In this document: piece by piece, positions 1 to 64,000 of the stretch
Layout: the number at the start of each line of letters is the position of its first letter
Position numbering within the stretch: the stretch's first letter is position 1
Virus record (IMG/VR): IMGVR_UViG_3300044797_000098
Span: 186,001-250,000 of that record
DNA: 64,000 nt
Reading direction: 5' to 3' (one strand)
The notes under the pieces: model-generated
What the model saw: the letters and a program-made list of their open reading frames with translations, nothing else
Told to the model about the DNA's origin: nothing
Databases searched by the model: none
Position numbers and translations under genes: made by a program

Positions 1-692
1 TTTTTACCACGTATAGAATTAGAATTATTACTAATTATTTCTGGCTCTTCTTGTTGTCCAGTAACTATATCATTAGATTGTTGCATTGTTTCTTTTTTAA
101 TAGATTCAATAATTGGTTGTTTAGCAGTTTCTTTCTTGATTTCACCAGGTGGTTTATATTGAGCATATATTTGCTTGTGCAATAATTTCTCATCTCTATT
201 GAGAATAATACCTTTTAATTCATTTTCACTTAATTTATTTATATCGTCTTTATTTATTCTATAACGAAGATACAACATTTCATTTAAATAATCCATTTGA
301 GGTTGAAAAAAATCCATATCCTTTTGCTCAACACGAAGCGTTCTATCTAATGCAGAACTTAATATTCTACAATAACTTGTATGCCAGTCTGGATCTCCGA
401 GAAAATCTTCTTTGATGGAATCAACTGCTGTTTTTAATTTGAAAAAAGTTTTTATTTGTTCACCAGCATCTTTTGTGATGAACGGTGTGCTTCGCTGATA
501 GTATTGTAGATTTTGACGAGGATTATAGTCCGTTTCTTGATTTATTCTACGCGTATCGAATGCAACTTTTGTTAATGGTTGCGATAGATTTTTTAGAGAA
601 TTAACTCGTAATTCCTGTCCATCAACACGATCTTCAATCGAAGAATGCACCTGTTTTACATTATTTAGAATTAACTTAAATATGTTGTTCAT
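1..692 (-). CDS. Hypothetical protein, 3' end runs off the window (MNNIFKLILNNVKQVHSS...)
   Basis: Open frame read by hand from ATG at 692 to the window edge; not in the ORF track; AATA-N6-CATA motif at 701-714 upstream; contains TKVAFD. Confidence 0.75.
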   Translation of the reverse strand, partial: MNNIFKLILNNVKQVHSSIEDRVDGQELRVNSLKNLSQPLTKVAFDTRRINQETDYNPRQNLQYYQRSTPFITKDAGEQIKTFFKLKTAVDSIKEDFLGDPDWHTSYCRILSSALDRTLRVEQKDMDFFQPQMDYLNEMLYLRYRINKDDINKLSENELKGIILNRDEKLLHKQIYAQYKPPGEIKKETAKQPIIESIKKETMQQSNDIVTGQQEEPEIISNNSNSIRGK

Positions 693-722
693 TATATGTA
701 TATGTGAGATTATTGGCGGTGG

Positions 723-1778
723 TTAGAATTTTAGTGATGAAGTTTTAGGTAAATTAGATTTACGATACCCTTGTGTTCCCGCCTGTGTTTTTTCGTCTAT
801 AATACGCATCTTTTCACTGAAACGAAGATATGCATCATATTTACGTTGGAGATATATTGTGGCACCTGAATATACCCAATGTAAAAATAACCATTGATTT
901 CGATTACCGGAATAATATAGTTCGTAGGTATTTTTGTCATTTGACTTATCTACTTTGTATATGCTACAATCTATATTAGCAATTGTTTTCATACCCTCTA
1001 AAAATTGAAGCGTTGATACTATTTTACAACCAGATACCATCTCTGTTTCTCTATTTATTGTACCGTCGCCATCAAAATACCCACGAATAAAATGACGATG
1101 TAAATTTTCTGGCATCCATTTAGGATATTCCAATATGAATGTTTTGCGTGATACACACCCCAATTTTTGCATTTGTTGACATATATGCTTACTGTTTATA
1201 CTTAATGTTGCCTCTATTCCTTTCCCTTCGTGCTCTCTATTCGATAGTCTTACTTGTGATTTTGCATCATTTTCGTCTTTATAGATAAGTTTGGAAAACA
1301 CGTGAAGTATTTCTTCATCTATGACATCTAATGATATTACTGTTGACCAATGGTGTGCCATCTGATTACAGCCGTCAGCATATAGGAAGCCAAGAAAATA
1401 CGCCTTCTCTTCAGTATCTATATTGTCGAAAAAATCCTCGTTGATTGGATATTTTCGGTGTGCTTCTTCGGCACTACGTGTTGGAACGTTATACTCTTCC
1501 ATATACATTAGAACGGCAGCAGCACTCAATCCATCTGGCTTACCAGCAGCTTCCAATGAAAGCCCTGTTTTATATCTTTCAATACACCTTTCTTTCATTT
1601 CCTTTGATGTGATTTTACGTGGTCGAATTGGAACGTTATGCTTCTTCAACATTTGAAGAATCGAATTGTCGCTAACCTGATGAATTTTAGCGAGTTTTGT
1701 CGTTGACCATTCTAATGTAGAATATTCGTGAATGATTTGGTTTTCTTTACCTGCCAGCTTGCCCTGATTTTTAGCCAT
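723..1778 (-). CDS. Free-standing double-motif LAGLIDADG homing endonuclease with N-terminal HTH repeats
   Basis: EKAYFLGFLYADGC and RHFIRGYFDGDG motifs; two HTH-like repeats at the N-terminus. Confidence 0.88.
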   Translation of the reverse strand: MAKNQGKLAGKENQIIHEYSTLEWSTTKLAKIHQVSDNSILQMLKKHNVPIRPRKITSKEMKERCIERYKTGLSLEAAGKPDGLSAAAVLMYMEEYNVPTRSAEEAHRKYPINEDFFDNIDTEEKAYFLGFLYADGCNQMAHHWSTVISLDVIDEEILHVFSKLIYKDENDAKSQVRLSNREHEGKGIEATLSINSKHICQQMQKLGCVSRKTFILEYPKWMPENLHRHFIRGYFDGDGTINRETEMVSGCKIVSTLQFLEGMKTIANIDCSIYKVDKSNDKNTYELYYSGNRNQWLFLHWVYSGATIYLQRKYDAYLRFSEKMRIIDEKTQAGTQGYRKSNLPKTSSLKF

Positions 1779-1800
1779 AGTGATCTCCGTTTCTCCTTAC

Positions 1801-1828
1801 AATATAGCCACTTGTGTGGGTTTGTCAA
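1801..1828 (-). promoter_or_regulatory. Sigma70-type promoter for the LAGLIDADG gene
   Basis: Minus strand TTGACA-16 nt-TATATT, followed by AAGGAG/GGAG and the ATG at 1778. Confidence 0.6.
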
Positions 1829-1871
1829 GCCCGTGTGGCAAGTAAATGACGTAATAGGCGTAGATCAACGA

Positions 1872-1911
1872 ACAAAAAGAAACGGCGTCGAGGTTTTATT
1901 TCGACGCCGTT
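1872..1911 (-). terminator. Rho-independent terminator after the major capsid gene
   Basis: 11-bp stem aacggcgtcga/tcgacgccgtt followed on the minus strand by TCTTTTTGTT. Confidence 0.85.
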
Positions 1912-1943
1912 AAGCTAACTGCTTGATTTATTGAAGGAAACTA

Positions 1944-2960
1944 TTAGGCTCCGACGATTACTGATTTATTACCTTTTGCAACGCCACGTGGATTCACTAT
2001 GCCAATTCCAATTATTTCATTGACTACCCAGCCCAATTTCAATTGTTTTGGTTCGTCAGCAGGAAGAACTTCGATATCCTGACGAATTGGCATGACCCCA
2101 ACGAACTCGGGATCGCTGCATCCATATACGGTTCCTGCTGGAACGATCTTAGACACGAGAATGTCTGCGCCCCAGATGTGTGCGTAGAGACCGGTTTGTA
2201 GAATTTCACGTTGTGTAACGGGGTCTACTTCGCCACCGCCAACACCTTGTCCACCGCCTGAACCCCAACCGAGAATATCATTAAACTCGTTGATGTTCAT
2301 GAAGAACTTGGTTGTTACTAAGTCCCAACGATCAACTTGAACTTTGATTTCACGAAGGTCACGTTTTAGAAGACCAGCATCGCTGATATCCATTACGGTG
2401 TTTTCTTCTGAAGCAGCTGCATCAATGGCTGCGAAAACGTTGCTGTCTTCTTGTGCCATGATTTCTTGGCGAGCCTTTTGGACGGCGCGGTCAATGACGT
2501 TGAATCTGCGTCGTTTAACTTCTGCGATACGAACAGTTGGATTCGAATACACTTCGAATTCTGGAACTGTTACGCGATCACCGAATACGCGTGATTCTGG
2601 GCCGGTTCCGTTTGAAGAGATTACTACTGCTGCAACATCGATATCGCGATCGTATGTTGGGAGAGCGCCTTGTGGAAGAGGATCAACCACTAGTGCACGA
2701 CGTGCAATTCCATGATAGTCCAAGTTCCTACGAATTGGATTTGCCATTGCTTGTGCAAGAGCTAGTTTACCTTCATTAGTTAAAATGGCCCTGGAAATAA
2801 GCTCATCTCGTTTATTGTCTGATACTGATGGTGAGGTTAGTCCTGTATTGGTTGGATAACCTGATTCCATGGTTTGCGCAAATTTTGCAATTAGTGCGAA
2901 TGCGTCTTTTACGTTAGAGGCGTTAATTTCGCCTTTTGAGTCGAACATTGAATTTGACAT
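1944..2960 (-). CDS. Major capsid protein (HK97 fold)
   Basis: 338 aa; LAQAMANPIRRNLDY, IARRALVVDPLPQGA, GLYAHIWGADILVSKIVPAGTVY, GWVVNEIIGIGIVNPRGV are typical of large-phage MCPs; downstream of protease/scaffold; flanked by terminators. Confidence 0.9.
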   Translation of the reverse strand: MSNSMFDSKGEINASNVKDAFALIAKFAQTMESGYPTNTGLTSPSVSDNKRDELISRAILTNEGKLALAQAMANPIRRNLDYHGIARRALVVDPLPQGALPTYDRDIDVAAVVISSNGTGPESRVFGDRVTVPEFEVYSNPTVRIAEVKRRRFNVIDRAVQKARQEIMAQEDSNVFAAIDAAASEENTVMDISDAGLLKRDLREIKVQVDRWDLVTTKFFMNINEFNDILGWGSGGGQGVGGGEVDPVTQREILQTGLYAHIWGADILVSKIVPAGTVYGCSDPEFVGVMPIRQDIEVLPADEPKQLKLGWVVNEIIGIGIVNPRGVAKGNKSVIVGA

Positions 2961-3026
2961 ATGAGATCTCCGTTTTTGGTTGAATTATTTGCCAGTTACC
3001 CAGCAGGAATTAAATTCCTTTGATCT

Positions 3027-3045
3027 TATGTCCTGATATTCCTAT
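3027..3045 (-). promoter_or_regulatory. Putative late-promoter motif (ATAGG-AATA-N6-CATA) upstream of MCP
   Basis: Lies between a terminator and the MCP start; near-identical element at 3932-3950 and similar ones before other genes. Confidence 0.5.
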
Positions 3046-3080
3046 GTATTAGATTTTTTTTAAAAAAATAATTTAAAAAC

Positions 3081-3110
3081 AAAAAGCTCAGTATTCCTAC
3101 TGAGCTTTTT
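3081..3110. terminator. Bidirectional-type intrinsic terminator between the decoration gene and MCP
   Basis: Perfect inverted repeat aaaaagctcagta-ttcc-tactgagcttttt. Confidence 0.85.
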
Positions 3111-3146
3111 GAAACTATCTAATAACTATTTCTAGTTACTTATTTA

Positions 3147-3854
3147 TTATGCACCAGCTTGTGCGCCTGCGAACCAGTACACAGCTTGTGTGAAACGTAG
3201 TTGTTGTAGGCTTGATACATCACCTGATGGGCTGTTTAGAGCTGCAACTAGTGATTGTGGTGTGGTTACGAGTGAACCGTTATTTTCGAATGATGAGAGA
3301 CGTGCAACGACTGGTGCACCAGCGAGAGCATTTGCGCTACCGACTGGAGTTAGAAGACCAGTTGCTGTATAGGTTAGACCTGTACCGACTGTTAGTGTGG
3401 TGTTTGTTGGAACTAGACCGGTTGCAGCTGTATCAACTGCATCTAGAGTTGTTCCGTATAAACCTTGTTTGTCCCATACTGTTACTTTACCTGAACCAGT
3501 TGCGGTGTGTGGACCGAGAACTGCTCCAGTATAAGAGTATGGACTATTCGATTGCTGACCAACCATACCACCGACTACTGCACCGAATAGTGTACCGTAA
3601 TGAGCGATACCTTCGTCGGATAGGAATAATGGTTTGCTTGATGATGTTAGGAGAGCGCGTGAGATACCTGGAACTGCTTTACCCATTGCTGTGACAACAT
3701 AGCCGTCGTCATCAACATCAGCTGCACCGGCTGCTGGGAATGCCATAGCTGCCCATGTGCATACTTCACCGCCGTTGAAGTTTAGAGTCTCACCAAAATA
3801 ACCGTCGAATTGACCTAGTGGATTTGCACCAGGATTATGTAGAATTAAAGCCAT
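3147..3854 (-). CDS. Probable capsid decoration/cement protein
   Basis: Small G/A/T-rich beta protein immediately upstream of MCP; SGKVTVW...GLLT motif shared with 9764..10456. Confidence 0.6.
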   Translation of the reverse strand: MALILHNPGANPLGQFDGYFGETLNFNGGEVCTWAAMAFPAAGAADVDDDGYVVTAMGKAVPGISRALLTSSSKPLFLSDEGIAHYGTLFGAVVGGMVGQQSNSPYSYTGAVLGPHTATGSGKVTVWDKQGLYGTTLDAVDTAATGLVPTNTTLTVGTGLTYTATGLLTPVGSANALAGAPVVARLSSFENNGSLVTTPQSLVAALNSPSGDVSSLQQLRFTQAVYWFAGAQAGA

Positions 3855-3961
3855 TTTATTATCCTTTTATTTTGCTATTCAATATTGAATAACGAGTCTT
3901 TCATCTTGATCTTACAAAAGTTCTTAATTTATATACCTAAATATTCCTATATAATTAAATT

Positions 3962-5278
3962 TTATGTTAGACTTGCTAAAAATCTTTTTTCTTCTTCACT
4001 TGGCTCATGCCCAAGCTCTTTAGCAATATTAGACCAATCTACATTATCACTTGGTGTATTCTGATTAGATACCGGTTTAACTTGTGTTCCTTGCTGAGAT
4101 TGCGCTACTTCATTTGCTGTTGATTTAACATCACCATGAAGTGTTTTTTCGAACTTATCAATAGCAGACAATAATGAAACCAGTGATTGTTGTATATCTT
4201 CAACATCCGTATTCATCATATTATATAATGGATCTAATACTTTACTGTGGCTATCTGCCTCATTGAAAATACCAAGTTTTACATCTTGATTAAATTTTTG
4301 TGCATATTCTTTTACTGTATTATTGGCTTCAACTAATGATGCTGCTATCTTTTTTGATCTATCAGCATCTTCTACGTTGCTTGGATTAGTTTGTAATGAT
4401 GTTATTAACTCATTATATTGTTCAGAAAAATATGCTGTTGATTTTAATATTTGATTAAATGTTGTTAGAAACGTTCTTTCTTTATTATCTGCTGGCAGTT
4501 TATTTATTAGATCATTCATTTGATCCATTGCGTCTTTTGCGTTAGCAGATATACTAACTACGTGCGGTGCTGTTTTAGCAAGTGATGCTATTAATGCTGT
4601 TGCTCCACCACCAAGAAAACCACCTGCTTTCATACCAGCCCAAGCACCGGGTAGACCACCGAATAGCCCTCCTAAAATACCACCAATAGCAGAACCAATA
4701 AGCGCGTTTTCGCCAGCGCCTGTTCCAACGCCCAGCCACTCTTTACCTTTTTCTACGAGGTCATCATACCACTCTTTAGCGTTTTTTTTTAATGCTAATT
4801 TTTCTATGCACGCGTCTGCAAGCACACGTATATCTTCATTACCTGCATTATCCATATCATTTGCAACACGAACTAATTGCATTAGCAATTCTTTTTCAGC
4901 ATACCGATGCATTGACGTAATACTATCATTTTGTTTCAGCGCAATATCACACATAATATTATTGCGTTCAATATTATTTTCTACGAGAGCATTTAATCTA
5001 TCGTATGCTGGCGCAATAACAACTGGGGTTTTGTGCGCTGCTTCCATAATATTATTTTCATAATCAATGGAATTATCTGGTTTAACGCCATATAATGCCT
5101 GTATGACTTCGATAGTGTCTGAACCCATTCTTGGATATGGGCTCTTCTTATATCGTTTCATTTTTGCAGATTCTTTTGGTTTATCTGGCTGAGTTTTTAC
5201 CTCTTCTTCTGAAAGAGAGATCAGCCCCTTTTCTTCTGCAATTTTAGCATAGTCATTAAAAATATCACTATTTCGCAT
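3962..5278 (-). CDS. Putative internal head/ejection protein with glycine-zipper hydrophobic segment
   Basis: 438 aa; GSAIGGILGGLFGGLPGAWAGMKAGGFLGGG glycine zipper; carries the ANDMDNAG motif. Confidence 0.55.
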   Translation of the reverse strand: MRNSDIFNDYAKIAEEKGLISLSEEEVKTQPDKPKESAKMKRYKKSPYPRMGSDTIEVIQALYGVKPDNSIDYENNIMEAAHKTPVVIAPAYDRLNALVENNIERNNIMCDIALKQNDSITSMHRYAEKELLMQLVRVANDMDNAGNEDIRVLADACIEKLALKKNAKEWYDDLVEKGKEWLGVGTGAGENALIGSAIGGILGGLFGGLPGAWAGMKAGGFLGGGATALIASLAKTAPHVVSISANAKDAMDQMNDLINKLPADNKERTFLTTFNQILKSTAYFSEQYNELITSLQTNPSNVEDADRSKKIAASLVEANNTVKEYAQKFNQDVKLGIFNEADSHSKVLDPLYNMMNTDVEDIQQSLVSLLSAIDKFEKTLHGDVKSTANEVAQSQQGTQVKPVSNQNTPSDNVDWSNIAKELGHEPSEEEKRFLASLT

Positions 5279-5311
5279 CGTTAGTTCCTAATATATATTG
5301 TTAATTATGCG

Positions 5312-6361
5312 CTATATATTCATTCCTCGTGGTTTATTTTGATCTGTTGAGCTTGCCGGGATACTATGATATTGAGATGAAAATCCGCGAATAAATGGCC
5401 CAACTATCGCAGAAACTATATCAATTTTTCTTTGATATGGTCTTGGAACGGATATCATATTTAATCCGCCAGCAAGTTTATTTCTGTCTTTAAATTTTTG
5501 AACCATTGAATCAAAACCAGATGAGTTTTTCAACTGAGATTCATATTGTTCTAATTGAGGATATGCTGAAAAAACCCATTCTAATAAAATAGAATCTACA
5601 TTCTCTATTTCACCATGTTCAATCCATATTGATGACATATTATTTCTATGAAGTGAAAAAAGATCCTGCGGGGCATCTGGTGATATTTTTATTAATTTAC
5701 CAATTCCTTGCGCTTGCTCTGTTGATTCTTCTGATTTTTTTGAGTCTTTATCTGAAAGAACTTTACCTAATTCTGAAAGACCAATCATACCAAGAACTGT
5801 TACTATTAGCCATCCAACAATTTTAATTAAAACTCCTGCTAATTTGCTTTTCATATCAGCAGTTTTAATTAAATTTTTATTATTAACTGTATTTAATGAT
5901 TGTAAAATACCTTGTTGATTCATTTCATTTAATTTTTCTTTATCAACATCTCCTGAAAAACTTGACGATACTGCATTTGAAACCATTTCACTTACTTTTG
6001 AGTGTGTTGTATTGGCGTCTGCTGGTTTTCTTGAAGATATTATTTCCTTTACAAAATCAGTAATACTTGCGCCAAGAGAGCTCCAAAAGGCTTTCCAATC
6101 AAAACCAAGAGCACCAGCGAGCGTATATAAAATTGCAAGTTTTTTGGATTTTAGACTCCATAAAAGACTATTGGTAAAAAGGGAAGCTATACTGGATATC
6201 GGACGATTTTTATCAAAAACCGAAGATATATAAGATTTTAATCCACTAAGAATTGTAGAACCGATAGAATTATCCTGAGCAATAGCTATTTTCATATAAT
6301 CTTCTCTTAGAAAAGATTCTACAAAAATTGTATCAGCTATGTATTGCAATTCTGGACGCAT
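5312..6361 (-). CDS. Hypothetical virion-region protein with predicted transmembrane segment
   Basis: 349 aa; hydrophobic LAGVLIKIVGWLIVTVLGMIGL. Confidence 0.6.
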   Translation of the reverse strand: MRPELQYIADTIFVESFLREDYMKIAIAQDNSIGSTILSGLKSYISSVFDKNRPISSIASLFTNSLLWSLKSKKLAILYTLAGALGFDWKAFWSSLGASITDFVKEIISSRKPADANTTHSKVSEMVSNAVSSSFSGDVDKEKLNEMNQQGILQSLNTVNNKNLIKTADMKSKLAGVLIKIVGWLIVTVLGMIGLSELGKVLSDKDSKKSEESTEQAQGIGKLIKISPDAPQDLFSLHRNNMSSIWIEHGEIENVDSILLEWVFSAYPQLEQYESQLKNSSGFDSMVQKFKDRNKLAGGLNMISVPRPYQRKIDIVSAIVGPFIRGFSSQYHSIPASSTDQNKPRGMNI

Positions 6362-7497
6362 TATCTTCTCGCATTATTTGTGAGGACGGTATCTATTCGT
6401 GATGTCATATGCTGAGCCCAACTAACCGTTTCTTGTGCTCTTGATGCTTGATTTGATATATTACCAACACCCCGAAACATTTCAACATATACCGGACTTG
6501 CTAATAATGTTTTTAATAAATTACCAACACCTTGAAGCAGTGGTATTAAATTATTTAACATTGCTCGGGCTTTGGTAAAATCTTTATTAGCATATGTATT
6601 CACGAATGCATCTATATCTGTATTTACATTTAATTCAAAACCACCTTCTCTTGCTTCTGGTGTTGCAACCGCGTTCCAACCATTGATAGCATTTGATATC
6701 TGTTGCACCTGAGAATATATTATACCCCATTTATTTTGTGCTATTGCTGTTTTAAAAGTAAAAGATATTTGTCTATTGAAGTCATTTATATCACCAATAC
6801 TTAATTGATTAGTATCGACATCGAATGGTAAATTAATACTGTCAGTGCCAGTATTTTGTTTTAATACTTCTTTTGTTTGATATACTGCTTTTTGTATCGC
6901 AGAACCTTGATTTTGTTGAGTTTGATCTTGTTGATCGATTTGCTGGCCTTGTTGTGCTTGTTGATTTTCTTTTGTTTCATCTGCTGGCTTTGCAGTTTCT
7001 TCTGCTATTCCGGCTTGCAATTTATTATTAGCATCAGATATTAATCCATTAACGTGTTGTATAAATAAATTATTACCGCTATCTTTTGCTTGATTTTGTA
7101 AATCTTTTAGAAAGGCAATTAATCCATCTTTCCATACATATGTTGGTGGAGCATCATTACTGAACTCTATATACGGTATTGTTTTATTTAATTGAAACTT
7201 ATCACTCATCACAATCGGATGGCCATTATAGCTAACTTTGTTATCCAACATCCACATCGTCAACTCATTTAAATTTTGTGCATTTCTTGAAAACAACTGA
7301 GCGTTATTTGGAACCTCTATTGGTGAATAGCTTGTTTTTATATTATTTAATAGTTTTAATGCAACATCTTGCATCTGTGCTGGAGAAAAAGCTTGTTGCT
7401 GTGGAGCTTGCTGTGCAACCTTAGGTTCCAACAATTTGGAAAACTCTTTTAATATTTGTTCATCATATAAAAAACTCATATTAATATCCGGGCTCAT
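6361..7497 (-). CDS. Hypothetical virion-region protein (Gln-rich linker); start possibly ATG at 7479
   Basis: 378-aa ORF abutting neighbours. Confidence 0.7.
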   Translation of the reverse strand: MSPDINMSFLYDEQILKEFSKLLEPKVAQQAPQQQAFSPAQMQDVALKLLNNIKTSYSPIEVPNNAQLFSRNAQNLNELTMWMLDNKVSYNGHPIVMSDKFQLNKTIPYIEFSNDAPPTYVWKDGLIAFLKDLQNQAKDSGNNLFIQHVNGLISDANNKLQAGIAEETAKPADETKENQQAQQGQQIDQQDQTQQNQGSAIQKAVYQTKEVLKQNTGTDSINLPFDVDTNQLSIGDINDFNRQISFTFKTAIAQNKWGIIYSQVQQISNAINGWNAVATPEAREGGFELNVNTDIDAFVNTYANKDFTKARAMLNNLIPLLQGVGNLLKTLLASPVYVEMFRGVGNISNQASRAQETVSWAQHMTSRIDTVLTNNARR

Positions 7498-8578
7498 TTG
7501 TTGCTGGTGTTTTAGTATTTACTGTTTTAATTTTATTTTCAATTGTTTCAATAATTTTATTCATTGATTCTTTATCTGATGGTTTTTTATGATCAACCAT
7601 TATACCTGATTTATTTACGAACTCTTTAAAATCTTGCGGAGTTGCAAGATTGCCTAACAATAATGGCACCGTTCCTTGTTCGGGATGCATTGGATCTCGT
7701 GGGACTTGTATATTTAAAACCGGAACTTGTGATTGTGAAACATTATATCCAACAAGAGATCTCGAATCTACCGGTTTTTTATTAAAAGTTGTTTCGAACG
7801 GTTTCTGTTGATTTATATATGGCGCAAGCTTACTGTTTTCACCAACCGTAGCATTCACAAAACTTCCAAGTAACATTTTTACTTTTGCTATATTTTTTGT
7901 TATTGCTGTTGCGGAAGCGTCTGCATCTTGTATTTTTTTGGGGTCTTCTGGTATATTTTCTTTTAATTCTTCTAAGTCTTTATTTGTATATACATCTTGT
8001 CTTACATTTAAATTAGATAGCACACCAAGCATTGCTTGTGTTATAGCATATAGATTTTTTAACGCATTATTTGTATATGGACCCCAAGCACCATCTGGTT
8101 TATTTAAACCTTTGCCGAATGTTTTTAGTGATTCTAATAATTTTATTAGATCAAAAGACTTGCCTTCTTTGGCATCCTGAACTGACATGTCTGGTGTGCC
8201 AACCATATCTGCTTTATTCACATGTCTATTCATCATTGTTGTTAGGAATGAATCACTGCCGTGCTCGAAGCTTTCGGTGTATTCAGCGCCTTTTTGACCT
8301 TTATCTTCTTCTCTATAATTTGGTTTCTTGTTGAACATTGGATAGTTCTTGAAAGCACCATATAGAGATTGTAGAGCCGTTTGCATTTGTTGAATGGCTG
8401 TGGAACGAGGATATTGTGATGGAGCACTGGCTCGTGGTGCAGTTGGTGTTTTATTGACTGGTGTTTCCATTCCAGGATCGCCAGTATATTCGACTGGCTG
8501 TGCTGATGGATCTTCAGTAGGTTTGGTAACATCAACACCAGGTGGTGGTGAAAATCTATCTGATTTTTTGTGTATCAT
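7481..8578 (-). CDS. Hypothetical protein with degenerate peptidoglycan-binding-like motifs
   Basis: AIQQMQTALQSL and PDGAWGPYTNNAL resemble PG_binding_1 helices and the DGxxGPxT motif. Confidence 0.55.
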   Translation of the reverse strand: MIHKKSDRFSPPPGVDVTKPTEDPSAQPVEYTGDPGMETPVNKTPTAPRASAPSQYPRSTAIQQMQTALQSLYGAFKNYPMFNKKPNYREEDKGQKGAEYTESFEHGSDSFLTTMMNRHVNKADMVGTPDMSVQDAKEGKSFDLIKLLESLKTFGKGLNKPDGAWGPYTNNALKNLYAITQAMLGVLSNLNVRQDVYTNKDLEELKENIPEDPKKIQDADASATAITKNIAKVKMLLGSFVNATVGENSKLAPYINQQKPFETTFNKKPVDSRSLVGYNVSQSQVPVLNIQVPRDPMHPEQGTVPLLLGNLATPQDFKEFVNKSGIMVDHKKPSDKESMNKIIETIENKIKTVNTKTPATNEPGY

Positions 8579-8581
8579 AAT

Positions 8582-9703
8582 TTATATGTTCCATTTTTTC
8601 TGGGCAGCATCTAAATAACTATTAAGTTGATTTAATTCATTTGTATATGCTTTAGTAATTTTTTCATCGTCTTTGTTTTCATTAGCACTAAACTCTTTAA
8701 ATACTTCATCTAATTTTCCGTTAGTCTCATTTAACCATCTTATGATTTCATTTGCATTAACTGGTTTTGTTGCCTTAGTTCGATTGATTAAGAGCTGAAC
8801 TCGTTTCATGGCTTTACTAAAACTATTTGCTAATTGAGATGATTGATTATTTTCATTTTTTTTATTAGCAAGATTAGGATCATATTGTTGTCTTGTGTTT
8901 AATGTTTTCGCATTGGTTTCAGCGGAACGTATCTGATTAACTACATCTTTGTAATCATTTGCATATCTGTATGCAATTTCGAACATTGGTAATATTTCAT
9001 TTTTCCAAGTTGTGTGCTCTTCACTATTTGAAAAAAAACCTGGTTCCTTATCACTTTTCAATCCATCCAATGCTTGATTCAGGAAGTTTTCGATATTTTG
9101 TATATTATACACATTTTTTTTATTCAATGTATTTTGAATCATATTAAAAAAATTTAAATTATGATCGGAATCTTCTCCAAGTTTTAATGCCATAGCACTA
9201 TATAACTTCATAACTTCTTTTAAATCGCCTTGTGCTTTATTATATAATACATCAGTATCTTCCTGAGACATTCCTTGACCAAGCGCAATTTTGCATTGTT
9301 TAACATATGAGGCTAATTTTCCAGTTGGTTGTTTATTTACAACATCAACAATTTTTTTATGTTTAGACACAATTGTTTCAACATCACCATTATTATCTGA
9401 TACATCGGAAACTATTTTATTATCACCGTCTGGATGAGCCTGATCTACTAAATCTTCGCCTGTTTCTTTATGTGCCTGATAGAGATGAACACCCGCTGCT
9501 TTGTAATTAACGAACTTGTTTTCTATCGATTCTGCATATTTATTATACCCTTCTGCACGAAGTTTATTGCAGAGCTTCAATAATGTTGCTGTAAGCGATG
9601 TATTTTCTGCTTGTGTAAAAATAGGTTTAGACTGTTCAGTTTCTTTATTTTGAAGATCTGCAATAGTCTCTAAATGTTTTATATCTTCTAATGTATATAC
9701 CAT
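8582..9703 (-). CDS. Putative internal head protein
   Basis: 373 aa; LCNKLRAEGYNKYA motif; DLVDQAHP...VETIVSKH resembles NIMEAAHK...VENNIERN in 3962..5278. Confidence 0.6.
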   Translation of the reverse strand: MVYTLEDIKHLETIADLQNKETEQSKPIFTQAENTSLTATLLKLCNKLRAEGYNKYAESIENKFVNYKAAGVHLYQAHKETGEDLVDQAHPDGDNKIVSDVSDNNGDVETIVSKHKKIVDVVNKQPTGKLASYVKQCKIALGQGMSQEDTDVLYNKAQGDLKEVMKLYSAMALKLGEDSDHNLNFFNMIQNTLNKKNVYNIQNIENFLNQALDGLKSDKEPGFFSNSEEHTTWKNEILPMFEIAYRYANDYKDVVNQIRSAETNAKTLNTRQQYDPNLANKKNENNQSSQLANSFSKAMKRVQLLINRTKATKPVNANEIIRWLNETNGKLDEVFKEFSANENKDDEKITKAYTNELNQLNSYLDAAQKKWNI

Positions 9704-9763
9704 TTACGCTCCGAGTATGTGGGCTAATTATATGGGAAAATAATGGCATATATCAATTATATA

Positions 9764-10456
9764 TTATAGCCATAAAAATTGAAGAGTTGATGATAGTGGG
9801 GTGGGCGGGGCAGTTACTATTGCCATAGCAGGGTAATTTGGTGCTGGCTGTCTTGTTGTTAATAGCCCCAATTCACTAACGAATAAATTAGCGTTAACTT
9901 GATATACCTGATTGGTTTCAAACATATTTGTTTCTGCAAGCATTCTTCCAAACCAAACTGTAACACGCTGTGATGCAAACGTGCTATCATCACCAATTAT
10001 ATTCGGTATTTGGTATGAATATCTTACATTTGTTTTTATAGCGTTAGGTATTCCCGTGCCTAATAAATCATAATTTAATACCGTTCCAGCTGGGAATACA
10101 ACAACACCGTTTCTTGGTATTAATTGAACCTCTACTGGAATAGATATAAAACTATTAGGAACAACATTGGGATTATTTAATTCCCATTTTATATCAACTG
10201 GTGTAACAATTGTATTATTTGGACCAGCTACACCGGTGGTTGGAATAACAATAGTTTCGTCCCACGCATTACTGGTGAATGCCTTTGTTTTCTGATCATC
10301 TATAATACCAATTGGCGCACTACCATTACTGACCGTGACCATAACTTGATTTCCAATTACTGTTAATTGGGCTATCATACCAGCTTCAAACTCTGATGAT
10401 TCATCGACCAACCAACTATATGGTAATTGATTACTTTCTTGAATTAATCTTAACAT
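9764..10456 (-). CDS. Second capsid decoration/cement-like protein (start reassigned to MLRLIQ)
   Basis: EFEAGMIA, PIGIIDD, SQRVTVW, GLLTT motifs parallel those of 3147..3854; AAGGA upstream of ATG at 10456. Confidence 0.55.
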   Translation of the reverse strand: MLRLIQESNQLPYSWLVDESSEFEAGMIAQLTVIGNQVMVTVSNGSAPIGIIDDQKTKAFTSNAWDETIVIPTTGVAGPNNTIVTPVDIKWELNNPNVVPNSFISIPVEVQLIPRNGVVVFPAGTVLNYDLLGTGIPNAIKTNVRYSYQIPNIIGDDSTFASQRVTVWFGRMLAETNMFETNQVYQVNANLFVSELGLLTTRQPAPNYPAMAIVTAPPTPLSSTLQFLWL

Positions 10457-10507
10457 TATATTTCCTTTCAAAAATTATATATCAACATAAAATAAAATTG
10501 TAAATAG

Positions 10508-10540
10508 CAAAAAGCGAGGAAACTCTAAAAGTCCCTCGCT
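10508..10540 (-). terminator. Probable intrinsic terminator
   Basis: Stem agcgagg(aaact)/(agtc)cctcgct followed by TTTT on the minus strand. Confidence 0.6.
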
Positions 10541-10566
10541 CTCCATATTTTTATTGTCCCTAATTA

Positions 10567-11229
10567 TTAAACTTCATCTTCAAAATCGTTATTAAATTGC
10601 TTGAACATTTCGGCATAATTTATATCATCATCTGAATGATTTCTATCGATTGATGTGTCATCAAAATTGAATGGTTCGCTTTCTTCTATATCTATATGAC
10701 AATTATCATCATCTCTATCTATATGGTATCCTGCATCTTCTTCTGTATCGAAGTGATCATTTTTATCATCTTTCATACATATCGAGCACACACAATCATC
10801 ACCATGTCGAATATCATTTACATCCATGCACATTGAGCACATGCATCCGTCTGTATGATCATTTGCATCATTATGATCTTCTGCGTTGAAAACCCAGCCC
10901 TTATGTTTTAAGTTTTCAACCATCTTTTCACCAGTTAATCCTTTTGTAGCAGGATCGCTTTTCTTTGATTTCGATGGTTTTTTCTTTGATTTACTTGGCT
11001 TGGATTTTTTCTTTGTTTTTTTACCGGCTATGATTTCTAAAAACGTTGTCAGAGCTTCTGCTTCTTTATTCATACCAAGATTATCAAAAGTTTCTGCTGC
11101 ATCATTAAGATGATCGATTGCAGTTGCTAATTTATTTAGACCTTCGGCTTTTTTCTCAATGGTATTACCAACGAGATTATTTGCCATTGATTCAGCTAAT
11201 TCTGATGATATATCTTTTTTATTGAACAT
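10567..11229 (-). CDS. Putative internal head protein (basic patch, Cys/His-Asp repeats, acidic tail)
   Basis: AAETFDNLGMNKEA motif; KKTKKKSKPSKSKKK; two H-x-D-x-C-x-C-x-x-C repeats. Confidence 0.65.
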   Translation of the reverse strand: MFNKKDISSELAESMANNLVGNTIEKKAEGLNKLATAIDHLNDAAETFDNLGMNKEAEALTTFLEIIAGKKTKKKSKPSKSKKKPSKSKKSDPATKGLTGEKMVENLKHKGWVFNAEDHNDANDHTDGCMCSMCMDVNDIRHGDDCVCSICMKDDKNDHFDTEEDAGYHIDRDDDNCHIDIEESEPFNFDDTSIDRNHSDDDINYAEMFKQFNNDFEDEV

Positions 11230-11238
11230 TTGATCCGA

Positions 11239-11787
11239 TTATTTAGAGGATTTCTTTGAGTCTTTTTTATCTTCTTTTTTAGAATCTTTTTTGTCTTTTT
11301 TACCTTTTTGCATTTCACGCATTTTCTTCATGCGCTCTTTCATATCCATTTTTTTATCAGACTTTTTCTTATCTGATTTTTTGTCGGATTTTTTATCAGA
11401 CTTTGCTTTTGATTCAACTATTAGTTTATCAGCAATTTGAGCGCTGTAGGAAGCCAGTTTATCAAAACCAAGAGTGTCAAGATCTTCTGATGCTTGTAAT
11501 AGCATAGCAATTACATCATCTTCCGATGCTTCAGATTTTTTCTCTTCATGACAATCACATTTACATTCGTGACCTTTTTTATCACCACATTCACAACATG
11601 AGGCATTTTTTGTTAGAGCGTTTTCTAACTCAACCTCAACTTCTGTTGCTTTATCGTCTTCTGATACTTTTTTGAATGCTAATTTTTCTAGCACTGATGC
11701 GGTGGAGAATAGTTGTTTATTCTCATCGCTATTCAATACTTTGTCCATATCAGCAGCAATACTATTAGATAGATTTACGTTTTTCAT
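11239..11787 (-). CDS. Putative internal head/scaffold-associated protein with Lys-rich tail
   Basis: ASEDLDTLGFDKLA motif; CCEC...CKCDC; KKSD repeats. Confidence 0.65.
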   Translation of the reverse strand: MKNVNLSNSIAADMDKVLNSDENKQLFSTASVLEKLAFKKVSEDDKATEVEVELENALTKNASCCECGDKKGHECKCDCHEEKKSEASEDDVIAMLLQASEDLDTLGFDKLASYSAQIADKLIVESKAKSDKKSDKKSDKKKSDKKMDMKERMKKMREMQKGKKDKKDSKKEDKKDSKKSSK

Positions 11788-11807
11788 TTGTTTATCCTTT
11801 TAACCGT

Positions 11808-14800
11808 TTAGTATTTTCTGCCTGAGAATGCATTTGCTAATTCATCTTGGAAACCAGATGTTGCTGTTTCTGAGGAAAACATTTCTTCTGATTGAAGACC
11901 GACGACTGGCATTGCTTGTTTCTTTAGTGATTTTGGTGCATGTTTTGCGATTACTCGTTTCATGCTTTCAAAACCTTCATCATTCCATGTCATGATTTGA
12001 TCAACTTGCCCTGCAATAGCAGCTCGTTCATCTTCACATAGACCACGACGAACCATTTCATTTGCTAGTTCATATGCACGACCTAGTTTGACTTTGTAAG
12101 CAGCAACTTCTTCTTGTGCTTTTGCTTTCATGGTTTCAGTTGTTAGGAGTTTACCGAACTCTGAACCTTCTTTGCCAGCTTGGCCGTAGTATTGTCTCCA
12201 GTATTTGACAACCTCTGAATCTAGACCTTGTGCAATTAGCGCGTCTAGATTTTCAGTTTTGACTTTACCTTCTGCAATAAGTTGATTTAGACGTTCAGCT
12301 TCTTTGCGAACTTTTGGTTCTGCACGAGCTACTTCTAGATCTGCTTTTTGTTGTTCTGGTTTAGTTTCAATTAGTCCAAGGCTATCTGATGGTTTGACAT
12401 CAAGTTGTGTCTGACCGTCGGTTAGTTTGTTCGCCTCATCAAGCATATCACTATGCTTCATGGATTCAACTGATTGAATCTCACCATCTTCTTCTTTACC
12501 AGTTGCATCAGCAGCTAGTTTTGCACGATATGCGGTTCGCCCTTCTTTTGTTGTTAAATCGAATGCCATCTTGTTCTCCACTGCTTTAGCCCCAGCTGGA
12601 ACTGCTGCTCCGGCAGGAAGGTCAACCATTGTATCATTTTGATCATCAGATTTTAGATCATCGTGTTCATCTGTTGGAAGATCAAGATCTTCTAGACCGA
12701 CATCTTTATCATCATCATAATCACCTTTATCACCGGCGCCTGGCATTTCCCAAGAATCATCACCTGGTTTTGTATGATCTAGTTTATCGGCTTGTTCGAA
12801 TGTATCGCCCATGAACGCATTAGTATCATCTGCATCGGACTTATCTTCATCCTCATCTTCTTTTTCTTCCTTTTCAGCCTCTTCTTTTTCTTCTTTTTCG
12901 GCTTTTTCTTTTGCAGCCTTTTCTTCCTTGTCTTTCTTTGCTTTTTTACGAGCATCGTTCATATCATCATCTGCGAATGAAAATAATGATGCCTGTTTAG
13001 CTTCTTCAGCTCGTTTGGCAAGACCCGCAACACCGCGAACATAAGCAGCGAATGATTTTAGAACTGTTTCTGCATCACTACATGCTTTCTTTGCGTCTTC
13101 AAAAGCATCATCAACAACCGTATCAGCATAATCTTTATTTGCTTCTGACACGTTTTCAATTATGCTTGCGATTAGTTTTAGTTCATCATGATGCTCTTTT
13201 AGTTCTGCAAGTGATTTCTTTGCACCAGAAAGGAGGGCAGCGTTTAATTCTCGACGTGATTTATACATTGGAGCAAGAAGTTCACTCGCTGCTTTTGGCA
13301 TAGCTTCGAGACCTTGTTCCATATCACCCATTTGTGATTGTTCACCTGTTAGTGAACGAATTGCTTCCAATAAATCCGAAGCCTTATCTCTTACTGATTC
13401 AGCTAGTTTCATAGCTGTATCTTTTGGATCACCTTTGCCACCTTGATCTTCTGGTTTGGCATCAGCTGGAGGAGCACCCGCAACTGCTGGTGCGCCCATA
13501 TCTGGCATTGCTGGTGTTGCACCTGCACCACCAACATCGGCTGCACCTGGCTGACCACCTGGTGCTGCTACTGCTTGACCTTTTTTGTAAATTGCAGTTG
13601 CTTGTTCGAAACCAACTGTCCTGATTTTTTCTAGCATCTTTGTTCCGAACTCTTTGGTTGCAACAACATCAAAAAGAACATCACTACGACCACCAGTGAT
13701 TTCATCAACTGATGCCGTAAATACTAGTTTTTCACCATCTTCACTCTTTGCGAATACTTGCCATGCACTATTGCCAAGATCATTTGTTCCATCTGTATTG
13801 GCAGTGCGAACAAAACGGGCTTTTAGTGATGCACGTTGTAGGAGCTTTTTACGAGCAAGCTCATCCTTTTGATCGGCTGATAGAGGTGATGGATGTAGAC
13901 CTTCAACATCACCAACACCTGGGAATGGTTTTTGACCAACCATTTGCTTATCTTCTTTTTCACGAAGTTCATATTCGAGATTATCAACTGGATATTTTTG
14001 TTTACCGGGTGTTGGTTCATTTACGCCACCACCACCATTCCAATAAGCCTCTTTTGTTTTCATTACATTCTCCTTAGCCTTTTGTAGGGCAGCATTACGT
14101 CGTTCAGCACGAGCTAACATTTTTTTGCGTTCGAGTTCATCTTTTTGATCAGCTGACTCGGGGGAAGGATGTAGACCATCAACTGCGCCAACCTCAGGGA
14201 ATGGTGGTTCGCCTTTCATATGCTTATCTTCCATACGAAGTTTTTCATTCGCTGGATCAACTGGATATTTCTTTTGACCTGGGGTTGGTTCATTGACTCC
14301 ACCAGCACCTTGAAAATAAGCTTCTTTTTTGTTCATTGCATCCTTTGACATAGTATCCTCTTTGTTAGTTAGTGTATTTAATGCGTTTTCCATATTGTTA
14401 AGTCTTCCTTCCACCGAAGACATTAAATTCTTTACCTGATCTAATAATATATTATTATTAGATGCTAGCCTTTGTGGAAAATTTAATCCAAAAGATTCTT
14501 GATTAGTTTCATCTACTGGACTTGACTCAGTTCCACAAGATTGATGATCTGTTGCGGTATTTGTGTCTGGTGCTTCCGCATACATTTTTTCGAGTTCAGC
14601 TATTTCTTTTTTTAATTTATGATATTCAGCCATTAATGCATCTATCTTAGCTTTTAGTGCTGGCTTACTAACCTCTTCACCAATCATCTGATTAATTTTA
14701 TTGGATGGATTAATTTCCTCACTAATCATCTGATTTATCTTTGCACCACTATCATCTAGTGCATTATTAATTTCTTGTGCATGAGCAAGAATGGTTCTTA

Positions 14801-15521
14801 TTTTTGCTTGTGGATCAGCACCATTGACAACAATAGATAGCTCTATTGGTTGTAAATCACAATTGATTTCACCATAACAAGACTTAGAACGCATATGCGA
14901 ACAAAAGTCATGTTCGGTTCGAGCGACGGTTCCACAATCAGTGCATATTGCACGACCAACTGCTGTGCCCATTGATACGCTTGTCTTATAGCCAGTTGAT
15001 ATACCACGAGCCAATTCAGGATATGAAACCTTATCGAGAGCACATAGACCAATTACACGCTTAAATGTTCGATCATAATAGGTATCTAAAATAACTCCAC
15101 GAATAGCATCTACCTGACTTGATTTATGATCAACACATAACGGTTTTCCAATCCATAATTTATATGCTCTTAGTAATTCTTCTTCCGGAAAGATATCACC
15201 ATTTGAATTTTTGAGGGGACGCACATGTGCATCTGAACATACCCATTTCCAGCTATCACCTTTTTTCTCCCAATGAGCTTTTACTTGCTCACCACGAGCA
15301 TTAAGTTTTGGTGTTCCATCTGGATTTACTAATGCAGCCTCTGCGCTGTGAAGCATAACTGCCGAAAAATATAGAAAGTCATTAGCCTTTGGAGCTACTC
15401 TGCGAAGCTCACCTGCAAACTTTTTAAATCTCTCATCTACTGATGGATCAGAAAATACTGATTCTTCTGATTGAATACTCGACCCATCTATCGACGCCAA
15501 CTCTCCAATTTTAGTAAACAT
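11808..15521 (-). CDS. Prohead maturation protease fused to a long scaffolding region
   Basis: N-terminal ~245 aa with NSNGDIFPEEEL, LCVDH, SVSMG, CTDCG..FCSH insert and ELSIVVNGADPQA (HK97/assemblin-like head protease); ~1000 aa of coiled-coil and acidic repeats; between portal and MCP. Confidence 0.8.
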   Translation of the reverse strand: MFTKIGELASIDGSSIQSEESVFSDPSVDERFKKFAGELRRVAPKANDFLYFSAVMLHSAEAALVNPDGTPKLNARGEQVKAHWEKKGDSWKWVCSDAHVRPLKNSNGDIFPEEELLRAYKLWIGKPLCVDHKSSQVDAIRGVILDTYYDRTFKRVIGLCALDKVSYPELARGISTGYKTSVSMGTAVGRAICTDCGTVARTEHDFCSHMRSKSCYGEINCDLQPIELSIVVNGADPQAKIRTILAHAQEINNALDDSGAKINQMISEEINPSNKINQMIGEEVSKPALKAKIDALMAEYHKLKKEIAELEKMYAEAPDTNTATDHQSCGTESSPVDETNQESFGLNFPQRLASNNNILLDQVKNLMSSVEGRLNNMENALNTLTNKEDTMSKDAMNKKEAYFQGAGGVNEPTPGQKKYPVDPANEKLRMEDKHMKGEPPFPEVGAVDGLHPSPESADQKDELERKKMLARAERRNAALQKAKENVMKTKEAYWNGGGGVNEPTPGKQKYPVDNLEYELREKEDKQMVGQKPFPGVGDVEGLHPSPLSADQKDELARKKLLQRASLKARFVRTANTDGTNDLGNSAWQVFAKSEDGEKLVFTASVDEITGGRSDVLFDVVATKEFGTKMLEKIRTVGFEQATAIYKKGQAVAAPGGQPGAADVGGAGATPAMPDMGAPAVAGAPPADAKPEDQGGKGDPKDTAMKLAESVRDKASDLLEAIRSLTGEQSQMGDMEQGLEAMPKAASELLAPMYKSRRELNAALLSGAKKSLAELKEHHDELKLIASIIENVSEANKDYADTVVDDAFEDAKKACSDAETVLKSFAAYVRGVAGLAKRAEEAKQASLFSFADDDMNDARKKAKKDKEEKAAKEKAEKEEKEEAEKEEKEDEDEDKSDADDTNAFMGDTFEQADKLDHTKPGDDSWEMPGAGDKGDYDDDKDVGLEDLDLPTDEHDDLKSDDQNDTMVDLPAGAAVPAGAKAVENKMAFDLTTKEGRTAYRAKLAADATGKEEDGEIQSVESMKHSDMLDEANKLTDGQTQLDVKPSDSLGLIETKPEQQKADLEVARAEPKVRKEAERLNQLIAEGKVKTENLDALIAQGLDSEVVKYWRQYYGQAGKEGSEFGKLLTTETMKAKAQEEVAAYKVKLGRAYELANEMVRRGLCEDERAAIAGQVDQIMTWNDEGFESMKRVIAKHAPKSLKKQAMPVVGLQSEEMFSSETATSGFQDELANAFSGRKY
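13830..14330 (-). repeat. Tandem ~92-aa intragenic duplication in the protease-scaffold
   Basis: KEAYFQGAGGVNEPTPGQKKYPVD...LHPSPESADQKDELERKKMLARA versus KEAYWNGGGGVNEPTPGKQKYPVD...LHPSPLSADQKDELARKKLLQRA. Confidence 0.95.
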
Positions 15522-15680
15522 TTATTTTTTACTTTCTTTTGAGTTATTTTTTAATACTTCTGGTTCTTCTTTTTCTGCTTCACTCAATACTTTTTTTAAT
15601 TGTTGTTTTGCATTTTTCTCATCAATATCTGATGGCTCAATAATTGATATAGGTTGTAAATCACCATTTTTTATGAACAT
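15522..15680 (-). CDS. 52-aa protein missed by the ORF track (MFIKNGDLQPISIIEPSD...)
   Basis: ATG with AGGA SD; stop abuts the protease ATG (TAAATG); upstream AATA-N6-CATA motif. Confidence 0.8.
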   Translation of the reverse strand: MFIKNGDLQPISIIEPSDIDEKNAKQQLKKVLSEAEKEEPEVLKNNSKESKK

Positions 15681-15738
15681 TTTATTCCTATGTCTAAATT
15701 AAATAACTTATTATGCGCATATTTATGCAGAATTATTC

Positions 15739-16089
15739 CTAACAAGTAACCGTTAAATAATAAATTGGCATTATTGGCGACGGATTTGTTCCCCATGGTG
15801 ATATTGGGGTAATCCATATTGGCGTTGTTGGGTAGTATGGAATTGATGGGTTTGTTGGTGCATATGGGTTCCATGGCACACATGGAATATATGTATAACC
15901 ACTTGGAGCACAATCACACTCTTTTACATCTGGCGAAAGACTTTTATTACATTTTGGACATATCCAGCCTTGTCTATTACATGAATAATAATTATTGCAT
16001 GAACATATTTTTATTACTGCGGTGCTGTTCATATTTATAGCACCAGACTGATATCCACCACACTCACAACACATTTGTGTATTATTCAT
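15739..16089 (-). CDS. Cys-rich zinc-ribbon protein with Pro-rich tail
   Basis: GWICPKCNKSLSPDVKECDC motif. Confidence 0.65.
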   Translation of the reverse strand: MNNTQMCCECGGYQSGAINMNSTAVIKICSCNNYYSCNRQGWICPKCNKSLSPDVKECDCAPSGYTYIPCVPWNPYAPTNPSIPYYPTTPIWITPISPWGTNPSPIMPIYYLTVTC

Positions 16090-16090
16090 A

Positions 16091-16711
16091 TTACTTATCC
16101 TTATTTCTTTTTTCTACTAATTCAATAGATAGTGGTATTTTTTTCTCAACTTTTTCTTGTAGTTCATCACTAACTGTATCGACCCAGCTTCTTGCCAATA
16201 TATTATTTCGTATGTGCTCTTTCATTCTATCTTCAATTATCTGTTCTATTTGTGCTAATTCTTTTTTAATATTATCTATCGCTTTTACCACCGTTGTCCC
16301 AAAATCCTTGGATTCTAAATCACTAAATAGATCAATAAATCTATTGACTTGTTTTTCTATATCTGATATGGATAAAACAAAAGACTTACTTAATTTCAAC
16401 ATTTGAGAGTCTGATGCGAATGGCTGAAACAAAACAAAACACTTAAACGCTTGACGTTTAAATATATTAAAATTATCTGCTACTTTATCTCTATATCGTC
16501 TCAACGCTGCTCTTGCAGCAAAAGTTTGTTCTGGTGTTATATTTTGATTATCTTTGAATGGGGTATAGATTAAATTTAAATGTTCTTCACATACTTTTAA
16601 TATCTTTAAAAGATGATCTAAATGTAAAATTATTTTAGTTCCTTTATCTTTTTCGGAATCTGGAACATCATATGTCAGATCTACTGCATATATTTTACGC
16701 TTATTTACCAT
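16091..16711 (-). CDS. Hypothetical helical protein
   Basis: 206-aa ORF tightly packed in the operon. Confidence 0.7.
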   Translation of the reverse strand: MVNKRKIYAVDLTYDVPDSEKDKGTKIILHLDHLLKILKVCEEHLNLIYTPFKDNQNITPEQTFAARAALRRYRDKVADNFNIFKRQAFKCFVLFQPFASDSQMLKLSKSFVLSISDIEKQVNRFIDLFSDLESKDFGTTVVKAIDNIKKELAQIEQIIEDRMKEHIRNNILARSWVDTVSDELQEKVEKKIPLSIELVEKRNKDK

Positions 16712-16721
16712 AGATTTATAC

Positions 16722-17486
16722 CTAAATAATAGTGCCCGACCCCATCATGCTGGGACCAGCACCAGATATTCCTTGTGTGTTCTGGTCGAACTGGCCCACT
16801 TGTGGAACGTCAATGTTTTCTACATTCAATGCATCGCTATCATCCAAACCAAAATCTTCTCTCGATGGATATTGATCACCAGCATTAGGATATGTATCTG
16901 CATACGGAAACTCACGAACTCTATAATCTTCGTATGGACCCCAAGATTGTTGTTCCCAAGCACCAAGACTATAATCTGCATAATCACTGGGATATTCTCT
17001 TTGATTGCTAACTATATCATATGCAAAACTCATATCTTCATCTTTGCATCCACATGATTGTGCGATTAATTTTTTATATAGTTTAATTACTTTTGGATCA
17101 ACACCCATTCCAAAACCATATTTTTTTGCTTCTTTTAACGCTTTTCCACAAGACCAATGATCATGTTCGCAACGATACATAGCAACCGCTAATCCCGTGC
17201 GGTCCTTTCCCTGCATGCATCCAACAAAAACTTTTTCACCACCAAGCAGATTTTTTATACCATAATGTAAAAACTTTATTAATGAACTTTTTTTACCTAT
17301 ATCTATTGGTATTTTTACATGTTTAATATTTAATAATTTACAAGCACGATCTATTCTCTTAGCCACCTCAGCATCTAATGAAACTATTTTTTCAATACCA
17401 TATTTTTCTTTTAAATGTAAAACATCCTGCGGAGTTAAGCTTCCACCACGATATAGGTGCTCATTCACTTTATGAAAATTAATCAT
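16722..17486 (-). CDS. Tyrosine/dual-specificity phosphatase (Siw14-like) with acidic Tyr-rich C-terminal extension
   Basis: FHKVNEHLYRGG start, YGIEKIVSLD, P-loop C-x5-R as CMQGKDRTG. Confidence 0.85.
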   Translation of the reverse strand: MINFHKVNEHLYRGGSLTPQDVLHLKEKYGIEKIVSLDAEVAKRIDRACKLLNIKHVKIPIDIGKKSSLIKFLHYGIKNLLGGEKVFVGCMQGKDRTGLAVAMYRCEHDHWSCGKALKEAKKYGFGMGVDPKVIKLYKKLIAQSCGCKDEDMSFAYDIVSNQREYPSDYADYSLGAWEQQSWGPYEDYRVREFPYADTYPNAGDQYPSREDFGLDDSDALNVENIDVPQVGQFDQNTQGISGAGPSMMGSGTII

Positions 17487-17487
17487 A

Positions 17488-18186
17488 TTATAGATGCTTT
17501 ACTATTGAATTTAATACACCTCTAATATATTGAGGTTCATGTTCTAATAATATAGTTTTCAAAAGCGTAATTGATTGCCCCATGCTGCTCGAAGGGGGAG
17601 TCTTTTTTTGTGCGATTTGATATTCATTTATATAATATATCTTTCTTTTAAGACTTTCCAATGCACGAGGTCGTCTTTCTGCTGATATCCTACGTGTTAA
17701 AAATTTAATAAGATCTGCAAGATATTTACCGGCGGTCTCCGCGTCTCCGAGATTAATTGCTGATGCAGCCTTCTCCATCAACTCATTTTCATCTCGTATA
17801 TTTTCCATAGCTTTTTCTAACGCTGCTTTTTCTGGCTCTTCGTCGCCATCTATCATTGCTTGATCGAATGCTTTTTTAAATTCTTCCTGAAAACATTTTA
17901 TTGTATCTTCATCCGAGGATTTTCGTAAATCCCGCATAATACTGGAATAACTGTCTTCTTTTGATGCTTTCTTTTTCTTGTGTGCCTTAAACCATTCAAT
18001 TTGTTTTAATCTCTTAACCGCTGACTCTTTTGTATCATAAGTTCCTAATACTTTACCTTTTTCGGATAATATAACCCACTTACCATCTCTCTTTTTAATA
18101 TATGCAGTTTTAATTAATGCATCATTGCAGAAACCAGCGAATTCTTCTGCATAATTAGCAATTTTTGACACATTATTATTTGACAT
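17488..18186 (-). CDS. Putative head-associated protein
   Basis: Compact basic domain YIKKRDGKWVILSEKGKVLGTYDTKESAVKRLKQIEWFK flanked by KTA and KKA. Confidence 0.6.
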   Translation of the reverse strand: MSNNNVSKIANYAEEFAGFCNDALIKTAYIKKRDGKWVILSEKGKVLGTYDTKESAVKRLKQIEWFKAHKKKKASKEDSYSSIMRDLRKSSDEDTIKCFQEEFKKAFDQAMIDGDEEPEKAALEKAMENIRDENELMEKAASAINLGDAETAGKYLADLIKFLTRRISAERRPRALESLKRKIYYINEYQIAQKKTPPSSSMGQSITLLKTILLEHEPQYIRGVLNSIVKHL

Positions 18187-18587
18187 TATTTACCTGCTAA
18201 AATTAGTTTTCTTATTGCCTTTGCATCATCAACGCTTAAAAATATATCACCCAGTGATCCTTTGCCATTTACCTCTGTCATCGCTCTAATTTGAAAAAGA
18301 TTTATATATACATAATTTTCTGATTTTAATTGTTTTGTCTGTGGGTCAATATAAAAACAATTAAAAATAACAAAACGATCTAATACATCCACTAACCTGC
18401 CGAATATACTACAATTTTTTGGAACTGAATAATCATCATAATTTATTGTCTCGCTCTGATCTCCGATATATATTTCTAATGTTTTTCCTTTAAATTTTGT
18501 CAATAATTCATCGGAAAACTTTCGCAGATCTCCGCTTAATACATTATATGACTCAAACGGATTTTCTATTTGCGGTGTATCGCTCAT
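18186..18587 (-). CDS. Hypothetical protein, possible Sm/Hfq-like beta barrel
   Basis: 133 aa; GKTLEIY...IFGRLVDVLDRFVIF...YVYINLFQIRAM pattern. Confidence 0.5.
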   Translation of the reverse strand: MSDTPQIENPFESYNVLSGDLRKFSDELLTKFKGKTLEIYIGDQSETINYDDYSVPKNCSIFGRLVDVLDRFVIFNCFYIDPQTKQLKSENYVYINLFQIRAMTEVNGKGSLGDIFLSVDDAKAIRKLILAGK

Positions 18588-19600
18588 TATTTCCCTATTG
18601 CGAATTTAAGATGAAACTTTCTGTAATTTATCTCTGCTAATTTTATATCTAATTCTTGATATGATGGCGGAATGTTTTGTGTAATTTTTGTATTTATTTT
18701 TATATTACCAATTTTTTTGGTTGCATCTAAAAATACATCAGATACTGCTGAACATAACTCTTTTATTGCTGACTGACAATTTTCATTTATTATACATTGA
18801 ACCTGTATGTTTTTGCCATCTGTAAAAATATCTGATTTTACTTTCAATTCTTCTTTTAATGCTGATGATAGTATTCTTGCATATTCTAATTTAGATATAA
18901 AATCATTATCTGAACTAATTGATATTAGATATGTATTATCTATGTGATTTGCGAAACTATCGAGAAACCTATTTACTTGATCTTCTAATGGCATTGGTGC
19001 ATTTTTTTGCATATTTGATTTTTCTGAAACCGTTCCATTACCGGCTACCGCATTAAATTGATTTAGATTTTTTTGAAAACCAGATGAGTTTTCCATTCTC
19101 ATTAAAACTGATGTTATATCTCCAACTGTTATTTTACCATCTTTATTTGCATCTAATATAGGATTTTGTTTATATGCCATTCTTTCATATTTATTTGGTG
19201 AATTACCGTCTACTACAACCACATTAGCGTTTTTGACGGGGTCATCTCCATTCCATTTTTTCAATGCTATTGGGAAAAAGTTAGCAACATAATACTGTGT
19301 TGCTGATGTAAATGGTTTTCCACCTATTAATCCTCTGTGGCTCTGAACATATTTTTTTACATAATCCAACTGATCTTCTGCTGATTTTTGTCCGAATGTT
19401 TTTATCTCTTGATCCGATAGCCCCATACCTTTTAACGTTGATGGCATAAATTGTATCAATCCTGTTGCACCGCTACTACGATTTGTTATTGATGGATTTG
19501 CACCGGATTCGAGATACATGACTAATAAAAGATCTCTTGGATTCATACCAAGCTCTTCGCTAATATCGTTCAGTTTGGTGGAAAAAGATGATGATATCAT
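18587..19600 (-). CDS. Lytic transglycosylase (SLT/lysozyme-like) with EF-hand-like loop and extra C-terminal domain
   Basis: VMYLESGANP (catalytic Glu), SGATGLIQFMPST; LDANKDGKITVGDI. Confidence 0.85.
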   Translation of the reverse strand: MISSSFSTKLNDISEELGMNPRDLLLVMYLESGANPSITNRSSGATGLIQFMPSTLKGMGLSDQEIKTFGQKSAEDQLDYVKKYVQSHRGLIGGKPFTSATQYYVANFFPIALKKWNGDDPVKNANVVVVDGNSPNKYERMAYKQNPILDANKDGKITVGDITSVLMRMENSSGFQKNLNQFNAVAGNGTVSEKSNMQKNAPMPLEDQVNRFLDSFANHIDNTYLISISSDNDFISKLEYARILSSALKEELKVKSDIFTDGKNIQVQCIINENCQSAIKELCSAVSDVFLDATKKIGNIKINTKITQNIPPSYQELDIKLAEINYRKFHLKFAIGK

Positions 19601-20809
19601 TTATTTTAGATCTTGGCTTATTCCCTCAGCAATAGCTAATAATTTTAGACTTGCTTGTGGATTTGTATCTTCTAATTCAGATGAAAACTTCAATATGGCA
19701 AGCATTAATTCTTTTGGATTATTTTTTGCAGCAATTTTTTCTATTTTAGCAATAAACTTGGCAGATTTAGGCGGTGGAACTTCGAATGTTTCATCTGGAA
19801 CTGGTAATGGCTTTAATGGCTCTGGATTTGCCACTTCTGTTGTTGGTGTTTTTGGTTGTTTAGCATACCAATCGAGATTATTTAAAGCTTTATTTTTTGT
19901 GCTTTGTGATGGTTGCGGGTTGGTAAGATTAATTGGTTGTTTTTCTGGCGCAACTTCATTACTTAAATTACCCGGTTGAGGACTCATCATTGATGACCAT
20001 TGTTGATTTTCTTGTGCCTTCGCCTGTTCTTCTGCTTGCTTTTTATCAGCAAGCATTTTTTCGTGTTGTTGTTTTAATGGTTTTATGTTTTTTTCATAAA
20101 AATTAACGAATAACTTATGATATTGATCAAACTTTGATATAAAACTTTTTGCAATACTTATGTATATACTTGGCTTACCTCTTGCTAATGCTGTTGCTAA
20201 TTTCTTAAATGTCGTTAGCAAAAACTGTAAAAATCTTTGACTATCGTTAAATATATTGATCGAGTTATTTTTTAAGTCTTTTAGAAAAGATATTGAAAAT
20301 CGTTTTTCTAATTGTCTCATAGCTGTTGCACGTTCATTAGTTAAATTATGCCACCAATCAGAAAGACCGGCTTGTTTTTGTAATGATGCCATAACTTCCA
20401 TATCATTTACGAAAGACACTTCATTTAAATTTAATTCTTTATTAGGATCATAACCGAATATACGTTCTTTTTGCTCATCATCGAATTGTCCTAAAAGGAC
20501 TTCATAACTATCCATATCTACATTTTTTATGAACCTATCGAGTTCAGCAGCAATGTATCTACACTTTTCGTGGAATGCAGACATAGTCGATGCAGCAGAA
20601 AGATAGTCTTTTCGATTGACCAATGATTTTGCCGATTTTATTAAATCTTTTGATTGCGCAGAATATCCGCGAATCTTCTCGTCAGTTTTTCGGAGGTCTT
20701 CCATCATTTTTTTAAACTTAGGATTTATACCCTCTAACAATTTACTTGTTATATTGGCGTGCTCACGAAGTTTATTTAATAGCCCACGTTCTTGTGCAAT
20801 CTTATCCAT
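19601..20809 (-). CDS. Putative internal head protein with internal duplication
   Basis: 402 aa; MDKIAQERGLL and LQKQAGLSDWW each open a helical half. Confidence 0.65.
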   Translation of the reverse strand: MDKIAQERGLLNKLREHANITSKLLEGINPKFKKMMEDLRKTDEKIRGYSAQSKDLIKSAKSLVNRKDYLSAASTMSAFHEKCRYIAAELDRFIKNVDMDSYEVLLGQFDDEQKERIFGYDPNKELNLNEVSFVNDMEVMASLQKQAGLSDWWHNLTNERATAMRQLEKRFSISFLKDLKNNSINIFNDSQRFLQFLLTTFKKLATALARGKPSIYISIAKSFISKFDQYHKLFVNFYEKNIKPLKQQHEKMLADKKQAEEQAKAQENQQWSSMMSPQPGNLSNEVAPEKQPINLTNPQPSQSTKNKALNNLDWYAKQPKTPTTEVANPEPLKPLPVPDETFEVPPPKSAKFIAKIEKIAAKNNPKELMLAILKFSSELEDTNPQASLKLLAIAEGISQDLK

Positions 20810-20861
20810 TTATATCTCCTAGATATAGTTCAAGAATATGTTGTATTATGCGGTGATTGGG

Positions 20862-22736
20862 TTATTTTGGAGGAGCTGTTGGCGTTGGTGTAGGTGCTCC
20901 GCCTCCTGGTGCTCCACCTGGTCCGCCAGCTGGACCGCTTGTTGGTGGCGGTGGTGGTAATCCGAGATCTGCTGGCGGTGCTCCTCCACCACCTCCTGAT
21001 GGAGAACCGAGACCTGGAAGTGGCGGGAGTCCTCCGCCAGCTCCACCAGCGCCGGTTTCTCCGCCTGGTTGTTGTCCTGCTGCGTCAGCATACGGACTCT
21101 GACCAGGTAGCGCGCTTGGAGCAATTTCTGGTATATCACTATCCTCATCCAAGCCTCTTAACTCGTTCAATGCCATTGCTTCCAGTGAGGCCAGCTCTTT
21201 CTTCCTAACCGCTTCCTGAATATCTTCTTTCTTCATCTTTCTACGCTCTTCATCATATTCTAATCCGAGCGAACGATACAATGTTTGTTGAGAAACTCGT
21301 TTTTGATCACCAGTTGATAGTGCAACTAATTGTTGAATGTAGTCCATAGTATCAAAAATACTCATATGACTCCATTCTACTGTTGGAATTATCAATTTTT
21401 TCTCACCATCTTCATATTCATAAAACTCATTTAATTTTGATATGGGTGCGAATATTTTATTCTTTAACCAATTACTCATCATATTACGGAATGCCATATA
21501 TCTTTGACGAAGAACATCTAATGATACGCCTCCATTGGAATAGGTTATATCTCCACCGCCATCCATTAATACTTGCGGAACCATCAATCCCATAAATATC
21601 TCTTTTAATAATTGAGTTATATCTCCTGATATATCTATAATTCCAGAATTATATCCTACACGCTCTACTGTAACTGCCTCATGTGTAAATATTTTAAAAT
21701 CCTGATCATATTGTGCTTCCGCGAATGCATTACGCCAGATATCGAGATCTGCTGGTTGTGGTTTGTAATCAGCAGATCCTATCTTAACAAGAGTTAAAGG
21801 ATTAATCATATTTTGAGCCTGTGCGAACTTTGCTTCCCTTAACTGATCGAAGAGCATTAATTGACGAAAACAACTGACTGGTAATCCTGTTCCCCTAACT
21901 TCATAAGGACTTATTCTTCTCGCTAAGTGAGAAACATAAAAATTATCTAATGGAATATTTTCTCCACGCTTAACGTGCTCTATTATTGTTTCATTAAGCT
22001 GACTTCTTTGCTCAATATCTGATGGCTTATTAGAAAATACAATTCTACGAAGATTATCATCAGGACGCATCATAATTAACGGTTCATTAGCAATAACTGA
22101 TTTTTTTACAACCATATAATCTGGATTCTGAATTACAAGCCTACTCCATACCGCATTATTTTGATCTAACTCTCCATACACGAATGTTTCACCTAAAAGC
22201 CAATATTCCTGTGCTACCTGTATGCATACATTCAATAAATCTATATTTTCAATCATAGTATTGAAAAAGCTTTCAACCTTTCTATTCGAACATCGTATTG
22301 TTAGTTTTGATATCGGATATGTTGAATGAAGGTTTATTGCGTTTTGAATAAACGGTTCGAGAGCATAGAAAGATCTGCACCAACTATTAATTGTTGCTCG
22401 ATCGCGTGGAAGATTTAAATTTGATGAAAGCCATAATGGTGAATAAACGGCTGGCGCTTGTCGTGTCGCTTCACCGCTTCCTCCCCGCCAATTAGCACCT
22501 GATGCTTGACCACTGCTCAATACTTGAGCATTTTTTCTCATATTACCATTTAATGTGCTAACAAACGACGCAGGACTCAATTCACTTTTTGTAAGCCCTG
22601 ACCCATCTCTATATAAACCTCTTTCTACTTCTTTTTCCAATTCTGCTTTTCGCCATTGCGAAACATTTTTGGCCATAGAATTAGATATTATTGGTGGAGG
22701 ACCCTGTTTTTGTAAAAACTTTCCTGAATTAGACAT
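20862..22736 (-). CDS. Portal protein with Pro/Gly-rich C-terminal tail
   Basis: RSFYALEPFIQNAINLH, EYWLLGETF, SPYEVRGTG; directly downstream of the terminase. Confidence 0.82.
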   Translation of the reverse strand: MSNSGKFLQKQGPPPIISNSMAKNVSQWRKAELEKEVERGLYRDGSGLTKSELSPASFVSTLNGNMRKNAQVLSSGQASGANWRGGSGEATRQAPAVYSPLWLSSNLNLPRDRATINSWCRSFYALEPFIQNAINLHSTYPISKLTIRCSNRKVESFFNTMIENIDLLNVCIQVAQEYWLLGETFVYGELDQNNAVWSRLVIQNPDYMVVKKSVIANEPLIMMRPDDNLRRIVFSNKPSDIEQRSQLNETIIEHVKRGENIPLDNFYVSHLARRISPYEVRGTGLPVSCFRQLMLFDQLREAKFAQAQNMINPLTLVKIGSADYKPQPADLDIWRNAFAEAQYDQDFKIFTHEAVTVERVGYNSGIIDISGDITQLLKEIFMGLMVPQVLMDGGGDITYSNGGVSLDVLRQRYMAFRNMMSNWLKNKIFAPISKLNEFYEYEDGEKKLIIPTVEWSHMSIFDTMDYIQQLVALSTGDQKRVSQQTLYRSLGLEYDEERRKMKKEDIQEAVRKKELASLEAMALNELRGLDEDSDIPEIAPSALPGQSPYADAAGQQPGGETGAGGAGGGLPPLPGLGSPSGGGGGAPPADLGLPPPPPTSGPAGGPGGAPGGGAPTPTPTAPPK

Positions 22737-22781
22737 TAAGTTCCTTGATATACTATATCATAATATTAATTATTTACTATA

Positions 22782-24635
22782 TTATCTCATTTTTGGTAAA
22801 TACGCTACTAACACTGGTGGCCTATCTTTTGCAGGATCTCTCATCATTGATTGCATTTTTATTTTAAATCCCTGACTAATATAAAACTTATACGCAATAT
22901 ACGCGTTAAGCATTGCCATAAAAAAATCATTGGGCGAACTACCTTTTACGTAATGTGGAGTTATATCTCCAGCTCTGCTTATACTTGGTTTTATTTCCAT
23001 ACTACATATATGTTGAATCAACATTACTATTTGTTCATAACTTCCCATTGGTATTCTAACATTACCCTTTTTCATTTGTTCATATAAATCTGCTATCCAA
23101 AAATCTCTCTCGAATCTTATTATACGAGGAAAAGTTTCTGAATCATATTTAATATGATCTTTTACTTTATTAGTTGCTTCAGATGAAAGAAACTTTTCGC
23201 CATATTCTGTTTGCAATATTTCATTTAAATCATGAGCATAACCAAAATCGCAAACTGCTAAATTAATCGAATATTTTCTAATTATTTCTTCAATTATTCC
23301 TTTTTTACTTGCTAAATCATTTCTTTTAAATGATGTTGCAAACTCTATTGACATTCTTTGCGGACCAGTCATTGCAATAACAACCGCTGTGCTAAAACTT
23401 TGACCACCTGTTTTAATTTTATTAGAATCAACCAATTGCTCTAAATCATTTTTTCCACCAATATCAATTCCTAAAAATACTGGTAATTCTTCATCTGGTG
23501 ATATACTTGATCTAAACTTTCTGCCAGGGTCTCCACATAATTCTCTAACCTGATCTTGTGTTATTATTGTTGCTTCACCATGGTAAAACTCACCAAGAAC
23601 TTCATTTTGATATCCTTTTTCGGTACTTACCGGATTATTTTCTGGTTTTTCTGATATTATCTTTTCTTTTGTATATGTTGGAACATATAATTGATTAATA
23701 TGAAAACCTATATACTTAGCATCATTTTGATCGTTTAATGCTACCCATTTTCCTCTTTCAACCGCTTCTCTTTTATCTTGCTCAAAACCACAATGAGGAC
23801 AACGAACTATAAATCCATAAATCCATATAGTTTCCCAATCATTAGTTCCAGGCGTATATAATGGAAAATATTCTTTACATTTTTCACATCCTAAATGATA
23901 GTATTGTTGTGATGATGCGTTCCACATATTCCAATATGTGGAACCTCGTTGAAGCGGTGTTCCGAAAAATATCTGAACTCCTTGGCCAGGCTCTCCATAT
24001 TTAGATTGGGTCAATACTTTAAGAGAATTATTTATAGCAGATGCATACATAAGCTGAACTTCATCAAAAAATATAACATCTATGGTTTTACCTCTTAAAC
24101 GATTGCCATCCTCACCACAACTATCTATCCATAAATGATTGCCACCAATAAATTGTTTAAATTGAAGTGAATTATTACTTTCTGATGTAGTATCAATTAA
24201 TGATTGCATATATGATTTTGTTTTACCAACTTTTTTAATTTCACTATTATCAATAATAACCGATGAATTAATCATTGAACTTAATTTTACTTTGGAATAG
24301 TCGTATGCTAATGAGAGCTGCGGGAACGCGTGAATTATACGAATAGGAGGATTTTTGCTATTACCGAATAGACCACTGCCCATAAAATACATTTCAAGAG
24401 CGGACGCCATAGTCGTTTTACCTACTTGTCTCCCCGCAACTATAACAACTGGTTTACTTCCTTTTTCAATGGCTTTTATACCAACATATCTATAAATATC
24501 TGCAAACGGTTTCCAACCACCATCTTGCAACCTGAATCTTTCGCCATCAATTGTCAGATATTTTTGAGCAAAATGAACCGGATCAAAATTTAATAATTTA
24601 TCTTTTATTTTTTCTAATAGTAAATCTTCCGACAT
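22782..24635 (-). CDS. Terminase large subunit
   Basis: Walker A AGRQVGKTT, LRG, Walker B IFFDEVQ, motif C GTP, CEKC/CPHC zinc finger and GFHINQLY (gpA-like), nuclease LGIDIG and NDFFMA. Confidence 0.92.
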   Translation of the reverse strand: MSEDLLLEKIKDKLLNFDPVHFAQKYLTIDGERFRLQDGGWKPFADIYRYVGIKAIEKGSKPVVIVAGRQVGKTTMASALEMYFMGSGLFGNSKNPPIRIIHAFPQLSLAYDYSKVKLSSMINSSVIIDNSEIKKVGKTKSYMQSLIDTTSESNNSLQFKQFIGGNHLWIDSCGEDGNRLRGKTIDVIFFDEVQLMYASAINNSLKVLTQSKYGEPGQGVQIFFGTPLQRGSTYWNMWNASSQQYYHLGCEKCKEYFPLYTPGTNDWETIWIYGFIVRCPHCGFEQDKREAVERGKWVALNDQNDAKYIGFHINQLYVPTYTKEKIISEKPENNPVSTEKGYQNEVLGEFYHGEATIITQDQVRELCGDPGRKFRSSISPDEELPVFLGIDIGGKNDLEQLVDSNKIKTGGQSFSTAVVIAMTGPQRMSIEFATSFKRNDLASKKGIIEEIIRKYSINLAVCDFGYAHDLNEILQTEYGEKFLSSEATNKVKDHIKYDSETFPRIIRFERDFWIADLYEQMKKGNVRIPMGSYEQIVMLIQHICSMEIKPSISRAGDITPHYVKGSSPNDFFMAMLNAYIAYKFYISQGFKIKMQSMMRDPAKDRPPVLVAYLPKMR

Positions 24636-24653
24636 TAATATCTTTCAATATAA

Positions 24654-25259
24654 TTATTTGGCTCCGTTATTCGGCTCACATCCACCCAACGGATCATCCA
24701 CGACTGATGTATCTTCGGATAGGTCTAACTTACCTAATTCAAAATTATCATTATCATTTTTTTGAATAGATTTATTTACTTCCATTATTTTATCATTAAT
24801 ATATTTTTTTACTTCTAACGGCACATCATCTGATTGGGGAAGTTTTTCTTTTATTGTTTTTATTTTTAATAAATCATGTATAACTGCTTCAACCGAGGTG
24901 CCAGGACGATCATCAATATAATTATCTATATAAGTTTTTAATACTGGTATATCTTTAAAGATTTGTATATTGCTATAATGACTGGCGCTTGCTTGTTTTC
25001 TTTGTAAAATATCATATAGACCGGTGCGTTTTTGCATATCTTCTACCGCTTCCGCCACTGTCGAATATTTTGATTTATTACCGAGAATACTATTAATCTG
25101 ATCGAATAATGAATAATCCTGACTTTTTGGTTTAGCTGACTCTTTTTCTAAATTCTTTGCAAAATCATTGAACCAAGACGGAGTTCTATCACCACGATCG
25201 AAAGAGCTTTCATCGCGTGATATTATTGATGAATTACGTGTGAAGTATTTATTTGACAT
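24654..25259 (-). CDS. Hypothetical head-cluster protein
   Basis: 201-aa ORF; KYSTVAEAVEDMQKRTGL; RKQASA. Confidence 0.7.
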   Translation of the reverse strand: MSNKYFTRNSSIISRDESSFDRGDRTPSWFNDFAKNLEKESAKPKSQDYSLFDQINSILGNKSKYSTVAEAVEDMQKRTGLYDILQRKQASASHYSNIQIFKDIPVLKTYIDNYIDDRPGTSVEAVIHDLLKIKTIKEKLPQSDDVPLEVKKYINDKIMEVNKSIQKNDNDNFELGKLDLSEDTSVVDDPLGGCEPNNGAK

Positions 25260-26020
25260 TAGGACCTATACTATTATTGCGTATTATTGCCTTATAGTCT
25301 TCTATACTAACGGTGGCGGTATCATATCCACTTCTTCTAATAATATATTCTTTATATGAATTACAATTATAACACAATACCTGATACCCTGGTGGAAAAT
25401 CATTTTTAATTAAATATCTATAAAACTCTCGACCAAAACCTATATTTTTTCTTTCCACCGATCCATTATTATGGATATGGTCAATAGTCAAAAACTCCAA
25501 TACATTTTCTTTGCATTCGATACATTGCTTGCCATATTGATCAATAACCGTATTTTTTAATTTTAAAACTTGTTTTCTGGAGCCAAGATTAATACATTTT
25601 TTACATATATTTCTACCATCTTTTTTCTTACATGCATACCAATTTTCATTAGTTAATTCAGTACCACATGATCTACATACATCATGTTGTCCTAATTTAT
25701 TAAAAAAATTTCATATTAGTATTTATTATCTGAGTTTGTTTATGAGGGCAATATCCATTATGTCCTAATGAGCAATTGCAATTATAGCATAAAACTCTAA
25801 AACCAGCAGGATAGTTATTATTTATTAGCCATGTATAAAAATTGCCACCGGCGCTTACACCAATATCTTTTCTATGTTTATTTCCATTGCCATTAATATG
25901 ATCTATAGACAAAAGATCAATATCTGATATACCGCAACACTCACACACATTGCCATATGTGCTAATTACTAATTTTTTCTGCTTTGCCCTATATTTTCGT
26001 GCTCTATCTATTTTATCCAT
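25249..26020 (-). pseudogene. Tandem double-HNH endonuclease interrupted by a +1 frameshift at the homopolymer 25702-25708
   Basis: Two modules YG-x2-C-x2-C...L[ST]IDHI.N.G...R...P.G[FY].VLCYNCN; removing one base of the T7 run joins both ORFs into one ~256-aa frame. Confidence 0.8.
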
Positions 26021-26033
26021 CTTTACTGTTTTA

Positions 26034-26915
26034 TTATGACGGAAAATTAGCTCCGAAGTCGAAGTTATCCGAAGTTTTGTATTCCATATGATGGTTTGCC
26101 GGATATCCACGATCTCTACGTACTTGAGCGTACCCCATGTTATCTAATAATTCCATTAATTCAGCCTGTTCTCGTTTGTCAAGGCTCCATTCATTAACTT
26201 GTGCCTCGAACATTAATTCGATGTCATGCCCACCTGATACCATTCCATTTATTAATGTTTTTGCAATTCTTGATATCAAAATTGGAACGGTAATAATGAT
26301 TCCACCAATACGATCTTGTTTAGCTTCTTTTACTAACCCGTCCTCATCAAGATCTGCTTTCTTATTTTTATATCCACCATCAATTTTTTTGATGGCTTGT
26401 TCAAGACGACTAATACCATCCAAGATTTCTCTACGGGCTTGTTCGAGTTTCCCGATATCAACTTTACCATCATAGTCATCAACTATTGCTTTTGATATTG
26501 CAGAATTAATTCGTTTAAGAGCAGATATGGTTCGTTCCATACCGGTAGTTTCTGTGCCGGTGTGTTTTGGTAGATTTTGTAGGCGATCATGAACCCATTG
26601 TAAGATGCCAGCAGGAGGAGGTGGTTTCCAAGGATCTTGAACTTCTAATTCCTCAACTTTGTTATCATCCTTATCTTTTTTGCCATCACTCTCAACTTCG
26701 ACTGGGTCTTCGGTAGACACTTCTAATGGCATATCTGCATCTGACCCTGGAAGAGGAGGGAGTTTGAACGTGATTTCCATGGCATCATTTGGCTGATGGA
26801 GTTCGACAACGTCTTCCATTGAAGGCTTTTCTTCGTATAAAACGACCTCATCTTCGTCTCCGAAGTTCTCAAAATCGTTTGCATCTAGGAACTGGGCTTG
26901 TTTATACAATGACAT
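26034..26915 (-). CDS. Putative internal head protein (acidic N-terminus)
   Basis: 293 aa; YKQAQ, NKKAD, VKEAK motifs. Confidence 0.7.
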   Translation of the reverse strand: MSLYKQAQFLDANDFENFGDEDEVVLYEEKPSMEDVVELHQPNDAMEITFKLPPLPGSDADMPLEVSTEDPVEVESDGKKDKDDNKVEELEVQDPWKPPPPAGILQWVHDRLQNLPKHTGTETTGMERTISALKRINSAISKAIVDDYDGKVDIGKLEQARREILDGISRLEQAIKKIDGGYKNKKADLDEDGLVKEAKQDRIGGIIITVPILISRIAKTLINGMVSGGHDIELMFEAQVNEWSLDKREQAELMELLDNMGYAQVRRDRGYPANHHMEYKTSDNFDFGANFPS

Positions 26916-26922
26916 TTTTACC

Positions 26923-28484
26923 TCAAAATAGGGATATATCGTATGCTAAATTATGTATAGATTTAGGAGTATTAGGATTAATTGCTACATACTCACGCAA
27001 TTTCGGATCACTATCTTTTGCCATTTCAGCTAACGTATCTGGCGGGGTATTATAGTTTGTTGCTACACTATAACGAACACTGTTATCTTTATCTTTTGCT
27101 AACTCAATTAATGTTGATTGAGGTGTATTACGATTTCTTGCAACATTAAAGCGCACACCATTGTAATGATCTTTTGCTAATTCAACTAATACACTTTGTG
27201 GTGTCTTAGAATTATCCGCAATACTACATCGTATGTGATTAGTTTTATTATCTGTATTGTTTTTATTTGCCTTATAATACTGTAAAATCTCTTCCGAAGT
27301 CGCTTTATTGTATTTTATTTTCAATAAAATTGTCATTGGTCTATTTTCTGCATCCTTAGTAATTTTATTTTTAATCGAATTATCAATATCTAATTCTGTT
27401 TCATCTATTTGATTATCTAATGAATCAAAACATTCTACTTTAATAATTTGATTATATTCATTTCTATGAACTGCCAATGCAACTTTACTGAATAAATCAT
27501 CTGGATCTTTATTTTTTGATATTATAAAATAAAATATAACATTTTCATCAGTATATTGTTCATAATAACTGGTATTTTCCATTGTAATACACCATTTTGT
27601 TCCGGCGCCATATGCCATACAAGCCTGTTTATTTTTTATAAATAAAACTACATAGTTATTATCTTCATATATTTTTTCCGCACCTTCTGTTTTTATTTGT
27701 TTTTTTCTTGCGTTTTTGATTGTTGTTTTGGTAGATTTTTAATTGCCTCTTCTAATGATATTCCGTCATACCTATTGATATCTTTTTCCTTGAATTTATG
27801 AATATTATTGTGAAAATATTCTATACTGGGGTATAAATTATTAGGATTGATACCAAGATCTAATTGTTTTACCATCCATCTTAAATATTTATTCGTATGC
27901 GAAGGATCTCGTTGAGAGATCTCTTTTATATTTAATTTTGGATATTTTGCTTGTAAATCTTCTATTACGCCAGCGGTTTTTACAAAATTATTGAAAAACA
28001 ATGAACGGAGTTTTACCCGTTCTTGTATTGTATTTGATGCTGATTGGTAAATATTATTCCAAGGATTTAATACTGCATCAGGATTATCTGCAATATATGC
28101 AGAATAATATGCAGTTGGATAGGCATTAAGTCCTTCAACTCCCGTTAAACTACCATATTCTGATGCATAGTATGGTGCTGGATCAAGGACGGTATTTTTC
28201 TTTTCTTGCATTAATTTTCGTAATAATTTCAATCGTTTTAGTCTTTTATTTTTTCGTTTTCTAAATTCAGAAAACTCAGGAAACTCTTCTCCGTCTTTAC
28301 CGATATTTTCCATTCTATCTAAATCTCGTGGTCTTTCCATCATTTCTTGACCAAACGGCATATATTGATTATATGGATATTGCTCATCGCCAATATGAAA
28401 ATATGGAGATCCCTCGAACCCGAACTGACTTTCGTATGGTTCGTTGTAGCAATACTTTTGAAGGAGTTGATCGAGTTTGGTCAT
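26923..28484 (-). CDS. Single ~520-aa gene split by a -1 frameshift at 27699-27707; C-terminal leucine-rich-variant (LRV/HEAT-like) repeats
   Basis: ORF 27693..28484 ends ...QEKNK*; the -1 frame continues QIKTEGAEKIYEDNNYVVLFIKNKQAC into MAYGAGTKWCIT of ORF 26923..27618. Confidence 0.75.
26958..27240 (-). repeat. Four 72-bp (24-aa) LRV-type repeats
   Basis: IRCSIADNSKTPQSVLVELAKD / VRFNVARNRNTPQSTLIELAKD / VRYSVATNYNTPPDTLAEMAKD / LREYVAINPNTP. Confidence 0.9.
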
Positions 28485-28485
28485 T

Positions 28486-29403
28486 TTATTTAAGTTTCAT
28501 ATCCTTTAATTTTTGCAATATCTTCTTACGCTTGTTTCTGCGTTTCTTGCGAAAATCAGCAACGCTATCGTATTTATCAAGATTCATATATAAACCTTCA
28601 CCATAATCGTAATTGCGTTTTAACTGTGAAGATTTCACTACCGAAGTTCTCTTTGCATAATATGGCTGTAATTCCTCCGTTATTGGAATAGCATCCCATA
28701 AATTAGTTTTATTTATTATTGCTACGGCTCGTTCAGGATTTTTCTTCATTGCCTTATCAAGATTCTTTTTTAGATATCCATCTGGTGATAGTCTAACCAT
28801 ATCTTTATTCTGTGATATCCATTTGATTATATCTGGATCGACATCGAAGTCAAGTTTTGCTGATAGATATACTACACGAATAATACGATTAGTATTATAC
28901 CTAAATGTTGTATCTGGATCAAGACAAGTTCGTATTATTTTATTTTTTATATCTTTTATGCCTTGGTGAGTGGGGTCTTTGATTTTTTTAAGATCTAATG
29001 TCATTAGTAATGTATTACAATAAAAATCACGAGAAAACATCTCACGATCTAAATCTGTTGGGTTTTTTATACCAAGTTGATGGAGATGAAGATTAATTTT
29101 TGGTATAATGAAGTTTGATGAAAAATCAAGTTTAAATTGATTTCCCGGAAAAATTATACTACGGTGCCCATCATCACCCTGTGATGTTTTAATATTGTAA
29201 TGTTTTTTAAGTTCTATACCTAATTCTTCTGCAAGATTATGGACGAGTTTATTACCGGTGGTTAAATCAAGATCATTCAATTCATTTGGTTTAATAATAC
29301 CAAGCATTTTGTCGCGTGGAGTTCCGCCAACAATCCAACAATTTGGAATGTTGTTTTCATCACCGACTTTCTTGATTAAACTTAAAAGGTCGCGAAGTTT
29401 CAT
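28486..29403 (-). CDS. Class II tRNA nucleotidyltransferase / poly(A) polymerase family protein with non-canonical motif D
   Basis: WIVGGTPRDKMLG, NDLDLTT (DxD), SRDFYCN, DPTHQGIKDIKNKIIR; EDxxR position reads YNTNR. Confidence 0.88.
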   Translation of the reverse strand: MKLRDLLSLIKKVGDENNIPNCWIVGGTPRDKMLGIIKPNELNDLDLTTGNKLVHNLAEELGIELKKHYNIKTSQGDDGHRSIIFPGNQFKLDFSSNFIIPKINLHLHQLGIKNPTDLDREMFSRDFYCNTLLMTLDLKKIKDPTHQGIKDIKNKIIRTCLDPDTTFRYNTNRIIRVVYLSAKLDFDVDPDIIKWISQNKDMVRLSPDGYLKKNLDKAMKKNPERAVAIINKTNLWDAIPITEELQPYYAKRTSVVKSSQLKRNYDYGEGLYMNLDKYDSVADFRKKRRNKRKKILQKLKDMKLK

Positions 29404-29412
29404 TCACTTCCT

Positions 29413-31059
29413 TTATACCGCTGGTGCCGGGGCTGGTTTTGGTGCCGGTGAAACCGGTGCTGGATTTTCTACTTCTATTGGCTGAGCAGCAAGTTCACCT
29501 TGTGGATTTTCAACGGTTCCTTCTGGTTTCGTTGCTTTTTCCATATCTGTTTGATCTTGAAGTTGTTTTTTAACTTCTTTTCGTTGCTTCTCTTTTTGAT
29601 CCATTTGTTCTAAATTTGATTTAATGGCTTGTGCTCCCGGTGGAGTTTTTTGATTGTCTCCTTCGAGATCGATATTTTTTGATTTAACCGAGCCTCTTAA
29701 TTTAGATAGTATCTCATCTATACGCACGAGAGCATATTGGCCAGAATCGAGACTCTTATTGATACTTTCACCGAGTTGTGGAAAGAATTGTGCCAATCCA
29801 AGTCTTGACAACATTAAATCACATACCGCTAATTGGCGCGCAATTTCTCTCGTTCGAAAAATATTATTGACCTGTTCTAATTTATTAATAACATCTTGAA
29901 CCGTTAAATTAGCAAAAGCACTATCTAATATAGTATCAATATCAGTTTTAGGCGCTTCAACGCTTGGTGGTTTATCTACATTTTCTGGTGTTATGCCAGG
30001 CGCTTCCGGTTTAGGTTGATCAGTTTTTAAATCAGGTTTAGGATCAGGAGCATCAGGAGGTATTGCTTGTGCCTCAACAACTAAATCATTTTTACCTTCT
30101 GGAATAATTTCTTGATCCATCAGCACATCATTATCAATTTCGACTTCATTAATATCGTCAACCTGTGCTTGATCAGTTTTTTCTTCATCAGGTGTTTCAG
30201 TAATACCGGCATCCTCTAAATTATCTATGAACTTACCTACTGCACTATCCTCTGTTATGCCCTTATCTTTTACTGTTCCAGGTGGAGGAGCTTGTAAAAT
30301 ATCAGGAGTATTATTTGGTATACTACCACCGCCTTGTGGCTGACTACCACCAGCAGGAATATCTCCAAGATTTATACTCATATCACCAGGAGTTTGTTGA
30401 GCGAGTTTTACCATAAAACTACTTGCATCAGTGAATCCTTCTTTTTGTAAAATATTAGCTTGGCGAATAATTAAATCTACAACTGTTTGTAATGAAGCAG
30501 TTGATATTTTATTTACTATCTGTATTTGTTTCTTTAATTCAAAAATTGCCGAAAGCAATCTTTCAAAATCACCACCGGCGAACATATGTCCTTGCTGCGA
30601 ACTTAAAAGTTTTTCGGCTGAATTAAGTCTTCCAAGTATTTTTCTACGAAGATCTTCTATCGTTTGTCTTTTTTCTTCTTCACTTTTTTGTTTTGCAGCA
30701 GCATTGGCTGCTTCTTGTGGTGCATTTGATATTTGATCACTTACCGTGCGGAGAGGATTTGGTATATTTTGTTTTGGATTTGGGAGAAAGTAATTAGTAT
30801 CCTCATTTATATAGTATGAGGCATTCTGAGCCTTTTTATATTTTTTAAAATCTCCGGATTCATAATACTTCATCCAGTTAATAAAATCTAATTTTTCTAT
30901 TGGATTCCAGTCAGCAGTAATAGAATCTATTGCGCTATTTTTATTTATACCAAAATGCATTTTTATATATACATTTTTCATAGATTCCATCCATCTACTT
31001 AAATTATAGATAGGTTTGGTCGACATGGAATCAGACAACATAGGAAAAGCTTGCTTCAT
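29413..31059 (-). CDS. Putative internal head protein
   Basis: 548 aa; QANILQKEGFTDA motif; K-x-A-Q sites preceding Pro-rich acidic linkers. Confidence 0.65.
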   Translation of the reverse strand: MKQAFPMLSDSMSTKPIYNLSRWMESMKNVYIKMHFGINKNSAIDSITADWNPIEKLDFINWMKYYESGDFKKYKKAQNASYYINEDTNYFLPNPKQNIPNPLRTVSDQISNAPQEAANAAAKQKSEEEKRQTIEDLRRKILGRLNSAEKLLSSQQGHMFAGGDFERLLSAIFELKKQIQIVNKISTASLQTVVDLIIRQANILQKEGFTDASSFMVKLAQQTPGDMSINLGDIPAGGSQPQGGGSIPNNTPDILQAPPPGTVKDKGITEDSAVGKFIDNLEDAGITETPDEEKTDQAQVDDINEVEIDNDVLMDQEIIPEGKNDLVVEAQAIPPDAPDPKPDLKTDQPKPEAPGITPENVDKPPSVEAPKTDIDTILDSAFANLTVQDVINKLEQVNNIFRTREIARQLAVCDLMLSRLGLAQFFPQLGESINKSLDSGQYALVRIDEILSKLRGSVKSKNIDLEGDNQKTPPGAQAIKSNLEQMDQKEKQRKEVKKQLQDQTDMEKATKPEGTVENPQGELAAQPIEVENPAPVSPAPKPAPAPAV

Positions 31060-31082
31060 AGTGATATGCTGAATAATGGCTA

Positions 31083-31832
31083 TTAATCTAATTTTTGGCT
31101 AATAGTTTCACTCAATAATGTCGCTTCTTTCAATCTTGTTTCAACTGGGAGAGGAGTTATATCTTTTGGTTTTAATTTTTTCATTTCATCATTAAACATT
31201 TCAATAAATAACAAAGAGGTATCATAATCTAATTTTGTTAGTATTTCTTTTATTATATTAAATACAACATTTATATGATCATCAACTACCTGAATATTAA
31301 TATTATTTTGTATATTTATTTGATCTGATGGACCATTGAGGATGGTATCATATTTCTCAGTAATAGCCAATAATGTATTAAACCATTCAATAAGAGCTCT
31401 ATCTGGACGAAAGTTGGCTGGATCTTCTTGCATAATATCGAACATCTGAGAAAGACGAAGTTCAGCATTTACAACTAATTTTTTTATTATTGATTTTATA
31501 TCGACTTCTTTATCTGCATATTTTTCTAATGCCGTGTGATATGCTGATGTTCCCTGTATTTCAGTCTGTAATTGTTGTGAAGCAGTTATATTTGATTTAG
31601 TTTTTTCTAAATCTTCTCTCATTATTGTATAAAAATCGAGATATTCATCTTTAAATGATGTGATATATCTTTCTGAAAAAATAAACGCTTTTTCAGTATC
31701 AGGATTATATTTTGCTTTAAGCCATTCAGCTATATCAGCGCTCGATATACCAGCTAAAAGTTTGCTAACTATTTCATCTTTATCAGGATGTTTTAAAAAC
31801 CTTTTAGCTATATTTTCTTTATTTTTTGCCAT
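31083..31832 (-). CDS. Possible terminase small subunit
   Basis: N-terminal HTH (HPDKDEIVSKLLAGISSADIAEWL), central helices, beta-prone INIQNNINIQV; in the packaging cluster. Confidence 0.45.
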   Translation of the reverse strand: MAKNKENIAKRFLKHPDKDEIVSKLLAGISSADIAEWLKAKYNPDTEKAFIFSERYITSFKDEYLDFYTIMREDLEKTKSNITASQQLQTEIQGTSAYHTALEKYADKEVDIKSIIKKLVVNAELRLSQMFDIMQEDPANFRPDRALIEWFNTLLAITEKYDTILNGPSDQINIQNNINIQVVDDHINVVFNIIKEILTKLDYDTSLLFIEMFNDEMKKLKPKDITPLPVETRLKEATLLSETISQKLD

Positions 31833-31855
31833 CTTTACTGTTTATTATGTAGTAA

Positions 31856-32566
31856 TTATTCTTGACCCAATCTTTGGCTTCTTGTATCAAACACTGTATG
31901 CGCATTTTCGTGTTGCATTATTTTTGTTTGCTCACTGACATCACCACCGGGAACTTTATTCCCATCTAATGTTGAAAAACCCGTTTCAAAATCATATACT
32001 TTATGATCCATGCAACATTGCCATCTGTGTTCACCTACACGAGCTAATTGTGCTCCAGCATGATCTGGACATGTTCTGGCACTTAATGGTGCCTCTAATA
32101 TACGATATTTTTTATAATTAGGACTTTTTTCGATATCTTTTATCGAGTCACTAACTTTATTCATTTCGTCTTGTTTTACTTTTGGATCCTTATACTTTTT
32201 TTTTAATTGCTCAATTCTATCATCTTCCATTTGTTTAGCAGCTGCAACTGCATTTTTTGGTGCAGCGAATGTCAATAAGATTTCATCAAGCACGCTTGCT
32301 TGTTTCATTAGTAATTCATCACCGCTTTCATCAAAAGCAGCAGCAACGGCAGCTAATTCATCAAGTTTTTCTGATGTTATTACCGGTTCTTCTGGTTCAA
32401 TTTTACTAACTTCTTCTGCACCTTCTCGTATCATCTCTGATGCTTTTACCAATGAACTTGCAACGATATTTAGACAATCTTCGTCGCCTTCGGCATTAAC
32501 CAAAAGATCATTTTCTGAACTTTCGAGCCAACTTGCAACTAGTAATAGTTTCTCTGATAGTTTCAT
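31856..32566 (-). CDS. Putative internal head protein with C-terminal zinc ribbon
   Basis: AAAFDESGDELLMKQA motif; CPDH...CCMDH. Confidence 0.65.
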   Translation of the reverse strand: MKLSEKLLLVASWLESSENDLLVNAEGDEDCLNIVASSLVKASEMIREGAEEVSKIEPEEPVITSEKLDELAAVAAAFDESGDELLMKQASVLDEILLTFAAPKNAVAAAKQMEDDRIEQLKKKYKDPKVKQDEMNKVSDSIKDIEKSPNYKKYRILEAPLSARTCPDHAGAQLARVGEHRWQCCMDHKVYDFETGFSTLDGNKVPGGDVSEQTKIMQHENAHTVFDTRSQRLGQE

Positions 32567-32575
32567 TTGTTTCCT

Positions 32576-34198
32576 CTAAAAAAATATCTTCGAGTTTTGT
32601 AAATATGCACCTTCATATGTGTCATCCATTCCGCGACGATAGTTAGGATGGCAATCTCCGTTCTTATCCTGATACACTTTATGTAACGGAAGCCCGGTAT
32701 GACCACATAATTCGTGTTTGCTGGAAGCGTTTTTCACTACCATCTTACAAGTGGTTGGTGTTGCAATTTTATTTGCACCGAGCCCGTTAGTATATTCTGC
32801 GAAAGCTGTTTGATATGCTTTATCATCACCTGATTCAGACAAAACATTTAGCGCATCTTCTGCTTTATCGAGATTTTCCTCTGCTACTGCTTGGCGAACA
32901 AGCTGAACAAGCTCACTTGCTTTCAAACCATATAATGGTGAAGCGACTGCTGCTGTCCTATAATCCTTGGCTTCTTTATTATTTAAAGAATTAATTCCAT
33001 CTTTGGAAAAAGACTCAATCATTCCTGATGCAATCATAATATCTGGATCAATAATTTTACCATTTTCAACACTAACTGGAACACGGAAAGCTAATCTGCC
33101 ATTATTTATTGATACCGCATATGTTATTGACTTATTATCACTATTAAATACTGATACTTGATGATTTTTTAACCCAAAACTATTTAATTTATTAATAATA
33201 GCATTTCTACCAGCATTTACTTTATCTTTACCAATTGAAAAGTTCGCAACACCAACCGCTGAATCGAAAGATTTAGCGAATGATTCCATTTCTTTATCTT
33301 GATATTTTGGAGTATTTACAACTAAGTTCTTATCTTCTGCTTCAACATTTTGGAAAAATACGCCACCAGCAAAATAATCTGATTTTGTATCTTTTTCTGA
33401 ATTTAATTTTATTAGTGCCATATCGACATTACTAATTTTTTCGATACCATTTTCCTTAATATTTTTCATCGCTTGAAGCACTAATTTATCTGAAACTGTT
33501 AATTTTTTGCCAGCATTGACTGTTATATATGATTCTAAATTAGATTTGGAAAAATCTTCTGGCCCAGCATTTCCTACGAAAACTGACGGTAATAATGCTT
33601 TTCCTGCGACTATTTCTATTGGAATAAATACCGATGTCATTCCTTTTGGAGTTTCAAAAGATGCTTGACAAGTTATGAAACTATTATCACCATTAACAAC
33701 ACTAATATTTGATGCTAATTTTATATTCGCACACGCGCGCGCGCATGCATTTTGAGCAATTTTTGCCGAGGATTCCGTATTACCACGCACTGGATTACCA
33801 AAAATACTATCTAATGCATTGGCTAATGTTGGATCAACAACTTTCTCAAAAGCTTCTTTGACTAATGAAAGATTTTCTATATTATCTCTATTATATGTTT
33901 TTGGTGCAGCAAGTTTTTCTATTTGGCCCAATTCTTGGGAAAATATTTCTGCGAACTTTGTATTTCTTGAATATAATCTTTTATATAAATCTTTTATTTC
34001 CGCTCTTGTTATGAATAATTTATTACTACCAGTCATTCTTGATACTACGTTGGCCATCACTCCAATTGTCTGATCTTCTGGATATGCTTCGGAAGCTTGC
34101 GAAAGTTTTTCTGCAAAAGATGATATAAGCACTTTTTCATTATCATCTATTGATTTTGATAGCGAGGAAGCAATATTTTTAATTTGATTAAAATCCAT
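32576..34198 (-). CDS. Hypothetical structural protein with two repeated alpha/beta domains
   Basis: VFIPIEIVAGKALLPSVFV....EDFSKSNL versus FRVPVSVENGKIIDPDIMI....ESFSKDGI. Confidence 0.7.
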   Translation of the reverse strand: MDFNQIKNIASSLSKSIDDNEKVLISSFAEKLSQASEAYPEDQTIGVMANVVSRMTGSNKLFITRAEIKDLYKRLYSRNTKFAEIFSQELGQIEKLAAPKTYNRDNIENLSLVKEAFEKVVDPTLANALDSIFGNPVRGNTESSAKIAQNACARACANIKLASNISVVNGDNSFITCQASFETPKGMTSVFIPIEIVAGKALLPSVFVGNAGPEDFSKSNLESYITVNAGKKLTVSDKLVLQAMKNIKENGIEKISNVDMALIKLNSEKDTKSDYFAGGVFFQNVEAEDKNLVVNTPKYQDKEMESFAKSFDSAVGVANFSIGKDKVNAGRNAIINKLNSFGLKNHQVSVFNSDNKSITYAVSINNGRLAFRVPVSVENGKIIDPDIMIASGMIESFSKDGINSLNNKEAKDYRTAAVASPLYGLKASELVQLVRQAVAEENLDKAEDALNVLSESGDDKAYQTAFAEYTNGLGANKIATPTTCKMVVKNASSKHELCGHTGLPLHKVYQDKNGDCHPNYRRGMDDTYEGAYLQNSKIFF

Positions 34199-34209
34199 TT
34201 GTTTGCCTG

Positions 34210-34683
34210 TTATTGAAGTATCTCTGGGTGTGTTGCAAGAATGTTTTGTTCTTCGCTTTTATTCAATGTCGACAAAAGAGCTTTTATAAAAGTTTTATCC
34301 GTTGCTAATTTTTGTGGAAGAAAACGCTTGACTGTTGAAAGATCTTCTAATGATAGCCCAAGATCTGATGCTGCAAACTTGGCAAAAGGAGTGCCACAAT
34401 AATAGATATTTACATATCCTGATTGTGATATCAATACATCCCAAGTTTTGTCGTCTGATGCTTTTTTTGTATCGATAGACGGTTCCTCGTTATATTTTGC
34501 AACTATATAAGATCCATCATCTGCGCTTTGTATTTGCCACAACTCATCGATATCATTACTATCTTTAAATCTAACTATATCGAATGCAACTTTTTCTAAC
34601 CTGTGCTTTACCTCATCTAAACGGTAAGTTTTAGTGCTAACGGTTTTATGAAGACTATTATAATCAATAGAAAAATTAGCCAT
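34210..34683 (-). CDS. Hypothetical protein, first gene of the head cluster
   Basis: 157-aa ORF; EKVAFD, KKASD. Confidence 0.7.
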   Translation of the reverse strand: MANFSIDYNSLHKTVSTKTYRLDEVKHRLEKVAFDIVRFKDSNDIDELWQIQSADDGSYIVAKYNEEPSIDTKKASDDKTWDVLISQSGYVNIYYCGTPFAKFAASDLGLSLEDLSTVKRFLPQKLATDKTFIKALLSTLNKSEEQNILATHPEILQ

Positions 34684-34751
34684 TTTTGCGGTTCCTTAAA
34701 AGGTATACTAAAATAATAGTGGATTATTAGTGGGTTATCTTATAAATGATA

Positions 34752-35225
34752 TTATTTGGTCCACGTTTCTTCACGAAGATCAGCTATCTGTTTCAATATT
34801 TCTATGATTTTTTCATCTTCTTGGCATAATTTACGTAAACGCCTTAAGCTCCCGCCATATACTATTTTAGTTTTTTTATTATTTTCATCCTTCTTTGAGT
34901 AATCTACGTTGCCATTTAATGATTTAGTTATACTACTTTGATTAACTCCAAGTATTTTGGCTGCTTCTTGTTGGGTCATTTTTTTTATTGATATTAGTTC
35001 AATAACCTGTTTTTGTCTTTTTGTTAGATTATCATCTACCAATCGCCAAAACTCGATTTTTAATCGTTCTTCAAGCTCTGCCACCGCTTCATTGTATTCG
35101 TGTGGATTGAGACGCTTATATATTGATGCATCTTCATTAAAAGATTCTAACATCTCTGTTGCTACTGATATCTCTCCAAAAAGAAACTGATACTTATTAC
35201 TTCTGTTCGTTCGTTTCTCGCTCAT
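34752..35225 (-). CDS. Sigma-70 region-4-like HTH transcription regulator
   Basis: LTKRQKQVIEL...MTQQEAAKILGVNQSSITKSL; no recognisable region 2. Confidence 0.75.
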   Translation of the reverse strand: MSEKRTNRSNKYQFLFGEISVATEMLESFNEDASIYKRLNPHEYNEAVAELEERLKIEFWRLVDDNLTKRQKQVIELISIKKMTQQEAAKILGVNQSSITKSLNGNVDYSKKDENNKKTKIVYGGSLRRLRKLCQEDEKIIEILKQIADLREETWTK

Positions 35226-35329
35226 GCTTTACTCCAAAATGAAAAAAGATGATTAATCAATTTGACTAACCATCTAATATATATCACTAATTATGTATAT
35301 CAGTTTTATTTTTCTACTAAAAATATCCC

Positions 35330-36073
35330 CTAAATCACCAAACTAAAATCTTCAAGCTTGTTCTCACTGAAAAATTGATCTAGATCTTTAAACCCATCAG
35401 GTAAATAAGCCTTTTTTATATTAGCATATTTTGAATAATTTTTTATTATTTTTTGCTCACCATCTTTTCCAGCATCATCACTATCGAGTATCAAAAATAT
35501 ATTATTCGTGTATCTTGTAAGTAATGCTATTTGCTCAAAAGACATATTAGATGATCCGAGCGCGACAACATTTTGTAAGCCTTTGCTATGTGCCTGTATA
35601 ACATCTAACTGGCCTTCCACTAAAATTACTAAATTATTTTTAATAATAGATTTTTTTGCCTTGTCTAATCCGAATAGATTAGATTTTTTTGAAAAGTGAG
35701 TATTTTTGTATTTTGATATATCTCTTAGATTTCTCTGATCATCTGAAAGAATACTCCTACCAACAATCCCAATAATTTCGCCATATACATTTTTATATGG
35801 TAAAACTAAATTATAATCCGACATAGTGCTGCATCTATGTTTTTGTCCATTGTAAATCTTATCATAAATCAGATCACAAGACTTTAATGTATCATTGCCA
35901 ACCATTGATGCCAATACTTCAAGATTTTGATTATTTGGAAAATATCCAAACTGCCATTCTTTTATTGCATCCCGTGAGAGACGATCACTTATGTATGTAT
36001 AAGTATCTTTGGCGGGAGCAAAATTATATAATAAGTCCGTACAACAATTTATTATTGTATCGAATATTGTCAT
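35330..36073 (-). CDS. dnaG: DNA primase catalytic core (Toprim) lacking the zinc-binding domain
   Basis: IIGIVGR, KYKNT..SKKSNLFG, ILVEGQLDVI, VALGS, LILDSDDAG, KDLDQ. Confidence 0.9.
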   Translation of the reverse strand: MTIFDTIINCCTDLLYNFAPAKDTYTYISDRLSRDAIKEWQFGYFPNNQNLEVLASMVGNDTLKSCDLIYDKIYNGQKHRCSTMSDYNLVLPYKNVYGEIIGIVGRSILSDDQRNLRDISKYKNTHFSKKSNLFGLDKAKKSIIKNNLVILVEGQLDVIQAHSKGLQNVVALGSSNMSFEQIALLTRYTNNIFLILDSDDAGKDGEQKIIKNYSKYANIKKAYLPDGFKDLDQFFSENKLEDFSLVI

Positions 36074-36297
36074 TTTAGTAAAGCCTTGGCATTTTTTATA
36101 CTAATAAAAATATTATGATACTGTGGATATTTATATAAAATAATATACTCTAATATATTCTGTGATTTATCGTCATATTGTTTCATAAAATATTTAATAA
36201 TTTCTCGCGCATCATTCTTATTAAGGGAATCTAATTTTGATAGATCCCAGTTTTTTACTATATTTTCAACTATATCATCAATAATTTTATTATTCAT
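36070..36297 (-). CDS. Small hypothetical protein
   Basis: ATGA overlaps on both sides; ILYKYPQYHN resembles IEELYPHYLE in the adjacent gene. Confidence 0.65.
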   Translation of the reverse strand: MNNKIIDDIVENIVKNWDLSKLDSLNKNDAREIIKYFMKQYDDKSQNILEYIILYKYPQYHNIFISIKNAKALLK

Positions 36298-36590
36298 TTT
36301 AATAATAATAACTTATTTATCAGCTCTAAATAGTGGGGATATAACTCTTCAATAATAAGCCTCATTGCTTCACATGATTTAATATTATGATTTACAACAA
36401 AATCTGACAATAACTGTTTAGCTTCAATTTCTGAAACCTCACTAATGTTTGACATACCATATCCTTTTAGGATACCCATGGATAGCTGTTTAATAACATT
36501 CTTTTTATGCTCACCTTTTAAAATAGCACTAGTGCCCTTTTGATTTTTCAACCACTCAATAGTATCTGAAAAATCCTGTGCTTTACTCAT
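36294..36590 (-). CDS. Small hypothetical protein
   Basis: ATGA overlaps; ends EELYPHYLELINKLLLLK. Confidence 0.65.
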   Translation of the reverse strand: MSKAQDFSDTIEWLKNQKGTSAILKGEHKKNVIKQLSMGILKGYGMSNISEVSEIEAKQLLSDFVVNHNIKSCEAMRLIIEELYPHYLELINKLLLLK

Positions 36591-36925
36591 AGATCTTTAT
36601 GGCCACCATTCTTAATTATTTCTCTAATTTGGTTTTCATATATTTTCGAGATATTTAATGCATTACCGCAACTTACGCACACTAATTTATTATTAGCATC
36701 TACCTTGGGTAATGCATCGGCTTTACATTTCGCACACTTAACTCCAAAAGCTACCTTGGCTGATTTTTTAACTTGATTTTGACTCTTCATTAAATTTTTG
36801 GTAAACACCGGGATATTAGATATCGGGGCATCACACTCTGAACAATGAACTTCCATTGTTATGGGATTTAGATATGGTTGCATTTCCTTACGGCAACCTT
36901 TTGTAGTACAATTAGTTATAAACAT
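36587..36925 (-). CDS. Double zinc-ribbon protein
   Basis: CTTKGC, CSEC, CAKC, CVSC. Confidence 0.7.
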   Translation of the reverse strand: MFITNCTTKGCRKEMQPYLNPITMEVHCSECDAPISNIPVFTKNLMKSQNQVKKSAKVAFGVKCAKCKADALPKVDANNKLVCVSCGNALNISKIYENQIREIIKNGGHKDL

Positions 36926-36926
36926 A

Positions 36927-37898
36927 TTATTTTCCTTCTTGTTTTAGAAACTCTATTAATTTATCGGTATCACCATAATCAATATCTAATATAACACGCT
37001 CATTTCCTTTTGCTTGCTTTACACCACAACCCTCAATAATTATTTCTTCTTTATTTTTAGATTTAGCAGGAATGATTATTGTTCGTGTGTCATAAATAGT
37101 TTTAACTTCTTTTTCACATCCAATTAATGCATCGATTAGCGGTAAATTTAACTTGAAAATAACATCTGTTCCAACCAACGTTAAATCAGGGTCTGGTTCT
37201 ACTTCAACTTTTAAAAATACATCTGAATATACATCACCCATTATTCCAGCTGATCCGCCATAATTTCCAGCTCCTTGTATTCTCAATGTTGTAGAATTAC
37301 CCGACGGTATATTTATTTTTGCATTTACTTCAACTTCCGTAATCCCTTTTGCATTGCATTTTATGCAATCTTTAAATTTTACGTTTCTGCCATGGCATTT
37401 ACTGCACCCCGTTGAATAATGCATATTGCCTTGTTGTTGAATGACACGACCGAATCCATTACAAGATTTACATCCATTAGATTGTGGCTCTTTTCCATTA
37501 CCATCACAATCACTACATTTTATATTCTTTTTATATGATATCTCTTTTTCAACCCCCAACACGCTTTCTTTAAAAGATATTTTTGTATTTAAATTTATTG
37601 GTGATGCATTTATATTAGTTTGTTGCGAACGACCGAATCCATTAAAAATATCATTTAGATTTATATTAAATCCACCACCACTAAAAGGACTACGCGATTG
37701 TGGATTATATTTTTCAGGATTTTTACGATAGTCGATTATCAACTGATATGCTTCATTTATTTTTTTAAATTTATCAGTATCAGTTTTATATACATCTGGA
37801 TGAAACTGTTTTGCTAATTTTTTATATGTAGATTTTAAATCAGTATCAGATATACTATCTTGAACCTCTAATACATTATATGCTTCTTGAATATTCAT
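36927..37898 (-). CDS. dnaJ: DnaJ chaperone
   Basis: J domain with HPD and FKKINEAY, G/F region, four CxxCxGxG-type repeats, C-terminal domain. Confidence 0.95.
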   Translation of the reverse strand: MNIQEAYNVLEVQDSISDTDLKSTYKKLAKQFHPDVYKTDTDKFKKINEAYQLIIDYRKNPEKYNPQSRSPFSGGGFNINLNDIFNGFGRSQQTNINASPINLNTKISFKESVLGVEKEISYKKNIKCSDCDGNGKEPQSNGCKSCNGFGRVIQQQGNMHYSTGCSKCHGRNVKFKDCIKCNAKGITEVEVNAKINIPSGNSTTLRIQGAGNYGGSAGIMGDVYSDVFLKVEVEPDPDLTLVGTDVIFKLNLPLIDALIGCEKEVKTIYDTRTIIIPAKSKNKEEIIIEGCGVKQAKGNERVILDIDYGDTDKLIEFLKQEGK

Positions 37899-38442
37899 TC
37901 ATCTTACCGCTTTCTAACATTAATGAACAATAATATGCGACGCACATAGCATCACTTACATCATAACTTTCTATTTTAATTTTACCTTTTTTATCTTTTA
38001 TCCAAGGATATTCGATATCTAATAATGCAGATATATGTTGTGGGAGTTCTTCTTTTGCAGGAAGTTTTTTTTCACCAATTTCTCGACGAATACCATGTCT
38101 AATAGACATAACATTGAATAGATCTGGTGGTCTTCCTAAAAAATCATATGCCATCAATCCAATCATTCTATTAAATACTGAAAGATTAATTATTGTTGTG
38201 GCGCTACTTTTACCTTTCATAAACTTAATTAAATCCTCTATGGCAATATAGTCAGGATTATATTTTTCCACAATCTGTCGAATATCTTTTCGAGTTTGGT
38301 CTAGTCTTTCAAAAAGATTTCCTTTTTTCGAAGGTTTATAAAACGAATGATTTATAAGTTTTGGTTTTTGCCCACGAGCATAACTTAATATACACCATCC
38401 TATTGTAGTCGTCGAAACATCAATACCCATTATTATAGCCAT
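37876..38442 (-). CDS. RuvC-like Holliday junction resolvase
   Basis: IMGIDVSTTTIGW, YIAIED, YDVSDAMCVA. Confidence 0.82.
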   Translation of the reverse strand: MAIIMGIDVSTTTIGWCILSYARGQKPKLINHSFYKPSKKGNLFERLDQTRKDIRQIVEKYNPDYIAIEDLIKFMKGKSSATTIINLSVFNRMIGLMAYDFLGRPPDLFNVMSIRHGIRREIGEKKLPAKEELPQHISALLDIEYPWIKDKKGKIKIESYDVSDAMCVAYYCSLMLESGKMNEYSRSI

Positions 38443-38471
38443 AGCACTGACTATATCGTTATATTACATAA

Positions 38472-38512
38472 TTAAAATAAATAGGGTAAAACCATTTCTG
38501 ATCCTACCCTAT
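38472..38512 (-). terminator. Probable intrinsic terminator after the SSB gene
   Basis: atagggta...taccctat stem followed by TTATTTT on the minus strand. Confidence 0.6.
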
Positions 38513-38546
38513 AAATATATCAATTTATGCGTGTTTTTACGCTAAA

Positions 38547-39227
38547 TTAAGCTGATTTTTTCTTAGAATCATAATCTTTGAAAAAATTACTCGAATCATC
38601 ATCTTCATCATCTGATTGATTTGATGAATCAGATCCGCCACCATTACCACCAATCTCTTCTGTTATTTTAGCAAGACGAGCTTGAACCTGTTCATATGTT
38701 GGAGGTGTTGTTCTACGAACCAATGCATCTGTGCCATTTTCTGCTTGAATAGCAAGATCTGATGCAGACAATGGTTTCTTTGGTTTAGCAACCGCAGAAT
38801 ATCTCGTTGGGCCAGCTTGATCACCAGCATTTATAATCGATATATCGTATGTTGATGGATCGCCCCAATCTGGATCATCATTAAGGTTTTTAATTCCCTT
38901 AAAAACTGTAAAACTGGCATCTAATATTTTATACATATTAGTTTCACGATCTATAACACCAATTAACCAACGTCGTTTTGGTTTATTGTCTTGCTCACAT
39001 AATGGACATCCTGTTTCTTTCGTGCTTGAACAATTAACACGATATCCGTATTTTTTGCCACCTTCTGGTGCATATGTGTGCTGTGAATATTGATGTGGAA
39101 GTGTTAATACACGAATAAGATTCGTGCCTTCTTTAAGACGCATCCATTCATCTTTCTTGCCGTTACTTTTATTTGGGTCGAATAATACTGTATCTGACCA
39201 ATTTACTTCACCACTTTTATTTGCCAT
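38547..39227 (-). CDS. Single-stranded DNA-binding protein (T4 gp32-like)
   Basis: LKEGTNLIRVL, H..C..CPLC zinc site, YDISI, acidic tail DDEDDD. Confidence 0.78.
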   Translation of the reverse strand: MANKSGEVNWSDTVLFDPNKSNGKKDEWMRLKEGTNLIRVLTLPHQYSQHTYAPEGGKKYGYRVNCSSTKETGCPLCEQDNKPKRRWLIGVIDRETNMYKILDASFTVFKGIKNLNDDPDWGDPSTYDISIINAGDQAGPTRYSAVAKPKKPLSASDLAIQAENGTDALVRRTTPPTYEQVQARLAKITEEIGGNGGGSDSSNQSDDEDDDSSNFFKDYDSKKKSA

Positions 39228-39355
39228 TTTATTTTCCTATTATCTATTCAATCTAACTATTAGATTTACTGTTTTTATAACCGATTTTTAGCATCTTTTA
39301 CGATGCTAATTTCCTAATTAATATGCTATTTTATTACCCGTTTTAATACTTATTT

Positions 39356-39679
39356 TTAGCCTGCAATGAAACGAACATAACGTGTTCGAGAATGATCTGT
39401 TGTGCGACCAAAACGAACGCTAACACCAGCATTACGAATTGATGGAACTATAACGTTTAGAACACGACGAAAATAACTTGGTGAACGAATGCCAGTGCGG
39501 ATTTTACCACTTAGATCTGTCATTGTTCCAATCCATTGACCATTTTTTGTCGAGTTAAGTAAATCAATTACTTGTTGTTTGATGTTGTTAACAACGGCGC
39601 GATCAACATTGATTGATCGTGTTGTTGTGCTGCTGCTTGTCTTGCGACCTGTTCGGGTTGTTTTTGCTGTTTTACTCAT
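39356..39679 (-). CDS. Small basic putative DNA-binding protein (winged-helix-like)
   Basis: K/R/T-rich N-tail; WIGTMTDL...SPSYFRRVLN...GVSVRFGR. Confidence 0.55.
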   Translation of the reverse strand: MSKTAKTTRTGRKTSSSTTTRSINVDRAVVNNIKQQVIDLLNSTKNGQWIGTMTDLSGKIRTGIRSPSYFRRVLNVIVPSIRNAGVSVRFGRTTDHSRTRYVRFIAG

Positions 39680-39738
39680 TTTGATTTCTCCTATTTTTAT
39701 TTTCTGTTTTTTGTTTGATTGTTTATTAAGGTAAGTTT

Positions 39739-40092
39739 TTACTTTGTTTGTTGTTTATGTCTATAAATTAGATTCTGAATATCAATTATTCGATTCCAAG
39801 GAATCTGAACCTCTACGAATTGTGATACATCTGTTTCTTTTATTCTTTCATTATACTCTGTTCTAACCGAATCAGATGGACAATAAAATCCTACGAACTT
39901 TGCACAATGAACGAAACTATCGTCATATTTTACTGCCAAAAAATATGGCATCTTTTGTTGTTTGGTAACTTCTAATGTTATTAGATATGTTGGAAGTGTT
40001 CGTTGTGGTGCTTTGTATGAATCTAAAATCGAAGGCTGACCCGGTGTTTCTTCAATTTGTCTATTTTTTTGTGGAACTAATATATCTGGCAT
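39739..40092 (-). CDS. Hypothetical protein
   Basis: 117-aa ORF abutting recA. Confidence 0.65.
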   Translation of the reverse strand: MPDILVPQKNRQIEETPGQPSILDSYKAPQRTLPTYLITLEVTKQQKMPYFLAVKYDDSFVHCAKFVGFYCPSDSVRTEYNERIKETDVSQFVEVQIPWNRIIDIQNLIYRHKQQTK

Positions 40093-40093
40093 A

Positions 40094-41245
40094 TTATACT
40101 GCTACTTTCTTTGACTTCTTTTCTGATTTTATCTCAACAACGTTTTCTGTATTTGGTTTTCTATTAAACTTTGAGTCTCTTGCAATCTCAATCTTATCTG
40201 ATATTTCTTGTAATAGGAGCGGATTTTCTGACAATGCTTCGCAGAACTTTGGAAAACCTACCCATTTATAATCACCATATTGGTGTGATACTGATGTTGG
40301 TTTTTCTACAACATTATAGTCTAATGCAAGTTTAGCAATTTCTTCGTGTTTATCCACTACACCTTTGGAAAAATCTACCTTGAACTCACAATCTCTTGGG
40401 GTAGGTCCGAACTTACTCTTTTCAATTTTAGCTCGCATTGTATGACCAATCTTTTGGTCTTTATCATCTAAAATTTGCGCATCTTTTCTTTGAACTGCTT
40501 GAAAATACACATTGCAAGATAGGAAGTGTCCATATGTATTACCACCTGAGAATGTATGGTCTGGGCCATACGGATCAAAACCATCTCTTTTGTGATTAAT
40601 CATAATAAAAGGAAGATTTGCTTTTTTCACTTCCAATGAAACTTTCTTCATTGTTGTTGAAAGGAAACGTGCAAGCAATGACATATTCATTTTACCAACT
40701 GCTGAAACATCTTCTCCGGGTGGAATTACTGCTCCAATCGAATCTAACACCACTAAATTAAAATTCATTTCTTTTTTCGCAACCTTATCAAAAAAACCTT
40801 CTTTTGATTTTCCCACAAGAATATGCTTGCTATCTTCTTTTGGTGTTCCAAGCAACGATTCGAACAATCTACGACCATTTACCGCGAGATCACCACTAAT
40901 ACGTAATACTCGTTTTAGATCTATTCCAAGCGTTTCTGCCCATATTGCAGAAAACGTTCCTTCCGCATCTATAAATAATTGCTTGGCTGTTGGATCTGCT
41001 TTTTGTGCTTCGAGTATTCCAAGCATTGCCATAAGTGTTTTACCACTATGTTGTGGTCCATATAACTGAATAATGCGACCGAATGGATATCCGCCTGATG
41101 ATAGCGCGTCATCAAGGCTTGGACTACCAGTTTTAATTACTGGAACTTTACCACCGTATTCATTTGCATATCCGATATCTAATTCTTCATCTGCATCTGC
41201 GAATGCTCTAAAAAAATCTGCTTCGTTTGAACTCATTATTTCCAT
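40094..41245 (-). CDS. recA: RecA recombinase
   Basis: TGSPSLDDAL.GGYPFGRIIQLYGPQHSGKT, FIDAE, LVVLDSI, GGN, KIEKSK. Confidence 0.95.
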   Translation of the reverse strand: MEIMSSNEADFFRAFADADEELDIGYANEYGGKVPVIKTGSPSLDDALSSGGYPFGRIIQLYGPQHSGKTLMAMLGILEAQKADPTAKQLFIDAEGTFSAIWAETLGIDLKRVLRISGDLAVNGRRLFESLLGTPKEDSKHILVGKSKEGFFDKVAKKEMNFNLVVLDSIGAVIPPGEDVSAVGKMNMSLLARFLSTTMKKVSLEVKKANLPFIMINHKRDGFDPYGPDHTFSGGNTYGHFLSCNVYFQAVQRKDAQILDDKDQKIGHTMRAKIEKSKFGPTPRDCEFKVDFSKGVVDKHEEIAKLALDYNVVEKPTSVSHQYGDYKWVGFPKFCEALSENPLLLQEISDKIEIARDSKFNRKPNTENVVEIKSEKKSKKVAV

Positions 41246-41733
41246 CCTATCATATCATTGTTATTATTTGATGAGACTATACCTTTGCGCATTCCAATAC
41301 CAACATCTTTATAGTAATGGTGTGCTTTGATTAGTATTTCATACTTTCTCTCTAAAAAAGTTTTACTTCCTTTTGCTTTTGCGAGCAAGGCATTTAATTT
41401 CTCAACATCCGTTGAGGATTCACCTGCTTGTTTTTTCATATCAGCGGTAGTTTTTCCATCCGCTGCTTTATATTCAAGAGCAACTTTATTTTTTATTGAA
41501 TTGACTTTTGTTTCTAAAAAAGAAACTGTTTTTACCAGTTTTGCGATATAACCAATTAATATATCTGCTCCGTATAACGTTTTTTGTTGAAGCATTTCGG
41601 CGTGAGCGATATCGATGGCATTTTCTGATGCCAGAACCGAAAGCACCTGTTGTATTTCAGTTAAATCGAAGTCTGAAAAATTATCGTCGAAACTTTCGCC
41701 AACCGCCTGACCAAGTGTGATTTTTTCTTTCAT
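41236..41733 (-). CDS. Helical protein, possible UvsY-like recombination mediator
   Basis: 165-aa coiled-coil overlapping the recA start. Confidence 0.4.
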   Translation of the reverse strand: MKEKITLGQAVGESFDDNFSDFDLTEIQQVLSVLASENAIDIAHAEMLQQKTLYGADILIGYIAKLVKTVSFLETKVNSIKNKVALEYKAADGKTTADMKKQAGESSTDVEKLNALLAKAKGSKTFLERKYEILIKAHHYYKDVGIGMRKGIVSSNNNNDMIGWK

Positions 41734-41784
41734 ACATCTAATTTACTCACTGTCTGATTTATTCGCAACATCTTTATTTTTAAT

Positions 41785-42120
41785 TTATTTTTTAAGGTCT
41801 GACTTTATTTCTTCGAAGATTTTAGAAGCCTGAGATTTTATGTCAACACATAAATCATCAACTTGCTTGCGCATTAGCCTTAACTGTTGATTTTGCATTA
41901 TAGAACATATAAATAAAAATACTTCCATTGAAGTCTGTCTAGTTGATGGTGGCTTAATATATGTTATATATCCATTATTATCTGAAACAATAAGATCCTG
42001 AAACAAGTCCGATCCCTTCATTGAAGGGGGACGATCATATGATGCACAAATATCTTTATACATTTGATACTCATCATCTGTTAAAAGAACCATTTGATTT
42101 GCAATTATTCGTTTTTGCAT
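41785..42120 (-). CDS. Hypothetical protein
   Basis: 111-aa ORF. Confidence 0.65.
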   Translation of the reverse strand: MQKRIIANQMVLLTDDEYQMYKDICASYDRPPSMKGSDLFQDLIVSDNNGYITYIKPPSTRQTSMEVFLFICSIMQNQQLRLMRKQVDDLCVDIKSQASKIFEEIKSDLKK

Positions 42121-42121
42121 A

Positions 42122-43138
42122 TTATCTATTATCTCTTTCTTCTATATTTTTCTTGGCTGAGTACGGACGAAGATTTTCTAACGACCAGCACTTTAAAAAA
42201 TTAGGATGTTCGAAACTATTAAATATTAATTTTGATTGCGGAACTATGTGATCTATTTGCCAAGTCCAAGTCGACGGATCTTTTTCATTCCAGCTTTTAG
42301 GATTATATACACCATGATTATTTAACGTCATCCATGCTTTGCCATCTGGTGTTAAATTTTCTGAATCATTAAATTTACTAACTAAGTGCTCTAATAACTC
42401 TTCTCCTGTAAATGGAAGATTATATTTACATGATACTTTCTTTTTTAATCCCATTTGACTTTTGATCATTCTACGAATAAAATTAGAAACATATATCATA
42501 TATTTATATGTTGGATCAATTTTTCTTTTCTTTTTATTTGTTTCATTTTTCTTTTTATTTATTGCGGACTTATTATTATAATAATAGTCTCTACCATATT
42601 TTTGCCTTTCTTCTTTATTTTCTTCATAGTATTCACTTGCTTTTTCTAAAATATCTTCCTTATTATCTTTATAATAATTTTGGGAGTATTCTATTTTTTC
42701 TTGCTGATGACTATCATAATACGTTTTTGCTTTAACTGCATCTTTTTTCTTTTCATCACACGTTCTGTTTTCTCTTTTTTCTTTTGATTTTTGTGCTATT
42801 TCTTCCTTGTTTTCTTTTCTATATTCTTTACTATATTCTAACCTTGCTTCTTTATTATTTTTATAGTAATCTATGGATCTACCTATCTCTCGTTCTTTAT
42901 TTTCTTTATAATAATTTATATTATATTCTGATTTTTCTTCTTTATGTTCTGCACCATATGAATTTATTCGTTCTAACTCTTGTTCTCTATTATCTTCAAA
43001 ATATTTTTTATTATATTTTGTTTTACATATTTTACACATATATTCTAGTCCGTCTTTATTATTTTTATTTTTAGAAAAAAATGAAAGATCCCTTTCTTGT
43101 TCACATTTTGTGCAAGTCTTTTTCTCAACATTTTCCAT
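42122..43138 (-). CDS. Putative homing endonuclease (zinc finger, Y/K/E repeats, HNH-like C-terminus)
   Basis: CTKC...CKIC; repeated YYxxNKE; WQIDHIVP...CWSLENLRPYSAKKN. Confidence 0.8.
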   Translation of the reverse strand: MENVEKKTCTKCEQERDLSFFSKNKNNKDGLEYMCKICKTKYNKKYFEDNREQELERINSYGAEHKEEKSEYNINYYKENKEREIGRSIDYYKNNKEARLEYSKEYRKENKEEIAQKSKEKRENRTCDEKKKDAVKAKTYYDSHQQEKIEYSQNYYKDNKEDILEKASEYYEENKEERQKYGRDYYYNNKSAINKKKNETNKKKRKIDPTYKYMIYVSNFIRRMIKSQMGLKKKVSCKYNLPFTGEELLEHLVSKFNDSENLTPDGKAWMTLNNHGVYNPKSWNEKDPSTWTWQIDHIVPQSKLIFNSFEHPNFLKCWSLENLRPYSAKKNIEERDNR

Positions 43139-43188
43139 ACCTAAAATCTCCTATAACTATACCAATTTATTAGCATTTTTATAGTATT

Positions 43189-43782
43189 TTATCCTCGTCG
43201 CAAACTCTTTAATTTTTGTAAGTGAGCATCAGCACGAGCACTCTCTTTTGGATCTATTTGCATTCCATCTCCAAAAAGATTTGTCATTTGACCCAATTCA
43301 TTTCTATTTAAACCATCACCTGCTTCCGATGCAAGATCTATCTCATTACCCTCATCATCAGTGCCTACGTATAGGGACGGATCTGCCAGCCCTCCTGCCC
43401 CGCCTTTCTTTATAAACTCTATGGCATTTTTAGGATTTATCTGTCCAGTTCCAACACCCTCTTCTACATCACCGTTTGCTCTACGAAGTGGTTTCGGCTT
43501 ACCGCCACCTTGGCGCTCTTCGTCTCTAACTGTTGCAGGGAGTTCATTTTTATTAATTACAATTTCATCCTCTTTTAATTTACGAAGTTGAAAATTAGTA
43601 AATAACCAATCTTCTATTTGATCCATGTGTTCGCTTGCTTTATTGAGAACTGCTTTTAGATCATTGATTATAATCTGAACATTTGGATCTACTATATGCT
43701 CACCACATAATGGACACGAATTAATCGAGATCGCATGCTGAAACTTAGCCGGAACATCTTCACTACAAGAATTACATTTCAT
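43189..43782 (-). CDS. Zinc-ribbon-containing hypothetical protein
   Basis: MKCNSC...CPLCG. Confidence 0.7.
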   Translation of the reverse strand: MKCNSCSEDVPAKFQHAISINSCPLCGEHIVDPNVQIIINDLKAVLNKASEHMDQIEDWLFTNFQLRKLKEDEIVINKNELPATVRDEERQGGGKPKPLRRANGDVEEGVGTGQINPKNAIEFIKKGGAGGLADPSLYVGTDDEGNEIDLASEAGDGLNRNELGQMTNLFGDGMQIDPKESARADAHLQKLKSLRRG

Positions 43783-43784
43783 AA

Positions 43785-44990
43785 TTATACTTTCTTAGAT
43801 TTTGATTTACTGGATTTCTTAGTTTTCTTTGCTGGTGATTTGGTTTTAGTGGTTTTTGATTTTTGTTTATTTGATAGTTTAAATTTACTAACATTTGGTG
43901 ATAGCGTTGCTTGCTGATGCATTTCTTTAAATTTTCGCAATGCCTCTTCTTGTTCTTTTTTCATATTAGATTCATACTTTAAATCTATATCATACTCGTC
44001 GCGCTCATATAATTTTTGACTAACACTCGAAACAATTACATCAAGTGCAGTTTTAAGATTATTATCATACAATTTTCCACTAACGCTCGAAGCAATTACA
44101 TTAAATGCATCACTAACATCATTAACGGATGCGGGTTTATGATTTTCCGCATTAGCTAAAAGAACATCTGGAATATCCTTGTTTTTAAAAAACTCTTCAT
44201 CGCTAACATTTTCGAGAACTTCTAATGGGAGATTTACACCATATCCACCATTATCTGGTCTCTCTGAAACTGCATGCAAAACATCTCTATTTTCATAATC
44301 AGATATTTTATTATTTAAATCAAGCAACCATTTATTACAATGCGTAAGTTTTTCACTTAAATCAGATATGATACTTTTTATTTCAGAAAGATCGTTTTTT
44401 TGTAAATCATTTGCAATATTAATTAATTCGTCCATTGAGTTAGCCGTTTCATCCGGATTATAATGATTAAGTTTGGAAAAATCTATTTTGCCAGCCTTTA
44501 TCTCTTTTTTCATATCTGCGAACGTGTAGGTTTCATAACCTAACTCATTCATTTGTTTTGTAATATAATCTGTATTATTACGTATTTCTTGCTGAAAATC
44601 TTCGGATACTTTTTCGATTACAACTTCCGGAATATCTAAATCTTTATTTCCATACATTCTATCGAAAATAGTGCCAACTGATTTATCAGCTGATTCAATA
44701 CATTCTTGTAATTGCTCTGTTAAACACTGATCTGTTTTAACATCAGTAATTTTTTTATTAAAAATACTTTTATCTGGAACTCTGGAAGAACCTATGATTA
44801 CATTTTTCTGATCAGGATCAGACCCATGTGCATAAACTCTAAAATCAGGATCCTTGGAAGCCTCAGCAAAAACTTCTTTAAAAGATTCGATATCTTTTTT
44901 TGATGGTTCATTTATACTATAATCATTATCAAAATCATCATTAATAAAACTCTTTACAACACCAACAATATTTTTTATAAATTTAATCAT
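43785..44990 (-). CDS. Hypothetical acidic protein with histone-H1-like basic tail
   Basis: 401 aa; 20-aa duplication VIASSVSGKLY/VIVSSVSQKLY; tail KSKTTKTKSPAKKTKKSSKSKSKKV. Confidence 0.7.
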   Translation of the reverse strand: MIKFIKNIVGVVKSFINDDFDNDYSINEPSKKDIESFKEVFAEASKDPDFRVYAHGSDPDQKNVIIGSSRVPDKSIFNKKITDVKTDQCLTEQLQECIESADKSVGTIFDRMYGNKDLDIPEVVIEKVSEDFQQEIRNNTDYITKQMNELGYETYTFADMKKEIKAGKIDFSKLNHYNPDETANSMDELINIANDLQKNDLSEIKSIISDLSEKLTHCNKWLLDLNNKISDYENRDVLHAVSERPDNGGYGVNLPLEVLENVSDEEFFKNKDIPDVLLANAENHKPASVNDVSDAFNVIASSVSGKLYDNNLKTALDVIVSSVSQKLYERDEYDIDLKYESNMKKEQEEALRKFKEMHQQATLSPNVSKFKLSNKQKSKTTKTKSPAKKTKKSSKSKSKKV

Positions 44991-44999
44991 TGTATTCCT

Positions 45000-47900
45000 T
45001 TAATTATCGTTTTCTTCATCATCCAGATCGATTAATCCCTCATCAAAAAGATCATCTTCAATATCGCTAATCATACCATCAATATCATTCACATCTTCTT
45101 TTTTATCTACTATATCGGTCGTTAAAACTTTTTTCACAACTTTTTTTGCTTTTAAATTTTTAGGTGCTATTGGCGGTGGACAAAACTCATGTAAATTATC
45201 TAAAACTACACCGATCTCATCACCATAATGATTCACGGAACCAGAAAAATGTATTGCAATTCCTTCCTGAAACTTATACCTACCACCACTTAGATATCGC
45301 ATACGATCTTTTACCTCCTCCCAGCCATCAGGGAAGATTGTAAGACTTAACTGTTCGCCGGTTTCATCCTCCACTGTAATTTTAGCCATATCTTTACCCA
45401 GATGCTTGGATCCTTCTTTTTTAACTTTTAACATAAAAATATCTTTTACTTCTGCTTTTATAGAACCTACCCTTGTTTTATTTTCTAATTTCTTAATTTC
45501 ATTGACTTTTGCTGATTTTCCATCAAAAAATCCAACATATGCTTTATCTTTTCCACATATGAACGCTTCACCCATACACTGAACCTCCAATGCATATAAT
45601 TCTGGCATTCCCCATTCCTTTTCCACCGGCCAAGGATATTCAAACTTTTCAGTTTTTGGATCGTGTTTTTTTAACCATGTCTGTAATTTCTTTTTATAAT
45701 CACTACAATATAAAAATATTAAATGTCTTGGAATACCAAACTCATCTAAACAACCACTAACCGCCAATGCTTGAACCGTATTAGATCTCATCTTTGATGA
45801 ATCAGATAGAAGCATAAAATCATCAAAACTCGTGAATGGTCGTTTTACCATTATATCTTTTATGGCGTCATCACCTACATTTTTTAGTGCCTCAAACCCA
45901 GTTAGCAACGATCCGTCTTTTTGTATTTGATATGTTATACCAGATTTATTTATATTTGGCTTATCAATACGAATACCAGATTTTCTAATTTCTTGTTTTA
46001 TTTTTTCTATATTCTTTTTTGCTACCTTTGCATTTGTTGAACGAACCTCATACATTAAGTTAGCAAGCAAAAACTCTGTTGGAAAATGTGCTTTTAGATA
46101 TGCTGTATGAAAAGATATCATTGAGTATAAAACTGCGTGAGAACAATTAAAACTATATTTACCGAATGGCTCAATAATCTCGTGCCATATTTTTATGGCA
46201 GTTTTATTCGGTATTTTGTTTTTCTCTGCTCCTGCAATAAACTCTTGTCTCCATTTTTCAGCCTTCTCTGGATTTTTACCTTTTTCTTTTGTTAGCTTTC
46301 TTAATTTATCGGCTTCATCAAGTTCCCAACCAGCAACATCCTTTGCAAGAATCAATAAGCTTTCATCATACAATGGAAACCCATACGTATGTTTCAATGC
46401 ATTTTCAAGGCTTGGGTGCAATAATTTTTTCTCTTTCTTACCCTCTCTAACCTGAATAAAATCTTCTCTAATTTCTTTCGACGCTGGACGAGCAAGCGTT
46501 GTTATGATTGCAAGATCATCTATACTTTTTGGCTTTATTTTTTTACATAAATCTATTGTTCCAGCAGAAGTTCCAAACTGGAATACACCGAATGTATTAC
46601 CAGATGTTATTAGATCATATGTTTTTTTATCATACACCTCGTAATCTACTTTTGGAACCTGCTTACCACCTTGTTTTATTAACTCATTAGTTTTTTCTAT
46701 AATATCCAATGTTTCCAATCCAAGAATATCTATTTTGACAATACCAGCTTCTTCTGCCCTATCTTTGTCCAACTGTATTGATGTAATATTATCTTTATCT
46801 ACCCTTATTGGAACAACCTGTGATACTGGTCGATTCGATATTACGATACCAGAAGCATGAACACCATTTGCGCGAGGCTTTTCGCATATAACTTTATATT
46901 CTTCTATTTGAGGGTATTTTTTTATATATTCGGACAATACTGGCGCGTGTTTCATTGCATCTTTCCAATATCTCAATGGAACATTATCAATTTTATCTGG
47001 AATAATAGCAGATATGTCTGCTCCAAGCTTTACTGCATTCTTACGATCCCCACCTAATTCTAATGATCTGCATAAATCTTTTACATATACTTTTGGAGTA
47101 ATATAAATAAAATTATTTACTTGTGCAAACTTATCTTTACCATATTTTTTTATAATATAATTGATTACAAGCTCTCGCTTTTCTTTTGATATATCGTTAT
47201 CGATATCTGCAAACGAGGTTCGTTTTTTACTAAAAAATCTTTCGAATACTAATTTATACTTTATAGGATCAGCTATATGAATACCAAGGAGATATGCTAC
47301 GAGGGAACCACCTGCACTACCACGACCAGGCCCAACGGAAACGCCATTATTTCTCGCCCAATCCATAAAATCTGCTGTAATCAACATGTATGAGCTGGTT
47401 CCACAATAATATAAAACATCTAATTCTTCTTCGAATCGTTTTACATATTCTTCTTTATATTTTAATCCTGTTCTAATAAGTTCTTTTTCACATCTAAATC
47501 TAAGGAAGTTTTTATCTTCATCTAACGCCCTTCTTTCATTTGATTGTTTTTGCAGCCATTCACAAAACTCAGGATAGTCTTTTTCATCTTTTACTGGAAA
47601 AACCGGAAGCTCTTTGCCACCTGGATTAGAAAACTTCGGTTCAATCCAATCTGGCTTCTCACATAAATCTGAAAAATAAATCGTATTTTCACATATTTTA
47701 TTAGCAAAATCTTCATTATAATTTCTCGAAAAAAACGACTTTACTTCATCATATGATTTTAGATACATATCGCTTGTGTCAAACTTCAATCGTGCATTAG
47801 AGTATGTTGGCTGCATTGAACCAATTGCAAGCAATGCGTCTTCAATTTTAGATTGTTCTCGTTTTAAATACCTTGCTGAGTTCGTTGGCACAACTCTTAA

Positions 47901-48518
47901 TTTCAGTTTTTCTGCAAGCCTTATGGCATGTGCATTTGTAAATTGTTGATTTACACCTATTGTATAATTATTTGGCTGACGAACTAAATTATGTGTCTGA
48001 ACTTCAACACCGAGATTATCACCGTAAATATTTACTAATTTTTTTAGTGTATCTTCTGCTTCGTCGAAGCATTTATTATTAATCAGTTGTCCTACAATAC
48101 CATTAGCGCATCCAGTTAGACATATAATACCATATGAATATTTCTTCAAAAGATTCCAATCTAAACACGGGAACACTTTTTTTGTAATAACTACGGGGTT
48201 ATCAAAACCCTCTTTATTTAAATTAAGAATATTTTGATATCCGACGTAGTTCTTTGCTATAAGAACAATAAATCTTGAACGCTGTTCTTTGTTTTCATTA
48301 GAATCACGAAAATAAAACTCACATCCAATTATAAGCTTTATACCCGTCTCCCTTGATGCTTTTAATGCATCCCAACTTGCAGCTAACGAACCACTGTCAG
48401 TTATAGCTACTGCTGATTGACCGAGCTCTTTTGCTCGTGTAAATAAATCTTTTGGAGATATTAATGATTGAAGAAGACTGAAGTGAGAATAATTATGGAG
48501 GCTGCAGAACTTACTCAT
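45000..48518 (-). CDS. dnaE: DNA polymerase III alpha subunit (family C)
   Basis: GPGRGSAGGSLVAY, ADIDND, HASG, KIDILGL, GVFQF, YSFNCSH, OB fold. Confidence 0.97.
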   Translation of the reverse strand: MSKFCSLHNYSHFSLLQSLISPKDLFTRAKELGQSAVAITDSGSLAASWDALKASRETGIKLIIGCEFYFRDSNENKEQRSRFIVLIAKNYVGYQNILNLNKEGFDNPVVITKKVFPCLDWNLLKKYSYGIICLTGCANGIVGQLINNKCFDEAEDTLKKLVNIYGDNLGVEVQTHNLVRQPNNYTIGVNQQFTNAHAIRLAEKLKLRVVPTNSARYLKREQSKIEDALLAIGSMQPTYSNARLKFDTSDMYLKSYDEVKSFFSRNYNEDFANKICENTIYFSDLCEKPDWIEPKFSNPGGKELPVFPVKDEKDYPEFCEWLQKQSNERRALDEDKNFLRFRCEKELIRTGLKYKEEYVKRFEEELDVLYYCGTSSYMLITADFMDWARNNGVSVGPGRGSAGGSLVAYLLGIHIADPIKYKLVFERFFSKKRTSFADIDNDISKEKRELVINYIIKKYGKDKFAQVNNFIYITPKVYVKDLCRSLELGGDRKNAVKLGADISAIIPDKIDNVPLRYWKDAMKHAPVLSEYIKKYPQIEEYKVICEKPRANGVHASGIVISNRPVSQVVPIRVDKDNITSIQLDKDRAEEAGIVKIDILGLETLDIIEKTNELIKQGGKQVPKVDYEVYDKKTYDLITSGNTFGVFQFGTSAGTIDLCKKIKPKSIDDLAIITTLARPASKEIREDFIQVREGKKEKKLLHPSLENALKHTYGFPLYDESLLILAKDVAGWELDEADKLRKLTKEKGKNPEKAEKWRQEFIAGAEKNKIPNKTAIKIWHEIIEPFGKYSFNCSHAVLYSMISFHTAYLKAHFPTEFLLANLMYEVRSTNAKVAKKNIEKIKQEIRKSGIRIDKPNINKSGITYQIQKDGSLLTGFEALKNVGDDAIKDIMVKRPFTSFDDFMLLSDSSKMRSNTVQALAVSGCLDEFGIPRHLIFLYCSDYKKKLQTWLKKHDPKTEKFEYPWPVEKEWGMPELYALEVQCMGEAFICGKDKAYVGFFDGKSAKVNEIKKLENKTRVGSIKAEVKDIFMLKVKKEGSKHLGKDMAKITVEDETGEQLSLTIFPDGWEEVKDRMRYLSGGRYKFQEGIAIHFSGSVNHYGDEIGVVLDNLHEFCPPPIAPKNLKAKKVVKKVLTTDIVDKKEDVNDIDGMISDIEDDLFDEGLIDLDDEENDN

Positions 48519-48540
48519 ACTCTTTCCTTTTTTATTTTTA

Positions 48541-48600
48541 GCACCAATAACTGCCTACGAAGGGACTGTGTTTCTAACTTGTAGAAACATGTATTTGTGC
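48541..48600 (-). promoter_or_regulatory. Structured three-way-junction element in the dnaE leader
   Basis: Outer stem gcac.aata/tatt.gtgc enclosing tgtttcta/tagaaaca and cct/agg hairpins. Confidence 0.45.
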
Positions 48601-48602
48601 AT

Positions 48603-49253
48603 TTATTTATCTAATATAATTTTTTTAATAACATCTTCTGGCGGATGATTATCACCATCATATATGTATATACGTTCTATTTTTGAAAACCTGTCTTTCC
48701 AAAAATCTTTTTCACTTATTTTTTTTGTTAATAACTGCTTAAGCTCATTAAAATTAAGTTTTCTTTTCTTATGAAGGGTATGAGCAATCAATCTCACCTC
48801 TTCCCAATGTTCTAAAAGTATTTTTTCAGTTTTTTTCTGAATATTTTTTTTAAAATTAGCTGTGTCTTTGCCAGGTTCAGCTAAATTATTATTTCTAATA
48901 ATATTGGATGCATTCTTTATATCAAAAGACAACCCTACACGAAGATTTATAGGAAGTTTATGAGATCCCGTTATATCTTTATATAATATCCTTTCTCCTA
49001 ATAAACCAGCATACATAGATTGTAATTCGAATATTAACATAGTTCGTTTTAATTCTGTATCATTAACATACAATGTGGAATACCAGTTGGTAGCCCCATC
49101 TTTTTCCTCACGCGTCTTAGCGTCTATTGCGCGAACATTGACATTAAAGACTTGAAAAAAATTATGCAGAGCGCATATTGCATGCGCAGATTCATGAAAA
49201 CTGGTAAATATAAGCTCATAATCTAAGGCATCTTTGATTTTTAAGCCCTTCAT
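48603..49253 (-). CDS. Stand-alone FtsH/M41-like zinc metallopeptidase
   Basis: FHESAH (HExxH), YAGLLGE, SFDIKNA; no AAA domain or membrane anchor. Confidence 0.78.
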   Translation of the reverse strand: MKGLKIKDALDYELIFTSFHESAHAICALHNFFQVFNVNVRAIDAKTREEKDGATNWYSTLYVNDTELKRTMLIFELQSMYAGLLGERILYKDITGSHKLPINLRVGLSFDIKNASNIIRNNNLAEPGKDTANFKKNIQKKTEKILLEHWEEVRLIAHTLHKKRKLNFNELKQLLTKKISEKDFWKDRFSKIERIYIYDGDNHPPEDVIKKIILDK

Positions 49254-49267
49254 ATGAACTCCTTTAT

Positions 49268-49558
49268 CTATATTTTAATAAGAATATGTTCTAACTCTAT
49301 GATATTATTCTCACAATTATCTGTTTTACACTTTATATTTAATCTATTGGAGCCAAACGGCCCTATCGCAGTAAGATCTATGCTTTCCATATAGAATAGT
49401 CCAAGATTAGTATAGGTTTTATTTTCCATAAACTTTGAGCCAGTGAAAAACTTTATATGGTCTTTATCCAATGGAATACCCAATTCAATTATTAATTGGC
49501 CTTTATTGCATTTGCTACAAGAGGCAGTGTTGAGTATGGTTTTTTTAATTGTTGTCAT
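49268..49558 (-). CDS. Small Cys-containing hypothetical protein
   Basis: CSKC...CKTDNC. Confidence 0.65.
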   Translation of the reverse strand: MTTIKKTILNTASCSKCNKGQLIIELGIPLDKDHIKFFTGSKFMENKTYTNLGLFYMESIDLTAIGPFGSNRLNIKCKTDNCENNIIELEHILIKI

Positions 49559-49559
49559 A

Positions 49560-49904
49560 CTATACCAATATTATATATTTATCTTTATTTTCCCATAAAC
49601 ATTTAAATTCTGAAAAATCTTTTATTATTGTATCTATGGTTGATATTAATAGACACCTATACTCATTTATATTTTGTTTAACATCATCTACTACTATAAA
49701 ATAATCGTTATAATCACCGTTTTCAATAACAACCGTTCCTATATGGTTTTGCATCTCTTCTGTATTCATTGTTATAAACATAACAATGGTTTTAAACAAT
49801 GCTAAACTTGATAGATTTGCATTATTAACTTTATTCCAATTTAATACACTAATAATTAGTGGAATGAATCTTTTATCAATTAATGATTTTCTATCTATAC
49901 CCAT
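49560..49904 (-). CDS. Hypothetical protein
   Basis: 114-aa ORF, tight packing. Confidence 0.6.
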   Translation of the reverse strand: MGIDRKSLIDKRFIPLIISVLNWNKVNNANLSSLALFKTIVMFITMNTEEMQNHIGTVVIENGDYNDYFIVVDDVKQNINEYRCLLISTIDTIIKDFSEFKCLWENKDKYIILV

Positions 49905-49907
49905 AGA

Positions 49908-50198
49908 CTAATTTAAATTAATTCCACGACTTTCGAGTGTAAAAATAGCGAATTGTATTTTTGCATTTTCGCTTGCTTTACTTTCAGAATATGGCTTAGA
50001 AAGATCTTTTACAATCTCTTTTGCTGCATTCAATTTTTCATCGTTTTCTTTGGCAGCAGCAATCTCGTATAAATTACCTTCACACGTTAGAATGCGGGCT
50101 TTTATCTCATCGTCTGACATAGCGTTGATTGCATCAACGAACTCTGGCGACAATTTTTTTAACAACTTGACCGGGAACTCTTTATCATCTTTACTCAT
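49908..50198 (-). CDS. Small coiled-coil hypothetical protein
   Basis: 96-aa ORF, tight packing. Confidence 0.7.
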   Translation of the reverse strand: MSKDDKEFPVKLLKKLSPEFVDAINAMSDDEIKARILTCEGNLYEIAAAKENDEKLNAAKEIVKDLSKPYSESKASENAKIQFAIFTLESRGINLN

Positions 50199-50199
50199 T

Positions 50200-51069
50200 T
50201 TATTTACCTGTGTCTTTCTTTTTGTTGTTTCTATTTCTTTTAGTTTTATGTCTTAATTCTTGATTACCCTCTTCTACATTTCTTTTAGCTGAATACGGTC
50301 GAAGATTTTTTAATGACCAACATTTTAGAAAATTTGGATGGTCATAACTATCGAATAATAAATCTGCCTGTGGCTCTATGTGATCAATTTGCCACTTCCA
50401 AGTCGCAGGATCTTTTTCATCCCACGTATCAATATTATATACACCCTGATTATTTTTCGTCATCCATACCTCACCATTCGGGCCTAGACTATCCGGGTGA
50501 TCGAATAACCTAATAAGATGTTCCCATAATTCTATTTCTGTATATGGTAATTTTAATTTGCACGATATTCCATTTTTAGATCCTCCTTGACTTTTTAACA
50601 TTCTAAAAATAGATGATGATATGTTTTTCATACATTTCCATATTGGATCATTTTTTCTTCTATTAGCAGAATATTTATTATGATTTTTTGTTAACTTTTT
50701 TCTATTTTCTTTTCTAAATACTTTGGCTTTTTCAGCTATTTCTTCTTTATGTTCTTCTCTATATTTTATTTGATATTCGGTTATTTCTTCTTTATTTTCT
50801 AAATAATATTCTTTTTTCTTTTCTTTATTATTTTCATAATATAACTTGTGAGTTTCATCTACTTGATTTTTATGTTCTTTATAATACTGTTTACCATATT
50901 CCGAGGATTTTTCCTTATTATCATTATACCATTCTAATGATTTTTTAGCAACACAAACTTTACAATCATTTTTAAATTTATTTGTATCTTTACGAAAAGA
51001 AAAATTCTCTAAATTTTCTTCTTTTTCTTCACCGCATTTAATGCATATTTTTGTTGTATTTTCACTCAC
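50200..51069 (-). CDS. Putative homing endonuclease, paralog of 42122..43138 (likely GTG start at 51069)
   Basis: CIKC...CKVC; YYxxNKE repeats; WQIDHIEP...CWSLKNLRPYSAKRN. Confidence 0.8.
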   Translation of the reverse strand: MSENTTKICIKCGEEKEENLENFSFRKDTNKFKNDCKVCVAKKSLEWYNDNKEKSSEYGKQYYKEHKNQVDETHKLYYENNKEKKKEYYLENKEEITEYQIKYREEHKEEIAEKAKVFRKENRKKLTKNHNKYSANRRKNDPIWKCMKNISSSIFRMLKSQGGSKNGISCKLKLPYTEIELWEHLIRLFDHPDSLGPNGEVWMTKNNQGVYNIDTWDEKDPATWKWQIDHIEPQADLLFDSYDHPNFLKCWSLKNLRPYSAKRNVEEGNQELRHKTKRNRNNKKKDTGK

Positions 51070-51106
51070 CTTATATCCCACTAATAATATGATTTTATTA
51101 GCAATT

Positions 51107-52348
51107 TTACTCAATTATTTTACAGTTTTTAACTAAAAATTCGAGCGTGAATTCATCACGAATACGATTCAAAAATAAACCTAATTGACCATTTTTATAC
51201 AACTCTTCAAACACCTTTTGAGGTTCCCGCGTATGTTGTTGTAGATTCGCTTGGGCTATTTTCAATAATTCATCCTGACTTAATTGTGCTTCGGGCTCTT
51301 TCTCACGAACCTTCTCTAATACGAGCGATAGCTTGACATTATCTTCCGATGATTTAATGAATGCCTCTTTTTCATTATCACTTATCGTATTCCAATCTTT
51401 TTTATTATTACGAGCATTTACTTGTGCTTCTGCTGTTGATATCCATGTCGGAATAACGAAGTCATGTTCTGCAACCAATCGTTTTGCGATTTGATCAATA
51501 ATGCCAGCCTTTTCTAATTCTTTAATTCGATTACCAGCCATTCCATTAACGTTTTCAATTAATGAATTTAATGTTTCTAATCCTACCGCTTTTGCTAAAT
51601 CATCATTAAGTTCCGCTGGTGTTATTTTACTACCCATATGTAATTTTACCTCAAACTTAAGTATTTGATTATTATATTCTGGTTTAATTTTTGCATCGAA
51701 TAATAATTCGAACTCTCTTGTTTCTCCTACTTTCATACCAAGTATATTTTCACTGAACCCCGGAATATCAATTTTACCAACACTAACTAATTCACCAGCA
51801 TTTTTAAAACCTTCAATAGCAACTCCATCTTTGAATACCTGGTAATCAATAATTACATTATCGCCCATCTGAACAACGTCGTTTTCACCGTATGCCGTTG
51901 TTGTTCCATTGCGTTCTCGTAATTCTTGAAGCATCTTTGCCCCAAGATCATCTGCTGTCATACCAACTGCTGGTTTTGGTATCTCAAAATCTCTATATGT
52001 TCTCAATTCAAAATCTGGCTGCTTATGAAGAGAAAACTCACAACTAAACTTTGTATTTTCGAGTTTTGCATATGTAAATTGAGGACGACCAAAAGGTTTT
52101 ACATCTTTTTCGAATAATGTATTTTGAACTGCTGCATCGGCAAGTTCTTGTGTAAGTGCATTTTGTATTTCTTTTTTAAAGTGAGTTTTGATTGCTTCTG
52201 GTGTAGCTTTATTTTTACGGAAGCCTGGAACTTTATATTTACGGAACTTATTAATTACCTCTGATCGTTTTTCATTGATTTCATTTTGATCTGCTTCAAC
52301 TTGAACGAGGATTTTGCAGTATTCGGTTTCATTACACGTTATATTCAT
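51107..52348 (-). CDS. tig: Trigger factor
   Basis: VPGFRKNKA ribosome-binding loop; FKBP-like GDNVIIDY...IPGFSENILGMKVGETREF; C-terminal chaperone domain. Confidence 0.92.
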   Translation of the reverse strand: MNITCNETEYCKILVQVEADQNEINEKRSEVINKFRKYKVPGFRKNKATPEAIKTHFKKEIQNALTQELADAAVQNTLFEKDVKPFGRPQFTYAKLENTKFSCEFSLHKQPDFELRTYRDFEIPKPAVGMTADDLGAKMLQELRERNGTTTAYGENDVVQMGDNVIIDYQVFKDGVAIEGFKNAGELVSVGKIDIPGFSENILGMKVGETREFELLFDAKIKPEYNNQILKFEVKLHMGSKITPAELNDDLAKAVGLETLNSLIENVNGMAGNRIKELEKAGIIDQIAKRLVAEHDFVIPTWISTAEAQVNARNNKKDWNTISDNEKEAFIKSSEDNVKLSLVLEKVREKEPEAQLSQDELLKIAQANLQQHTREPQKVFEELYKNGQLGLFLNRIRDEFTLEFLVKNCKIIE

Positions 52349-52827
52349 TTTGATTTTCCTGTATTAACTAATTGTTTAATCAATCTTGCTAACTCATCTG
52401 GCTTAATTGTATAAAACTTATTTGATGCAAGTTTTTCCTTAGCCCGCTGCTTCTCTTGTTTTATCTTTTCTTTTTCTTTTTTAAGCATCTCGGTATTTTT
52501 TATATATTTTTGTATTAAATACGCATCTGTTTGTTTAGCATAACCATTTATACAAACCCGCGCTCTTCTGCCATAATTACTATCTACGTAATAGTATGGT
52601 TCAATTAAATCTTTACTAAATGCCTCGGCTAATTTTAATGCTTCAATAAAACTATTGAGTATTAAAATATTATCATTAGATGATCCTGTGAATGGAAACG
52701 ATTTATATATTTGTTTAGAATATAAACGAATTAATACTGATCTTTCATTATCTGTTAATTTTGATGGAATCTTGTTAGATTTTATCTGCTTATTTAACTC
52801 ACTAAAAACTTTTCTTTGACTTACCAT
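52345..52827 (-). CDS. Hypothetical basic protein
   Basis: 160-aa ORF overlapping both neighbours. Confidence 0.65.
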   Translation of the reverse strand: MVSQRKVFSELNKQIKSNKIPSKLTDNERSVLIRLYSKQIYKSFPFTGSSNDNILILNSFIEALKLAEAFSKDLIEPYYYVDSNYGRRARVCINGYAKQTDAYLIQKYIKNTEMLKKEKEKIKQEKQRAKEKLASNKFYTIKPDELARLIKQLVNTGKSK

Positions 52828-53648
52828 TTTATTTCACCGTGATCTGTATTATTAAACGTATTCATACCTCTACTACTCTTATTCATAAACTCTGTTCCCT
52901 CTTTACATATCGCTAAATGATCGCAATAGCCACACAAACGTGTGGGGCTCGCTTCCCATAATTGTTCGTCTTCTATGTCTTTTGCGTAAGTCTCGAATTG
53001 ATCTTTGATTTCCATAATCTCGTCTATATTAAAAACTTTTTCAATACGCTCAAAATTATGACGAACCAATATGTATGAACCACGTATTTGTTTTATCGCC
53101 GGATCCTCGGTCGCAAGCACGTATGCATACGTCTGTAATTGAAGCCAGTCGTCTTGAAGATATCTTTTATCTTTCGTTGTCTTATAGTCTCCAACATTTA
53201 ATATACCATCATGATCGATCTGGATCTTATCAATCATACCATTTAATATAATACGATCTGTTATTGGAAAACTGAAGTTTTTTTCTACTGCAATTACATC
53301 TTTTAATGTATGTTTTTCATTAGTTATTTTTTGTAAATAAGCATCTATCATACTAAACGCTTCTTTTTTACTGTCTTCGGACATTGATTTTCCGAACTCT
53401 TTCATTGCAATTTTATACGCTTTACCCATAACTATATGTAATGGATGATCTGATCCATTAATATAAGTTTTATGAAACTCTTCCAATGTTAAATGAACAA
53501 ACTTACCAAGCGTGTGGAATGCCCAGGTCTTTCTTGGCAACCTCATTTCATACGTATAATAATACTTTTTCTTACATTGATCGAACGTTTTAACTTTACT
53601 TACTGATAGTTTTAATTTTTTAATTATATTATTTTGTTCTTCTGACAT
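52821..53648 (-). CDS. PD-(D/E)xK exonuclease, RecB/Cas4-like
   Basis: LSVSK..TFDQC, GMIDKI, DYKT, QLQTYA, C-terminal CGYC..AIC. Confidence 0.88.
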   Translation of the reverse strand: MSEEQNNIIKKLKLSVSKVKTFDQCKKKYYYTYEMRLPRKTWAFHTLGKFVHLTLEEFHKTYINGSDHPLHIVMGKAYKIAMKEFGKSMSEDSKKEAFSMIDAYLQKITNEKHTLKDVIAVEKNFSFPITDRIILNGMIDKIQIDHDGILNVGDYKTTKDKRYLQDDWLQLQTYAYVLATEDPAIKQIRGSYILVRHNFERIEKVFNIDEIMEIKDQFETYAKDIEDEQLWEASPTRLCGYCDHLAICKEGTEFMNKSSRGMNTFNNTDHGEIKW

Positions 53649-53698
53649 CTTTATGATTATATATCAGCATAATTTACGTTGTAGTGGTCGAGTAAAAA

Positions 53699-54325
53699 TT
53701 ATATTACTACGCTTGGTGTTTTATTCATTTTAATGCGTGGGACATCTAATTTATCCACCGATACACAAAAATTACTTTTTGCCCACGCCCTTGATTGTAT
53801 TGTACGCGGTATTATATCCCCCTCATTAAGGATGATACATACACCTTTTTTACAAAAATTGGTATGATTAATTATACCAATATCATAAAATACGCGCCTA
53901 CTTTTTACATATTTTTCATCGTCGATTCTAACAAAAACATGGTAATCGATTTTATCGAGCGCTCCTAATCCGTTTTGAGTAAAACTATCACGTGTTATTA
54001 GCAAGTTTTTTGCATTTGGTTTTGATGTATTAACGCTGTATTTTTTTCCATCATTATCAATTAAATCAATCCCATCGTCATGATTTTTATCTACATAGAT
54101 CTCAAAATCTGGCTTATTTGTGCCGAGTAAAAGATATGCTATAATTTCTGCAAGTTTGCCGAAAAATAAATCTCTTTTTCTCTCACTAACTGTTCTAAAT
54201 CTGGATCCTCTCTGCAATCTCGGATCAATAGTTTCTGATTTTTTATTAGCAAACTTTATCGCTTCGTTAATTAGATCTTTTGATATTTTGATTTCAACAC
54301 CTTTAAAATTTAAATCCATCCTCAT
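53699..54325 (-). CDS. Restriction-endonuclease-like PD-(D/E)xK protein (start reassigned to MRMDLN)
   Basis: GKLAE...DDGIDL...YSVNT; the catalytic E/K positions look degenerate. Confidence 0.5.
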   Translation of the reverse strand: MRMDLNFKGVEIKISKDLINEAIKFANKKSETIDPRLQRGSRFRTVSERKRDLFFGKLAEIIAYLLLGTNKPDFEIYVDKNHDDGIDLIDNDGKKYSVNTSKPNAKNLLITRDSFTQNGLGALDKIDYHVFVRIDDEKYVKSRRVFYDIGIINHTNFCKKGVCIILNEGDIIPRTIQSRAWAKSNFCVSVDKLDVPRIKMNKTPSVVI

Positions 54326-54335
54326 AAATACCTTT

Positions 54336-55358
54336 CTAATGTAATACCACTCTCTGATTCCAAACCCATTTAAAAACCATACCAACACCCTGATCCCTCG
54401 GAAAAACCATCTGATACAAGGCACCAACATCTTGTTTTGTTGGCTGATACGGATATGTAGATATTATCCATCTATTGACCGTATTATCTCTATAATAACA
54501 TGTAAAACTGTTGGTGCGAGCATTATATTCTCGACGAACAAAAGATCCCTGTGTTGGAGGACTATCGAGCGCCGTATTCATTAATAGATTTCCATCTCTT
54601 ACAATTTCTGTATTTTCCAATGAAAAATCTCCACGATTAATTATTACTGGATTTGTTGGGTCTTCTGTTGTAGCATCCTGATATACAACTAATGCTCGTG
54701 GATTAAATATCTTATCTGATGTTGATGATTGTTCTTGCACATATTCTACTGGCGTAGATTTGCCAATTATTCTGGTTGTTGATGGAAGATTTCCTACACC
54801 CGGATAGACTTCACCTTCCGAGTTTTCGGTTGAATATATTTGTTTAAATTTATTATTAACCGACGATGGGTCATTTACGAACCCAGCAGGATTACCATTA
54901 GCATCAAAACCACTTGGAATGGCTGGCTGAGATTCATTATACACTGTAACACCAGCATTCTGCGTTCCAAGATATCTAAAATTAGGATTTGGGCTATCTG
55001 TCCCGAATGGATATAGACTATTCACCGAACTTGCATTATTTAGATTTGTTGTTGCTGAACGAGATACTCTTGCTCCGACTGCATATGCCGGTAATTGTTC
55101 TGGCGTTGTTGAATATGTTTGAGTAATTATTGCTGAATTATCTACACCATTTGTAGCGAATACATTTAATATAACTGTTAAAAGTGTTTGTGGCATAGTT
55201 ATTGGAACTATATAGATTGGTGAAGAAAGATCTGGTGTTGATCCGTCAAGTGTAAAAAATATAGTGGAAGGCTCACTCGTAGATATGGCAATAGTATCCG
55301 GGATACCGGGAATAGTTTGCGTTGCACTTGCTGTTATTGTGATATTGATTACGCCCAT
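54336..55358 (-). CDS. Probable virion protein with N-terminal Ig/Fn3-associated domain
   Basis: ISTSEPSTIFFTLDGSTPD motif; T/N/P-rich composition; own upstream TATA-N6-CATA element. Confidence 0.6.
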   Translation of the reverse strand: MGVINITITASATQTIPGIPDTIAISTSEPSTIFFTLDGSTPDLSSPIYIVPITMPQTLLTVILNVFATNGVDNSAIITQTYSTTPEQLPAYAVGARVSRSATTNLNNASSVNSLYPFGTDSPNPNFRYLGTQNAGVTVYNESQPAIPSGFDANGNPAGFVNDPSSVNNKFKQIYSTENSEGEVYPGVGNLPSTTRIIGKSTPVEYVQEQSSTSDKIFNPRALVVYQDATTEDPTNPVIINRGDFSLENTEIVRDGNLLMNTALDSPPTQGSFVRREYNARTNSFTCYYRDNTVNRWIISTYPYQPTKQDVGALYQMVFPRDQGVGMVFKWVWNQRVVLH

Positions 55359-55367
55359 TATATTATG

Positions 55368-55961
55368 CTATTTTATACGCAACTCATCTACTATCTGCTT
55401 TACCTCTTCTGACAACTGATCAATAGAATAATCATTATGAATTACTTTATTAAAAACACTATCTGGTATAGTGTCCTGTTCAGTTTCAGATACATCTTTT
55501 CCAATATCTGTTCCATTTCGTAAGACTCTAATTAAATAAAATCCTCTATCTTTCAGATATTCTATTTCATTTAAAAATCTTGCGTCAGAACACACATATG
55601 CACGCGCGTGTGCATTCTTCTTAAGATCATAATCAAAATTATGTATCCATATATTCTTATTATATTTACGCGCCTGTTTTCCTAAATCAGTTAGGACTTT
55701 TCTATATGTTAGATATCGAGCATCTTCATCATGATAAATCATATCTATGATCTCGGATCTTAATTGACTTGCTCCATATAGACACTCATCATCAGCACAA
55801 GGAAACATAATCTTCACAATTTCCTTCATCGGATCAGCGAATGCTCTTATTCTGTATTCATTTTGACTTAATTTAAGATGTTCTATAAGTAATTCAGCAA
55901 TTAAATTTTTCCCTGAGCGGGCTTTACCAGATATAGCCACCCGTATTTGATTACCAGTCAT
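55368..55961 (-). CDS. Deoxynucleoside monophosphate kinase (T4 gp1-like)
   Basis: ISGKARSGK, FADPMKE, YRKVLTDLG, SDARFLNE, SETEQD. Confidence 0.85.
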   Translation of the reverse strand: MTGNQIRVAISGKARSGKNLIAELLIEHLKLSQNEYRIRAFADPMKEIVKIMFPCADDECLYGASQLRSEIIDMIYHDEDARYLTYRKVLTDLGKQARKYNKNIWIHNFDYDLKKNAHARAYVCSDARFLNEIEYLKDRGFYLIRVLRNGTDIGKDVSETEQDTIPDSVFNKVIHNDYSIDQLSEEVKQIVDELRIK

Positions 55962-58113
55962 TTGCTACCTTTGCTGTCGATACGAAGTTTTCATCCTGTT
56001 CTACTACTATAACACTATTAAACTTTGTTTTTAAATCTTTATTATGAGTGATGACCAAAATCTTCATATCCTGACTTAATTTTTTGATCGCTTCCTCGAA
56101 CAACTCAACATTAATATCATCAAGGCACTGATCCACCTCATCAATTAATAACATCTGCATTTTTACCCCGAGTCGCTTCGTTAACACGGATGCAAGCCCA
56201 AGTCTTAATGACAATGCAACAATTAATTTCTGTGCTCCGCTTAATTGCTGATACTCAAAAGTATCATTGTTCATCAAAAACTCTATATCGAGTGTATCAT
56301 CGATATCACCATCAGATCGCTCTTTGGAAACCAAAAATTGCATAACAATTCCGGGATGAAGTTTTGATATAAATTGATTTGTTTCATACATAAAATCATC
56401 AAGGATCGTTTGAGTTATTAATGCCGGAATGCCTTTACTACCGAAGGCTGAAACAACTTTACTATGAACAATATATTTTTTCTCTAATATCTCTATATTT
56501 GCCTTATACTCTTTTATCTTTTCTATATCCAATGTTCTTTGTTCTATTTTGTGATTTAAAATTGCTATTTTATTAGATATTAAAACTATTTCTTTATTTA
56601 TATTTTCAGTTTCCAACATTGTTGCTTGAAGTTTATATTTCATATCTGATATTTCAGATTTTATATTATTTATTAACTGTGATTTATCTTCTGGTTTATT
56701 TAATTTCAATAACTCTAACTGTTGTTTTTTGTTATCAAAATCTATTTTTGACTTCTCTAAAAGATCATTGAACTCTATAAATACTGATTTCTTCGTTTCT
56801 ACTTCTTTTTCTTTATTTTGTAATAATTGTTTTTTATTTTCTAATTTTGCTATTATGGTTTCTAATTGTTGAAGTTCATCTTTTAAATTTTTATCTTTGT
56901 TATTTAACAATAATATATTCTCTTGTGCTGATTTAATCAAAATTGTATGTTGTTTGATTTCTTGATCAATGGCCTCTTGACAAGATTTTACCTCTATATC
57001 TGTAATTATTCTTCGACAATGTTTGCAACTTCCACCAGATGGAAGTGGTATTTTTAATTCTATTAACTTAGCATTTGATGAACTAATTAGCGCTTTTCTT
57101 TCAATAATTTCTTTTGTGATATTTTCTATATCTTGTTTTATTAAATTTTTTGATCGTAAATTAGAAAGATCTATTTTTGATATTTCTAATTTTAGATCTT
57201 TTATCTCTTTCAATGCTACTGATGCTGTATCTTTTATTAATGATATTTTTTTATCATACTCTTTAACTGAATTAGAAAGTTTATTGGTTTCATTTTCTAA
57301 AAGTTTATATTTCGATGCATACTCTAAAATATCTTTTTCTATTGCTTCTAACTCTTTAATTGATTGATTATATCGATTAGAATATGTATCGTGTGTTTCC
57401 TTTAATATTGAAAATGAATTATTTTTATTTTCAGTTAATGTAGAAAACTCCAACAATTCATTATTATATTGAATAATATCAACTTCTGGGAAACCGATTG
57501 TTGAAAGAATTGTTTTAGTTTTTTCAATTTCTTTTAGTAAATCCGATGTTCGTTTTTTTGCTGATGCTTCATATTTTGAATAAATATCTAACTGTAAAAT
57601 TGATTTAAGCATCTTCTTTCGTTCTGATGGACGAAGCGATGCTAATCCTGTCATATCTGACTGCCCAAAAAACGCTGAATTGCAAAAAGTCTTATAGTTT
57701 ATTTTTAATATTTTCTGTATTTCTTGTTCTGTCTGGGAGTTTGTTCTCGCAGTTTTGTCTATAAATTGCCCGTTTTCTTGAATGAAAAGACGAACCTCTC
57801 CTCCAAGTTTGATATGACGGGAACGAACTATACGATAGACATTATTATCGAACGATGAAACAAAATCGAATGAAACTTTGCAAGATTGTGTTTTCTTACG
57901 AATTAACTCATCGAGACTCGAATAATCTGTTTCATTAAAAAGAACAAAACGAATGGAAGAAAAAATCGTGCTTTTACCAGCAGCATTAGAACCTCGTTCG
58001 TTTCCTCGTATTTTTCCAATGATTAATGCAAGATTAAAATCATCAAAATTAATAATACTTTCTGAATGACCACAAAAATCTTGCATATGTAAAAGTAATG
58101 GTCTCATGCACAC
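55951..58113 (-). CDS. sbcC: SbcC/Rad50-like SMC ATPase
   Basis: GSNAAGKS, GQS Q-loop, CKHC zinc hook, LSGAQ, LLIDEV, ITH. Confidence 0.92.
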   Translation of the reverse strand: MCMRPLLLHMQDFCGHSESIINFDDFNLALIIGKIRGNERGSNAAGKSTIFSSIRFVLFNETDYSSLDELIRKKTQSCKVSFDFVSSFDNNVYRIVRSRHIKLGGEVRLFIQENGQFIDKTARTNSQTEQEIQKILKINYKTFCNSAFFGQSDMTGLASLRPSERKKMLKSILQLDIYSKYEASAKKRTSDLLKEIEKTKTILSTIGFPEVDIIQYNNELLEFSTLTENKNNSFSILKETHDTYSNRYNQSIKELEAIEKDILEYASKYKLLENETNKLSNSVKEYDKKISLIKDTASVALKEIKDLKLEISKIDLSNLRSKNLIKQDIENITKEIIERKALISSSNAKLIELKIPLPSGGSCKHCRRIITDIEVKSCQEAIDQEIKQHTILIKSAQENILLLNNKDKNLKDELQQLETIIAKLENKKQLLQNKEKEVETKKSVFIEFNDLLEKSKIDFDNKKQQLELLKLNKPEDKSQLINNIKSEISDMKYKLQATMLETENINKEIVLISNKIAILNHKIEQRTLDIEKIKEYKANIEILEKKYIVHSKVVSAFGSKGIPALITQTILDDFMYETNQFISKLHPGIVMQFLVSKERSDGDIDDTLDIEFLMNNDTFEYQQLSGAQKLIVALSLRLGLASVLTKRLGVKMQMLLIDEVDQCLDDINVELFEEAIKKLSQDMKILVITHNKDLKTKFNSVIVVEQDENFVSTAKVANDW

Positions 58114-59291
58114 TCTTTCACTATATTATTTGCCAACTGTATAAAATCATCTTTTATTTCTTCTTCAACATTCTCGTCCGCGTATAACTTTATAGCCATT
58201 GCTTCATTTACCGTATTATCAATACTATTGTCTAATGTATTTTTTCTAATCGTAGCAACCCGTCGCTCTTCACTTACTCTTGCTGTGTGATATACACCAA
58301 TATCATTGGTTAAATAATTTTCTATCGCAGTTCGATCAATTTTAACAACATCAGGGCTATCCAATGTTATATTAAGTTTTACGATTGATTTAGCCAAGCC
58401 GTCTTTATTATTTTCTAATTCTTTTAGCACATAAGCCGTTGCATCTATTATATTTTCTGGCACGGATATTGAAACTTGATTTAATGAACGGGTGGGTATT
58501 TTTATATATTCATATGGTGTAGATTTGCTCGGATCTATAATGGCTATTAATTTATCTTGATCGGTTTCACCAAAATTACTTATATCCAATGATCCAATAT
58601 GTGAAACATAAGGAGATCTATTTAATATCTGATGTTTATGGATATGACCAAAAAATGTATAATCATAATCTTTGAACATCTCTATCGGACAAAATAACTC
58701 ATTGATAGTATCATCAATCTCATTCAAGGCCGGTATTGAACCTTCTATTGCAAGATGCCCGATCATACATTTCATATTATTGCGATTTATTTCTGCCAAT
58801 TCGTAAGGAAGCCTACTTTGCAATATACTTATTGCTTCATCATGACTATTTGTATTAAAAGATCGTCTATCTCGGAATGGCATCAATGTAAATGAAACAT
58901 CGTCTATGTGAATAGTGTTTATGGTTTTATAGACGAAAATATTTTCTATCTCCGCTGCTGTTATTATATCCAACGAACTAAACTGTTGCTGACCGGATCT
59001 TAAAAGATCATGATTGCCAAGAATTATATGAACCGATATATTTGCATCTGAACATCTTTTTAACCACTCAATTAGCAATACAACTATTTCTGATGGTGGT
59101 TTGGGATGATCGAACACATCGCCAGTTATTATTATTGTTGATACTTCATGATCGATTGCTTGATGTAAAATCCATTCTAAAATATTAAACTGATCCACCA
59201 CTCTTGAATTTAATTGGCTTCCAATTACTGGTTTTCCAATAACTGACATTCCACCAAGATGTGGGTCTCCAACAATCATCGTTTTATTCAT
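58104..59291 (-). CDS. sbcD: SbcD/Mre11-like nuclease
   Basis: GDPHLG, GDVFD, GNHD, GHL, GHIHKHQ. Confidence 0.92.
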   Translation of the reverse strand: MNKTMIVGDPHLGGMSVIGKPVIGSQLNSRVVDQFNILEWILHQAIDHEVSTIIITGDVFDHPKPPSEIVVLLIEWLKRCSDANISVHIILGNHDLLRSGQQQFSSLDIITAAEIENIFVYKTINTIHIDDVSFTLMPFRDRRSFNTNSHDEAISILQSRLPYELAEINRNNMKCMIGHLAIEGSIPALNEIDDTINELFCPIEMFKDYDYTFFGHIHKHQILNRSPYVSHIGSLDISNFGETDQDKLIAIIDPSKSTPYEYIKIPTRSLNQVSISVPENIIDATAYVLKELENNKDGLAKSIVKLNITLDSPDVVKIDRTAIENYLTNDIGVYHTARVSEERRVATIRKNTLDNSIDNTVNEAMAIKLYADENVEEEIKDDFIQLANNIVKECA

Positions 59292-59900
59292 TTAATATTT
59301 TTCCAGTTTATTAAAAAGTTTATTTATTAATTTCTTTAAACCATCTACTTCTAATGTATGTTTAGATGTCATAGTATCATACACAAGCGTCAATTTTTCT
59401 GCGTATGCTATCGCATCATCATCATTTGAATTATCTAATATAAACGATCTTATCTTGGATGAAAACTCTAAAATTGCATTTTGTCGATCAAAAAAATCTT
59501 TTTGATTATTGATTTCTACGCTATTATCAATATAATAGTTATCTACTATTTTTCGTGCTGCCTGTTCAGCAGTTAAATTTTCCATGTGTGAAACTAATTG
59601 AACTGCACGACCTCCGCGGTGGCATCCGAAACAATTGAATGATTTTGTTTCGCTATAATAATAAAATGATGGACTACGATCATTATGCCCTGGTAATGGG
59701 CAACATATTTTAGTCAATGTGTTGCCACTATATCCGTCTATATTTACTCCATATGCTTTTAATATTGTCATTAAATCAGCAGTGTTTGCCTGCTGAATAA
59801 GCAATTTTATAGCATCGCGATCATTTGTTCCAGTATTCCAACCTTCGTTTTGTGTTGCGCTGTTGCTATCTCGTTTGGGATTATATTGTATTTTTGGCAT
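59292..59900 (-). CDS. Stand-alone CHC2 zinc-finger domain of DNA primase plus helical extension
   Basis: CCPLPGHNDRSPSF...FNCFGCHRGG. Confidence 0.85.
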   Translation of the reverse strand: MPKIQYNPKRDSNSATQNEGWNTGTNDRDAIKLLIQQANTADLMTILKAYGVNIDGYSGNTLTKICCPLPGHNDRSPSFYYYSETKSFNCFGCHRGGRAVQLVSHMENLTAEQAARKIVDNYYIDNSVEINNQKDFFDRQNAILEFSSKIRSFILDNSNDDDAIAYAEKLTLVYDTMTSKHTLEVDGLKKLINKLFNKLEKY

Positions 59901-59971
59901 AACGACACATAACTGCTATATTGATCTTTTTCTTCAATAATTAAATTGAGCAACTTTTCTTTTGTGATCAT
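59807..59971 (-). CDS. Small hypothetical protein (likely start MITKEKLL)
   Basis: ATG 7 nt after the upstream stop; overlaps the 5' part of the CHC2 ORF. Confidence 0.5.
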   Translation of the reverse strand: MITKEKLLNLIIEEKDQYSSYVSLCQKYNIIPNEIATAQHKTKVGILEQMIAML

Positions 59972-59978
59972 AGGATCA

Positions 59979-60428
59979 TTATATTGCTTTATTTGTTTTG
60001 ACTTCCGAAGCCAACACATCTAATGCTTTCTCTATTTTTTCTAATTTATACTCTATATTGTTCATATTATCACGCTGAATTAATAACATTTTCATAAGCA
60101 ACATTGCTAATGCGGTTCCACCAGCACCTTCTGGCTGGTTTTCATCGGTATTTAATTCATTTGCAAGGGCAATTAGTTTCTGTAATATCTCTAACTCAAT
60201 ATCTTTATTGATTTGTGTTTTATTGATTACAAGTCTTTTGTCCTCAATAATTGCTTTAAACTTACTACCTAAATCAAAACTTCTCTGTTTATATTCTTCT
60301 ATTTTAGAAAATACCTTTTCTGCTTGTTCATTGAACGCAGCACTGGTATCCGGTTTCGGTTTAGGAATAGTTGAGGCCTGATTATTAATCTTAAGGCCTT
60401 TCTTTTTTGGATTATTGTCCGATGACAT
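59979..60428 (-). CDS. Hypothetical coiled-coil protein
   Basis: 149-aa ORF. Confidence 0.7.
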   Translation of the reverse strand: MSSDNNPKKKGLKINNQASTIPKPKPDTSAAFNEQAEKVFSKIEEYKQRSFDLGSKFKAIIEDKRLVINKTQINKDIELEILQKLIALANELNTDENQPEGAGGTALAMLLMKMLLIQRDNMNNIEYKLEKIEKALDVLASEVKTNKAI

Positions 60429-60744
60429 GATTTCGACTAATAATGATTAGATCTTTTTGAACTTCGAGATTATATTTTGAACCATCTTTATTTGCACCAA
60501 TGGCTTCTTCTAATGCTGGAATGAATGCAGATACCTTATATCGTAGAAAACATTTTGACGGATCGAGTGGAACCGGATTACAATACTGCGAAACGAATTG
60601 ATTTGGTATTGCAAACATTAATACTTCTTTGTTTTTAATTTCATTCCAGATTTTATCGCCTTCTGTTAGAAGTGCTGTTGGCTGGGCTGCTTGTTGTGGG
60701 TGTGATTTATTTGTTGTCATTTTATTATCCTTTTTAGTTTTCAT
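60412..60744 (-). CDS. Hypothetical protein
   Basis: 110-aa ORF. Confidence 0.7.
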   Translation of the reverse strand: MKTKKDNKMTTNKSHPQQAAQPTALLTEGDKIWNEIKNKEVLMFAIPNQFVSQYCNPVPLDPSKCFLRYKVSAFIPALEEAIGANKDGSKYNLEVQKDLIIISRNHVIGQ

Positions 60745-61042
60745 TTGTCTGTATCCCTGTTAAAATTACATCTAAATCTTTTTTTAGCAAGTTTCCTATA
60801 AATCTTTGTTTTTCTCTTGCATTTTTTATTAAAATTGTTGTAGGTATTTCAGTAATCCCGAACCTTCTACCTATGTTATCAAAATAGTGAATATCAATAC
60901 ATAATATGTATATATTATTATCTAATTTAGAAACTGATGAAAATAACATATCTTTTATTGGATTACATAAATCCGATGAATAAAAACACAATAACATATC
61001 TTGTTTAATACTAAAATCTTGTTCGGAAGTAAGAAACTGCAT
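60734..61042 (-). CDS. Thioredoxin-fold protein lacking CxxC
   Basis: FYSSDLCNPIK, IDI, FGITEIPT (cis-Pro), RFIG. Confidence 0.7.
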   Translation of the reverse strand: MQFLTSEQDFSIKQDMLLCFYSSDLCNPIKDMLFSSVSKLDNNIYILCIDIHYFDNIGRRFGITEIPTTILIKNAREKQRFIGNLLKKDLDVILTGIQTNEN

Positions 61043-61248
61043 TAGTTTTTATTTTGCTCTTTATTTTGCTCTTTATTTTGTAAAAATTTAATTACCCCCT
61101 CTGATATTACCTTAATCTCTTTTACGAGATCATCGGAAGTTAATATATTTTTATTTACGAGCACACGTTCGAGCGCCGATACTCGAATTATTAAATCTGC
61201 TACAAGCAAGTCTTGTTCTTTTTGTTTATTTTCGTTGTTATCGCTCAT
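61042..61248 (-). CDS. Small hypothetical protein
   Basis: 68 aa; ALERVLVNKNILTSDD. Confidence 0.7.
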   Translation of the reverse strand: MSDNNENKQKEQDLLVADLIIRVSALERVLVNKNILTSDDLVKEIKVISEGVIKFLQNKEQNKEQNKN

Positions 61249-61257
61249 TAATTTTCC

Positions 61258-61773
61258 TTATTTTCCGCAACATTTTTTAAATTTTTTACCACTACCACAT
61301 ATACATATATCATTCGGTCTAACTTTTTTAGGTTTTTCTTTCGGTAAAATAAAATCAGGCAATAGACGGTTATTCCAATGATCAATCTCATGTTGGGCAA
61401 CAACACCCATGAGACCCGTCAGTATCATTCCATGAGGATATACTAAATTATCTGAAATATGGACTTCATTATATCTGATCGTATCACCTACTAAATTAGG
61501 ATATGAAAGACATCCTTCTCCGATGAACTTAAATTGATCATATTTATTCTGTATTTTACAATTTACTAAATTGACTTTATGATTATTATCTATACGAATA
61601 ATAGCAACATTTTTATATATTCCGCATTGTATTGCGGATAGCCCTACACCCGGACGACCCATACGCCCAGAATACTCCAATTCACGTTCCAACTGCTCTA
61701 CAATGGCTCCTACTTCATTTTCAGGAACATCGGTGCAAGGCGTGCGTAAAACTGCTTCGTCTGTTATTATCAT
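61258..61773 (-). CDS. def: Peptide deformylase with C-terminal SEC-C zinc motif
   Basis: GVGLSAIQ, EGCLS, QHEIDH; tail RPNDICICGSGKKFKKCC. Confidence 0.93.
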   Translation of the reverse strand: MIITDEAVLRTPCTDVPENEVGAIVEQLERELEYSGRMGRPGVGLSAIQCGIYKNVAIIRIDNNHKVNLVNCKIQNKYDQFKFIGEGCLSYPNLVGDTIRYNEVHISDNLVYPHGMILTGLMGVVAQHEIDHWNNRLLPDFILPKEKPKKVRPNDICICGSGKKFKKCCGK

Positions 61774-61826
61774 CTTACAACTAATTTAGTTATTACCTTT
61801 AATTTACGCAACCAACGAAAAATCAT

Positions 61827-62048
61827 TTATTTTCCGCCACCACAAGCACGGCAACCTTTTTTATACACATACTTATTATTAGCGTCCATAGGAAACGATA
61901 TACGCTTTAAACATATTGAACACATATTTTGTTCTTTTGAACAATTATCACATATACAAGAAAGATTATTAAGTATCTTACCTTGACAACGAAGACAAGT
62001 TCTCTGTGTTGCTAATACGGCGAGTTTGGAACATGATGGACAAAACAT
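61827..62048 (-). CDS. Cys-rich zinc-binding protein with CRIPT-like cysteine spacing
   Basis: Five CxxC pairs; core C-x2-C-x11-C-x2-C-x6-C-x2-C. Confidence 0.7.
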   Translation of the reverse strand: MFCPSCSKLAVLATQRTCLRCQGKILNNLSCICDNCSKEQNMCSICLKRISFPMDANNKYVYKKGCRACGGGK

Positions 62049-62062
62049 ATTATGACCTATAT

Positions 62063-62102
62063 AAAAAAAATAGGACGCAACATTTTACTATTGCGTCCTA
62101 TT
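62063..62102 (-). terminator. Strong intrinsic terminator after the 27-aa peptide gene
   Basis: 12-bp stem aataggacgcaa/ttgcgtcctatt followed by a T tract on the minus strand. Confidence 0.88.
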
Positions 62103-62117
62103 CACGTTATCGAGCAA

Positions 62118-62201
62118 TTACTTGCTTGATTTTTTTCCCTTTTTAGGGCTGCTTTTTGACTTTGTCTTTGTAGACTTTGTCGATTTACTTTTCTTTGCCA
62201 T
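62118..62201 (-). CDS. 27-aa Lys/Ser-rich peptide MAKKSKSTKSTKTKSKSSPKKGKKSSK (not in the ORF track)
   Basis: AAGGAGGTGATC immediately before the ATG; terminator 16 nt after the stop. Confidence 0.82.
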   Translation of the reverse strand: MAKKSKSTKSTKTKSKSSPKKGKKSSK

Positions 62202-62285
62202 GATCACCTCCTTCATGAGGGCTGTTATTAGCCATCAATTATACATTGATGGCATATTATTGGTTTATTAAGTTAAGTTTTTTCT

Positions 62286-62795
62286 TTATTTTGTAATATA
62301 TTTACTCCAAGTTTCATGCCAGCCATCTTCTACGGACATGTAATGCATATGCTCATTTGGTATGAATGGCTGTTTAATTAATTTCATTCCTGACTCTTCT
62401 AATGTTTTATTACTTTTCTTAGAATTACATTTTTTACAAGCAACAACACAATTTTCGAATGTTGATTGACCGCCTAATGCCTTTGGTAAAACATGATCTA
62501 TTGTCGCCTGTGTTGATTTTAAGGCTTTTCCACAATATTGACAATTATATTTATCTCTTTTTAATACATTAAGTCTCGAAAAAACTATTTTTTTAGAAAA
62601 CTTACGATACACATAATATTTTAATTTTATTACTGCCGGTAAGTGCATTACACCACTGCTAACAAAAAACTTGATATTATCCCATACTGATATAACATCC
62701 GCCTTACCTTTATATACTAATCTTAATGCTTTCTTTTCCTTTATGAAAGCAATAATTTCATCTGTATAATTTAGTAAAAGAGTTTTATTATGCAT
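62286..62795 (-). CDS. HNH endonuclease (McrA-like)
   Basis: RDKYNCQYCG, TIDHVLPKALGG, NCVVACKKCNSKK. Confidence 0.9.
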   Translation of the reverse strand: MHNKTLLLNYTDEIIAFIKEKKALRLVYKGKADVISVWDNIKFFVSSGVMHLPAVIKLKYYVYRKFSKKIVFSRLNVLKRDKYNCQYCGKALKSTQATIDHVLPKALGGQSTFENCVVACKKCNSKKSNKTLEESGMKLIKQPFIPNEHMHYMSVEDGWHETWSKYITK

Positions 62796-63438
62796 TGATT
62801 AATTTTTCTAATGATACTTTTACATCTTCATGCATTGTTGCAGGTGCTTCATTTCCAATACATACCCAATCTTTTCGTTGCCTACGGGCGAACATTTCCA
62901 GTTTATTTCCTTTAAACATTAAATCGAGTGAATCTTGTAAATGTTCTGGCTTGGCTGAATGTTTTAGATTTTGTCCGAATGAAACCGAACGCTGGGAACG
63001 GTTTTCTAATTGTTTATATATTTCCGTATTATTTATTCCAATAAGACATATCTCGTGTGATTGTCTAAATAATCTACCCATACCGAATGACAATAGATTT
63101 TCCATTATATATTTTACTTTATCGCGGAACCCTGCAACATTTAATAATTCATATATTGAGGTCTCTTTTTTTGATTTACACCATACATATGTTTGCTTTT
63201 GCTTAAATCCCCATGCATTCATAACGTCCATACCATCTTGTAAAATTGATGACGGAACCCATAATGCGAGAATACATCCGTTTGGATCAGCAATTTGACT
63301 AACTGGAAGATTACATATACTATTAGTTTTCATGGTGCCATTGTAATTTGCCTCGGCGCCACGTTTAACGTCTGACATTTTTAATTTATCTTTGAACGCA
63401 CCCCACGGCGGGTCTGAAACTATAACTTGAAACTTCAT
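62788..63438 (-). CDS. MT-A70 family N6-adenine methyltransferase
   Basis: IVSDPPW, LALWV, AWGF, VWCK, EICLIG, HSAKP, LEMFAR. Confidence 0.9.
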   Translation of the reverse strand: MKFQVIVSDPPWGAFKDKLKMSDVKRGAEANYNGTMKTNSICNLPVSQIADPNGCILALWVPSSILQDGMDVMNAWGFKQKQTYVWCKSKKETSIYELLNVAGFRDKVKYIMENLLSFGMGRLFRQSHEICLIGINNTEIYKQLENRSQRSVSFGQNLKHSAKPEHLQDSLDLMFKGNKLEMFARRQRKDWVCIGNEAPATMHEDVKVSLEKLINA

Positions 63439-63439
63439 A

Positions 63440-63972
63440 TTAATTATGGCTCACTTTTTCTTTATATACACATACTGCTGATGGGTTAAATATCCCAACA
63501 CCATACTGATTTTTATTATTTTTACATATAATTCCAAAAGACTGACCATTCGGCAAAATTATAGCGCAATCATCTAAATATTTAGAATTAAATATATTTT
63601 TATATTCATTGCCTAATAAAGCATAACCATTAATTCTATTGCTAATTTTCCCATTTTCTGGAATTATAGCACTTTCAATTCTAATAAGGTTCTATCTTTC
63701 ATAAATTGACGCAAAACACTATAATCGTCAATTTCTGATGGCATAATTTTAGATGCAAAAATTAATATATCAATTATTGATTTTTCAATAACATCACTAC
63801 TTATACTGTTATCAATAACATATGGTATAATCATCTTACCTTGACTAATTTCTGGTTCTAATTTATTGTTCAAAACAATATAACGAACACTTTCATGTGT
63901 ATCATATACTGGCTGCATACCACCTAAATTTTCAAACAAAAAACATTTACTTAAATTACAATTTTCTATCAT
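63440..63972 (-). CDS. Hypothetical protein, apparently frameshifted near 63690
   Basis: ORF 63664..63972 plus an 83-codon open frame without its own start (63691 down to the stop at 63440-63442) ending 1 nt before the methylase ATG. Confidence 0.55.
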
Positions 63973-64000
63973 TTTCCTAATATCTCATTTATTCTATCAA

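Follow-up and report, generated by a model that had tools for sequence, protein, structure and literature searches.

The assemblin-fold prohead serine proteases form a class that includes the herpesvirus assemblins, T4 gp21 and HK97 gp4. In herpesviruses, the protease sits at the N-terminus of the pUL26 protease-scaffold polyprotein, which is cut after Ala at the release (R) and maturation (M) sites, as illustrated by the YLQA-T and VQA-S sites of PrV (PMC4498786). The R site lies directly after the protease domain, and the M site lies near the C-terminus, where cutting detaches a capsid-binding tail. In contrast, the prohead proteases T4 gp21, phiKZ gp175 and SPN3US gp245 cut after Glu. The motif is L/I-x-E in T4. 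In SPN3US it is A-X-E, and in these phages one short motif recurs in the major capsid protein (MCP), the portal, the protease and many internal head proteins, whose propeptides are removed (PMC10052503). Protease and scaffold functions can also be found on one polypeptide or in nested genes, as in P2 gpO and lambda C-Nu3. Here we describe a short Lys-x-Ala signal that is conserved at the N-termini and linker borders of the capsid, portal, protease and internal head proteins of a 406-kb giant phage and its many uncultivated relatives. This signal is most likely the cutting site of the phage's head-maturation protease, as inferred from sequence comparison and a predicted fold, and such a specificity has not been described for phages.

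The window analyzed here is a stretch of 64,000 nucleotides (positions 186,001 to 250,000 of IMG/VR record IMGVR_UViG_3300044797_000098), and all coordinates given below refer to this window. The initial annotation had claimed that K-x-A recurs near the N-termini or before low-complexity linkers in almost every head-cluster protein encoded in 1-34683, and had inferred from this that the phage's protease cuts after K-x-A and matures a large set of head proteins. The observation itself is confirmed, as all the examples that we checked are present in the sequence at the genes indicated. By composition-matched within-protein shuffles, the 34 proteins of 1-34683 (10,822 aa) contain 99 K-x-A sites against 72.1 +/- 7.7 expected (z 3.5, p about 0.0005), while the proteins of 34684-64000, which include the replication genes, show no enrichment (51 against 49.2, z 0.3). 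Nevertheless, this raw enrichment is only 1.38x and ranks third of 295 a-x-b residue pairs, PxP and AxA scoring as high, so that, taken alone, it is suggestive rather than decisive. K..A at spacings 0, 2 and 3 is not enriched. Genome-wide the ratio is 1.05, and the 180-240 kb bins that hold the head cluster are the highest among the full 20-kb bins, at 1.28-1.38. The position of the sites is more telling, since 13 of 32 head-cluster proteins have K-x-A in their first 40 residues (17 sites against 6.9 expected), compared with 59 of 475 proteins elsewhere in the genome (64 sites against 63.3; Fisher p = 1.3e-4).

Comparison with relatives makes the observation stronger. In orthologue alignments from 14 related megaphage records and about 90 loci, an unbiased test over 28 orthologue families has revealed that conserved K-x-A is the most over-represented of all conserved residue pairs at spacings 0-3 (26 against 8.6 expected, z 6.2). 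Conserved A-Q (z 5.0) and K-x-x-Q (z 4.1) are also enriched, which gives K-x-A-Q. Control families from 34.7-64 kb show nothing (4 against 5.4), whereas the head region examined with the same 8 relatives gives 18 against 7.2. Without the polyprotein, the count is 19 against 6.0. Thus, both comparisons that had been proposed beforehand, that with the replication genes and that with homologues, came out positive. Among evolutionarily conserved i,i+2 pairs, K-x-A pairs have gappier flanks (median 0.26 against 0.05, p 6e-5) and less conserved flanks (p 1e-6), and 13 of 26 lie in the first 90 columns, against 277 of 1406 for other pairs (p 6e-4). The enrichment is replicated in 8 diverged relatives (head 1.32x, control 1.05x), in 133 polyprotein representatives (2732 against 1751, with P1' enriched for Y, Q and S) and in gp8-gp27 of the cultured Bacillus phage G (33 against 18.2, z 3.8). 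On the other hand, only about a quarter of the 99 sites (roughly 23 in the window, in 15 of 28 testable families) are conserved, so that "almost every head-cluster protein" overstates the case. TerL, the putative decoration protein, the SLT lysozyme, the phosphatase-like protein and the CCA-adding enzyme carry no conserved site. Of the examples initially listed, MCP K26, portal K68, K3 and K145 of the 402-aa protein (gene at 19601), K196 of the 293-aa protein (26034), K75 of the 548-aa protein (29413), K26 of the 232-aa protein (17488), K73 of the 157-aa protein (34210), and K399 and K1201 of the polyprotein are strongly conserved, while 26034 K5 and K185, 17488 K72, 34210 K31 and polyprotein K984 are poorly conserved.

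The gene initially called the protease-scaffold (11808..15521, minus strand, as are all the features described below) encodes a 1237-aa protease-scaffold-like polyprotein that holds the protease domain, a coiled-coil region, two tandem modules, an Ala/Gly/Pro-rich and acidic low-complexity region, and a conserved C-terminal region. It matches phrog_18299, head maturation protease, at aa 103-213 (E 5e-15), and is homologous by tblastn to phage G gp19 (E 5e-29) and to the phiRSL1 protease, ORF132. More than 200 clusters of homologues, mostly of 1100-1600 aa, were found. As initially proposed, its N-terminal region of about 245 aa carries a prohead-protease domain (aa about 40-246, 14784..15404) with the predicted assemblin/T4 gp21 fold. 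The AF2 model, with pLDDT 85, has the characteristic beta-barrel protease fold and aligns structurally (VIA-align) over 113-132 residues to VZV protease (Z 10.4) and T4 gp21 (Z 10.2), and the same families top the Foldseek list. His132 (15126..15128, codon checked) and Ser183 (14973..14975, in V-S-M-G) are invariant in 50 homologues and are the putative catalytic residues, a role that is inferred. Their 51-residue spacing resembles that of other prohead proteases. The gene lies between those of the portal (20862..22736, 624 aa; phrog_16240, E 1.7e-52) and the MCP (1944..2960, 338 aa; phrog_2522, E 2.5e-77, 54% identical to phage G gp27), in the minus-strand order TerL, portal, protease fusion, MCP, with other genes between portal and fusion and between fusion and MCP, and this arrangement is syntenic in relatives.

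In the MCP, the predicted propeptide cleavage site is K26-F-A28, followed by Q29 (2877..2885), with K in 106 and R in 8 of 114 homologues, and A in 114 of 114. Phage G gp27 lacks the first ~44 aa and starts 16 residues after the predicted cut, so the N-terminal segment is dispensable for the shell. In the portal, K68-N-A70, followed by Q (22527..22535), belongs to a conserved K-x-A-Q island in a variable, gapped S/T-rich N-terminal region ahead of the portal domain. The 402-aa protein contains K3-I-A5, followed by Q (MDKIAQ, 20795..20803), with M-x-K-x-A-Q in 12 of 13 orthologues, and K145-Q-A147, followed by G (20369..20377), whose K and A are invariant between variable and gapped flanks. In the 232-aa protein, K26-T-A28 (18103..18111) shows K in 100% and A in 78% of orthologues, with variable upstream sequence, and K139-A-A141 (17764..17772) is conserved after a gap-rich linker. 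The 438-aa protein (3962) carries K12-I-A14 (5237..5245; K 87% and A 94% in 47 non-redundant orthologues) and K165-N-A167 (4778..4786), a conserved K-x-A inside an indel-rich linker. In the 349-aa protein (5312), the window copy of K24-I-A-I-A28, followed by Q (6278..6292), is shifted by two residues with respect to the K-x-A-Q that the family of 32 non-redundant orthologues (19-60% identity) keeps at this point. In the 378-aa protein, K26-V-A28, followed by QQ (7414..7422), corresponds to K-x-A-Q-Q in close and distant orthologues, although its conservation is 0.44 in the wider set. K55-Y-A57 and K68-A-A70 of the 373-aa protein (9494..9541) are conserved at 0.75 and 1.0 in 29 non-redundant orthologues, and K35-L-A37 of the 182-aa protein (11677..11685) is conserved in 0.67 of 6 orthologues, a small family.

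Within the polyprotein, K34-F-A36 (15414..15422) lies ahead of the protease domain, where F-[KR]-K-x-A is conserved. The two tandem ~91-aa modules (aa 396-580, 13782..14336) each open with K-E-A-Y-[FW]-x-G-x-G-G-V-N-E-P-T-P-G, the K-E-A triplets being at 14319-14327 and 14046-14054, and K.[AG][YFW][YFW].G occurs once or twice in 94 of 133 homologues. K836-R-A838 (13008..13016), ahead of a gapped acidic linker, is conserved at 0.88, and K1001-L-A1003 (12513..12521), with a variable or gapped downstream region, at 0.94. K1073-E-A1075 (12297..12305) is also conserved at 0.94 but in a well-conserved helical context, so a cleavage role is less certain. K1201-Q-A1203 (11913..11921) lies 34 aa before the C-terminus, [KR]-K-x-A being conserved there at 0.88 between variable flanks and followed by a conserved MPxVG tail.

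Additional sites map toward the other end of the cluster. K196-E-A198 of the 293-aa protein (26322..26330) is an invariant K-E-A directly after a hypervariable K-rich linker with large indels and ahead of a conserved C-terminal domain. In the 548-aa protein, K75-K-A77, followed by Q (30829..30837), corresponds to an invariant Y-K-x-A followed by a gapped region, while at K2-Q-A4 (MKQAFP, 31048..31056) most orthologues show K-x-A-Y-P-N and, in these ORF calls, continue upstream of the window protein's first Met, one orthologue carrying about 70 extra residues. K88-Q-A90 of the 236-aa protein (gene at 31856; 32297..32305) is conserved at 0.73 but in a conserved helical context, and is a weaker candidate. 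Finally, K81-F-A83 of the 540-aa protein (33950..33958) and K73-K-A75 of the 157-aa protein (34459..34467), the latter inside a gapped acidic linker, are both conserved at 0.90.

The explanation that we consider most likely, with reasonable though not full confidence, is that K-x-A, often hydrophobic-V-K-x-A followed by Q, S, A, E or Y, is a short linear motif recognised by the prohead protease of this megaphage clade, which would be the N-terminal domain of the 1237-aa protein. In this view, the protease would cut after the Ala (P3 = Lys, P1 = Ala) inside the assembled prohead, removing short N-terminal propeptides from the MCP (mature start near Q29), the portal (near Q71) and a set of internal or ejection-type head proteins. 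It would also cut linkers between domains, and would dismantle its own polyprotein into the protease, two repeated ~91-aa modules, a scaffold-like region and a 34-aa C-terminal tail. The interpretation initially proposed is supported. The analysis establishes that the motif exists, that it is specific to the head cluster, that it is conserved as islands at N-termini and linker borders, and that a protease of the right predicted fold is encoded among these genes; by contrast, that head proteins are processed at the motif, that the scissile bond follows Ala, that this protease is the enzyme responsible, and that the rest of the polyprotein acts as a scaffold are all inferences, no experimental terminus existing for any protein. 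The putative substrate set (MCP, portal, the protease itself, internal proteins) matches what prohead proteases cut in T4, phiKZ and SPN3US (PMC10052503). Against this view, several conserved sites lie in well-conserved helical contexts and may be structural (MCP K65, portal K303, polyprotein K1073 and K88 of the 236-aa protein), and more distant MCP and protease relatives (Motura, PaBG, Lu11, Yoloswag and phiRSL1) do not keep the motif. Docking of the MCP peptide on the protease gave no answer.

Among the alternatives, the one that survives best, although unlikely, is that K-x-A is a capsid-targeting or scaffold/protease-docking motif that recruits proteins into the prohead core, the scissile bond lying elsewhere or being absent. 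Many sites sit in predicted amphipathic N-terminal helices with hydrophobic residues at P5/P4, T4 internal proteins use N-terminal targeting sequences, and the motif at residues 3-5 of the 402-aa protein would release only a pentapeptide. Nevertheless, many conserved sites are internal, at indel-rich linkers (K196 of the 293-aa, K165 of the 438-aa, K145 of the 402-aa and K73 of the 157-aa protein, and the polyprotein module borders), which fits cutting better than targeting, and the two roles are not exclusive. Less likely still, the protease might have a T4/phiKZ-like Glu-P1 specificity and cut the MCP after I/V-L-E32, K-x-A being a nearby conserved structural feature. The predicted fold matches T4 gp21 as well as assemblins, and the conserved I/V-L-E at aa 30-32 of the MCP, just downstream of K-x-A, resembles the T4 L/I-x-E motif, E32 being E in 99 of 114 homologues, so that it remains an alternative candidate cut site. 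However, conserved A/S/G/L/I/V-x-E pairs are not enriched in the head families (z -0.4 to 1.3, against 6.2 for K-x-A), E32 is replaced by Q, N, D or S in 15 of 114 MCPs whereas A28 is invariant, and no Glu is conserved next to the portal, 349-aa or 402-aa protein sites. A compositional or secondary-structure artefact, in which Lys- and Ala-rich helical head proteins would give K-x-A by chance and conserve it for helix packing, is the least likely possibility. In its favour, head-cluster proteins are richer in Ala (7.5% against 5.0%), AxA is also enriched and some sites lie in conserved helices. However, the shuffles keep each protein's composition, K..A at spacings 0, 2 and 3 is at or below expectation, conserved K-x-A pairs prefer gapped, poorly conserved surroundings, and the control families show no effect.

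A more far-reaching possibility, which we put forward only tentatively, is that a very large clade of uncultivated megaphages, together with phage G, uses an assemblin-fold prohead protease with herpesvirus-like Ala-P1 specificity, cutting after K-x-A and carried in the uncultivated megaphages on a herpes-pUL26-like protease-scaffold polyprotein. This polyprotein would be cut at six or more conserved sites into the protease, two repeated small modules, scaffold pieces and a capsid-binding tail, and the same motif would serve as the entry-and-release signal for a dozen internal or ejected head proteins. If so, this would represent a phage counterpart of the herpesvirus R/M-site maturation scheme and a third specificity class among giant-phage head proteases.

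With respect to the described systems, P2 gpO and lambda C-Nu3 share with the polyprotein the association of protease and scaffold functions, but they belong to different protease families, are much smaller, and are not known to contain repeated modules or a K-x-A motif. T4 gp21, phiKZ gp175 and SPN3US gp245 belong to the same fold class and follow the same logic of one short motif recurring across head proteins, but the motif here is K-x-A. The closest cultured relative is Bacillus phage G, whose protease is 36% identical and in which K-x-A sites lie in the portal N-terminal region and at the protease C-terminus. However, gp19 is a stand-alone 300-aa protein rather than part of a 1237-aa fusion, the phage G MCP has no N-terminal propeptide, and no published cleavage sites were found for this phage. 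As for the herpesvirus assemblins, there is no sequence-level homology, the predicted P3 is Lys rather than Val or Leu, the predicted P1' is Q, S, A, E or Y rather than mostly Ser, an invariant Cys cluster is inserted, no third catalytic residue has been identified, and there are many more predicted substrates, including MCP, portal and internal proteins. In addition, the window protein has no K-x-A within about 45 aa after the GADP motif, where an R site would be expected, its first being the poorly conserved K286, although 31 of 71 homologues (about 44%) have one 20-39 aa after GADP. On the other hand, the predicted protease fold matches that of the assemblins (Z 8-10.4), the protease domain sits at the N-terminus of a long protein whose helical, low-complexity or acidic remainder looks scaffold-like, the predicted P1 is Ala, and the conserved K1201-x-A, about 34 aa from the C-terminus, resembles the herpesvirus M-site in its position.

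The window covers bases 186001-250000 of a single virus contig of 406,470 bp, and all of its long genes lie on the minus strand. PHROG scans identify a major capsid protein (MCP) at 1944-2960, a portal at 20862-22736, TerL at 22782-24635, an SLT-type lysozyme protein at 18587-19600, and a 1237-aa protein at 11808-15521 whose residues about 103-213 match a head maturation protease. The MCP is 54% identical to gp27 of Bacillus phage G, while the protease region is 36% identical to phage G gp19 and is related to the phiRSL1 and cluster-C mycobacteriophage proteases. In contrast, a blastn search of the region against GenBank phages found no match, Pfam gave no hit for the polyprotein, the MCP or the portal, and a sequence search of the protease domain against the PDB found nothing. 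Protein searches show that the MCP and the protease fusion belong to a very large family from metagenomes, including contigs of 320-480 kb. This is therefore a member of a widespread clade of uncultivated megaphages related to phage G.

The initial annotation claimed that K-x-A recurs near N-termini or before low-complexity linkers in almost every head-cluster protein. To examine this, within-protein shuffles that keep the composition of each protein were used. Proteins of 1-34683 hold 99 K-x-A sites against 72.1 +/- 7.7 expected (z 3.5), whereas proteins of 34684-64000 hold 51 against 49.2. Among all a-x-b pairs, K-x-A ranks third of 295, and PxP and AxA score about as high, so the raw count alone is not decisive. 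On the other hand, K..A at spacings 0, 2 and 3 is at or below expectation. Genome-wide the ratio is 1.05, and the bins holding the head cluster are the highest among the full 20-kb bins. Position gives a sharper signal, as 13 of 32 head-cluster proteins have K-x-A within their first 40 residues (17 sites against 6.9 expected), compared with 59 of 475 in the rest of the genome (64 against 63.3; Fisher p = 1.3e-4). The recurrence of the motif, and its position near N-termini and linkers, is thus confirmed, although in the window conserved sites are found in 15 of 28 families rather than in almost every protein.

For the comparative test, about 90 related loci were collected from IMG/VR, and the whole head cluster was then retrieved from 14 related virus records, together with the neighboring replication region from 8 of them. 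Synteny is preserved and orthologues are 20-65% identical. A first screen for conservation islands with a strict flank cut-off found too few islands of any kind to be useful, and it was replaced by a permutation test of conserved pairs and a comparison of their flanks. Each family was aligned and reduced to sequences under 90% identical, and we asked, without reference to K-x-A, which pairs of conserved columns (at least 75% identical) occur more often than expected when conserved residues are permuted within each family. Over 28 head-cluster families, K-x-A is the top pair of all types at spacings 0-3, with 26 observed against 8.6 expected (z 6.2). It is followed by adjacent A-Q and D-I (each z 5.0), Q-x-Y (z 4.7), Y-x-x-G (z 4.5) and K-x-x-Q (10 against 3.0, z 4.1); A-Q and K-x-x-Q, taken with K-x-A, spell K-x-A-Q. 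In 27 control families from 34.7-64 kb, conserved K-x-A is 4 against 5.4, while the head region with the same 8 relatives gives 18 against 7.2 (z 4.3), and leaving out the polyprotein gives 19 against 6.0 (z 5.6). T4/phiKZ-type Glu motifs are not enriched.

Compared with the 1406 other conserved i,i+2 pairs, the 26 K-x-A pairs have gappier surroundings (median 0.26 against 0.05, p 6e-5) and less conserved flanks (p 1e-6), and they lie in the first 90 columns in 13 of 26 cases, against 277 of 1406 (p 6e-4). The alignments make this concrete. The portal keeps K-x-A-Q at aa 68-71 inside a variable Ser/Thr-rich N-terminal stretch, and the 402-aa protein starts M-x-K-x-A-Q in nearly all relatives and keeps K-x-A-G at aa 145 between indels. 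The 293-aa protein keeps K-E-A directly after a hypervariable Lys-rich linker, and the 349-aa family, at 19-60% identity, keeps little in its N-terminus other than K-x-A-Q. In the MCP family, K26 is K or R in 114 of 114 homologues and A28 is invariant, while the MCP of phage G simply lacks the first ~44 residues. The first ordered MCP residue is predicted at or shortly after residue 29. The AF2 model of the MCP from the 22-sequence alignment reached a pLDDT of only 38, so the propeptide could not be placed relative to the HK97 fold. The 548-aa protein (29413-31059, minus strand) starts exactly at M-K-Q-A-F-P, whereas in these ORF calls the orthologues continue upstream of the aligned K-x-A-Y-P-N, with about 70 extra residues in the orthologue from the related record G003; the window copy appears to have lost the putative propeptide. 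The site-weighted logo shows a hydrophobic residue at P5 (L, F, M or I, 56%), Val at P4 (22%), Lys at P3, any residue at P2, Ala at P1, and Q, A, E or S at P1'.

No conserved site is carried by TerL, the putative decoration protein, the lysozyme, the phosphatase-like protein or the CCA-adding enzyme. Two very Lys-poor proteins (3147-3854 and 9764-10471, both on the minus strand; 1.7% and 2.1% K) are among the best conserved genes of the cluster, and neither has any K-x-A. The first of them is present next to the MCP in 93 of the loci and records searched and sits in the position of gp26, the decoration protein of phage G. A weak tyrosine-phosphatase-like protein (16722-17486), an SLT transglycosylase-domain protein (18587-19600) and a tRNA nucleotidyltransferase-like protein (28486-29403), all on the minus strand, are embedded in the head cluster, and the first two could be packaged or ejected enzymes. 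In addition, an endonuclease gene (723-1778, minus strand; phrog_4645, with a weak HNH match) lies directly downstream of the MCP, and a small ORF that looks HNH-like from its sequence alone (25249-25500, minus strand) lies upstream of TerL. These may be homing endonucleases in the head module, and the first has orthologues in only some relatives. A 1172-aa DnaE/PolC-like DNA polymerase III alpha (45000-48518, minus strand) lies upstream of the head cluster.

The head genes of the relatives also vary in organization. In the complete relative G001 (428,320 bp, terminal repeats), the MCP at about 183.9 kb (plus strand) and the portal-protease module, with the portal at 227.6-229.4 kb (minus strand), lie about 43 kb apart on opposite strands, whereas the window and the other relatives checked (G002-G005) have them about 18-28 kb apart and co-oriented, which represents a rearrangement of the head module. 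Some relatives (P0135, P0147, P0150 and others among the homologues recovered in the protein searches) have about 380-aa insertions splitting the protease domain near residue 105, and the portal genes of two related records (G004:286449-289415 and G011:17143-21126) have open frames of 1005 and 1369 aa with an interrupted match. These may be inteins or other inserted elements in head genes. The polymerase gene homologous to that of the window is likewise interrupted in G004 (1631-aa open frame, match in two pieces). The portal matches in two further relatives (G006:238111-239943 and G014:14044-15900) each contain one in-frame TAA, which could be read-through, a sequencing error or two genes; phage G is reported to carry a TAA-suppressor tRNA (bioRxiv 10.1101/2024.12.16.628780).

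The enrichment is replicated in other genomes. Eight diverged relatives each show it in the head cluster (ratios 1.23-1.42; total 771 against 583), while their replication regions do not (461 against 439). In 133 full-length polyprotein representatives, at most about 50% identical to one another, K-x-A occurs 2732 times against 1751 in shuffles, with Y, Q and S enriched at P1', although these proteins are homologous and cannot be taken as fully independent. Phage G gp8-gp27 hold 33 against 18.2 (z 3.8), and gp28-gp56 hold 19 against 13.6; the phage G sites include the N-terminal region of portal gp14, with KQA at 18-20 and KMA at 55-57, and the C-terminal end of protease gp19, with KVA at 248-250 and KIA at 274-276. 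On the other hand, phiRSL1, which has a homologous protease, shows no K-x-A or R-x-A enrichment in its head genes in a small sample, and more distant MCP homologues lack K-x-A at the aligned position. The signal therefore seems confined to the phage G/megaphage branch.

An AF2 model of residues 1-275 of the 1237-aa protein (pLDDT 85), built from an alignment without phage G gp19, matches the VZV, PrV, HSV and HCMV assemblins and T4 gp21 (Z up to 10.4 and 10.2), and Foldseek gives the same families. H132 and S183 are invariant in 50 homologues, as are C193, C196 and C207, and it is inferred that His132 and Ser183 are catalytic. The Cys cluster (aa 193-209; 14895-14945, minus strand), which in the window copy also includes H209, lies between the putative catalytic Ser and the following strands and looks like a small metal-binding insertion, a feature not known from T4 gp21 or assemblins. 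A complex prediction of the protease domain (aa 40-262) with MCP aa 12-46 scored an ipSAE of 0.02, which is evidence neither way. The rest of the protein holds a coiled-coil-like stretch, two tandem ~91-aa modules (aa 396-580; 13782-14336, minus strand), Ala/Gly/Pro-rich and acidic low-complexity regions, and a conserved C-terminal part with K-x-A sites at 836, 1001, 1073 and 1201. Each module opens with K-E-A-Y-[FW]-x-G-x-G-G-V-N-E-P-T-P-G and ends in a Lys/Arg-rich helix, and homologues carry 0, 1 or 2 copies; the modules may be released as small head peptides.

The reading that best fits the head-specific, position-specific and evolutionarily conserved behavior of K-x-A, as well as the substrate set of MCP, portal, protease and internal proteins, is that K-x-A is the cleavage motif of the clade's prohead protease, probably cut after Ala. 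The interpretation put forward in the initial annotation, namely that the phage's protease cuts after K-x-A and matures a large set of head proteins, is thus supported. While the enrichment, position and conservation of the motif are established by the analysis, no actual cleavage is shown, and the cut itself, its position after Ala and the role of this protease in making it are inferred. Among the alternatives, K-x-A might be a docking or targeting motif with cleavage elsewhere, but the internal linker sites argue against this as its sole role. A T4-like cut after the conserved E32 of the MCP is less likely, since there is no family-wide Glu signal and E32 is less conserved than A28. A composition or helix artefact is argued against by the spacing specificity, the controls and the gappy context.

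Proteolytic maturation decides what a giant-phage head finally contains, and so far the only motifs known for giant phages, in T4, phiKZ and SPN3US, cut after Glu. A rule of cleavage after K-x-A would allow the prediction of mature termini, propeptides and polyprotein products for hundreds of uncultivated megaphage genomes from sequence alone, and it marks about a dozen uncharacterized proteins as likely packaged or ejected head proteins. As cultured phage G shows the same signal, the prediction is directly testable. Searches of the accessible literature found no report of a K-x-A prohead-protease motif and no cleavage sites for phage G, and the 2024 phage G preprint reports none. Both a prohead protease with a recurrent short motif and a protease-scaffold fusion are already known kinds of system, and what appears to be new is the specificity and the organization of the polyprotein.

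The substrate set of MCP, portal, protease and internal proteins matches that of T4, phiKZ and SPN3US, and in SPN3US the motif is A-X-E (PMC10052503). In addition, the layout of the 1237-aa protein, with a site at 1201 that lies 34 aa from the C-terminus, recalls herpesvirus pUL26. The resemblance is incomplete, as the window protein has no K-x-A directly after the protease domain, although 31 of 71 homologues do. In pUL26, an N-terminal assemblin is released from a C-terminal scaffold at the R-site and a C-terminal capsid-binding tail is removed at the M-site, and both cuts are after Ala, YLQA-T and VQA-S in PrV (PMC4498786). An Ala-P1 specificity would add a functional link to the structural one between phage and herpesvirus capsid proteases.

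What the first reader, a model, noticed from the sequence alone, without database searches (positions are those of the whole stretch)
28486..29403. CCA/poly(A)-type nucleotidyltransferase with rewritten base-selection motif, embedded among head genes
Seen: catalytic DxD (DLD) and RD-F motifs are intact, but the motif D position reads YNTNR (~28885-28899) instead of EDxxR. The protein is short (305 aa), with no HD domain and a basic C-terminal extension. Established: in class II enzymes the Asp and Arg of EDxxR hydrogen-bond to CTP/ATP, and substitutions there change nucleotide specificity. Inference: it may add non-CCA tails (e.g. U/G-containing) or modify a non-tRNA substrate. Its location among putative internal head proteins suggests it may be packaged and injected, for tRNA repair against anticodon/3'-end nucleases or for host RNA tagging.
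Basis: partly seen in the sequence, partly recalled or inferred. Interest (0 to 1): 0.75.

Follow-up and report, generated by a model that had tools for sequence, protein, structure and literature searches.

The report
Minimal phage RNA-tailing enzyme, altered pocket
A 406-kb peat phage carries a cut-down CCA/poly(A)-type RNA 3'-end nucleotidyltransferase in which one nucleotide-selecting residue is changed; the gene sits at the same place beside the DNA-packaging genes in every relative examined, but what it adds, and to which RNA, is untested.

Summary
ORF 28486..29403 (-), 305 aa, is a class II nucleotidyltransferase: PF01743 and structural Z 19 to CCA-, A- and CC-adding enzymes. Motifs A and B are intact. 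YNTNR (28885..28899) aligns column for column with EDxxR.

The change is a lineage trait, not decay. Among 120 homologues (40-100% identity) the Asp position is N in 113 and S in 7, never D, and the Arg is invariant. More distant orthologues at the same locus keep DDP[KR]R.

The whole family is minimal (~250-aa head plus neck). It lacks the canonical flexible loop, the body/tail tRNA-binding domains, an HD domain and the PAP I signature.

The gene is a fixed member of an array: primase, sigma-like, five unknown genes, NTase, variable partner, 293 aa, 201 aa, TerL, portal. TerL lies downstream in 57 of 57 loci.

Orthologues are fused to a PNK-like HAD phosphatase, to muralytic domains, or to a partner carrying a motif otherwise found only in the prohead protease/scaffold protein.

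"Among head genes" is only partly right, because the neighbours are uncharacterised. "Non-CCA tails" and "injected" remain untested. Published mutagenesis makes the Arg, not the Asp, the main specificity determinant in poly(A) polymerase.

Best reading: an RNA 3'-end repair or tailing enzyme, a new variant of a known kind.

The parts
28486..29403 (-). Minimal class II (CCA/poly(A)-type) RNA nucleotidyltransferase, 305 aa
   Evidence: ORF; PF01743 E 3.4e-10; PHROG tRNA nucleotidyltransferase; model pLDDT 90.4; Z 19.5 to class II tRNA NTases
29266..29328 (-). Motif A: G26-G27-T-P-R30-D31 and the catalytic D44-L-D46
   Evidence: Read from the sequence; G26, G27, R30, D44 and D46 are invariant in 51 family members
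29014..29034 (-). Motif B variant S-R-D-F-Y-C-N (canonical RRDFTINA; ribose recognition)
   Evidence: S124, R125, D126 and N130 invariant; aligned to RRDFT(I/V)N of solved enzymes
28876..28899 (-). Motif D variant Y169-N170-T-N172-R173-I-I-R176 in place of E-D-x-x-R-x-L-R
   Evidence: Alignments; family counts (N170 113/120, D 0/120, R173 120/120)
29059..29133 (-). Family-specific ordered segment (aa 91-115, 'DFSSNF..P.I..L...GI..PT') in place of the canonical flexible loop
   Evidence: helix 103-109 with pLDDT 93-96; canonical loop 'R.E.Y...R.P' seen in Lak and 735-kb phage enzymes
28489..28614 (-). C-terminal tail (aa 264-305): the 'NYDYGEGLYMNLDKYDSVADF' module plus a basic helix. Short (~250 aa) family members lack it
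   Evidence: model helices 271-277 and 281-301 with lower pLDDT
27693..28484 (-). Partner gene (263 aa), start codon 1 nt after the NTase stop. Homologues are fused to the NTase core in several relatives. It shares the basic motif EFRKRKNKRLKR
24654..35225 (-). Conserved gene array holding the NTase: sigma-like (34752..35225), 157, 540, 236, 249 and 548 aa, NTase, partner, LRV-repeat protein, 293 aa, two HNH inserts, 201 aa (position of a small terminase)
   Evidence: Synteny and in 80 loci
20862..24635 (-). Large terminase (22782..24635) and portal (20862..22736), directly downstream of the array
   Evidence: phrog_675 E 5e-57; phrog_16240 E 1.7e-52
13983..14330 (-). Two copies of the motif 'AY[FW][QN]G.GGVNEPTPG..KY' (aa 398-424 and 490-513) in the 1237-aa prohead protease plus scaffold-like protein (11808..15521). 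In relatives the same motif follows the NTase core

Best explanation
The gene encodes a catalytically competent, template-independent RNA 3'-end nucleotidyltransferase of the class II (CCA-adding/poly(A) polymerase) superfamily. It is reduced to the head and neck domains plus a short basic tail.

It is a core gene of a clade of 190-480 kb phages from peat and other metagenomes, not a movable accessory gene.

Proposed mechanism. The two-metal centre (D44, D46) and motif B bind a ribonucleoside triphosphate. R173 reads the Watson-Crick edge of the base. N170 replaces the canonical Asp as the partner of the exocyclic amino group. One or a few nucleotides, most plausibly A and/or C, are added to a free RNA 3'-OH.

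The enzyme lacks three things that let canonical enzymes measure a tRNA and switch from C to A: the Glu of EDxxR, the flexible loop and the body/tail domains. It therefore probably has a single or relaxed specificity. It probably holds its RNA through the basic tail and/or the variable partner protein encoded next to it.

The most likely biological role is healing or tailing of RNA (tRNA) 3' ends during infection.

Shown: fold, motifs, conservation, synteny and fusions. Inferred: substrate, nucleotide and role.
For: Fold and motifs.

Selection on the variant motif: D 0/120 although Asp is one transition away from Asn; R173 and R176 invariant. On the tree, D-type orthologues are basal and the window's protein sits in a 57-row clade (SH-aLRT 97) with N in 54 and S in 3.

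Core-gene status: TerL, the 293-aa and the 201-aa genes lie downstream in 57/57 loci; the 548- and 249-aa genes lie upstream in 55/55. The same position is kept even by orthologues whose profile scores are far lower.

RNA-end repair context: orthologue P0277/P0209, at the same locus, is fused to a HAD domain of the Swiss-army-knife RNA-repair / polynucleotide-kinase phosphatase type (PF10307 E 3e-7; phrog_415 E 1.8e-9). The genome also has two RNA-ligase family genes. Both of its tRNA genes lack an encoded CCA.

Arg as main determinant: PAP R215A loses specificity while D212A does not (PMC2532741).

The only PF01743 gene in the genome.
Against: No biochemical or expression data; no RNA run was listed.

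D165 replacements did not survive A- or CCA-repair selection in the human enzyme (PMC11784652), so Asn may impair or change the canonical reaction.

No tRNA-binding body or tail is present. The genome has only two tRNAs, so a tRNA-maturation role is not compelling.

A strictly conserved position next to the packaging genes is unusual for RNA-repair genes, which are usually accessory.
Confidence: 0.5

Rival explanations
1. It is a virion-packaged enzyme. The NTase is built into the prohead through its C-terminal extension or partner, possibly released by the prohead protease, and ejected with the DNA to act on host or phage RNA at the very start of infection. This concerns where and when it acts, so it is compatible with the best explanation.
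For: The gene has a fixed place 3-6 kb upstream of TerL and portal.

Orthologue P0276, at the same locus, is fused to Peptidase_M15_3 plus phage tail lysozyme; P0224 is fused to Peptidase_M15_3. Such domains are typical of virion-associated proteins.

In relatives the protein fused to, or following, the NTase core starts with a ~25-aa motif that is 65-85% identical to a repeat in the prohead protease/scaffold protein. That motif occurs in no other protein of those genomes.
Against: The window's own NTase and its partner lack that motif. No virion proteome exists. The neighbours are of unknown fold. The complex prediction of NTase, partner and scaffold segment gave no answer. M15 and lysozyme domains also occur in endolysins.
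Confidence: 0.25
2. It is a poly(A)-polymerase-like enzyme that adds untemplated tails to non-tRNA RNAs (host or phage transcripts) to mark them for decay or to stabilise them. The basic tail would serve as an unspecific RNA clamp.
For: No tRNA-measuring body or tail domains. No canonical flexible loop, which is dispensable in PAP but essential in CCA enzymes (PMC2532741). A strongly basic C-terminus. Templating Arg retained. The C-terminal part of class II enzymes decides between CCA and poly(A) behaviour (chimera result cited in PMC2532741).
Against: The PAP I signature is absent from all 266 family members examined (signature as given in PMC13514080). Many orthologues (~250 aa) lack the basic tail altogether. 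No PF12626 or PF12627 match.
Confidence: 0.2
3. One reading: the rewritten pocket (N-x-N-R, no acidic residues) changes base choice to U and/or G, or makes it promiscuous, giving non-CCA tails.
For: Both acidic residues of EDxxR are gone and the replacement is conserved. It coincides with K/R to N at position 172 (D with K/R 52/57; N with N 73/85) and with I to C in motif B. Engineered polarity reversal of this motif is reported to give U/G addition (Cho et al. 2007, as cited). D165 variants are not tolerated for A/CCA repair in the human enzyme.
Against: The Arg, a hydrogen-bond donor suited to N1 of A and N3 of C, is invariant. Asn can still accept the amino-group hydrogen bond. PAP D212A keeps A specificity. 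The 170/172 association rests on about four independent transitions and is not shown to be co-evolution.
Confidence: 0.12
4. The head-neck module has been recruited to nucleotidylate something other than RNA: a protein, a DNA end or a small molecule.
For: The RNA-binding domains are lost. The genomic context is unusual and conserved. Partners are variable. Pol-beta-fold relatives include aminoglycoside and protein nucleotidyltransferases (weak structural matches at Z ~7).
Against: All strong sequence and structure matches are RNA 3'-end enzymes. Motif B and the helix after motif D, which contact NTP and primer in those enzymes, are conserved. The HAD-phosphatase fusion points to nucleic-acid ends.
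Confidence: 0.08

Closest known systems
Class II CCA-adding enzymes (e.g. Geobacillus stearothermophilus 1MIV, Planococcus halocryophilus 6QY6, Thermotoga maritima 3H39)
   Same: Pol-beta head and neck fold (Z 18.9-19.4). Motif A GGxxRD...DxD. Motif B RDFxxN. The Arg and the following helix of motif D.
   Different: E and D of EDxxR are replaced by Y and N. The flexible loop is replaced by an ordered family-specific segment. About 120-170 C-terminal residues (body and tail, the tRNA elbow binding part) are missing. A short basic tail and a separate or fused partner take their place.
A-adding and CC-adding enzymes of Aquifex aeolicus (1VFG/4WBY; 3WFO-3WFS) and S. pombe cca1/cca2 (9NS2-9NS4)
   Same: Best structural hit (4WBY, Z 19.5) and best profile hits (cca2 E 5.9e-21, cca1 E 2.9e-19). 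They are precedents for class II enzymes with a single specificity and, in CC-adding enzymes, without the flexible loop.
   Different: Those enzymes keep the (E/D)DxxR motif and full-length tRNA-binding domains.
Bacterial poly(A) polymerase I (E. coli PcnB, 3AQK-3AQN)
   Same: Same superfamily (Z ~15). The flexible loop is functionally dispensable. Basic C-terminus.
   Different: The PAP I signature [LIV][LIV]G[RK][RK]Fx[LIV]h[HLQ][LIV] is absent. PAP I keeps EDxxR and has body/leg domains.
CCA-adding enzymes of other huge phages (Lak megaphages; the 735-kb phage LR756501)
   Same: Phage-encoded class II enzymes, 25-28% identical to the query.
   Different: Those have canonical DDPLR, the canonical loop 'R.E.Y...RKP' and RRDF(S/T)(V/I)N, and extend well beyond 280 aa. 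They are ordinary CCA-type enzymes; the present family is not.
D-type orthologues of the same syntenic gene (e.g. P0200, P0195, P0277, P0276)
   Same: Same minimal architecture, same family-specific loop replacement, same genomic position.
   Different: They keep Asp at the templating position, as DDP[KR]R or, in P0276/P0197, ADPRR. Some carry HAD-phosphatase or muralytic fusions.

Membership tests
Class II nucleotidyltransferase superfamily (PF01743, CCA/PAP type) | Pol-beta-like head domain with GGxxRD and DxD catalytic carboxylates | tested here: met
   PF01743 E 3.4e-10, above the cut-off. G26, G27, R30, D44 and D46 invariant. Z 19.5 to solved members.
Class II nucleotidyltransferase superfamily (PF01743, CCA/PAP type) | Motif B (RRDFTINA-like) for ribose recognition | tested here: met
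   S124-R-D-F-Y-C-N130 aligned to RRDFT(I/V)N. The first Arg is Ser.
Class II nucleotidyltransferase superfamily (PF01743, CCA/PAP type) | Motif D amino-acid template E-D-x-x-R | tested here: not met
   Y-N-T-N-R occupies the columns. Only the Arg is kept. Family-wide there is N or S at the Asp column and never D.
Bona fide CCA-adding enzyme | Flexible loop between motifs A and B, needed for the C-to-A switch | tested here: not met
   The canonical 'R.E.Y...R.P' seen in Lak and LR756501 enzymes is replaced by 'DFSSNF..P.I..L...GI..PT', modelled as an ordered helix. The alignment in this region is less certain than for the motifs.
Bona fide CCA-adding enzyme | Body and tail domains that bind the tRNA elbow | tested here: not met
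   Structural alignments end at model residue ~250-264, against chains of 340-460 residues. No PF12627 or PF13735 hit.
Bona fide CCA-adding enzyme | Ordered addition of C, C, A to tRNA | not testable with these tools
   Needs an enzyme assay.
Bacterial poly(A) polymerase I | PAP I signature [LIV][LIV]G[RK][RK]Fx[LIV]h[HLQ][LIV] (PMC13514080) | tested here: not met
   Regex finds 0 of 266 family proteins.
HD-domain CCA enzymes (E. coli type) | C-terminal HD phosphohydrolase domain | tested here: not met
   No PF01966 in the protein or in the whole 406-kb genome.
Virion (head-internal or ejected) proteins | Presence in particles, or a capsid-targeting or protease-processing signal | tested here: inconclusive
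   A scaffold-type motif is present in the partners of relatives but not in the window's NTase or partner. There is no proteome.

The most novel reading that the evidence does not exclude
A clade of huge phages packages a minimal RNA nucleotidyltransferase with a re-templated pocket (x-N-x-N-R) into the capsid. It would enter through a scaffold-like C-terminal module that the prohead protease removes, and would be ejected with the DNA to tail or repair RNA 3' ends before any phage gene is expressed. That would be a bacterial-virus counterpart of the virion-borne RNA-modifying enzymes of large eukaryotic viruses.
Probability: 0.15. Interest if true: 0.85.

Novelty: new variant of a known kind. 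Interest (0 to 1): 0.55.

Why it matters
Class II nucleotidyltransferases are the textbook case of a protein side-chain template that selects nucleotides. A natural lineage has fixed Asn for the templating Asp, and the wider family of orthologues also shows Ser, Gln, Lys, Met or His at that position. This gives a ready-made series for testing how much the Asp, the Glu and the flexible loop really contribute.

For phage biology, this is a nucleotidyltransferase that never moves from its place beside the packaging genes across the 80 IMG/VR loci examined. In relatives it is fused either to an RNA-end phosphatase or to cell-wall-degrading domains. That suggests an RNA 3'-end activity is part of the core infection programme of this uncultivated clade, possibly delivered by the particle.

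Tried and rejected
(1) Complex prediction of NTase, 263-aa partner and scaffold segment 380-560 returned 'no answer' (score 0.00, partner pLDDT 37-38). It is no evidence either way.

(2) Neighbour identification failed. Pfam and PHROG found nothing significant for the 540-, 236-, 249-, 548-, 263- and 293-aa proteins. Atlas feature searches for the 263- and 540-aa proteins scored at most 0.63 and 0.47. The AlphaFold model of the 540-aa protein reached only pLDDT 65 and had no PDB match at E <= 0.001; the top hit, the RnlA N-terminal repeats, had TM 0.10.

(3) Co-evolution of positions 170 and 172. The association is strong in raw counts, but only about four independent transitions exist on supported branches, so the sign test has no power.

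(4) Expression. Only peat metagenome DNA runs hold the region, and no RNA run was listed.

(5) Promoter and terminator scan of 20-37 kb. Promoter-like sites were fewer than in shuffles, and the terminator-like sites did not delimit the gene.

(6) The idea that the unknown upstream genes are a phage multisubunit RNA polymerase. No Rpb1/Rpb2-type domains were found in the genome and no PHROG RNA polymerase hits. It is not supported, though divergent subunits could escape detection.

(7) A homology search for the 263-aa partner found only 7 proteins. It looks mosaic: the N-terminal ~170 aa are shared with ~170-aa proteins, and the C-terminal part is fused to an LRV-repeat protein elsewhere.

(8) The literature searches found no study of this minimal phage family.

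Full report
WHAT IS THERE

The window is bases 186001-250000 of a 406,470-bp IMG/VR virus record estimated 95% complete. The DNA runs that hold it are peat metagenomes. All long ORFs in the window lie on the minus strand.

The ORF 28486..29403 (-) encodes 305 aa. Pfam places a PolyA_pol head domain (PF01743) at aa 22-158 (E 3.4e-10, above the curated cut-off). PHROGs calls it tRNA nucleotidyltransferase. It is the only PF01743 gene in the genome.

An AlphaFold model built on 51 homologues is confident (mean pLDDT 90.4). It matches only class II tRNA nucleotidyltransferases and poly(A) polymerase I at high significance:
- Foldseek E down to 9e-12.
- VIA-align Z 19.5 to the Aquifex A-adding enzyme, 19.4 to the Thermotoga CCA enzyme, 18.9 to the Geobacillus enzyme and about 15 to E. 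coli PAP I.

The alignments cover model residues 1 to ~250-264 and stop there, while the solved chains run to 340-460 residues. The protein is therefore head plus neck plus the start of the body. The tRNA-elbow-binding body and tail are absent.

THE MOTIF

Motif A (G26 G27 x x R30 D31 ... D44 L D46) and motif B (S124 R D F Y C N130) are present, and their key residues are invariant in the family.

Two independent HMMER alignments put Y169-N170-T-N172-R173 exactly on E-D-x-x-R: the single sequence against PDB and the family profile against PDB. The following I-I-R176 falls on the canonical (M/I)-L-R.

No alternative EDxxR exists in the protein.

IS IT DECAY OR DESIGN?

A word-indexed search of 5.8 billion proteins found 386 relatives. 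The best 120 (40-100% identical) were aligned. At the Asp column they show N in 113 and S in 7, never D, although Asp is a single transition away from Asn. At the Glu column they show Y 48, S 41 and other residues, never E. N172 is present in 117/120. R173 and R176 are present in 120/120.

A profile search of 1.84 billion cluster representatives gave 138 representatives at E <= 1e-30. Most are ~240-260 aa.

In that wider family many members, including the basal clade, carry D-D-P-[KR]-R, a canonical-type template. Other members show Q, S, K, M or H at the Asp column.

On a maximum-likelihood tree of 173 non-redundant cores, with the motif columns left out:
- The D-type sequences form the basal 32-row clade (SH-aLRT 99).
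- A derived 90-row group has no D at all.
- The window's protein lies in a 57-row clade (support 97) with N in 54 and S in 3.

The switch D to N coincides with K/R to N two residues later (D with K/R 52/57; N with N 73/85). It also coincides with I to C in motif B. Only about four independent transitions are available, however, so co-evolution is not demonstrated.

A FAMILY-WIDE DIFFERENCE FROM CCA ENZYMES

The CCA enzymes of Lak megaphages and of the 735-kb phage LR756501 were the only hits in the phage collection (25-28% identity). They have DDPLR, RRDF(S/T)(V/I)N and the canonical loop 'R.E.Y...RKP'.

In the present family, D-type and N-type alike, that loop is replaced by 'DFSSNF..P.I..L...GI..PT'. 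This segment is conserved and is modelled as an ordered helix with pLDDT 93-96.

The PAP I signature is absent from all 266 family proteins examined (signature from PMC13514080). There is no HD domain in the protein or the genome.

GENOMIC CONTEXT

Read in the direction of transcription, the window has:
- DNA polymerase, UvsX-like recombinase, SSB, RuvC, a DnaJ-like protein, primase and a sigma-like protein.
- Then proteins of 157, 540, 236, 249 and 548 aa of unknown family.
- Then the NTase and the 263-aa partner. The partner's start codon is one base after the NTase stop.
- Then an LRV-repeat protein, a 293-aa protein, two HNH endonuclease genes and a 201-aa protein.
- Then TerL and portal.
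- Then a 402-aa protein, an SLT/lysozyme protein, 133- and 232-aa proteins and a PTP-like phosphatase.
- Then a 206-aa protein and a 1237-aa protein with a prohead-protease-like region (phrog_18299, aa 103-213).

This order is strikingly fixed. Among 80 IMG/VR loci with NTase relatives (40-92% identity):
- TerL, the 293-aa gene and the 201-aa gene lie downstream on the same strand in 57 of 57 loci long enough to tell.
- The 548- and 249-aa genes lie upstream in 55 of 55.
- The 236-aa, 540-aa and sigma-like genes lie upstream in 54 of 55.

Much more distant D-type orthologues occupy the same slot. Only the stretch between the NTase and the 293-aa gene varies.

The gene is thus a core gene of a clade of phages with contigs up to 481 kb. 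It borders the packaging module, but 'among head genes' cannot be affirmed, because its neighbours gave no family or fold.

FUSIONS AND THE PARTNER

The family comes in three lengths: ~250 aa (core only), ~300 aa (core plus a ~50-aa tail, as here) and 410-1100 aa.

- Several long forms are fusions of the core with a homologue of the window's 263-aa partner (P0028, P0047, P0048 and others).
- The window's NTase tail and its partner share a basic motif ((D/E)FRK..NKR.K) found in no other ORF of the genome.
- In other relatives the core is followed by a low-complexity protein, either fused (P0083, P0085, P0095, P0103, P0107, P0113, P0116) or as the next gene (L027, overlapping the NTase stop).
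- That protein opens with 'AYFQGGGGVNEPTPG..KY'. The motif is 65-85% identical to a twice-repeated segment of the prohead protease/scaffold-like protein of this and related genomes.
- In whole-record searches the motif occurs only in those two proteins.
- In the window's genome and in one complete relative, it occurs only in the scaffold-like protein.

More distant orthologues at the same locus carry other fusions:
- A HAD domain of the polynucleotide-kinase-phosphatase / 'Swiss army knife' RNA repair type (P0209/P0277).
- Peptidase_M15_3 plus phage tail lysozyme (P0197/P0276).
- Peptidase_M15_3 alone (P0224).
- A PcfJ-like domain (P0131).

INTERPRETATION

The conserved catalytic residues, motif B and the templating Arg argue for an active ribonucleotidyl transferase acting on a 3'-OH.

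The phosphatase fusion is the classic logic of end healing followed by extension. The genome also has two RNA-ligase-family genes and two tRNA genes without encoded CCA. I therefore favour RNA (tRNA) 3'-end repair or tailing.

Two published data sets bear on the meaning of D to N, and they pull in opposite directions:
- In E. coli PAP I, E211A and D212A keep >90% AMP incorporation, whereas R215A becomes promiscuous (PMC2532741). The Arg retained here may therefore be enough for A (and C) selection.
- In the human CCA enzyme, a library containing Asn at the E, D and R positions yielded no D165 or R168 replacements after selection for A or CCA repair, while the Glu could be D, G or Q (PMC11784652).

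Add the loss of the flexible loop and of the tRNA-measuring domains. A full, ordered C-C-A cycle by the canonical mechanism then looks unlikely, and a single or relaxed specificity looks more likely. Which nucleotide is added cannot be computed.

The packaging idea gains indirect support from the muralytic fusions and the scaffold-type motif in relatives. It has none from the window's own proteins, and the complex prediction was uninformative.

VERDICT

- The object is a new variant of a known enzyme kind: a minimal, re-templated class II nucleotidyltransferase that is a core, syntenic gene of a huge-phage clade.
- The searches of the held paper library found no study of this family.

Noticed in passing
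window 11808..15521 (-): A 1237-aa protein with a prohead-protease-like region (aa 103-213, phrog_18299). It is followed by coiled-coil, acidic and Ala/Pro-rich scaffold-like sequence and a ~90-aa tandem repeat (aa ~395-470 and ~487-565). Each repeat opens with AY[FW][QN]G.GGVNEPTPG. Orthologues of 1120-1283 aa occur in about 20 IMG/VR contigs.
   Followed up: partly
window 16722..17486 (-): A Cys-phosphatase-like protein (Y_phosphatase2 E 1.7e-5, just under the Pfam cut-off) inside the head/ejection module. The syntenic gene in relatives also hits PTP-SAK, the RNA-repair 'Swiss army knife' phosphatase family. It could be an RNA-end healing partner of the NTase.
   Followed up: partly
window 25249..25500 and 25700..26110 (-): Two HNH endonuclease-like ORFs lie between the 293-aa gene and the putative small terminase. 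Relatives have GIY-YIG or DUF723 homing endonucleases and LAGLIDADG inteins in or near TerL at the same place. The packaging region is a hot spot for selfish elements.
   Followed up: no
window 26923..27618 (-): A 231-aa protein with C-terminal leucine-rich-repeat-variant (LRV/HEAT-like) repeats (PF01816 E 5.7e-11). In another contig the C-terminal third of the 263-aa partner is fused to such an LRV protein (P0269).
   Followed up: no
G000 1488..1562 and 372830..372903 (outside the window): The 406-kb genome has only two tRNA genes, Lys(UUU) and Ile(UAU). Neither encodes the 3' CCA.
   Followed up: yes
G000 282888..283349 and 292758..293285 (outside the window): Two RNA_ligase (PF09414) family genes (E 1.8e-29 and 2e-23). 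No RtcB.
   Followed up: no
window 32576..34198 (-): The conserved 540-aa protein is modelled as two similar alpha/beta modules (aa ~140-230 and ~320-410, pLDDT ~80-90) plus a Cys/His-rich C-terminus. No significant structural match.
   Followed up: partly
window 1..64000: Every ORF of 120 aa or more that looks like a gene is on the minus strand. Cumulative GC skew falls steadily across the whole 64 kb, so this is one long co-directional block.
   Followed up: no
window 18587..19600 (-): An SLT / phage-tail-lysozyme-like protein two genes downstream of portal, with PHROG hits to baseplate hub and internal virion protein with endolysin domain. It is probably a virion-associated muralytic protein. 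It is not homologous to the muralytic part of the NTase fusion P0276.
   Followed up: partly

What the first reader, a model, noticed from the sequence alone, without database searches (positions are those of the whole stretch)
36927..61773. Phage-encoded nascent-chain processing kit: PDF-SEC-C, trigger factor, DnaJ and a soluble FtsH-like protease
Seen: def (61258), tig (51107), full-length dnaJ (36927) and an M41 peptidase (48603) in one region. Established: PDF and trigger factor act sequentially at the ribosomal exit tunnel and hand substrates to DnaJ/DnaK. Trigger factor is an uncommon phage gene. Its ribosome-binding signature is GFRKNKA rather than GFRxGKxP. Inference: the phage re-equips host ribosome exit sites to favour folding of its own proteins.
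Basis: partly seen in the sequence, partly recalled or inferred. Interest (0 to 1): 0.6.

Follow-up and report, generated by a model that had tools for sequence, protein, structure and literature searches.

The report
Jumbo-phage nascent-protein processing gene set
A 406-kb uncultured jumbo phage, like every relative examined, carries its own peptide deformylase (with a SecA-type zinc tail), trigger factor, DnaJ, a motor-less FtsH-type protease and, elsewhere in the genome, a methionine aminopeptidase, so this phage lineage has long supplied its own machinery for maturing newly made proteins.

Summary
The four genes are real, intact and at the stated coordinates, in a bona fide phage: the window also holds the major capsid, portal and terminase genes. 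They are not one operon. They lie scattered through a replication/recombination gene block.

They are not recent captures.
- Trigger factor, PDF and DnaJ occur in 25 of 25 related IMG/VR records.
- The M41-like gene occurs in 69 of 71 syntenic loci.
- DnaK occurs in none.

Trigger factor diverges in step with DNA polymerase III alpha (Spearman 0.93). All four genes show dN/dS of 0.08-0.21. 137 phage-type trigger factors form one clade.

The ribosome-docking loop is the best-conserved trigger-factor segment. GFRKNKA is a minority Gly-to-Asn variant of a near-canonical GFRxGKA.

The PDF lacks the usual ribosome-binding C-terminal helix. In all 43 homologues read it instead carries a SecA-like metal-binding tail, a module reported to bind ribosomes and SecB.

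The M41 protein is a soluble FtsH protease domain with all catalytic residues and no ATPase.

Exit-site re-equipment is plausible but unproven, and preference for phage proteins has no support. Relatives (Judaphage group, Al-Shayeb 2020) carry these annotations undiscussed.

The parts
61258..61773 (-). Peptide deformylase fused to a C-terminal SecA-like (SEC-C) metal-binding tail
   Evidence: Pfam PF01327 76.5 bits plus PF02810 33.4 bits. Motifs GxGLSAxQ, EGCLS and QHExDH are present and invariant in a 39-sequence alignment, as are tail residues C157, C159 and C168. The AF2 model has pLDDT 94.4, its last helix is 120-133 and there is no alpha3 helix. Foldseek best match is E. coli PDF, TM 0.72. 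Residues 148-171 match the YchJ C-terminal SEC-C peptide. The gene is present in 25 of 25 related records.
51107..52348 (-). Trigger factor with all three domains: ribosome-binding N domain, FKBP-type PPIase and C-terminal chaperone body
   Evidence: Pfam Trigger_N 78.6 bits, FKBP_C 25.3 bits, Trigger_C 22.7 bits. TIGR00115 193 bits, above the 180.2 cut-off. It aligns end to end with E. coli TF 1w26 at E=1.6e-18. The loop GFRKNKA is at residues 42-48.
48603..49253 (-). Stand-alone soluble FtsH-type (M41) zinc-protease domain, with no AAA+ module and no membrane anchor
   Evidence: HESAH is at residues 20-24. H20, E21, H24 and D111 are invariant in 45 homologues. The profile aligns these with E. 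coli FtsH HEAGH and the GASND Asp. AF2 pLDDT is 92. The top 50 Foldseek hits are all FtsH-family protease domains. There is no hydrophobic segment (KD19 maximum 1.05). The gene is present in 69 of 71 syntenic loci.
36927..37898 (-). Class A (type I) DnaJ co-chaperone: J domain with HPD, short G/F region, zinc-finger domain, C-terminal substrate-binding domains
   Evidence: Pfam DnaJ 49.2 bits, DnaJ_C 75.8 bits, DnaJ_CXXCXGXG 26.6 bits, the last below cut-off. HPD and the four CxxCxG motifs are conserved in 13 clade sequences. Full-length homologues occur in 25 of 25 related records, always close to the trigger-factor block.
49908..50198 (-). Conserved 96-aa helical protein of unknown function between trigger factor and the M41 gene; possible partner, role untested
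   Evidence: Homologue found in 70 of 71 loci. No Pfam or PHROGs match.
49268..49558 (-). Conserved 96-aa Cys-rich protein of unknown function directly upstream of the M41 gene; role untested
   Evidence: Homologue found in 67 of 71 loci. No Pfam or PHROGs match.
62068..62103 (-). Terminator-like hairpin (15-bp stem plus T run) upstream of the block that starts with the PDF
   Evidence: Consensus scan only. It lies in the 238-bp gap between ORFs 62286-62795 and 61827-62048.
38481..38512 (-). Terminator-like hairpin (14-bp stem plus T run) separating the PDF...TF...M41...PolIII...RecA block from RuvC-DnaJ
   Evidence: Consensus scan only. It lies in the 105-bp gap between ORFs 38547-39227 and 37876-38442.

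Best explanation
The phage belongs to, or sits beside, the 'Judaphage' lineage of roughly 350-480-kb uncultured phages. That lineage has inherited vertically a self-supplied set of factors for co-translational and early post-translational protein maturation.

Proposed working, all inferred:
1. The PDF removes the N-formyl group from nascent chains. Because it lacks the usual C-terminal ribosome-binding helix, its SecA-type zinc tail on a basic linker holds it near the exit tunnel.
2. The type I MetAP then removes the initiator methionine.
3. Trigger factor docks on uL23 through its conserved GFRxGKA loop and shields emerging chains.
4. The class A DnaJ, and a second small J protein, hand clients to host DnaK, on which the phage depends.
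5. The motor-less FtsH-type protease domain probably clears unfolded or truncated products, or trims specific targets.

The genes sit among replication genes, so they are probably expressed before the burst of late structural-protein synthesis. They would keep maturation capacity from becoming limiting during a long infection in which host gene expression is failing.

Shown here: gene identity, intact catalytic and docking motifs, clade-wide conservation, purifying selection and absence of a phage DnaK. Inferred: ribosome binding, timing and benefit.
For: Identity and intact motifs:
- Gene identities.
- PDF motifs invariant.
- MetAP passes TIGR00500 (204 against 171 bits). Its five metal ligands and the catalytic His are invariant in 10 sequences.
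- DnaJ HPD and zinc fingers conserved.
- M41 HExxH and Asp invariant.

Conservation in relatives:
- TF in 69 IMG/VR loci at 33-85% identity, many on 350-480-kb contigs, two with terminal repeats.
- The same gene order around TF at 55%, 42%, 30%, 28%, 27% and 26% identity.
- DnaJ 25/25, PDF 25/25, MetAP 10/10 near-complete records, M41 69/71 loci, HSP70 0/25.

Vertical inheritance and constraint:
- Pairwise identities of TF track PolIII alpha (Spearman 0.93) and SbcD (0.92), close to PolIII alpha against SbcD (0.96). M41 and PDF give 0.82-0.83.
- dN/dS is 0.08-0.21.
- 137 phage-type TFs form one clade with SH-aLRT 100.

Ribosome docking:
- The loop at 41-48 has mean conservation 0.82 against 0.42-0.48 for the domains. 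G42 is kept in 136/137, R44 in 134/137 and G46 in 126/137.
- All 43 PDF homologues read end in a basic linker plus a CxCG(S/K)...KKCC tail.

Literature:
- Viral PDFs normally lack the ribosome-binding C-terminal region (PMC5591237).
- The SecA tail crosslinks near uL23, and YecA/AscA binds 70S ribosomes and SecB through the same metal-binding domain (PMC6620043; 10.1101/2020.07.21.215244).
Against:
- The host is unknown, so compatibility with its ribosome and DnaK cannot be judged.
- The genes are dispersed. MetAP is 140 kb from the trigger-factor block, and no shared regulation is shown.
- Promoter-like sites are no more frequent than chance.
- The SecA-type domain also binds SecB, and in SecA it is not needed for ribosome binding. 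The tail could therefore serve another purpose.
- The phage has no SecB, Fmt or Pth.
- An FtsH protease domain without its unfoldase has no established activity of its own. Self-assembly was not supported by the complex prediction, which gave no verdict.
- In this particular phage the canonical Gly of the trigger-factor loop is Asn.
Confidence: 0.55

Rival explanations
1. Dedicated assembly chaperones. Trigger factor and DnaJ act mainly off the ribosome as holdases or assembly factors for the very large virion and replisome proteins of a 400-kb phage, filling the role that GroES/GroEL homologues play in other phages. PDF and MetAP merely top up ordinary host activities.
For: The phage has no Cpn60 or HSP70 of its own. 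It encodes very large proteins, for example ORFs of 1237 aa and 1172 aa. From general knowledge, bacterial trigger factor also works off the ribosome in the assembly of large complexes, and phage-encoded chaperonins for capsid folding are a known strategy.
Against: The ribosome-docking loop is the most conserved part of the phage trigger factor. That is hard to explain if docking were dispensable. The PDF tail and MetAP point to the exit site rather than to assembly.
Confidence: 0.2
2. Replication-module function. DnaJ (with host DnaK), and perhaps trigger factor and the M41 protease, remodel or turn over replication and recombination complexes, as host DnaJ/DnaK do for lambda replication initiation. 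Their position among replication genes would then reflect function and not only timing.
For: DnaJ overlaps the RuvC gene. Trigger factor lies between a PD-(D/E)XK nuclease and PolIII alpha, and M41 directly precedes PolIII alpha. This order holds across the lineage. DnaJ/DnaK action in lambda replication is established knowledge.
Against: PDF and MetAP have no plausible replication role, yet they are equally conserved. Trigger factor keeps its ribosome loop. Gene neighbourhood in phages often reflects expression timing rather than shared function.
Confidence: 0.1
3. Host takeover or counter-defence. The J proteins capture host DnaK, as the RB43 J-domain protein Rki does. The motor-less M41 domain poisons or retargets host FtsH hexamers. 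The PDF tail competes with SecA or YecA for SecB or ribosome sites, diverting host proteostasis rather than simply supplementing it.
For: There are two J-domain proteins and no DnaK. The M41 domain lacks an ATPase and so cannot act as a normal FtsH. The SecA-type domain binds SecB as well as ribosomes. The moraphage paper discusses phage J proteins and counter-defence (PMC12619734).
Against: All catalytic residues of PDF, MetAP and M41 are invariant, so activity is selected and not just binding. Full-length class A DnaJ with substrate-binding domains suggests client delivery rather than mere DnaK capture. No mixed-hexamer evidence exists.
Confidence: 0.1
4. The genes are bacterial DNA, either assembly contamination or a recent transfer, with no adapted role in the phage.
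For: IMG/VR flags several related records as 'provirus'. The proteins belong to typically cellular families.
Against: - The contig is a single 406-kb sequence with capsid, portal and terminase genes.
- Synteny is conserved down to 26% trigger-factor identity.
- The genes diverge in step with phage core genes.
- The phage trigger factors form one clade.
- The nearest bacterial trigger factor found is only 31% identical.
- Two related genomes have terminal repeats.
Confidence: 0.02

Closest known systems
Bacterial trigger factor (Tig; E. coli 1w26)
   Same: Same three-domain layout, aligned end to end. It passes the TIGR00115 equivalog model. The docking loop is conserved, with family consensus GFRxGKA against the canonical GFRxGxxP.
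   Different: Only about 20-30% identical to cellular trigger factors; the nearest found is 31%. It is encoded by a phage, in a replication module instead of beside clpP-clpX. The terminal Pro of the motif is kept in only 55 of 137 sequences, and in this phage the central Gly is Asn.
Viral peptide deformylases (cyanophage S-SSM7 PDF 3uwa; Vibrio phage Vp16 PDF 5mtc)
   Same: Intact catalytic motifs, and loss of the C-terminal alpha3 helix that tethers E. coli PDF to the ribosome.
   Different: The described viral PDFs simply end early. Here the helix is replaced by a basic linker plus a SecA-like Cys4 metal-binding tail, conserved in all 43 homologues read. No paper found in the library mentions a PDF-SEC-C fusion; the accessory-PDF survey has 0 mentions.
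SecA-like metal-binding domain (SecA C-terminal tail, YecA/AscA, YchJ)
   Same: Matches Pfam SEC-C above its cut-off and the YchJ C-terminal peptide in the PDB. It has the CxCxSG...CC/CH pattern described for these domains.
   Different: It is fused to a deformylase rather than to a translocase ATPase or a UPF0149 chaperone. Some clade members carry an insertion of about 8 residues in the knuckle. Binding partners are untested.
FtsH (peptidase family M41) protease domain
   Same: HExxH, the downstream Glu-containing helix and the third-ligand Asp all align with E. coli FtsH. The fold matches FtsH/AFG3L2/YME1 protease domains at TM 0.5-0.6 over nearly the whole protein.
   Different: No transmembrane segments and no AAA+ module. 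It scores below the Pfam M41 cut-off. Only clade members were found as stand-alone homologues by the word search. Oligomeric state is unknown.
Phage-encoded J proteins and chaperones (RB43 Rki; moraphage DnaK/DnaJ; phage GroES/GroEL)
   Same: A phage supplies a co-chaperone that must work with Hsp70. The moraphage study likewise reports DnaJ in large aquatic phages (PMC12619734).
   Different: Here DnaJ is a full class A protein and a core gene of an old lineage, not a recent transfer. No phage DnaK accompanies it. It co-occurs with trigger factor, PDF and MetAP.
Translation-related gene repertoire of huge phages (Al-Shayeb et al. 2020, Judaphage group)
   Same: Supplementary GenBank files of BM_PHAGE_CIR_35_55, GD_PHAGE_CIR_35_878 and SR-VP_PHAGE_40_16 annotate MetAP, DnaJ, trigger factor and PDF in the same order and spacing. 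Two of these, GD_PHAGE_CIR_35_878 and SR-VP_PHAGE_40_16, are listed as Judaphage. The paper's model includes PDF as a phage-encoded translation factor.
   Different: The main text never mentions trigger factor, chaperones or Judaphage. The co-conservation, the PDF tail, the M41 domain and the MetAP pairing are not discussed there. Placing this window's phage in that clade is my inference from shared synteny and similar N-terminal sequences, not a computed tree.

Membership tests
Trigger factor (TIGR00115 / Pfam Trigger_N + FKBP_C + Trigger_C) | Three-domain architecture scoring above the curated equivalog cut-off | tested here: met
   193 bits against a cut-off of 180.2. All three Pfam domains are at or above cut-off. 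Full-length alignment to E. coli TF.
Trigger factor | Ribosome-binding signature GFRxGxxP in the N domain | tested here: inconclusive
   This phage has GFRKNKAT: G, F and R are kept, the second Gly is Asn and the Pro is Thr. The family consensus is GFRxGKA with Pro in 55 of 137. The F-R-K triplet, known from E. coli mutagenesis to be needed for binding (general knowledge), is intact.
Trigger factor | Binds the ribosome at uL23 and chaperones nascent chains | not testable with these tools
   Needs co-sedimentation, crosslinking or complementation.
Peptide deformylase (Pfam PF01327; type 1B fold) | Three catalytic motifs (GxGxAAxQ, EGCLS, HExxH) and the PDF fold | tested here: met
   Motifs are present and invariant in 39 sequences. 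Pfam 76.5 bits against 22.8. Foldseek match to E. coli PDF with TM 0.72 and rmsd 2.4. It is below the NCBIfam TIGR00079 cut-off (76 against 104).
Peptide deformylase (bacterial type 1B) | C-terminal alpha3 helix that binds the ribosome | tested here: not met
   Homology to E. coli PDF ends near residue 151. The model has no helix after 133 apart from a 3-residue turn.
SecA-like metal-binding domain (Pfam SEC-C PF02810) | CxCxSGx(6-8)C[CH] motif scoring above cut-off | tested here: met
   33.4 bits against 20.4. C157, C159 and C168 are invariant. The motif is present in 43 of 43 homologues.
SecA-like metal-binding domain | Binds metal, SecB and/or ribosomes | not testable with these tools
   Only the literature on SecA and YecA is available.
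Class A (type I) DnaJ | J domain with HPD, G/F region, four CxxCxGxG repeats, C-terminal domains | tested here: met
   All are present. HPD and the Cys motifs are conserved in 13 clade sequences. Two caveats: the score is below the bacterial DnaJ equivalog cut-off (190 against 377), and two of the four repeats deviate from GxG in this phage.
Peptidase family M41 (FtsH) | HExxH plus a third zinc ligand Asp in the M41 fold | tested here: met
   H20, E21, H24 and D111 are invariant and align to FtsH HEAGH and the GASND Asp. The fold matches only FtsH-family protease domains.
Peptidase family M41 (FtsH) | Score above the Pfam gathering threshold; covalently linked AAA+ module and membrane anchor | tested here: not met
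   18.7 bits against 29.9. No AAA domain in the ORF or next to it, and only a weak AAA match 70 kb away. No hydrophobic segment. It is therefore a homologue of the protease domain, not an FtsH.
Type I methionine aminopeptidase (TIGR00500) | Equivalog score and five metal ligands | tested here: met
   204.4 bits against 171.35. The Asp, Asp, His, Glu, Glu ligands and the VHG His are invariant in 10 clade sequences. The gene is outside the window, at genome 82515-83309, minus strand.
Judaphage clade (Al-Shayeb et al. 2020) | Placement within the clade on terminase or capsid trees | not tested
   Inferred only. It rests on identical order of MetAP, DnaJ, TF and PDF, similar genome sizes and similar N-terminal sequences in the supplementary GenBank files, and on an IMG contig from sample 3300010403 appearing both in their tree and in my locus set.

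The most novel reading that the evidence does not exclude
A whole lineage of 350-480-kb phages runs its own co-translational maturation pathway on host ribosomes. The pathway consists of a deformylase tethered to the exit site by a borrowed SecA-type zinc tail (a tethering solution not described for any PDF), a methionine aminopeptidase, a trigger factor that competes with or replaces the host's, a DnaJ that commandeers host DnaK, and a motor-less FtsH-type protease ring acting as an ATP-independent quality-control peptidase. Together these give phage proteins preferential or sustained maturation after host shut-off.
Probability: 0.25. Interest if true: 0.8.

Novelty: new variant of a known kind. 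Interest (0 to 1): 0.6.

Why it matters
Phage-encoded deformylases, chaperonins and translation factors are known. A conserved, lineage-wide set covering deformylation, methionine excision, the first ribosome-bound chaperone and Hsp70 recruitment has not been described in the literature I could search.

If it works as proposed, three things follow:
- Nascent-chain maturation capacity, and not only initiation or tRNA supply, is limiting for very large phages.
- The PDF-metal-binding-domain fusion is a natural test of the idea that SecA-like tails are portable ribosome or SecB tethers.
- The motor-less M41 domain is a natural experiment on what an FtsH protease ring can do without its unfoldase.

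It also gives simple marker genes for recognising this phage lineage in metagenomes: the phage-type trigger factor and the tailed PDF.

Tried and rejected
- Complex prediction of three copies of the M41 domain gave no verdict (score 0.20, mark 0.42). It is not used for or against oligomerisation.
- The first genome-contig scan with the trigger-factor alignment found no bacterial relative, because the pattern was too clade-specific.
- Host inference failed.
  - Protein-atlas neighbours of trigger factor are bacterial clusters of mixed phyla.
  - Shine-Dalgarno use is weak and uninformative (AGGA in 31% of upstream regions).
  - Cluster look-ups gave no organism names.
  - Al-Shayeb's own table lists the host phylum as unknown.
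- The sigma-70 promoter scan found no more sites than chance, so no transcription-unit claim rests on promoters.
- The stand-alone M41 word search found only 18 proteins, all clade-like. This tool is limited to shared 5-mers, so absence elsewhere is not shown.
- Hits to trigger factor in the cultured-phage collection were at most 30.5% identical, mostly on short unannotated 'Bacteriophage sp.' contigs. I did not examine whether these are bacterial DNA.
- The trigger-factor tree used bacterial outgroups from only one unnamed phylum. It shows separation from those sequences but gives no rooted origin or donor.
- I considered and rejected the idea that the 304-aa ORF between trigger factor and the next conserved ORF belongs to the set. 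It is an EndoVII/HNH-like mobile endonuclease with paralogues elsewhere and a variable position in relatives.

Full report
WHAT IS THERE. The window is bases 186001-250000 of a single 406,470-bp contig. The contig has 35.6% G+C and two tRNA genes, is about 95% coding and is transcribed mostly from the minus strand. It is an IMG/VR virus record judged 95% complete. The window itself holds a major head protein (1944-2960), a portal (20862-22736), a large terminase (22782-24635) and a prohead-protease-like domain. The nearest cultured-phage terminase is only about 25% identical. This is therefore a genuine, uncultured jumbo phage.

THE FOUR GENES. All four ORFs are at the stated coordinates on the minus strand.

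The PDF (61258-61773) scores above the Pfam cut-offs for both Pep_deformylase and SEC-C and carries the three catalytic motifs.

Trigger factor (51107-52348) has all three Pfam domains, passes the NCBIfam equivalog TIGR00115 and aligns end to end with E. coli trigger factor.

DnaJ (36927-37898) is a class A protein with HPD, a short G/F region, four Cys pairs and the C-terminal domains. It is too divergent to pass the bacterial DnaJ equivalog.

The M41-like ORF (48603-49253) is sub-threshold in Pfam (18.7 bits). A 45-sequence profile hits only FtsH-family proteases in the PDB down to E=0.04, with E. coli FtsH best at E=3e-7. That alignment pairs its HExxH, the following Ala-Glu helix and an invariant Asp with the FtsH zinc site. 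An AF2 model (pLDDT 92) matches only FtsH/AFG3L2/YME1/FtsHi protease domains. The protein has no hydrophobic segment, and no AAA+ module lies in it or beside it. 'Soluble FtsH-like protease domain' is thus a fair description; 'FtsH' is not.

The genome also encodes a type I methionine aminopeptidase at genome 82515-83309, outside the window. It passes TIGR00500 and has all metal ligands. There is also a second protein, of 125 aa, with only a J domain, at genome 164528-164905. The genome has no HSP70, Cpn60, SecB, formyltransferase or peptidyl-tRNA hydrolase.

The four genes are not a contiguous kit. On the minus strand the order is:
- PDF, thioredoxin, primase zinc ribbon, SbcD, SbcC, dNMP kinase, a CHB_HEX-domain protein, a PD-(D/E)XK nuclease;
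- trigger factor, small ORFs, M41, PolIII alpha, then on to RecA;
- a strong hairpin, then RuvC and DnaJ.

CONSERVATION. The trigger factor has more than 100 relatives at 40-85% identity, nearly all 409-428 aa long, many on contigs of 200-470 kb. An IMG/VR scan returned 69 loci at 33-85% identity. Many are on 350-480-kb contigs, two of which have terminal repeats.

Gene order around trigger factor is the same at 55%, 42%, 30%, 28%, 27% and 26% identity.

Across the loci, M41 is present in 69 of 71, PolIII alpha in 71 of 71 and the nuclease in 70 of 71. In 25 whole related records the counts are:
- DnaJ 25/25, always full length and near the block;
- PDF 25/25;
- MetAP 17/25 overall, and 10/10 in records at least 90% complete;
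- HSP70 0/25.

In two very divergent contigs no ORF the size of M41 lies between the small ORFs and the polymerase. M41 may therefore be younger than trigger factor in this lineage.

VERTICAL INHERITANCE AND CONSTRAINT. Pairwise identities of trigger factor correlate with those of PolIII alpha (Spearman 0.93) and SbcD (0.92), nearly as well as the two replication proteins correlate with each other (0.96). M41 and PDF give 0.82-0.83 against PolIII alpha. The pairs are not independent, but a shared tree is exactly the point being tested.

dN/dS against the two closest relatives is 0.08-0.21 for all four genes, with dS near saturation.

An exhaustive HMMER search found 6976 trigger factors at E<=1e-3 but only 148 at E<=1e-30. 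The lowest-scoring listed hit checked (31% identity, 121 bits) is on a bacterial MAG contig with non-phage neighbours.

In a quick IQ-TREE, 137 phage-type sequences form one clade (SH-aLRT 100, stem length 0.53) apart from ten bacterial trigger factors. The outgroup comes from a single unnamed phylum, so this shows coherence of the phage family. It does not identify a donor.

FUNCTIONAL DETAIL. Over 137 phage trigger factors the loop reads G(136) F/Y(124) R(134) x G(126) K(119) A(126), with Pro next in 55. It is the best-conserved stretch of the protein: 0.82 against 0.42-0.48 for the three domains. The window's Asn at the second Gly is a minority state, found in 6 of 137. This pattern argues that ribosome docking is under selection.

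The PDF core aligns with E. coli PDF to about residue 151 and keeps the short turn after the catalytic helix. The alpha3 helix is absent. In its place every one of 43 homologues has a basic linker and a Cys4 (or Cys3His) SEC-C tail. The Cys and Lys positions are invariant in the 39-sequence alignment.

Three points come from the literature:
- The alpha3 helix tethers E. coli PDF to the ribosome, and described viral PDFs lack it (PMC5591237).
- The SecA C-terminal tail crosslinks near uL23 (PMC6620043).
- The near-identical domain of YecA/AscA is needed for binding to 70S ribosomes and to SecB (10.1101/2020.07.21.215244).

That the tail re-tethers this PDF to the exit site is my inference. Binding to SecB or another partner is equally allowed by these data.

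MOST LIKELY MECHANISM. I think it most likely (about 0.55) that the lineage supplies its own nascent-chain maturation line. That line comprises deformylation, methionine excision, trigger-factor shielding and DnaJ-mediated hand-over to host DnaK, with the M41 domain as an ATP-independent clean-up or processing peptidase.

The genes sit in a replication block bounded by two strong terminator-like hairpins. This suggests, but does not show, expression before the late burst of structural-protein synthesis.

No data support a preference for phage proteins over host proteins.

The rivals are off-ribosome assembly chaperoning, a direct role in replisome remodelling, and host takeover or counter-defence. 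They are listed with their tests in the Rival explanations section, and contamination is effectively excluded.

RELATION TO WHAT IS KNOWN. No paper in the searchable library links trigger factor with jumbo or huge phages. PHROGs holds a weakly matching unannotated trigger-factor-like family and a DnaJ-like family, but nothing for M41.

The supplementary GenBank files of Al-Shayeb et al. 2020 annotate MetAP, DnaJ, trigger factor and PDF in the same order and spacing in three genomes: BM_PHAGE_CIR_35_55 and GD_PHAGE_CIR_35_878 (both 437,772 bp) and SR-VP_PHAGE_40_16 (426,196 bp). Their table lists GD_PHAGE_CIR_35_878 and SR-VP_PHAGE_40_16 as Judaphage, with the host phylum unknown. The main text mentions PDF within a model of translation redirection, but never trigger factor, chaperones or Judaphage.

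The raw annotations therefore exist. The following points appear to be new observations within a known theme:
- the lineage-wide co-conservation;
- the PDF tail;
- the motor-less M41 domain;
- the PDF-MetAP-trigger-factor pairing;
- dependence on host DnaK.

Placing this phage in or beside Judaphage is an inference, not a computed placement.

LIMITS.
- The host is unresolved.
- The complex prediction gave no verdict.
- The tree has a narrow outgroup.
- Whether PDF-SEC-C fusions or stand-alone M41 domains occur outside this lineage was not established.

Noticed in passing
window 50200-51114 and 42122-43138 (minus strand); also genome 97678-98574: Three paralogous EndoVII/HNH-like endonuclease genes. 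One is inserted directly between trigger factor and the next conserved ORF. In relatives the homologues sit at other positions, which fits mobile homing endonucleases.
   Followed up: partly
genome 82515-83309 (minus strand), outside the window; locus L005:2515-3309: Type I methionine aminopeptidase with all metal ligands. It is present in all 10 near-complete related genomes and completes the deformylase-aminopeptidase pair.
   Followed up: yes
genome 164528-164905 (plus strand), outside the window; locus L006:2528-2905: A 125-aa protein consisting of little more than a J domain with HPD, making it a second potential DnaK-recruiting factor. Its conservation in relatives was not checked systematically.
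   Followed up: partly
locus L098 (Logan contig SRR14234123_210885): A distant relative of the trigger factor (27% identity), next to the same PD-(D/E)XK nuclease, translates to the recorded protein only if TAG is read as Gln. Part of this phage lineage may therefore use a recoded stop codon.
   Followed up: no
locus L097/L099 (bacterial MAG GCA_003694355.1, contig RFKI01000125.1): This genome's only trigger factor scores 121 bits against the phage protein, while 30 other genomes of its phylum score 33-83 bits. It may be a transfer between phage and bacterium, or a mis-binned contig.
   Followed up: partly
window 11808-15521 (minus strand): A 1237-aa ORF in a region of raised G+C (about 42% against about 33%). 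Only residues 103-213 resemble a head maturation protease; the rest is unassigned.
   Followed up: no
window 52345-52827 and 53699-54430 (minus strand): Two ORFs flanking the nuclease gene upstream of trigger factor have no homologue in any of 71 related loci and no Pfam match. They look like strain-specific insertions in an otherwise conserved block.
   Followed up: no
window 54336-55358 (minus strand): A 340-aa protein with a chitobiase/hexosaminidase C-terminal (Fn3-associated) domain is conserved in 70 of 71 loci inside the replication block, which is an odd place for such a domain.
   Followed up: no
related IMG/VR records G002, G007, G008, G012-G014, G016, G021: IMG/VR labels eight of these 220-480-kb relatives 'provirus', although others of the same lineage have terminal repeats. 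This is possibly a misclassification caused by their many cellular-type genes.
   Followed up: no
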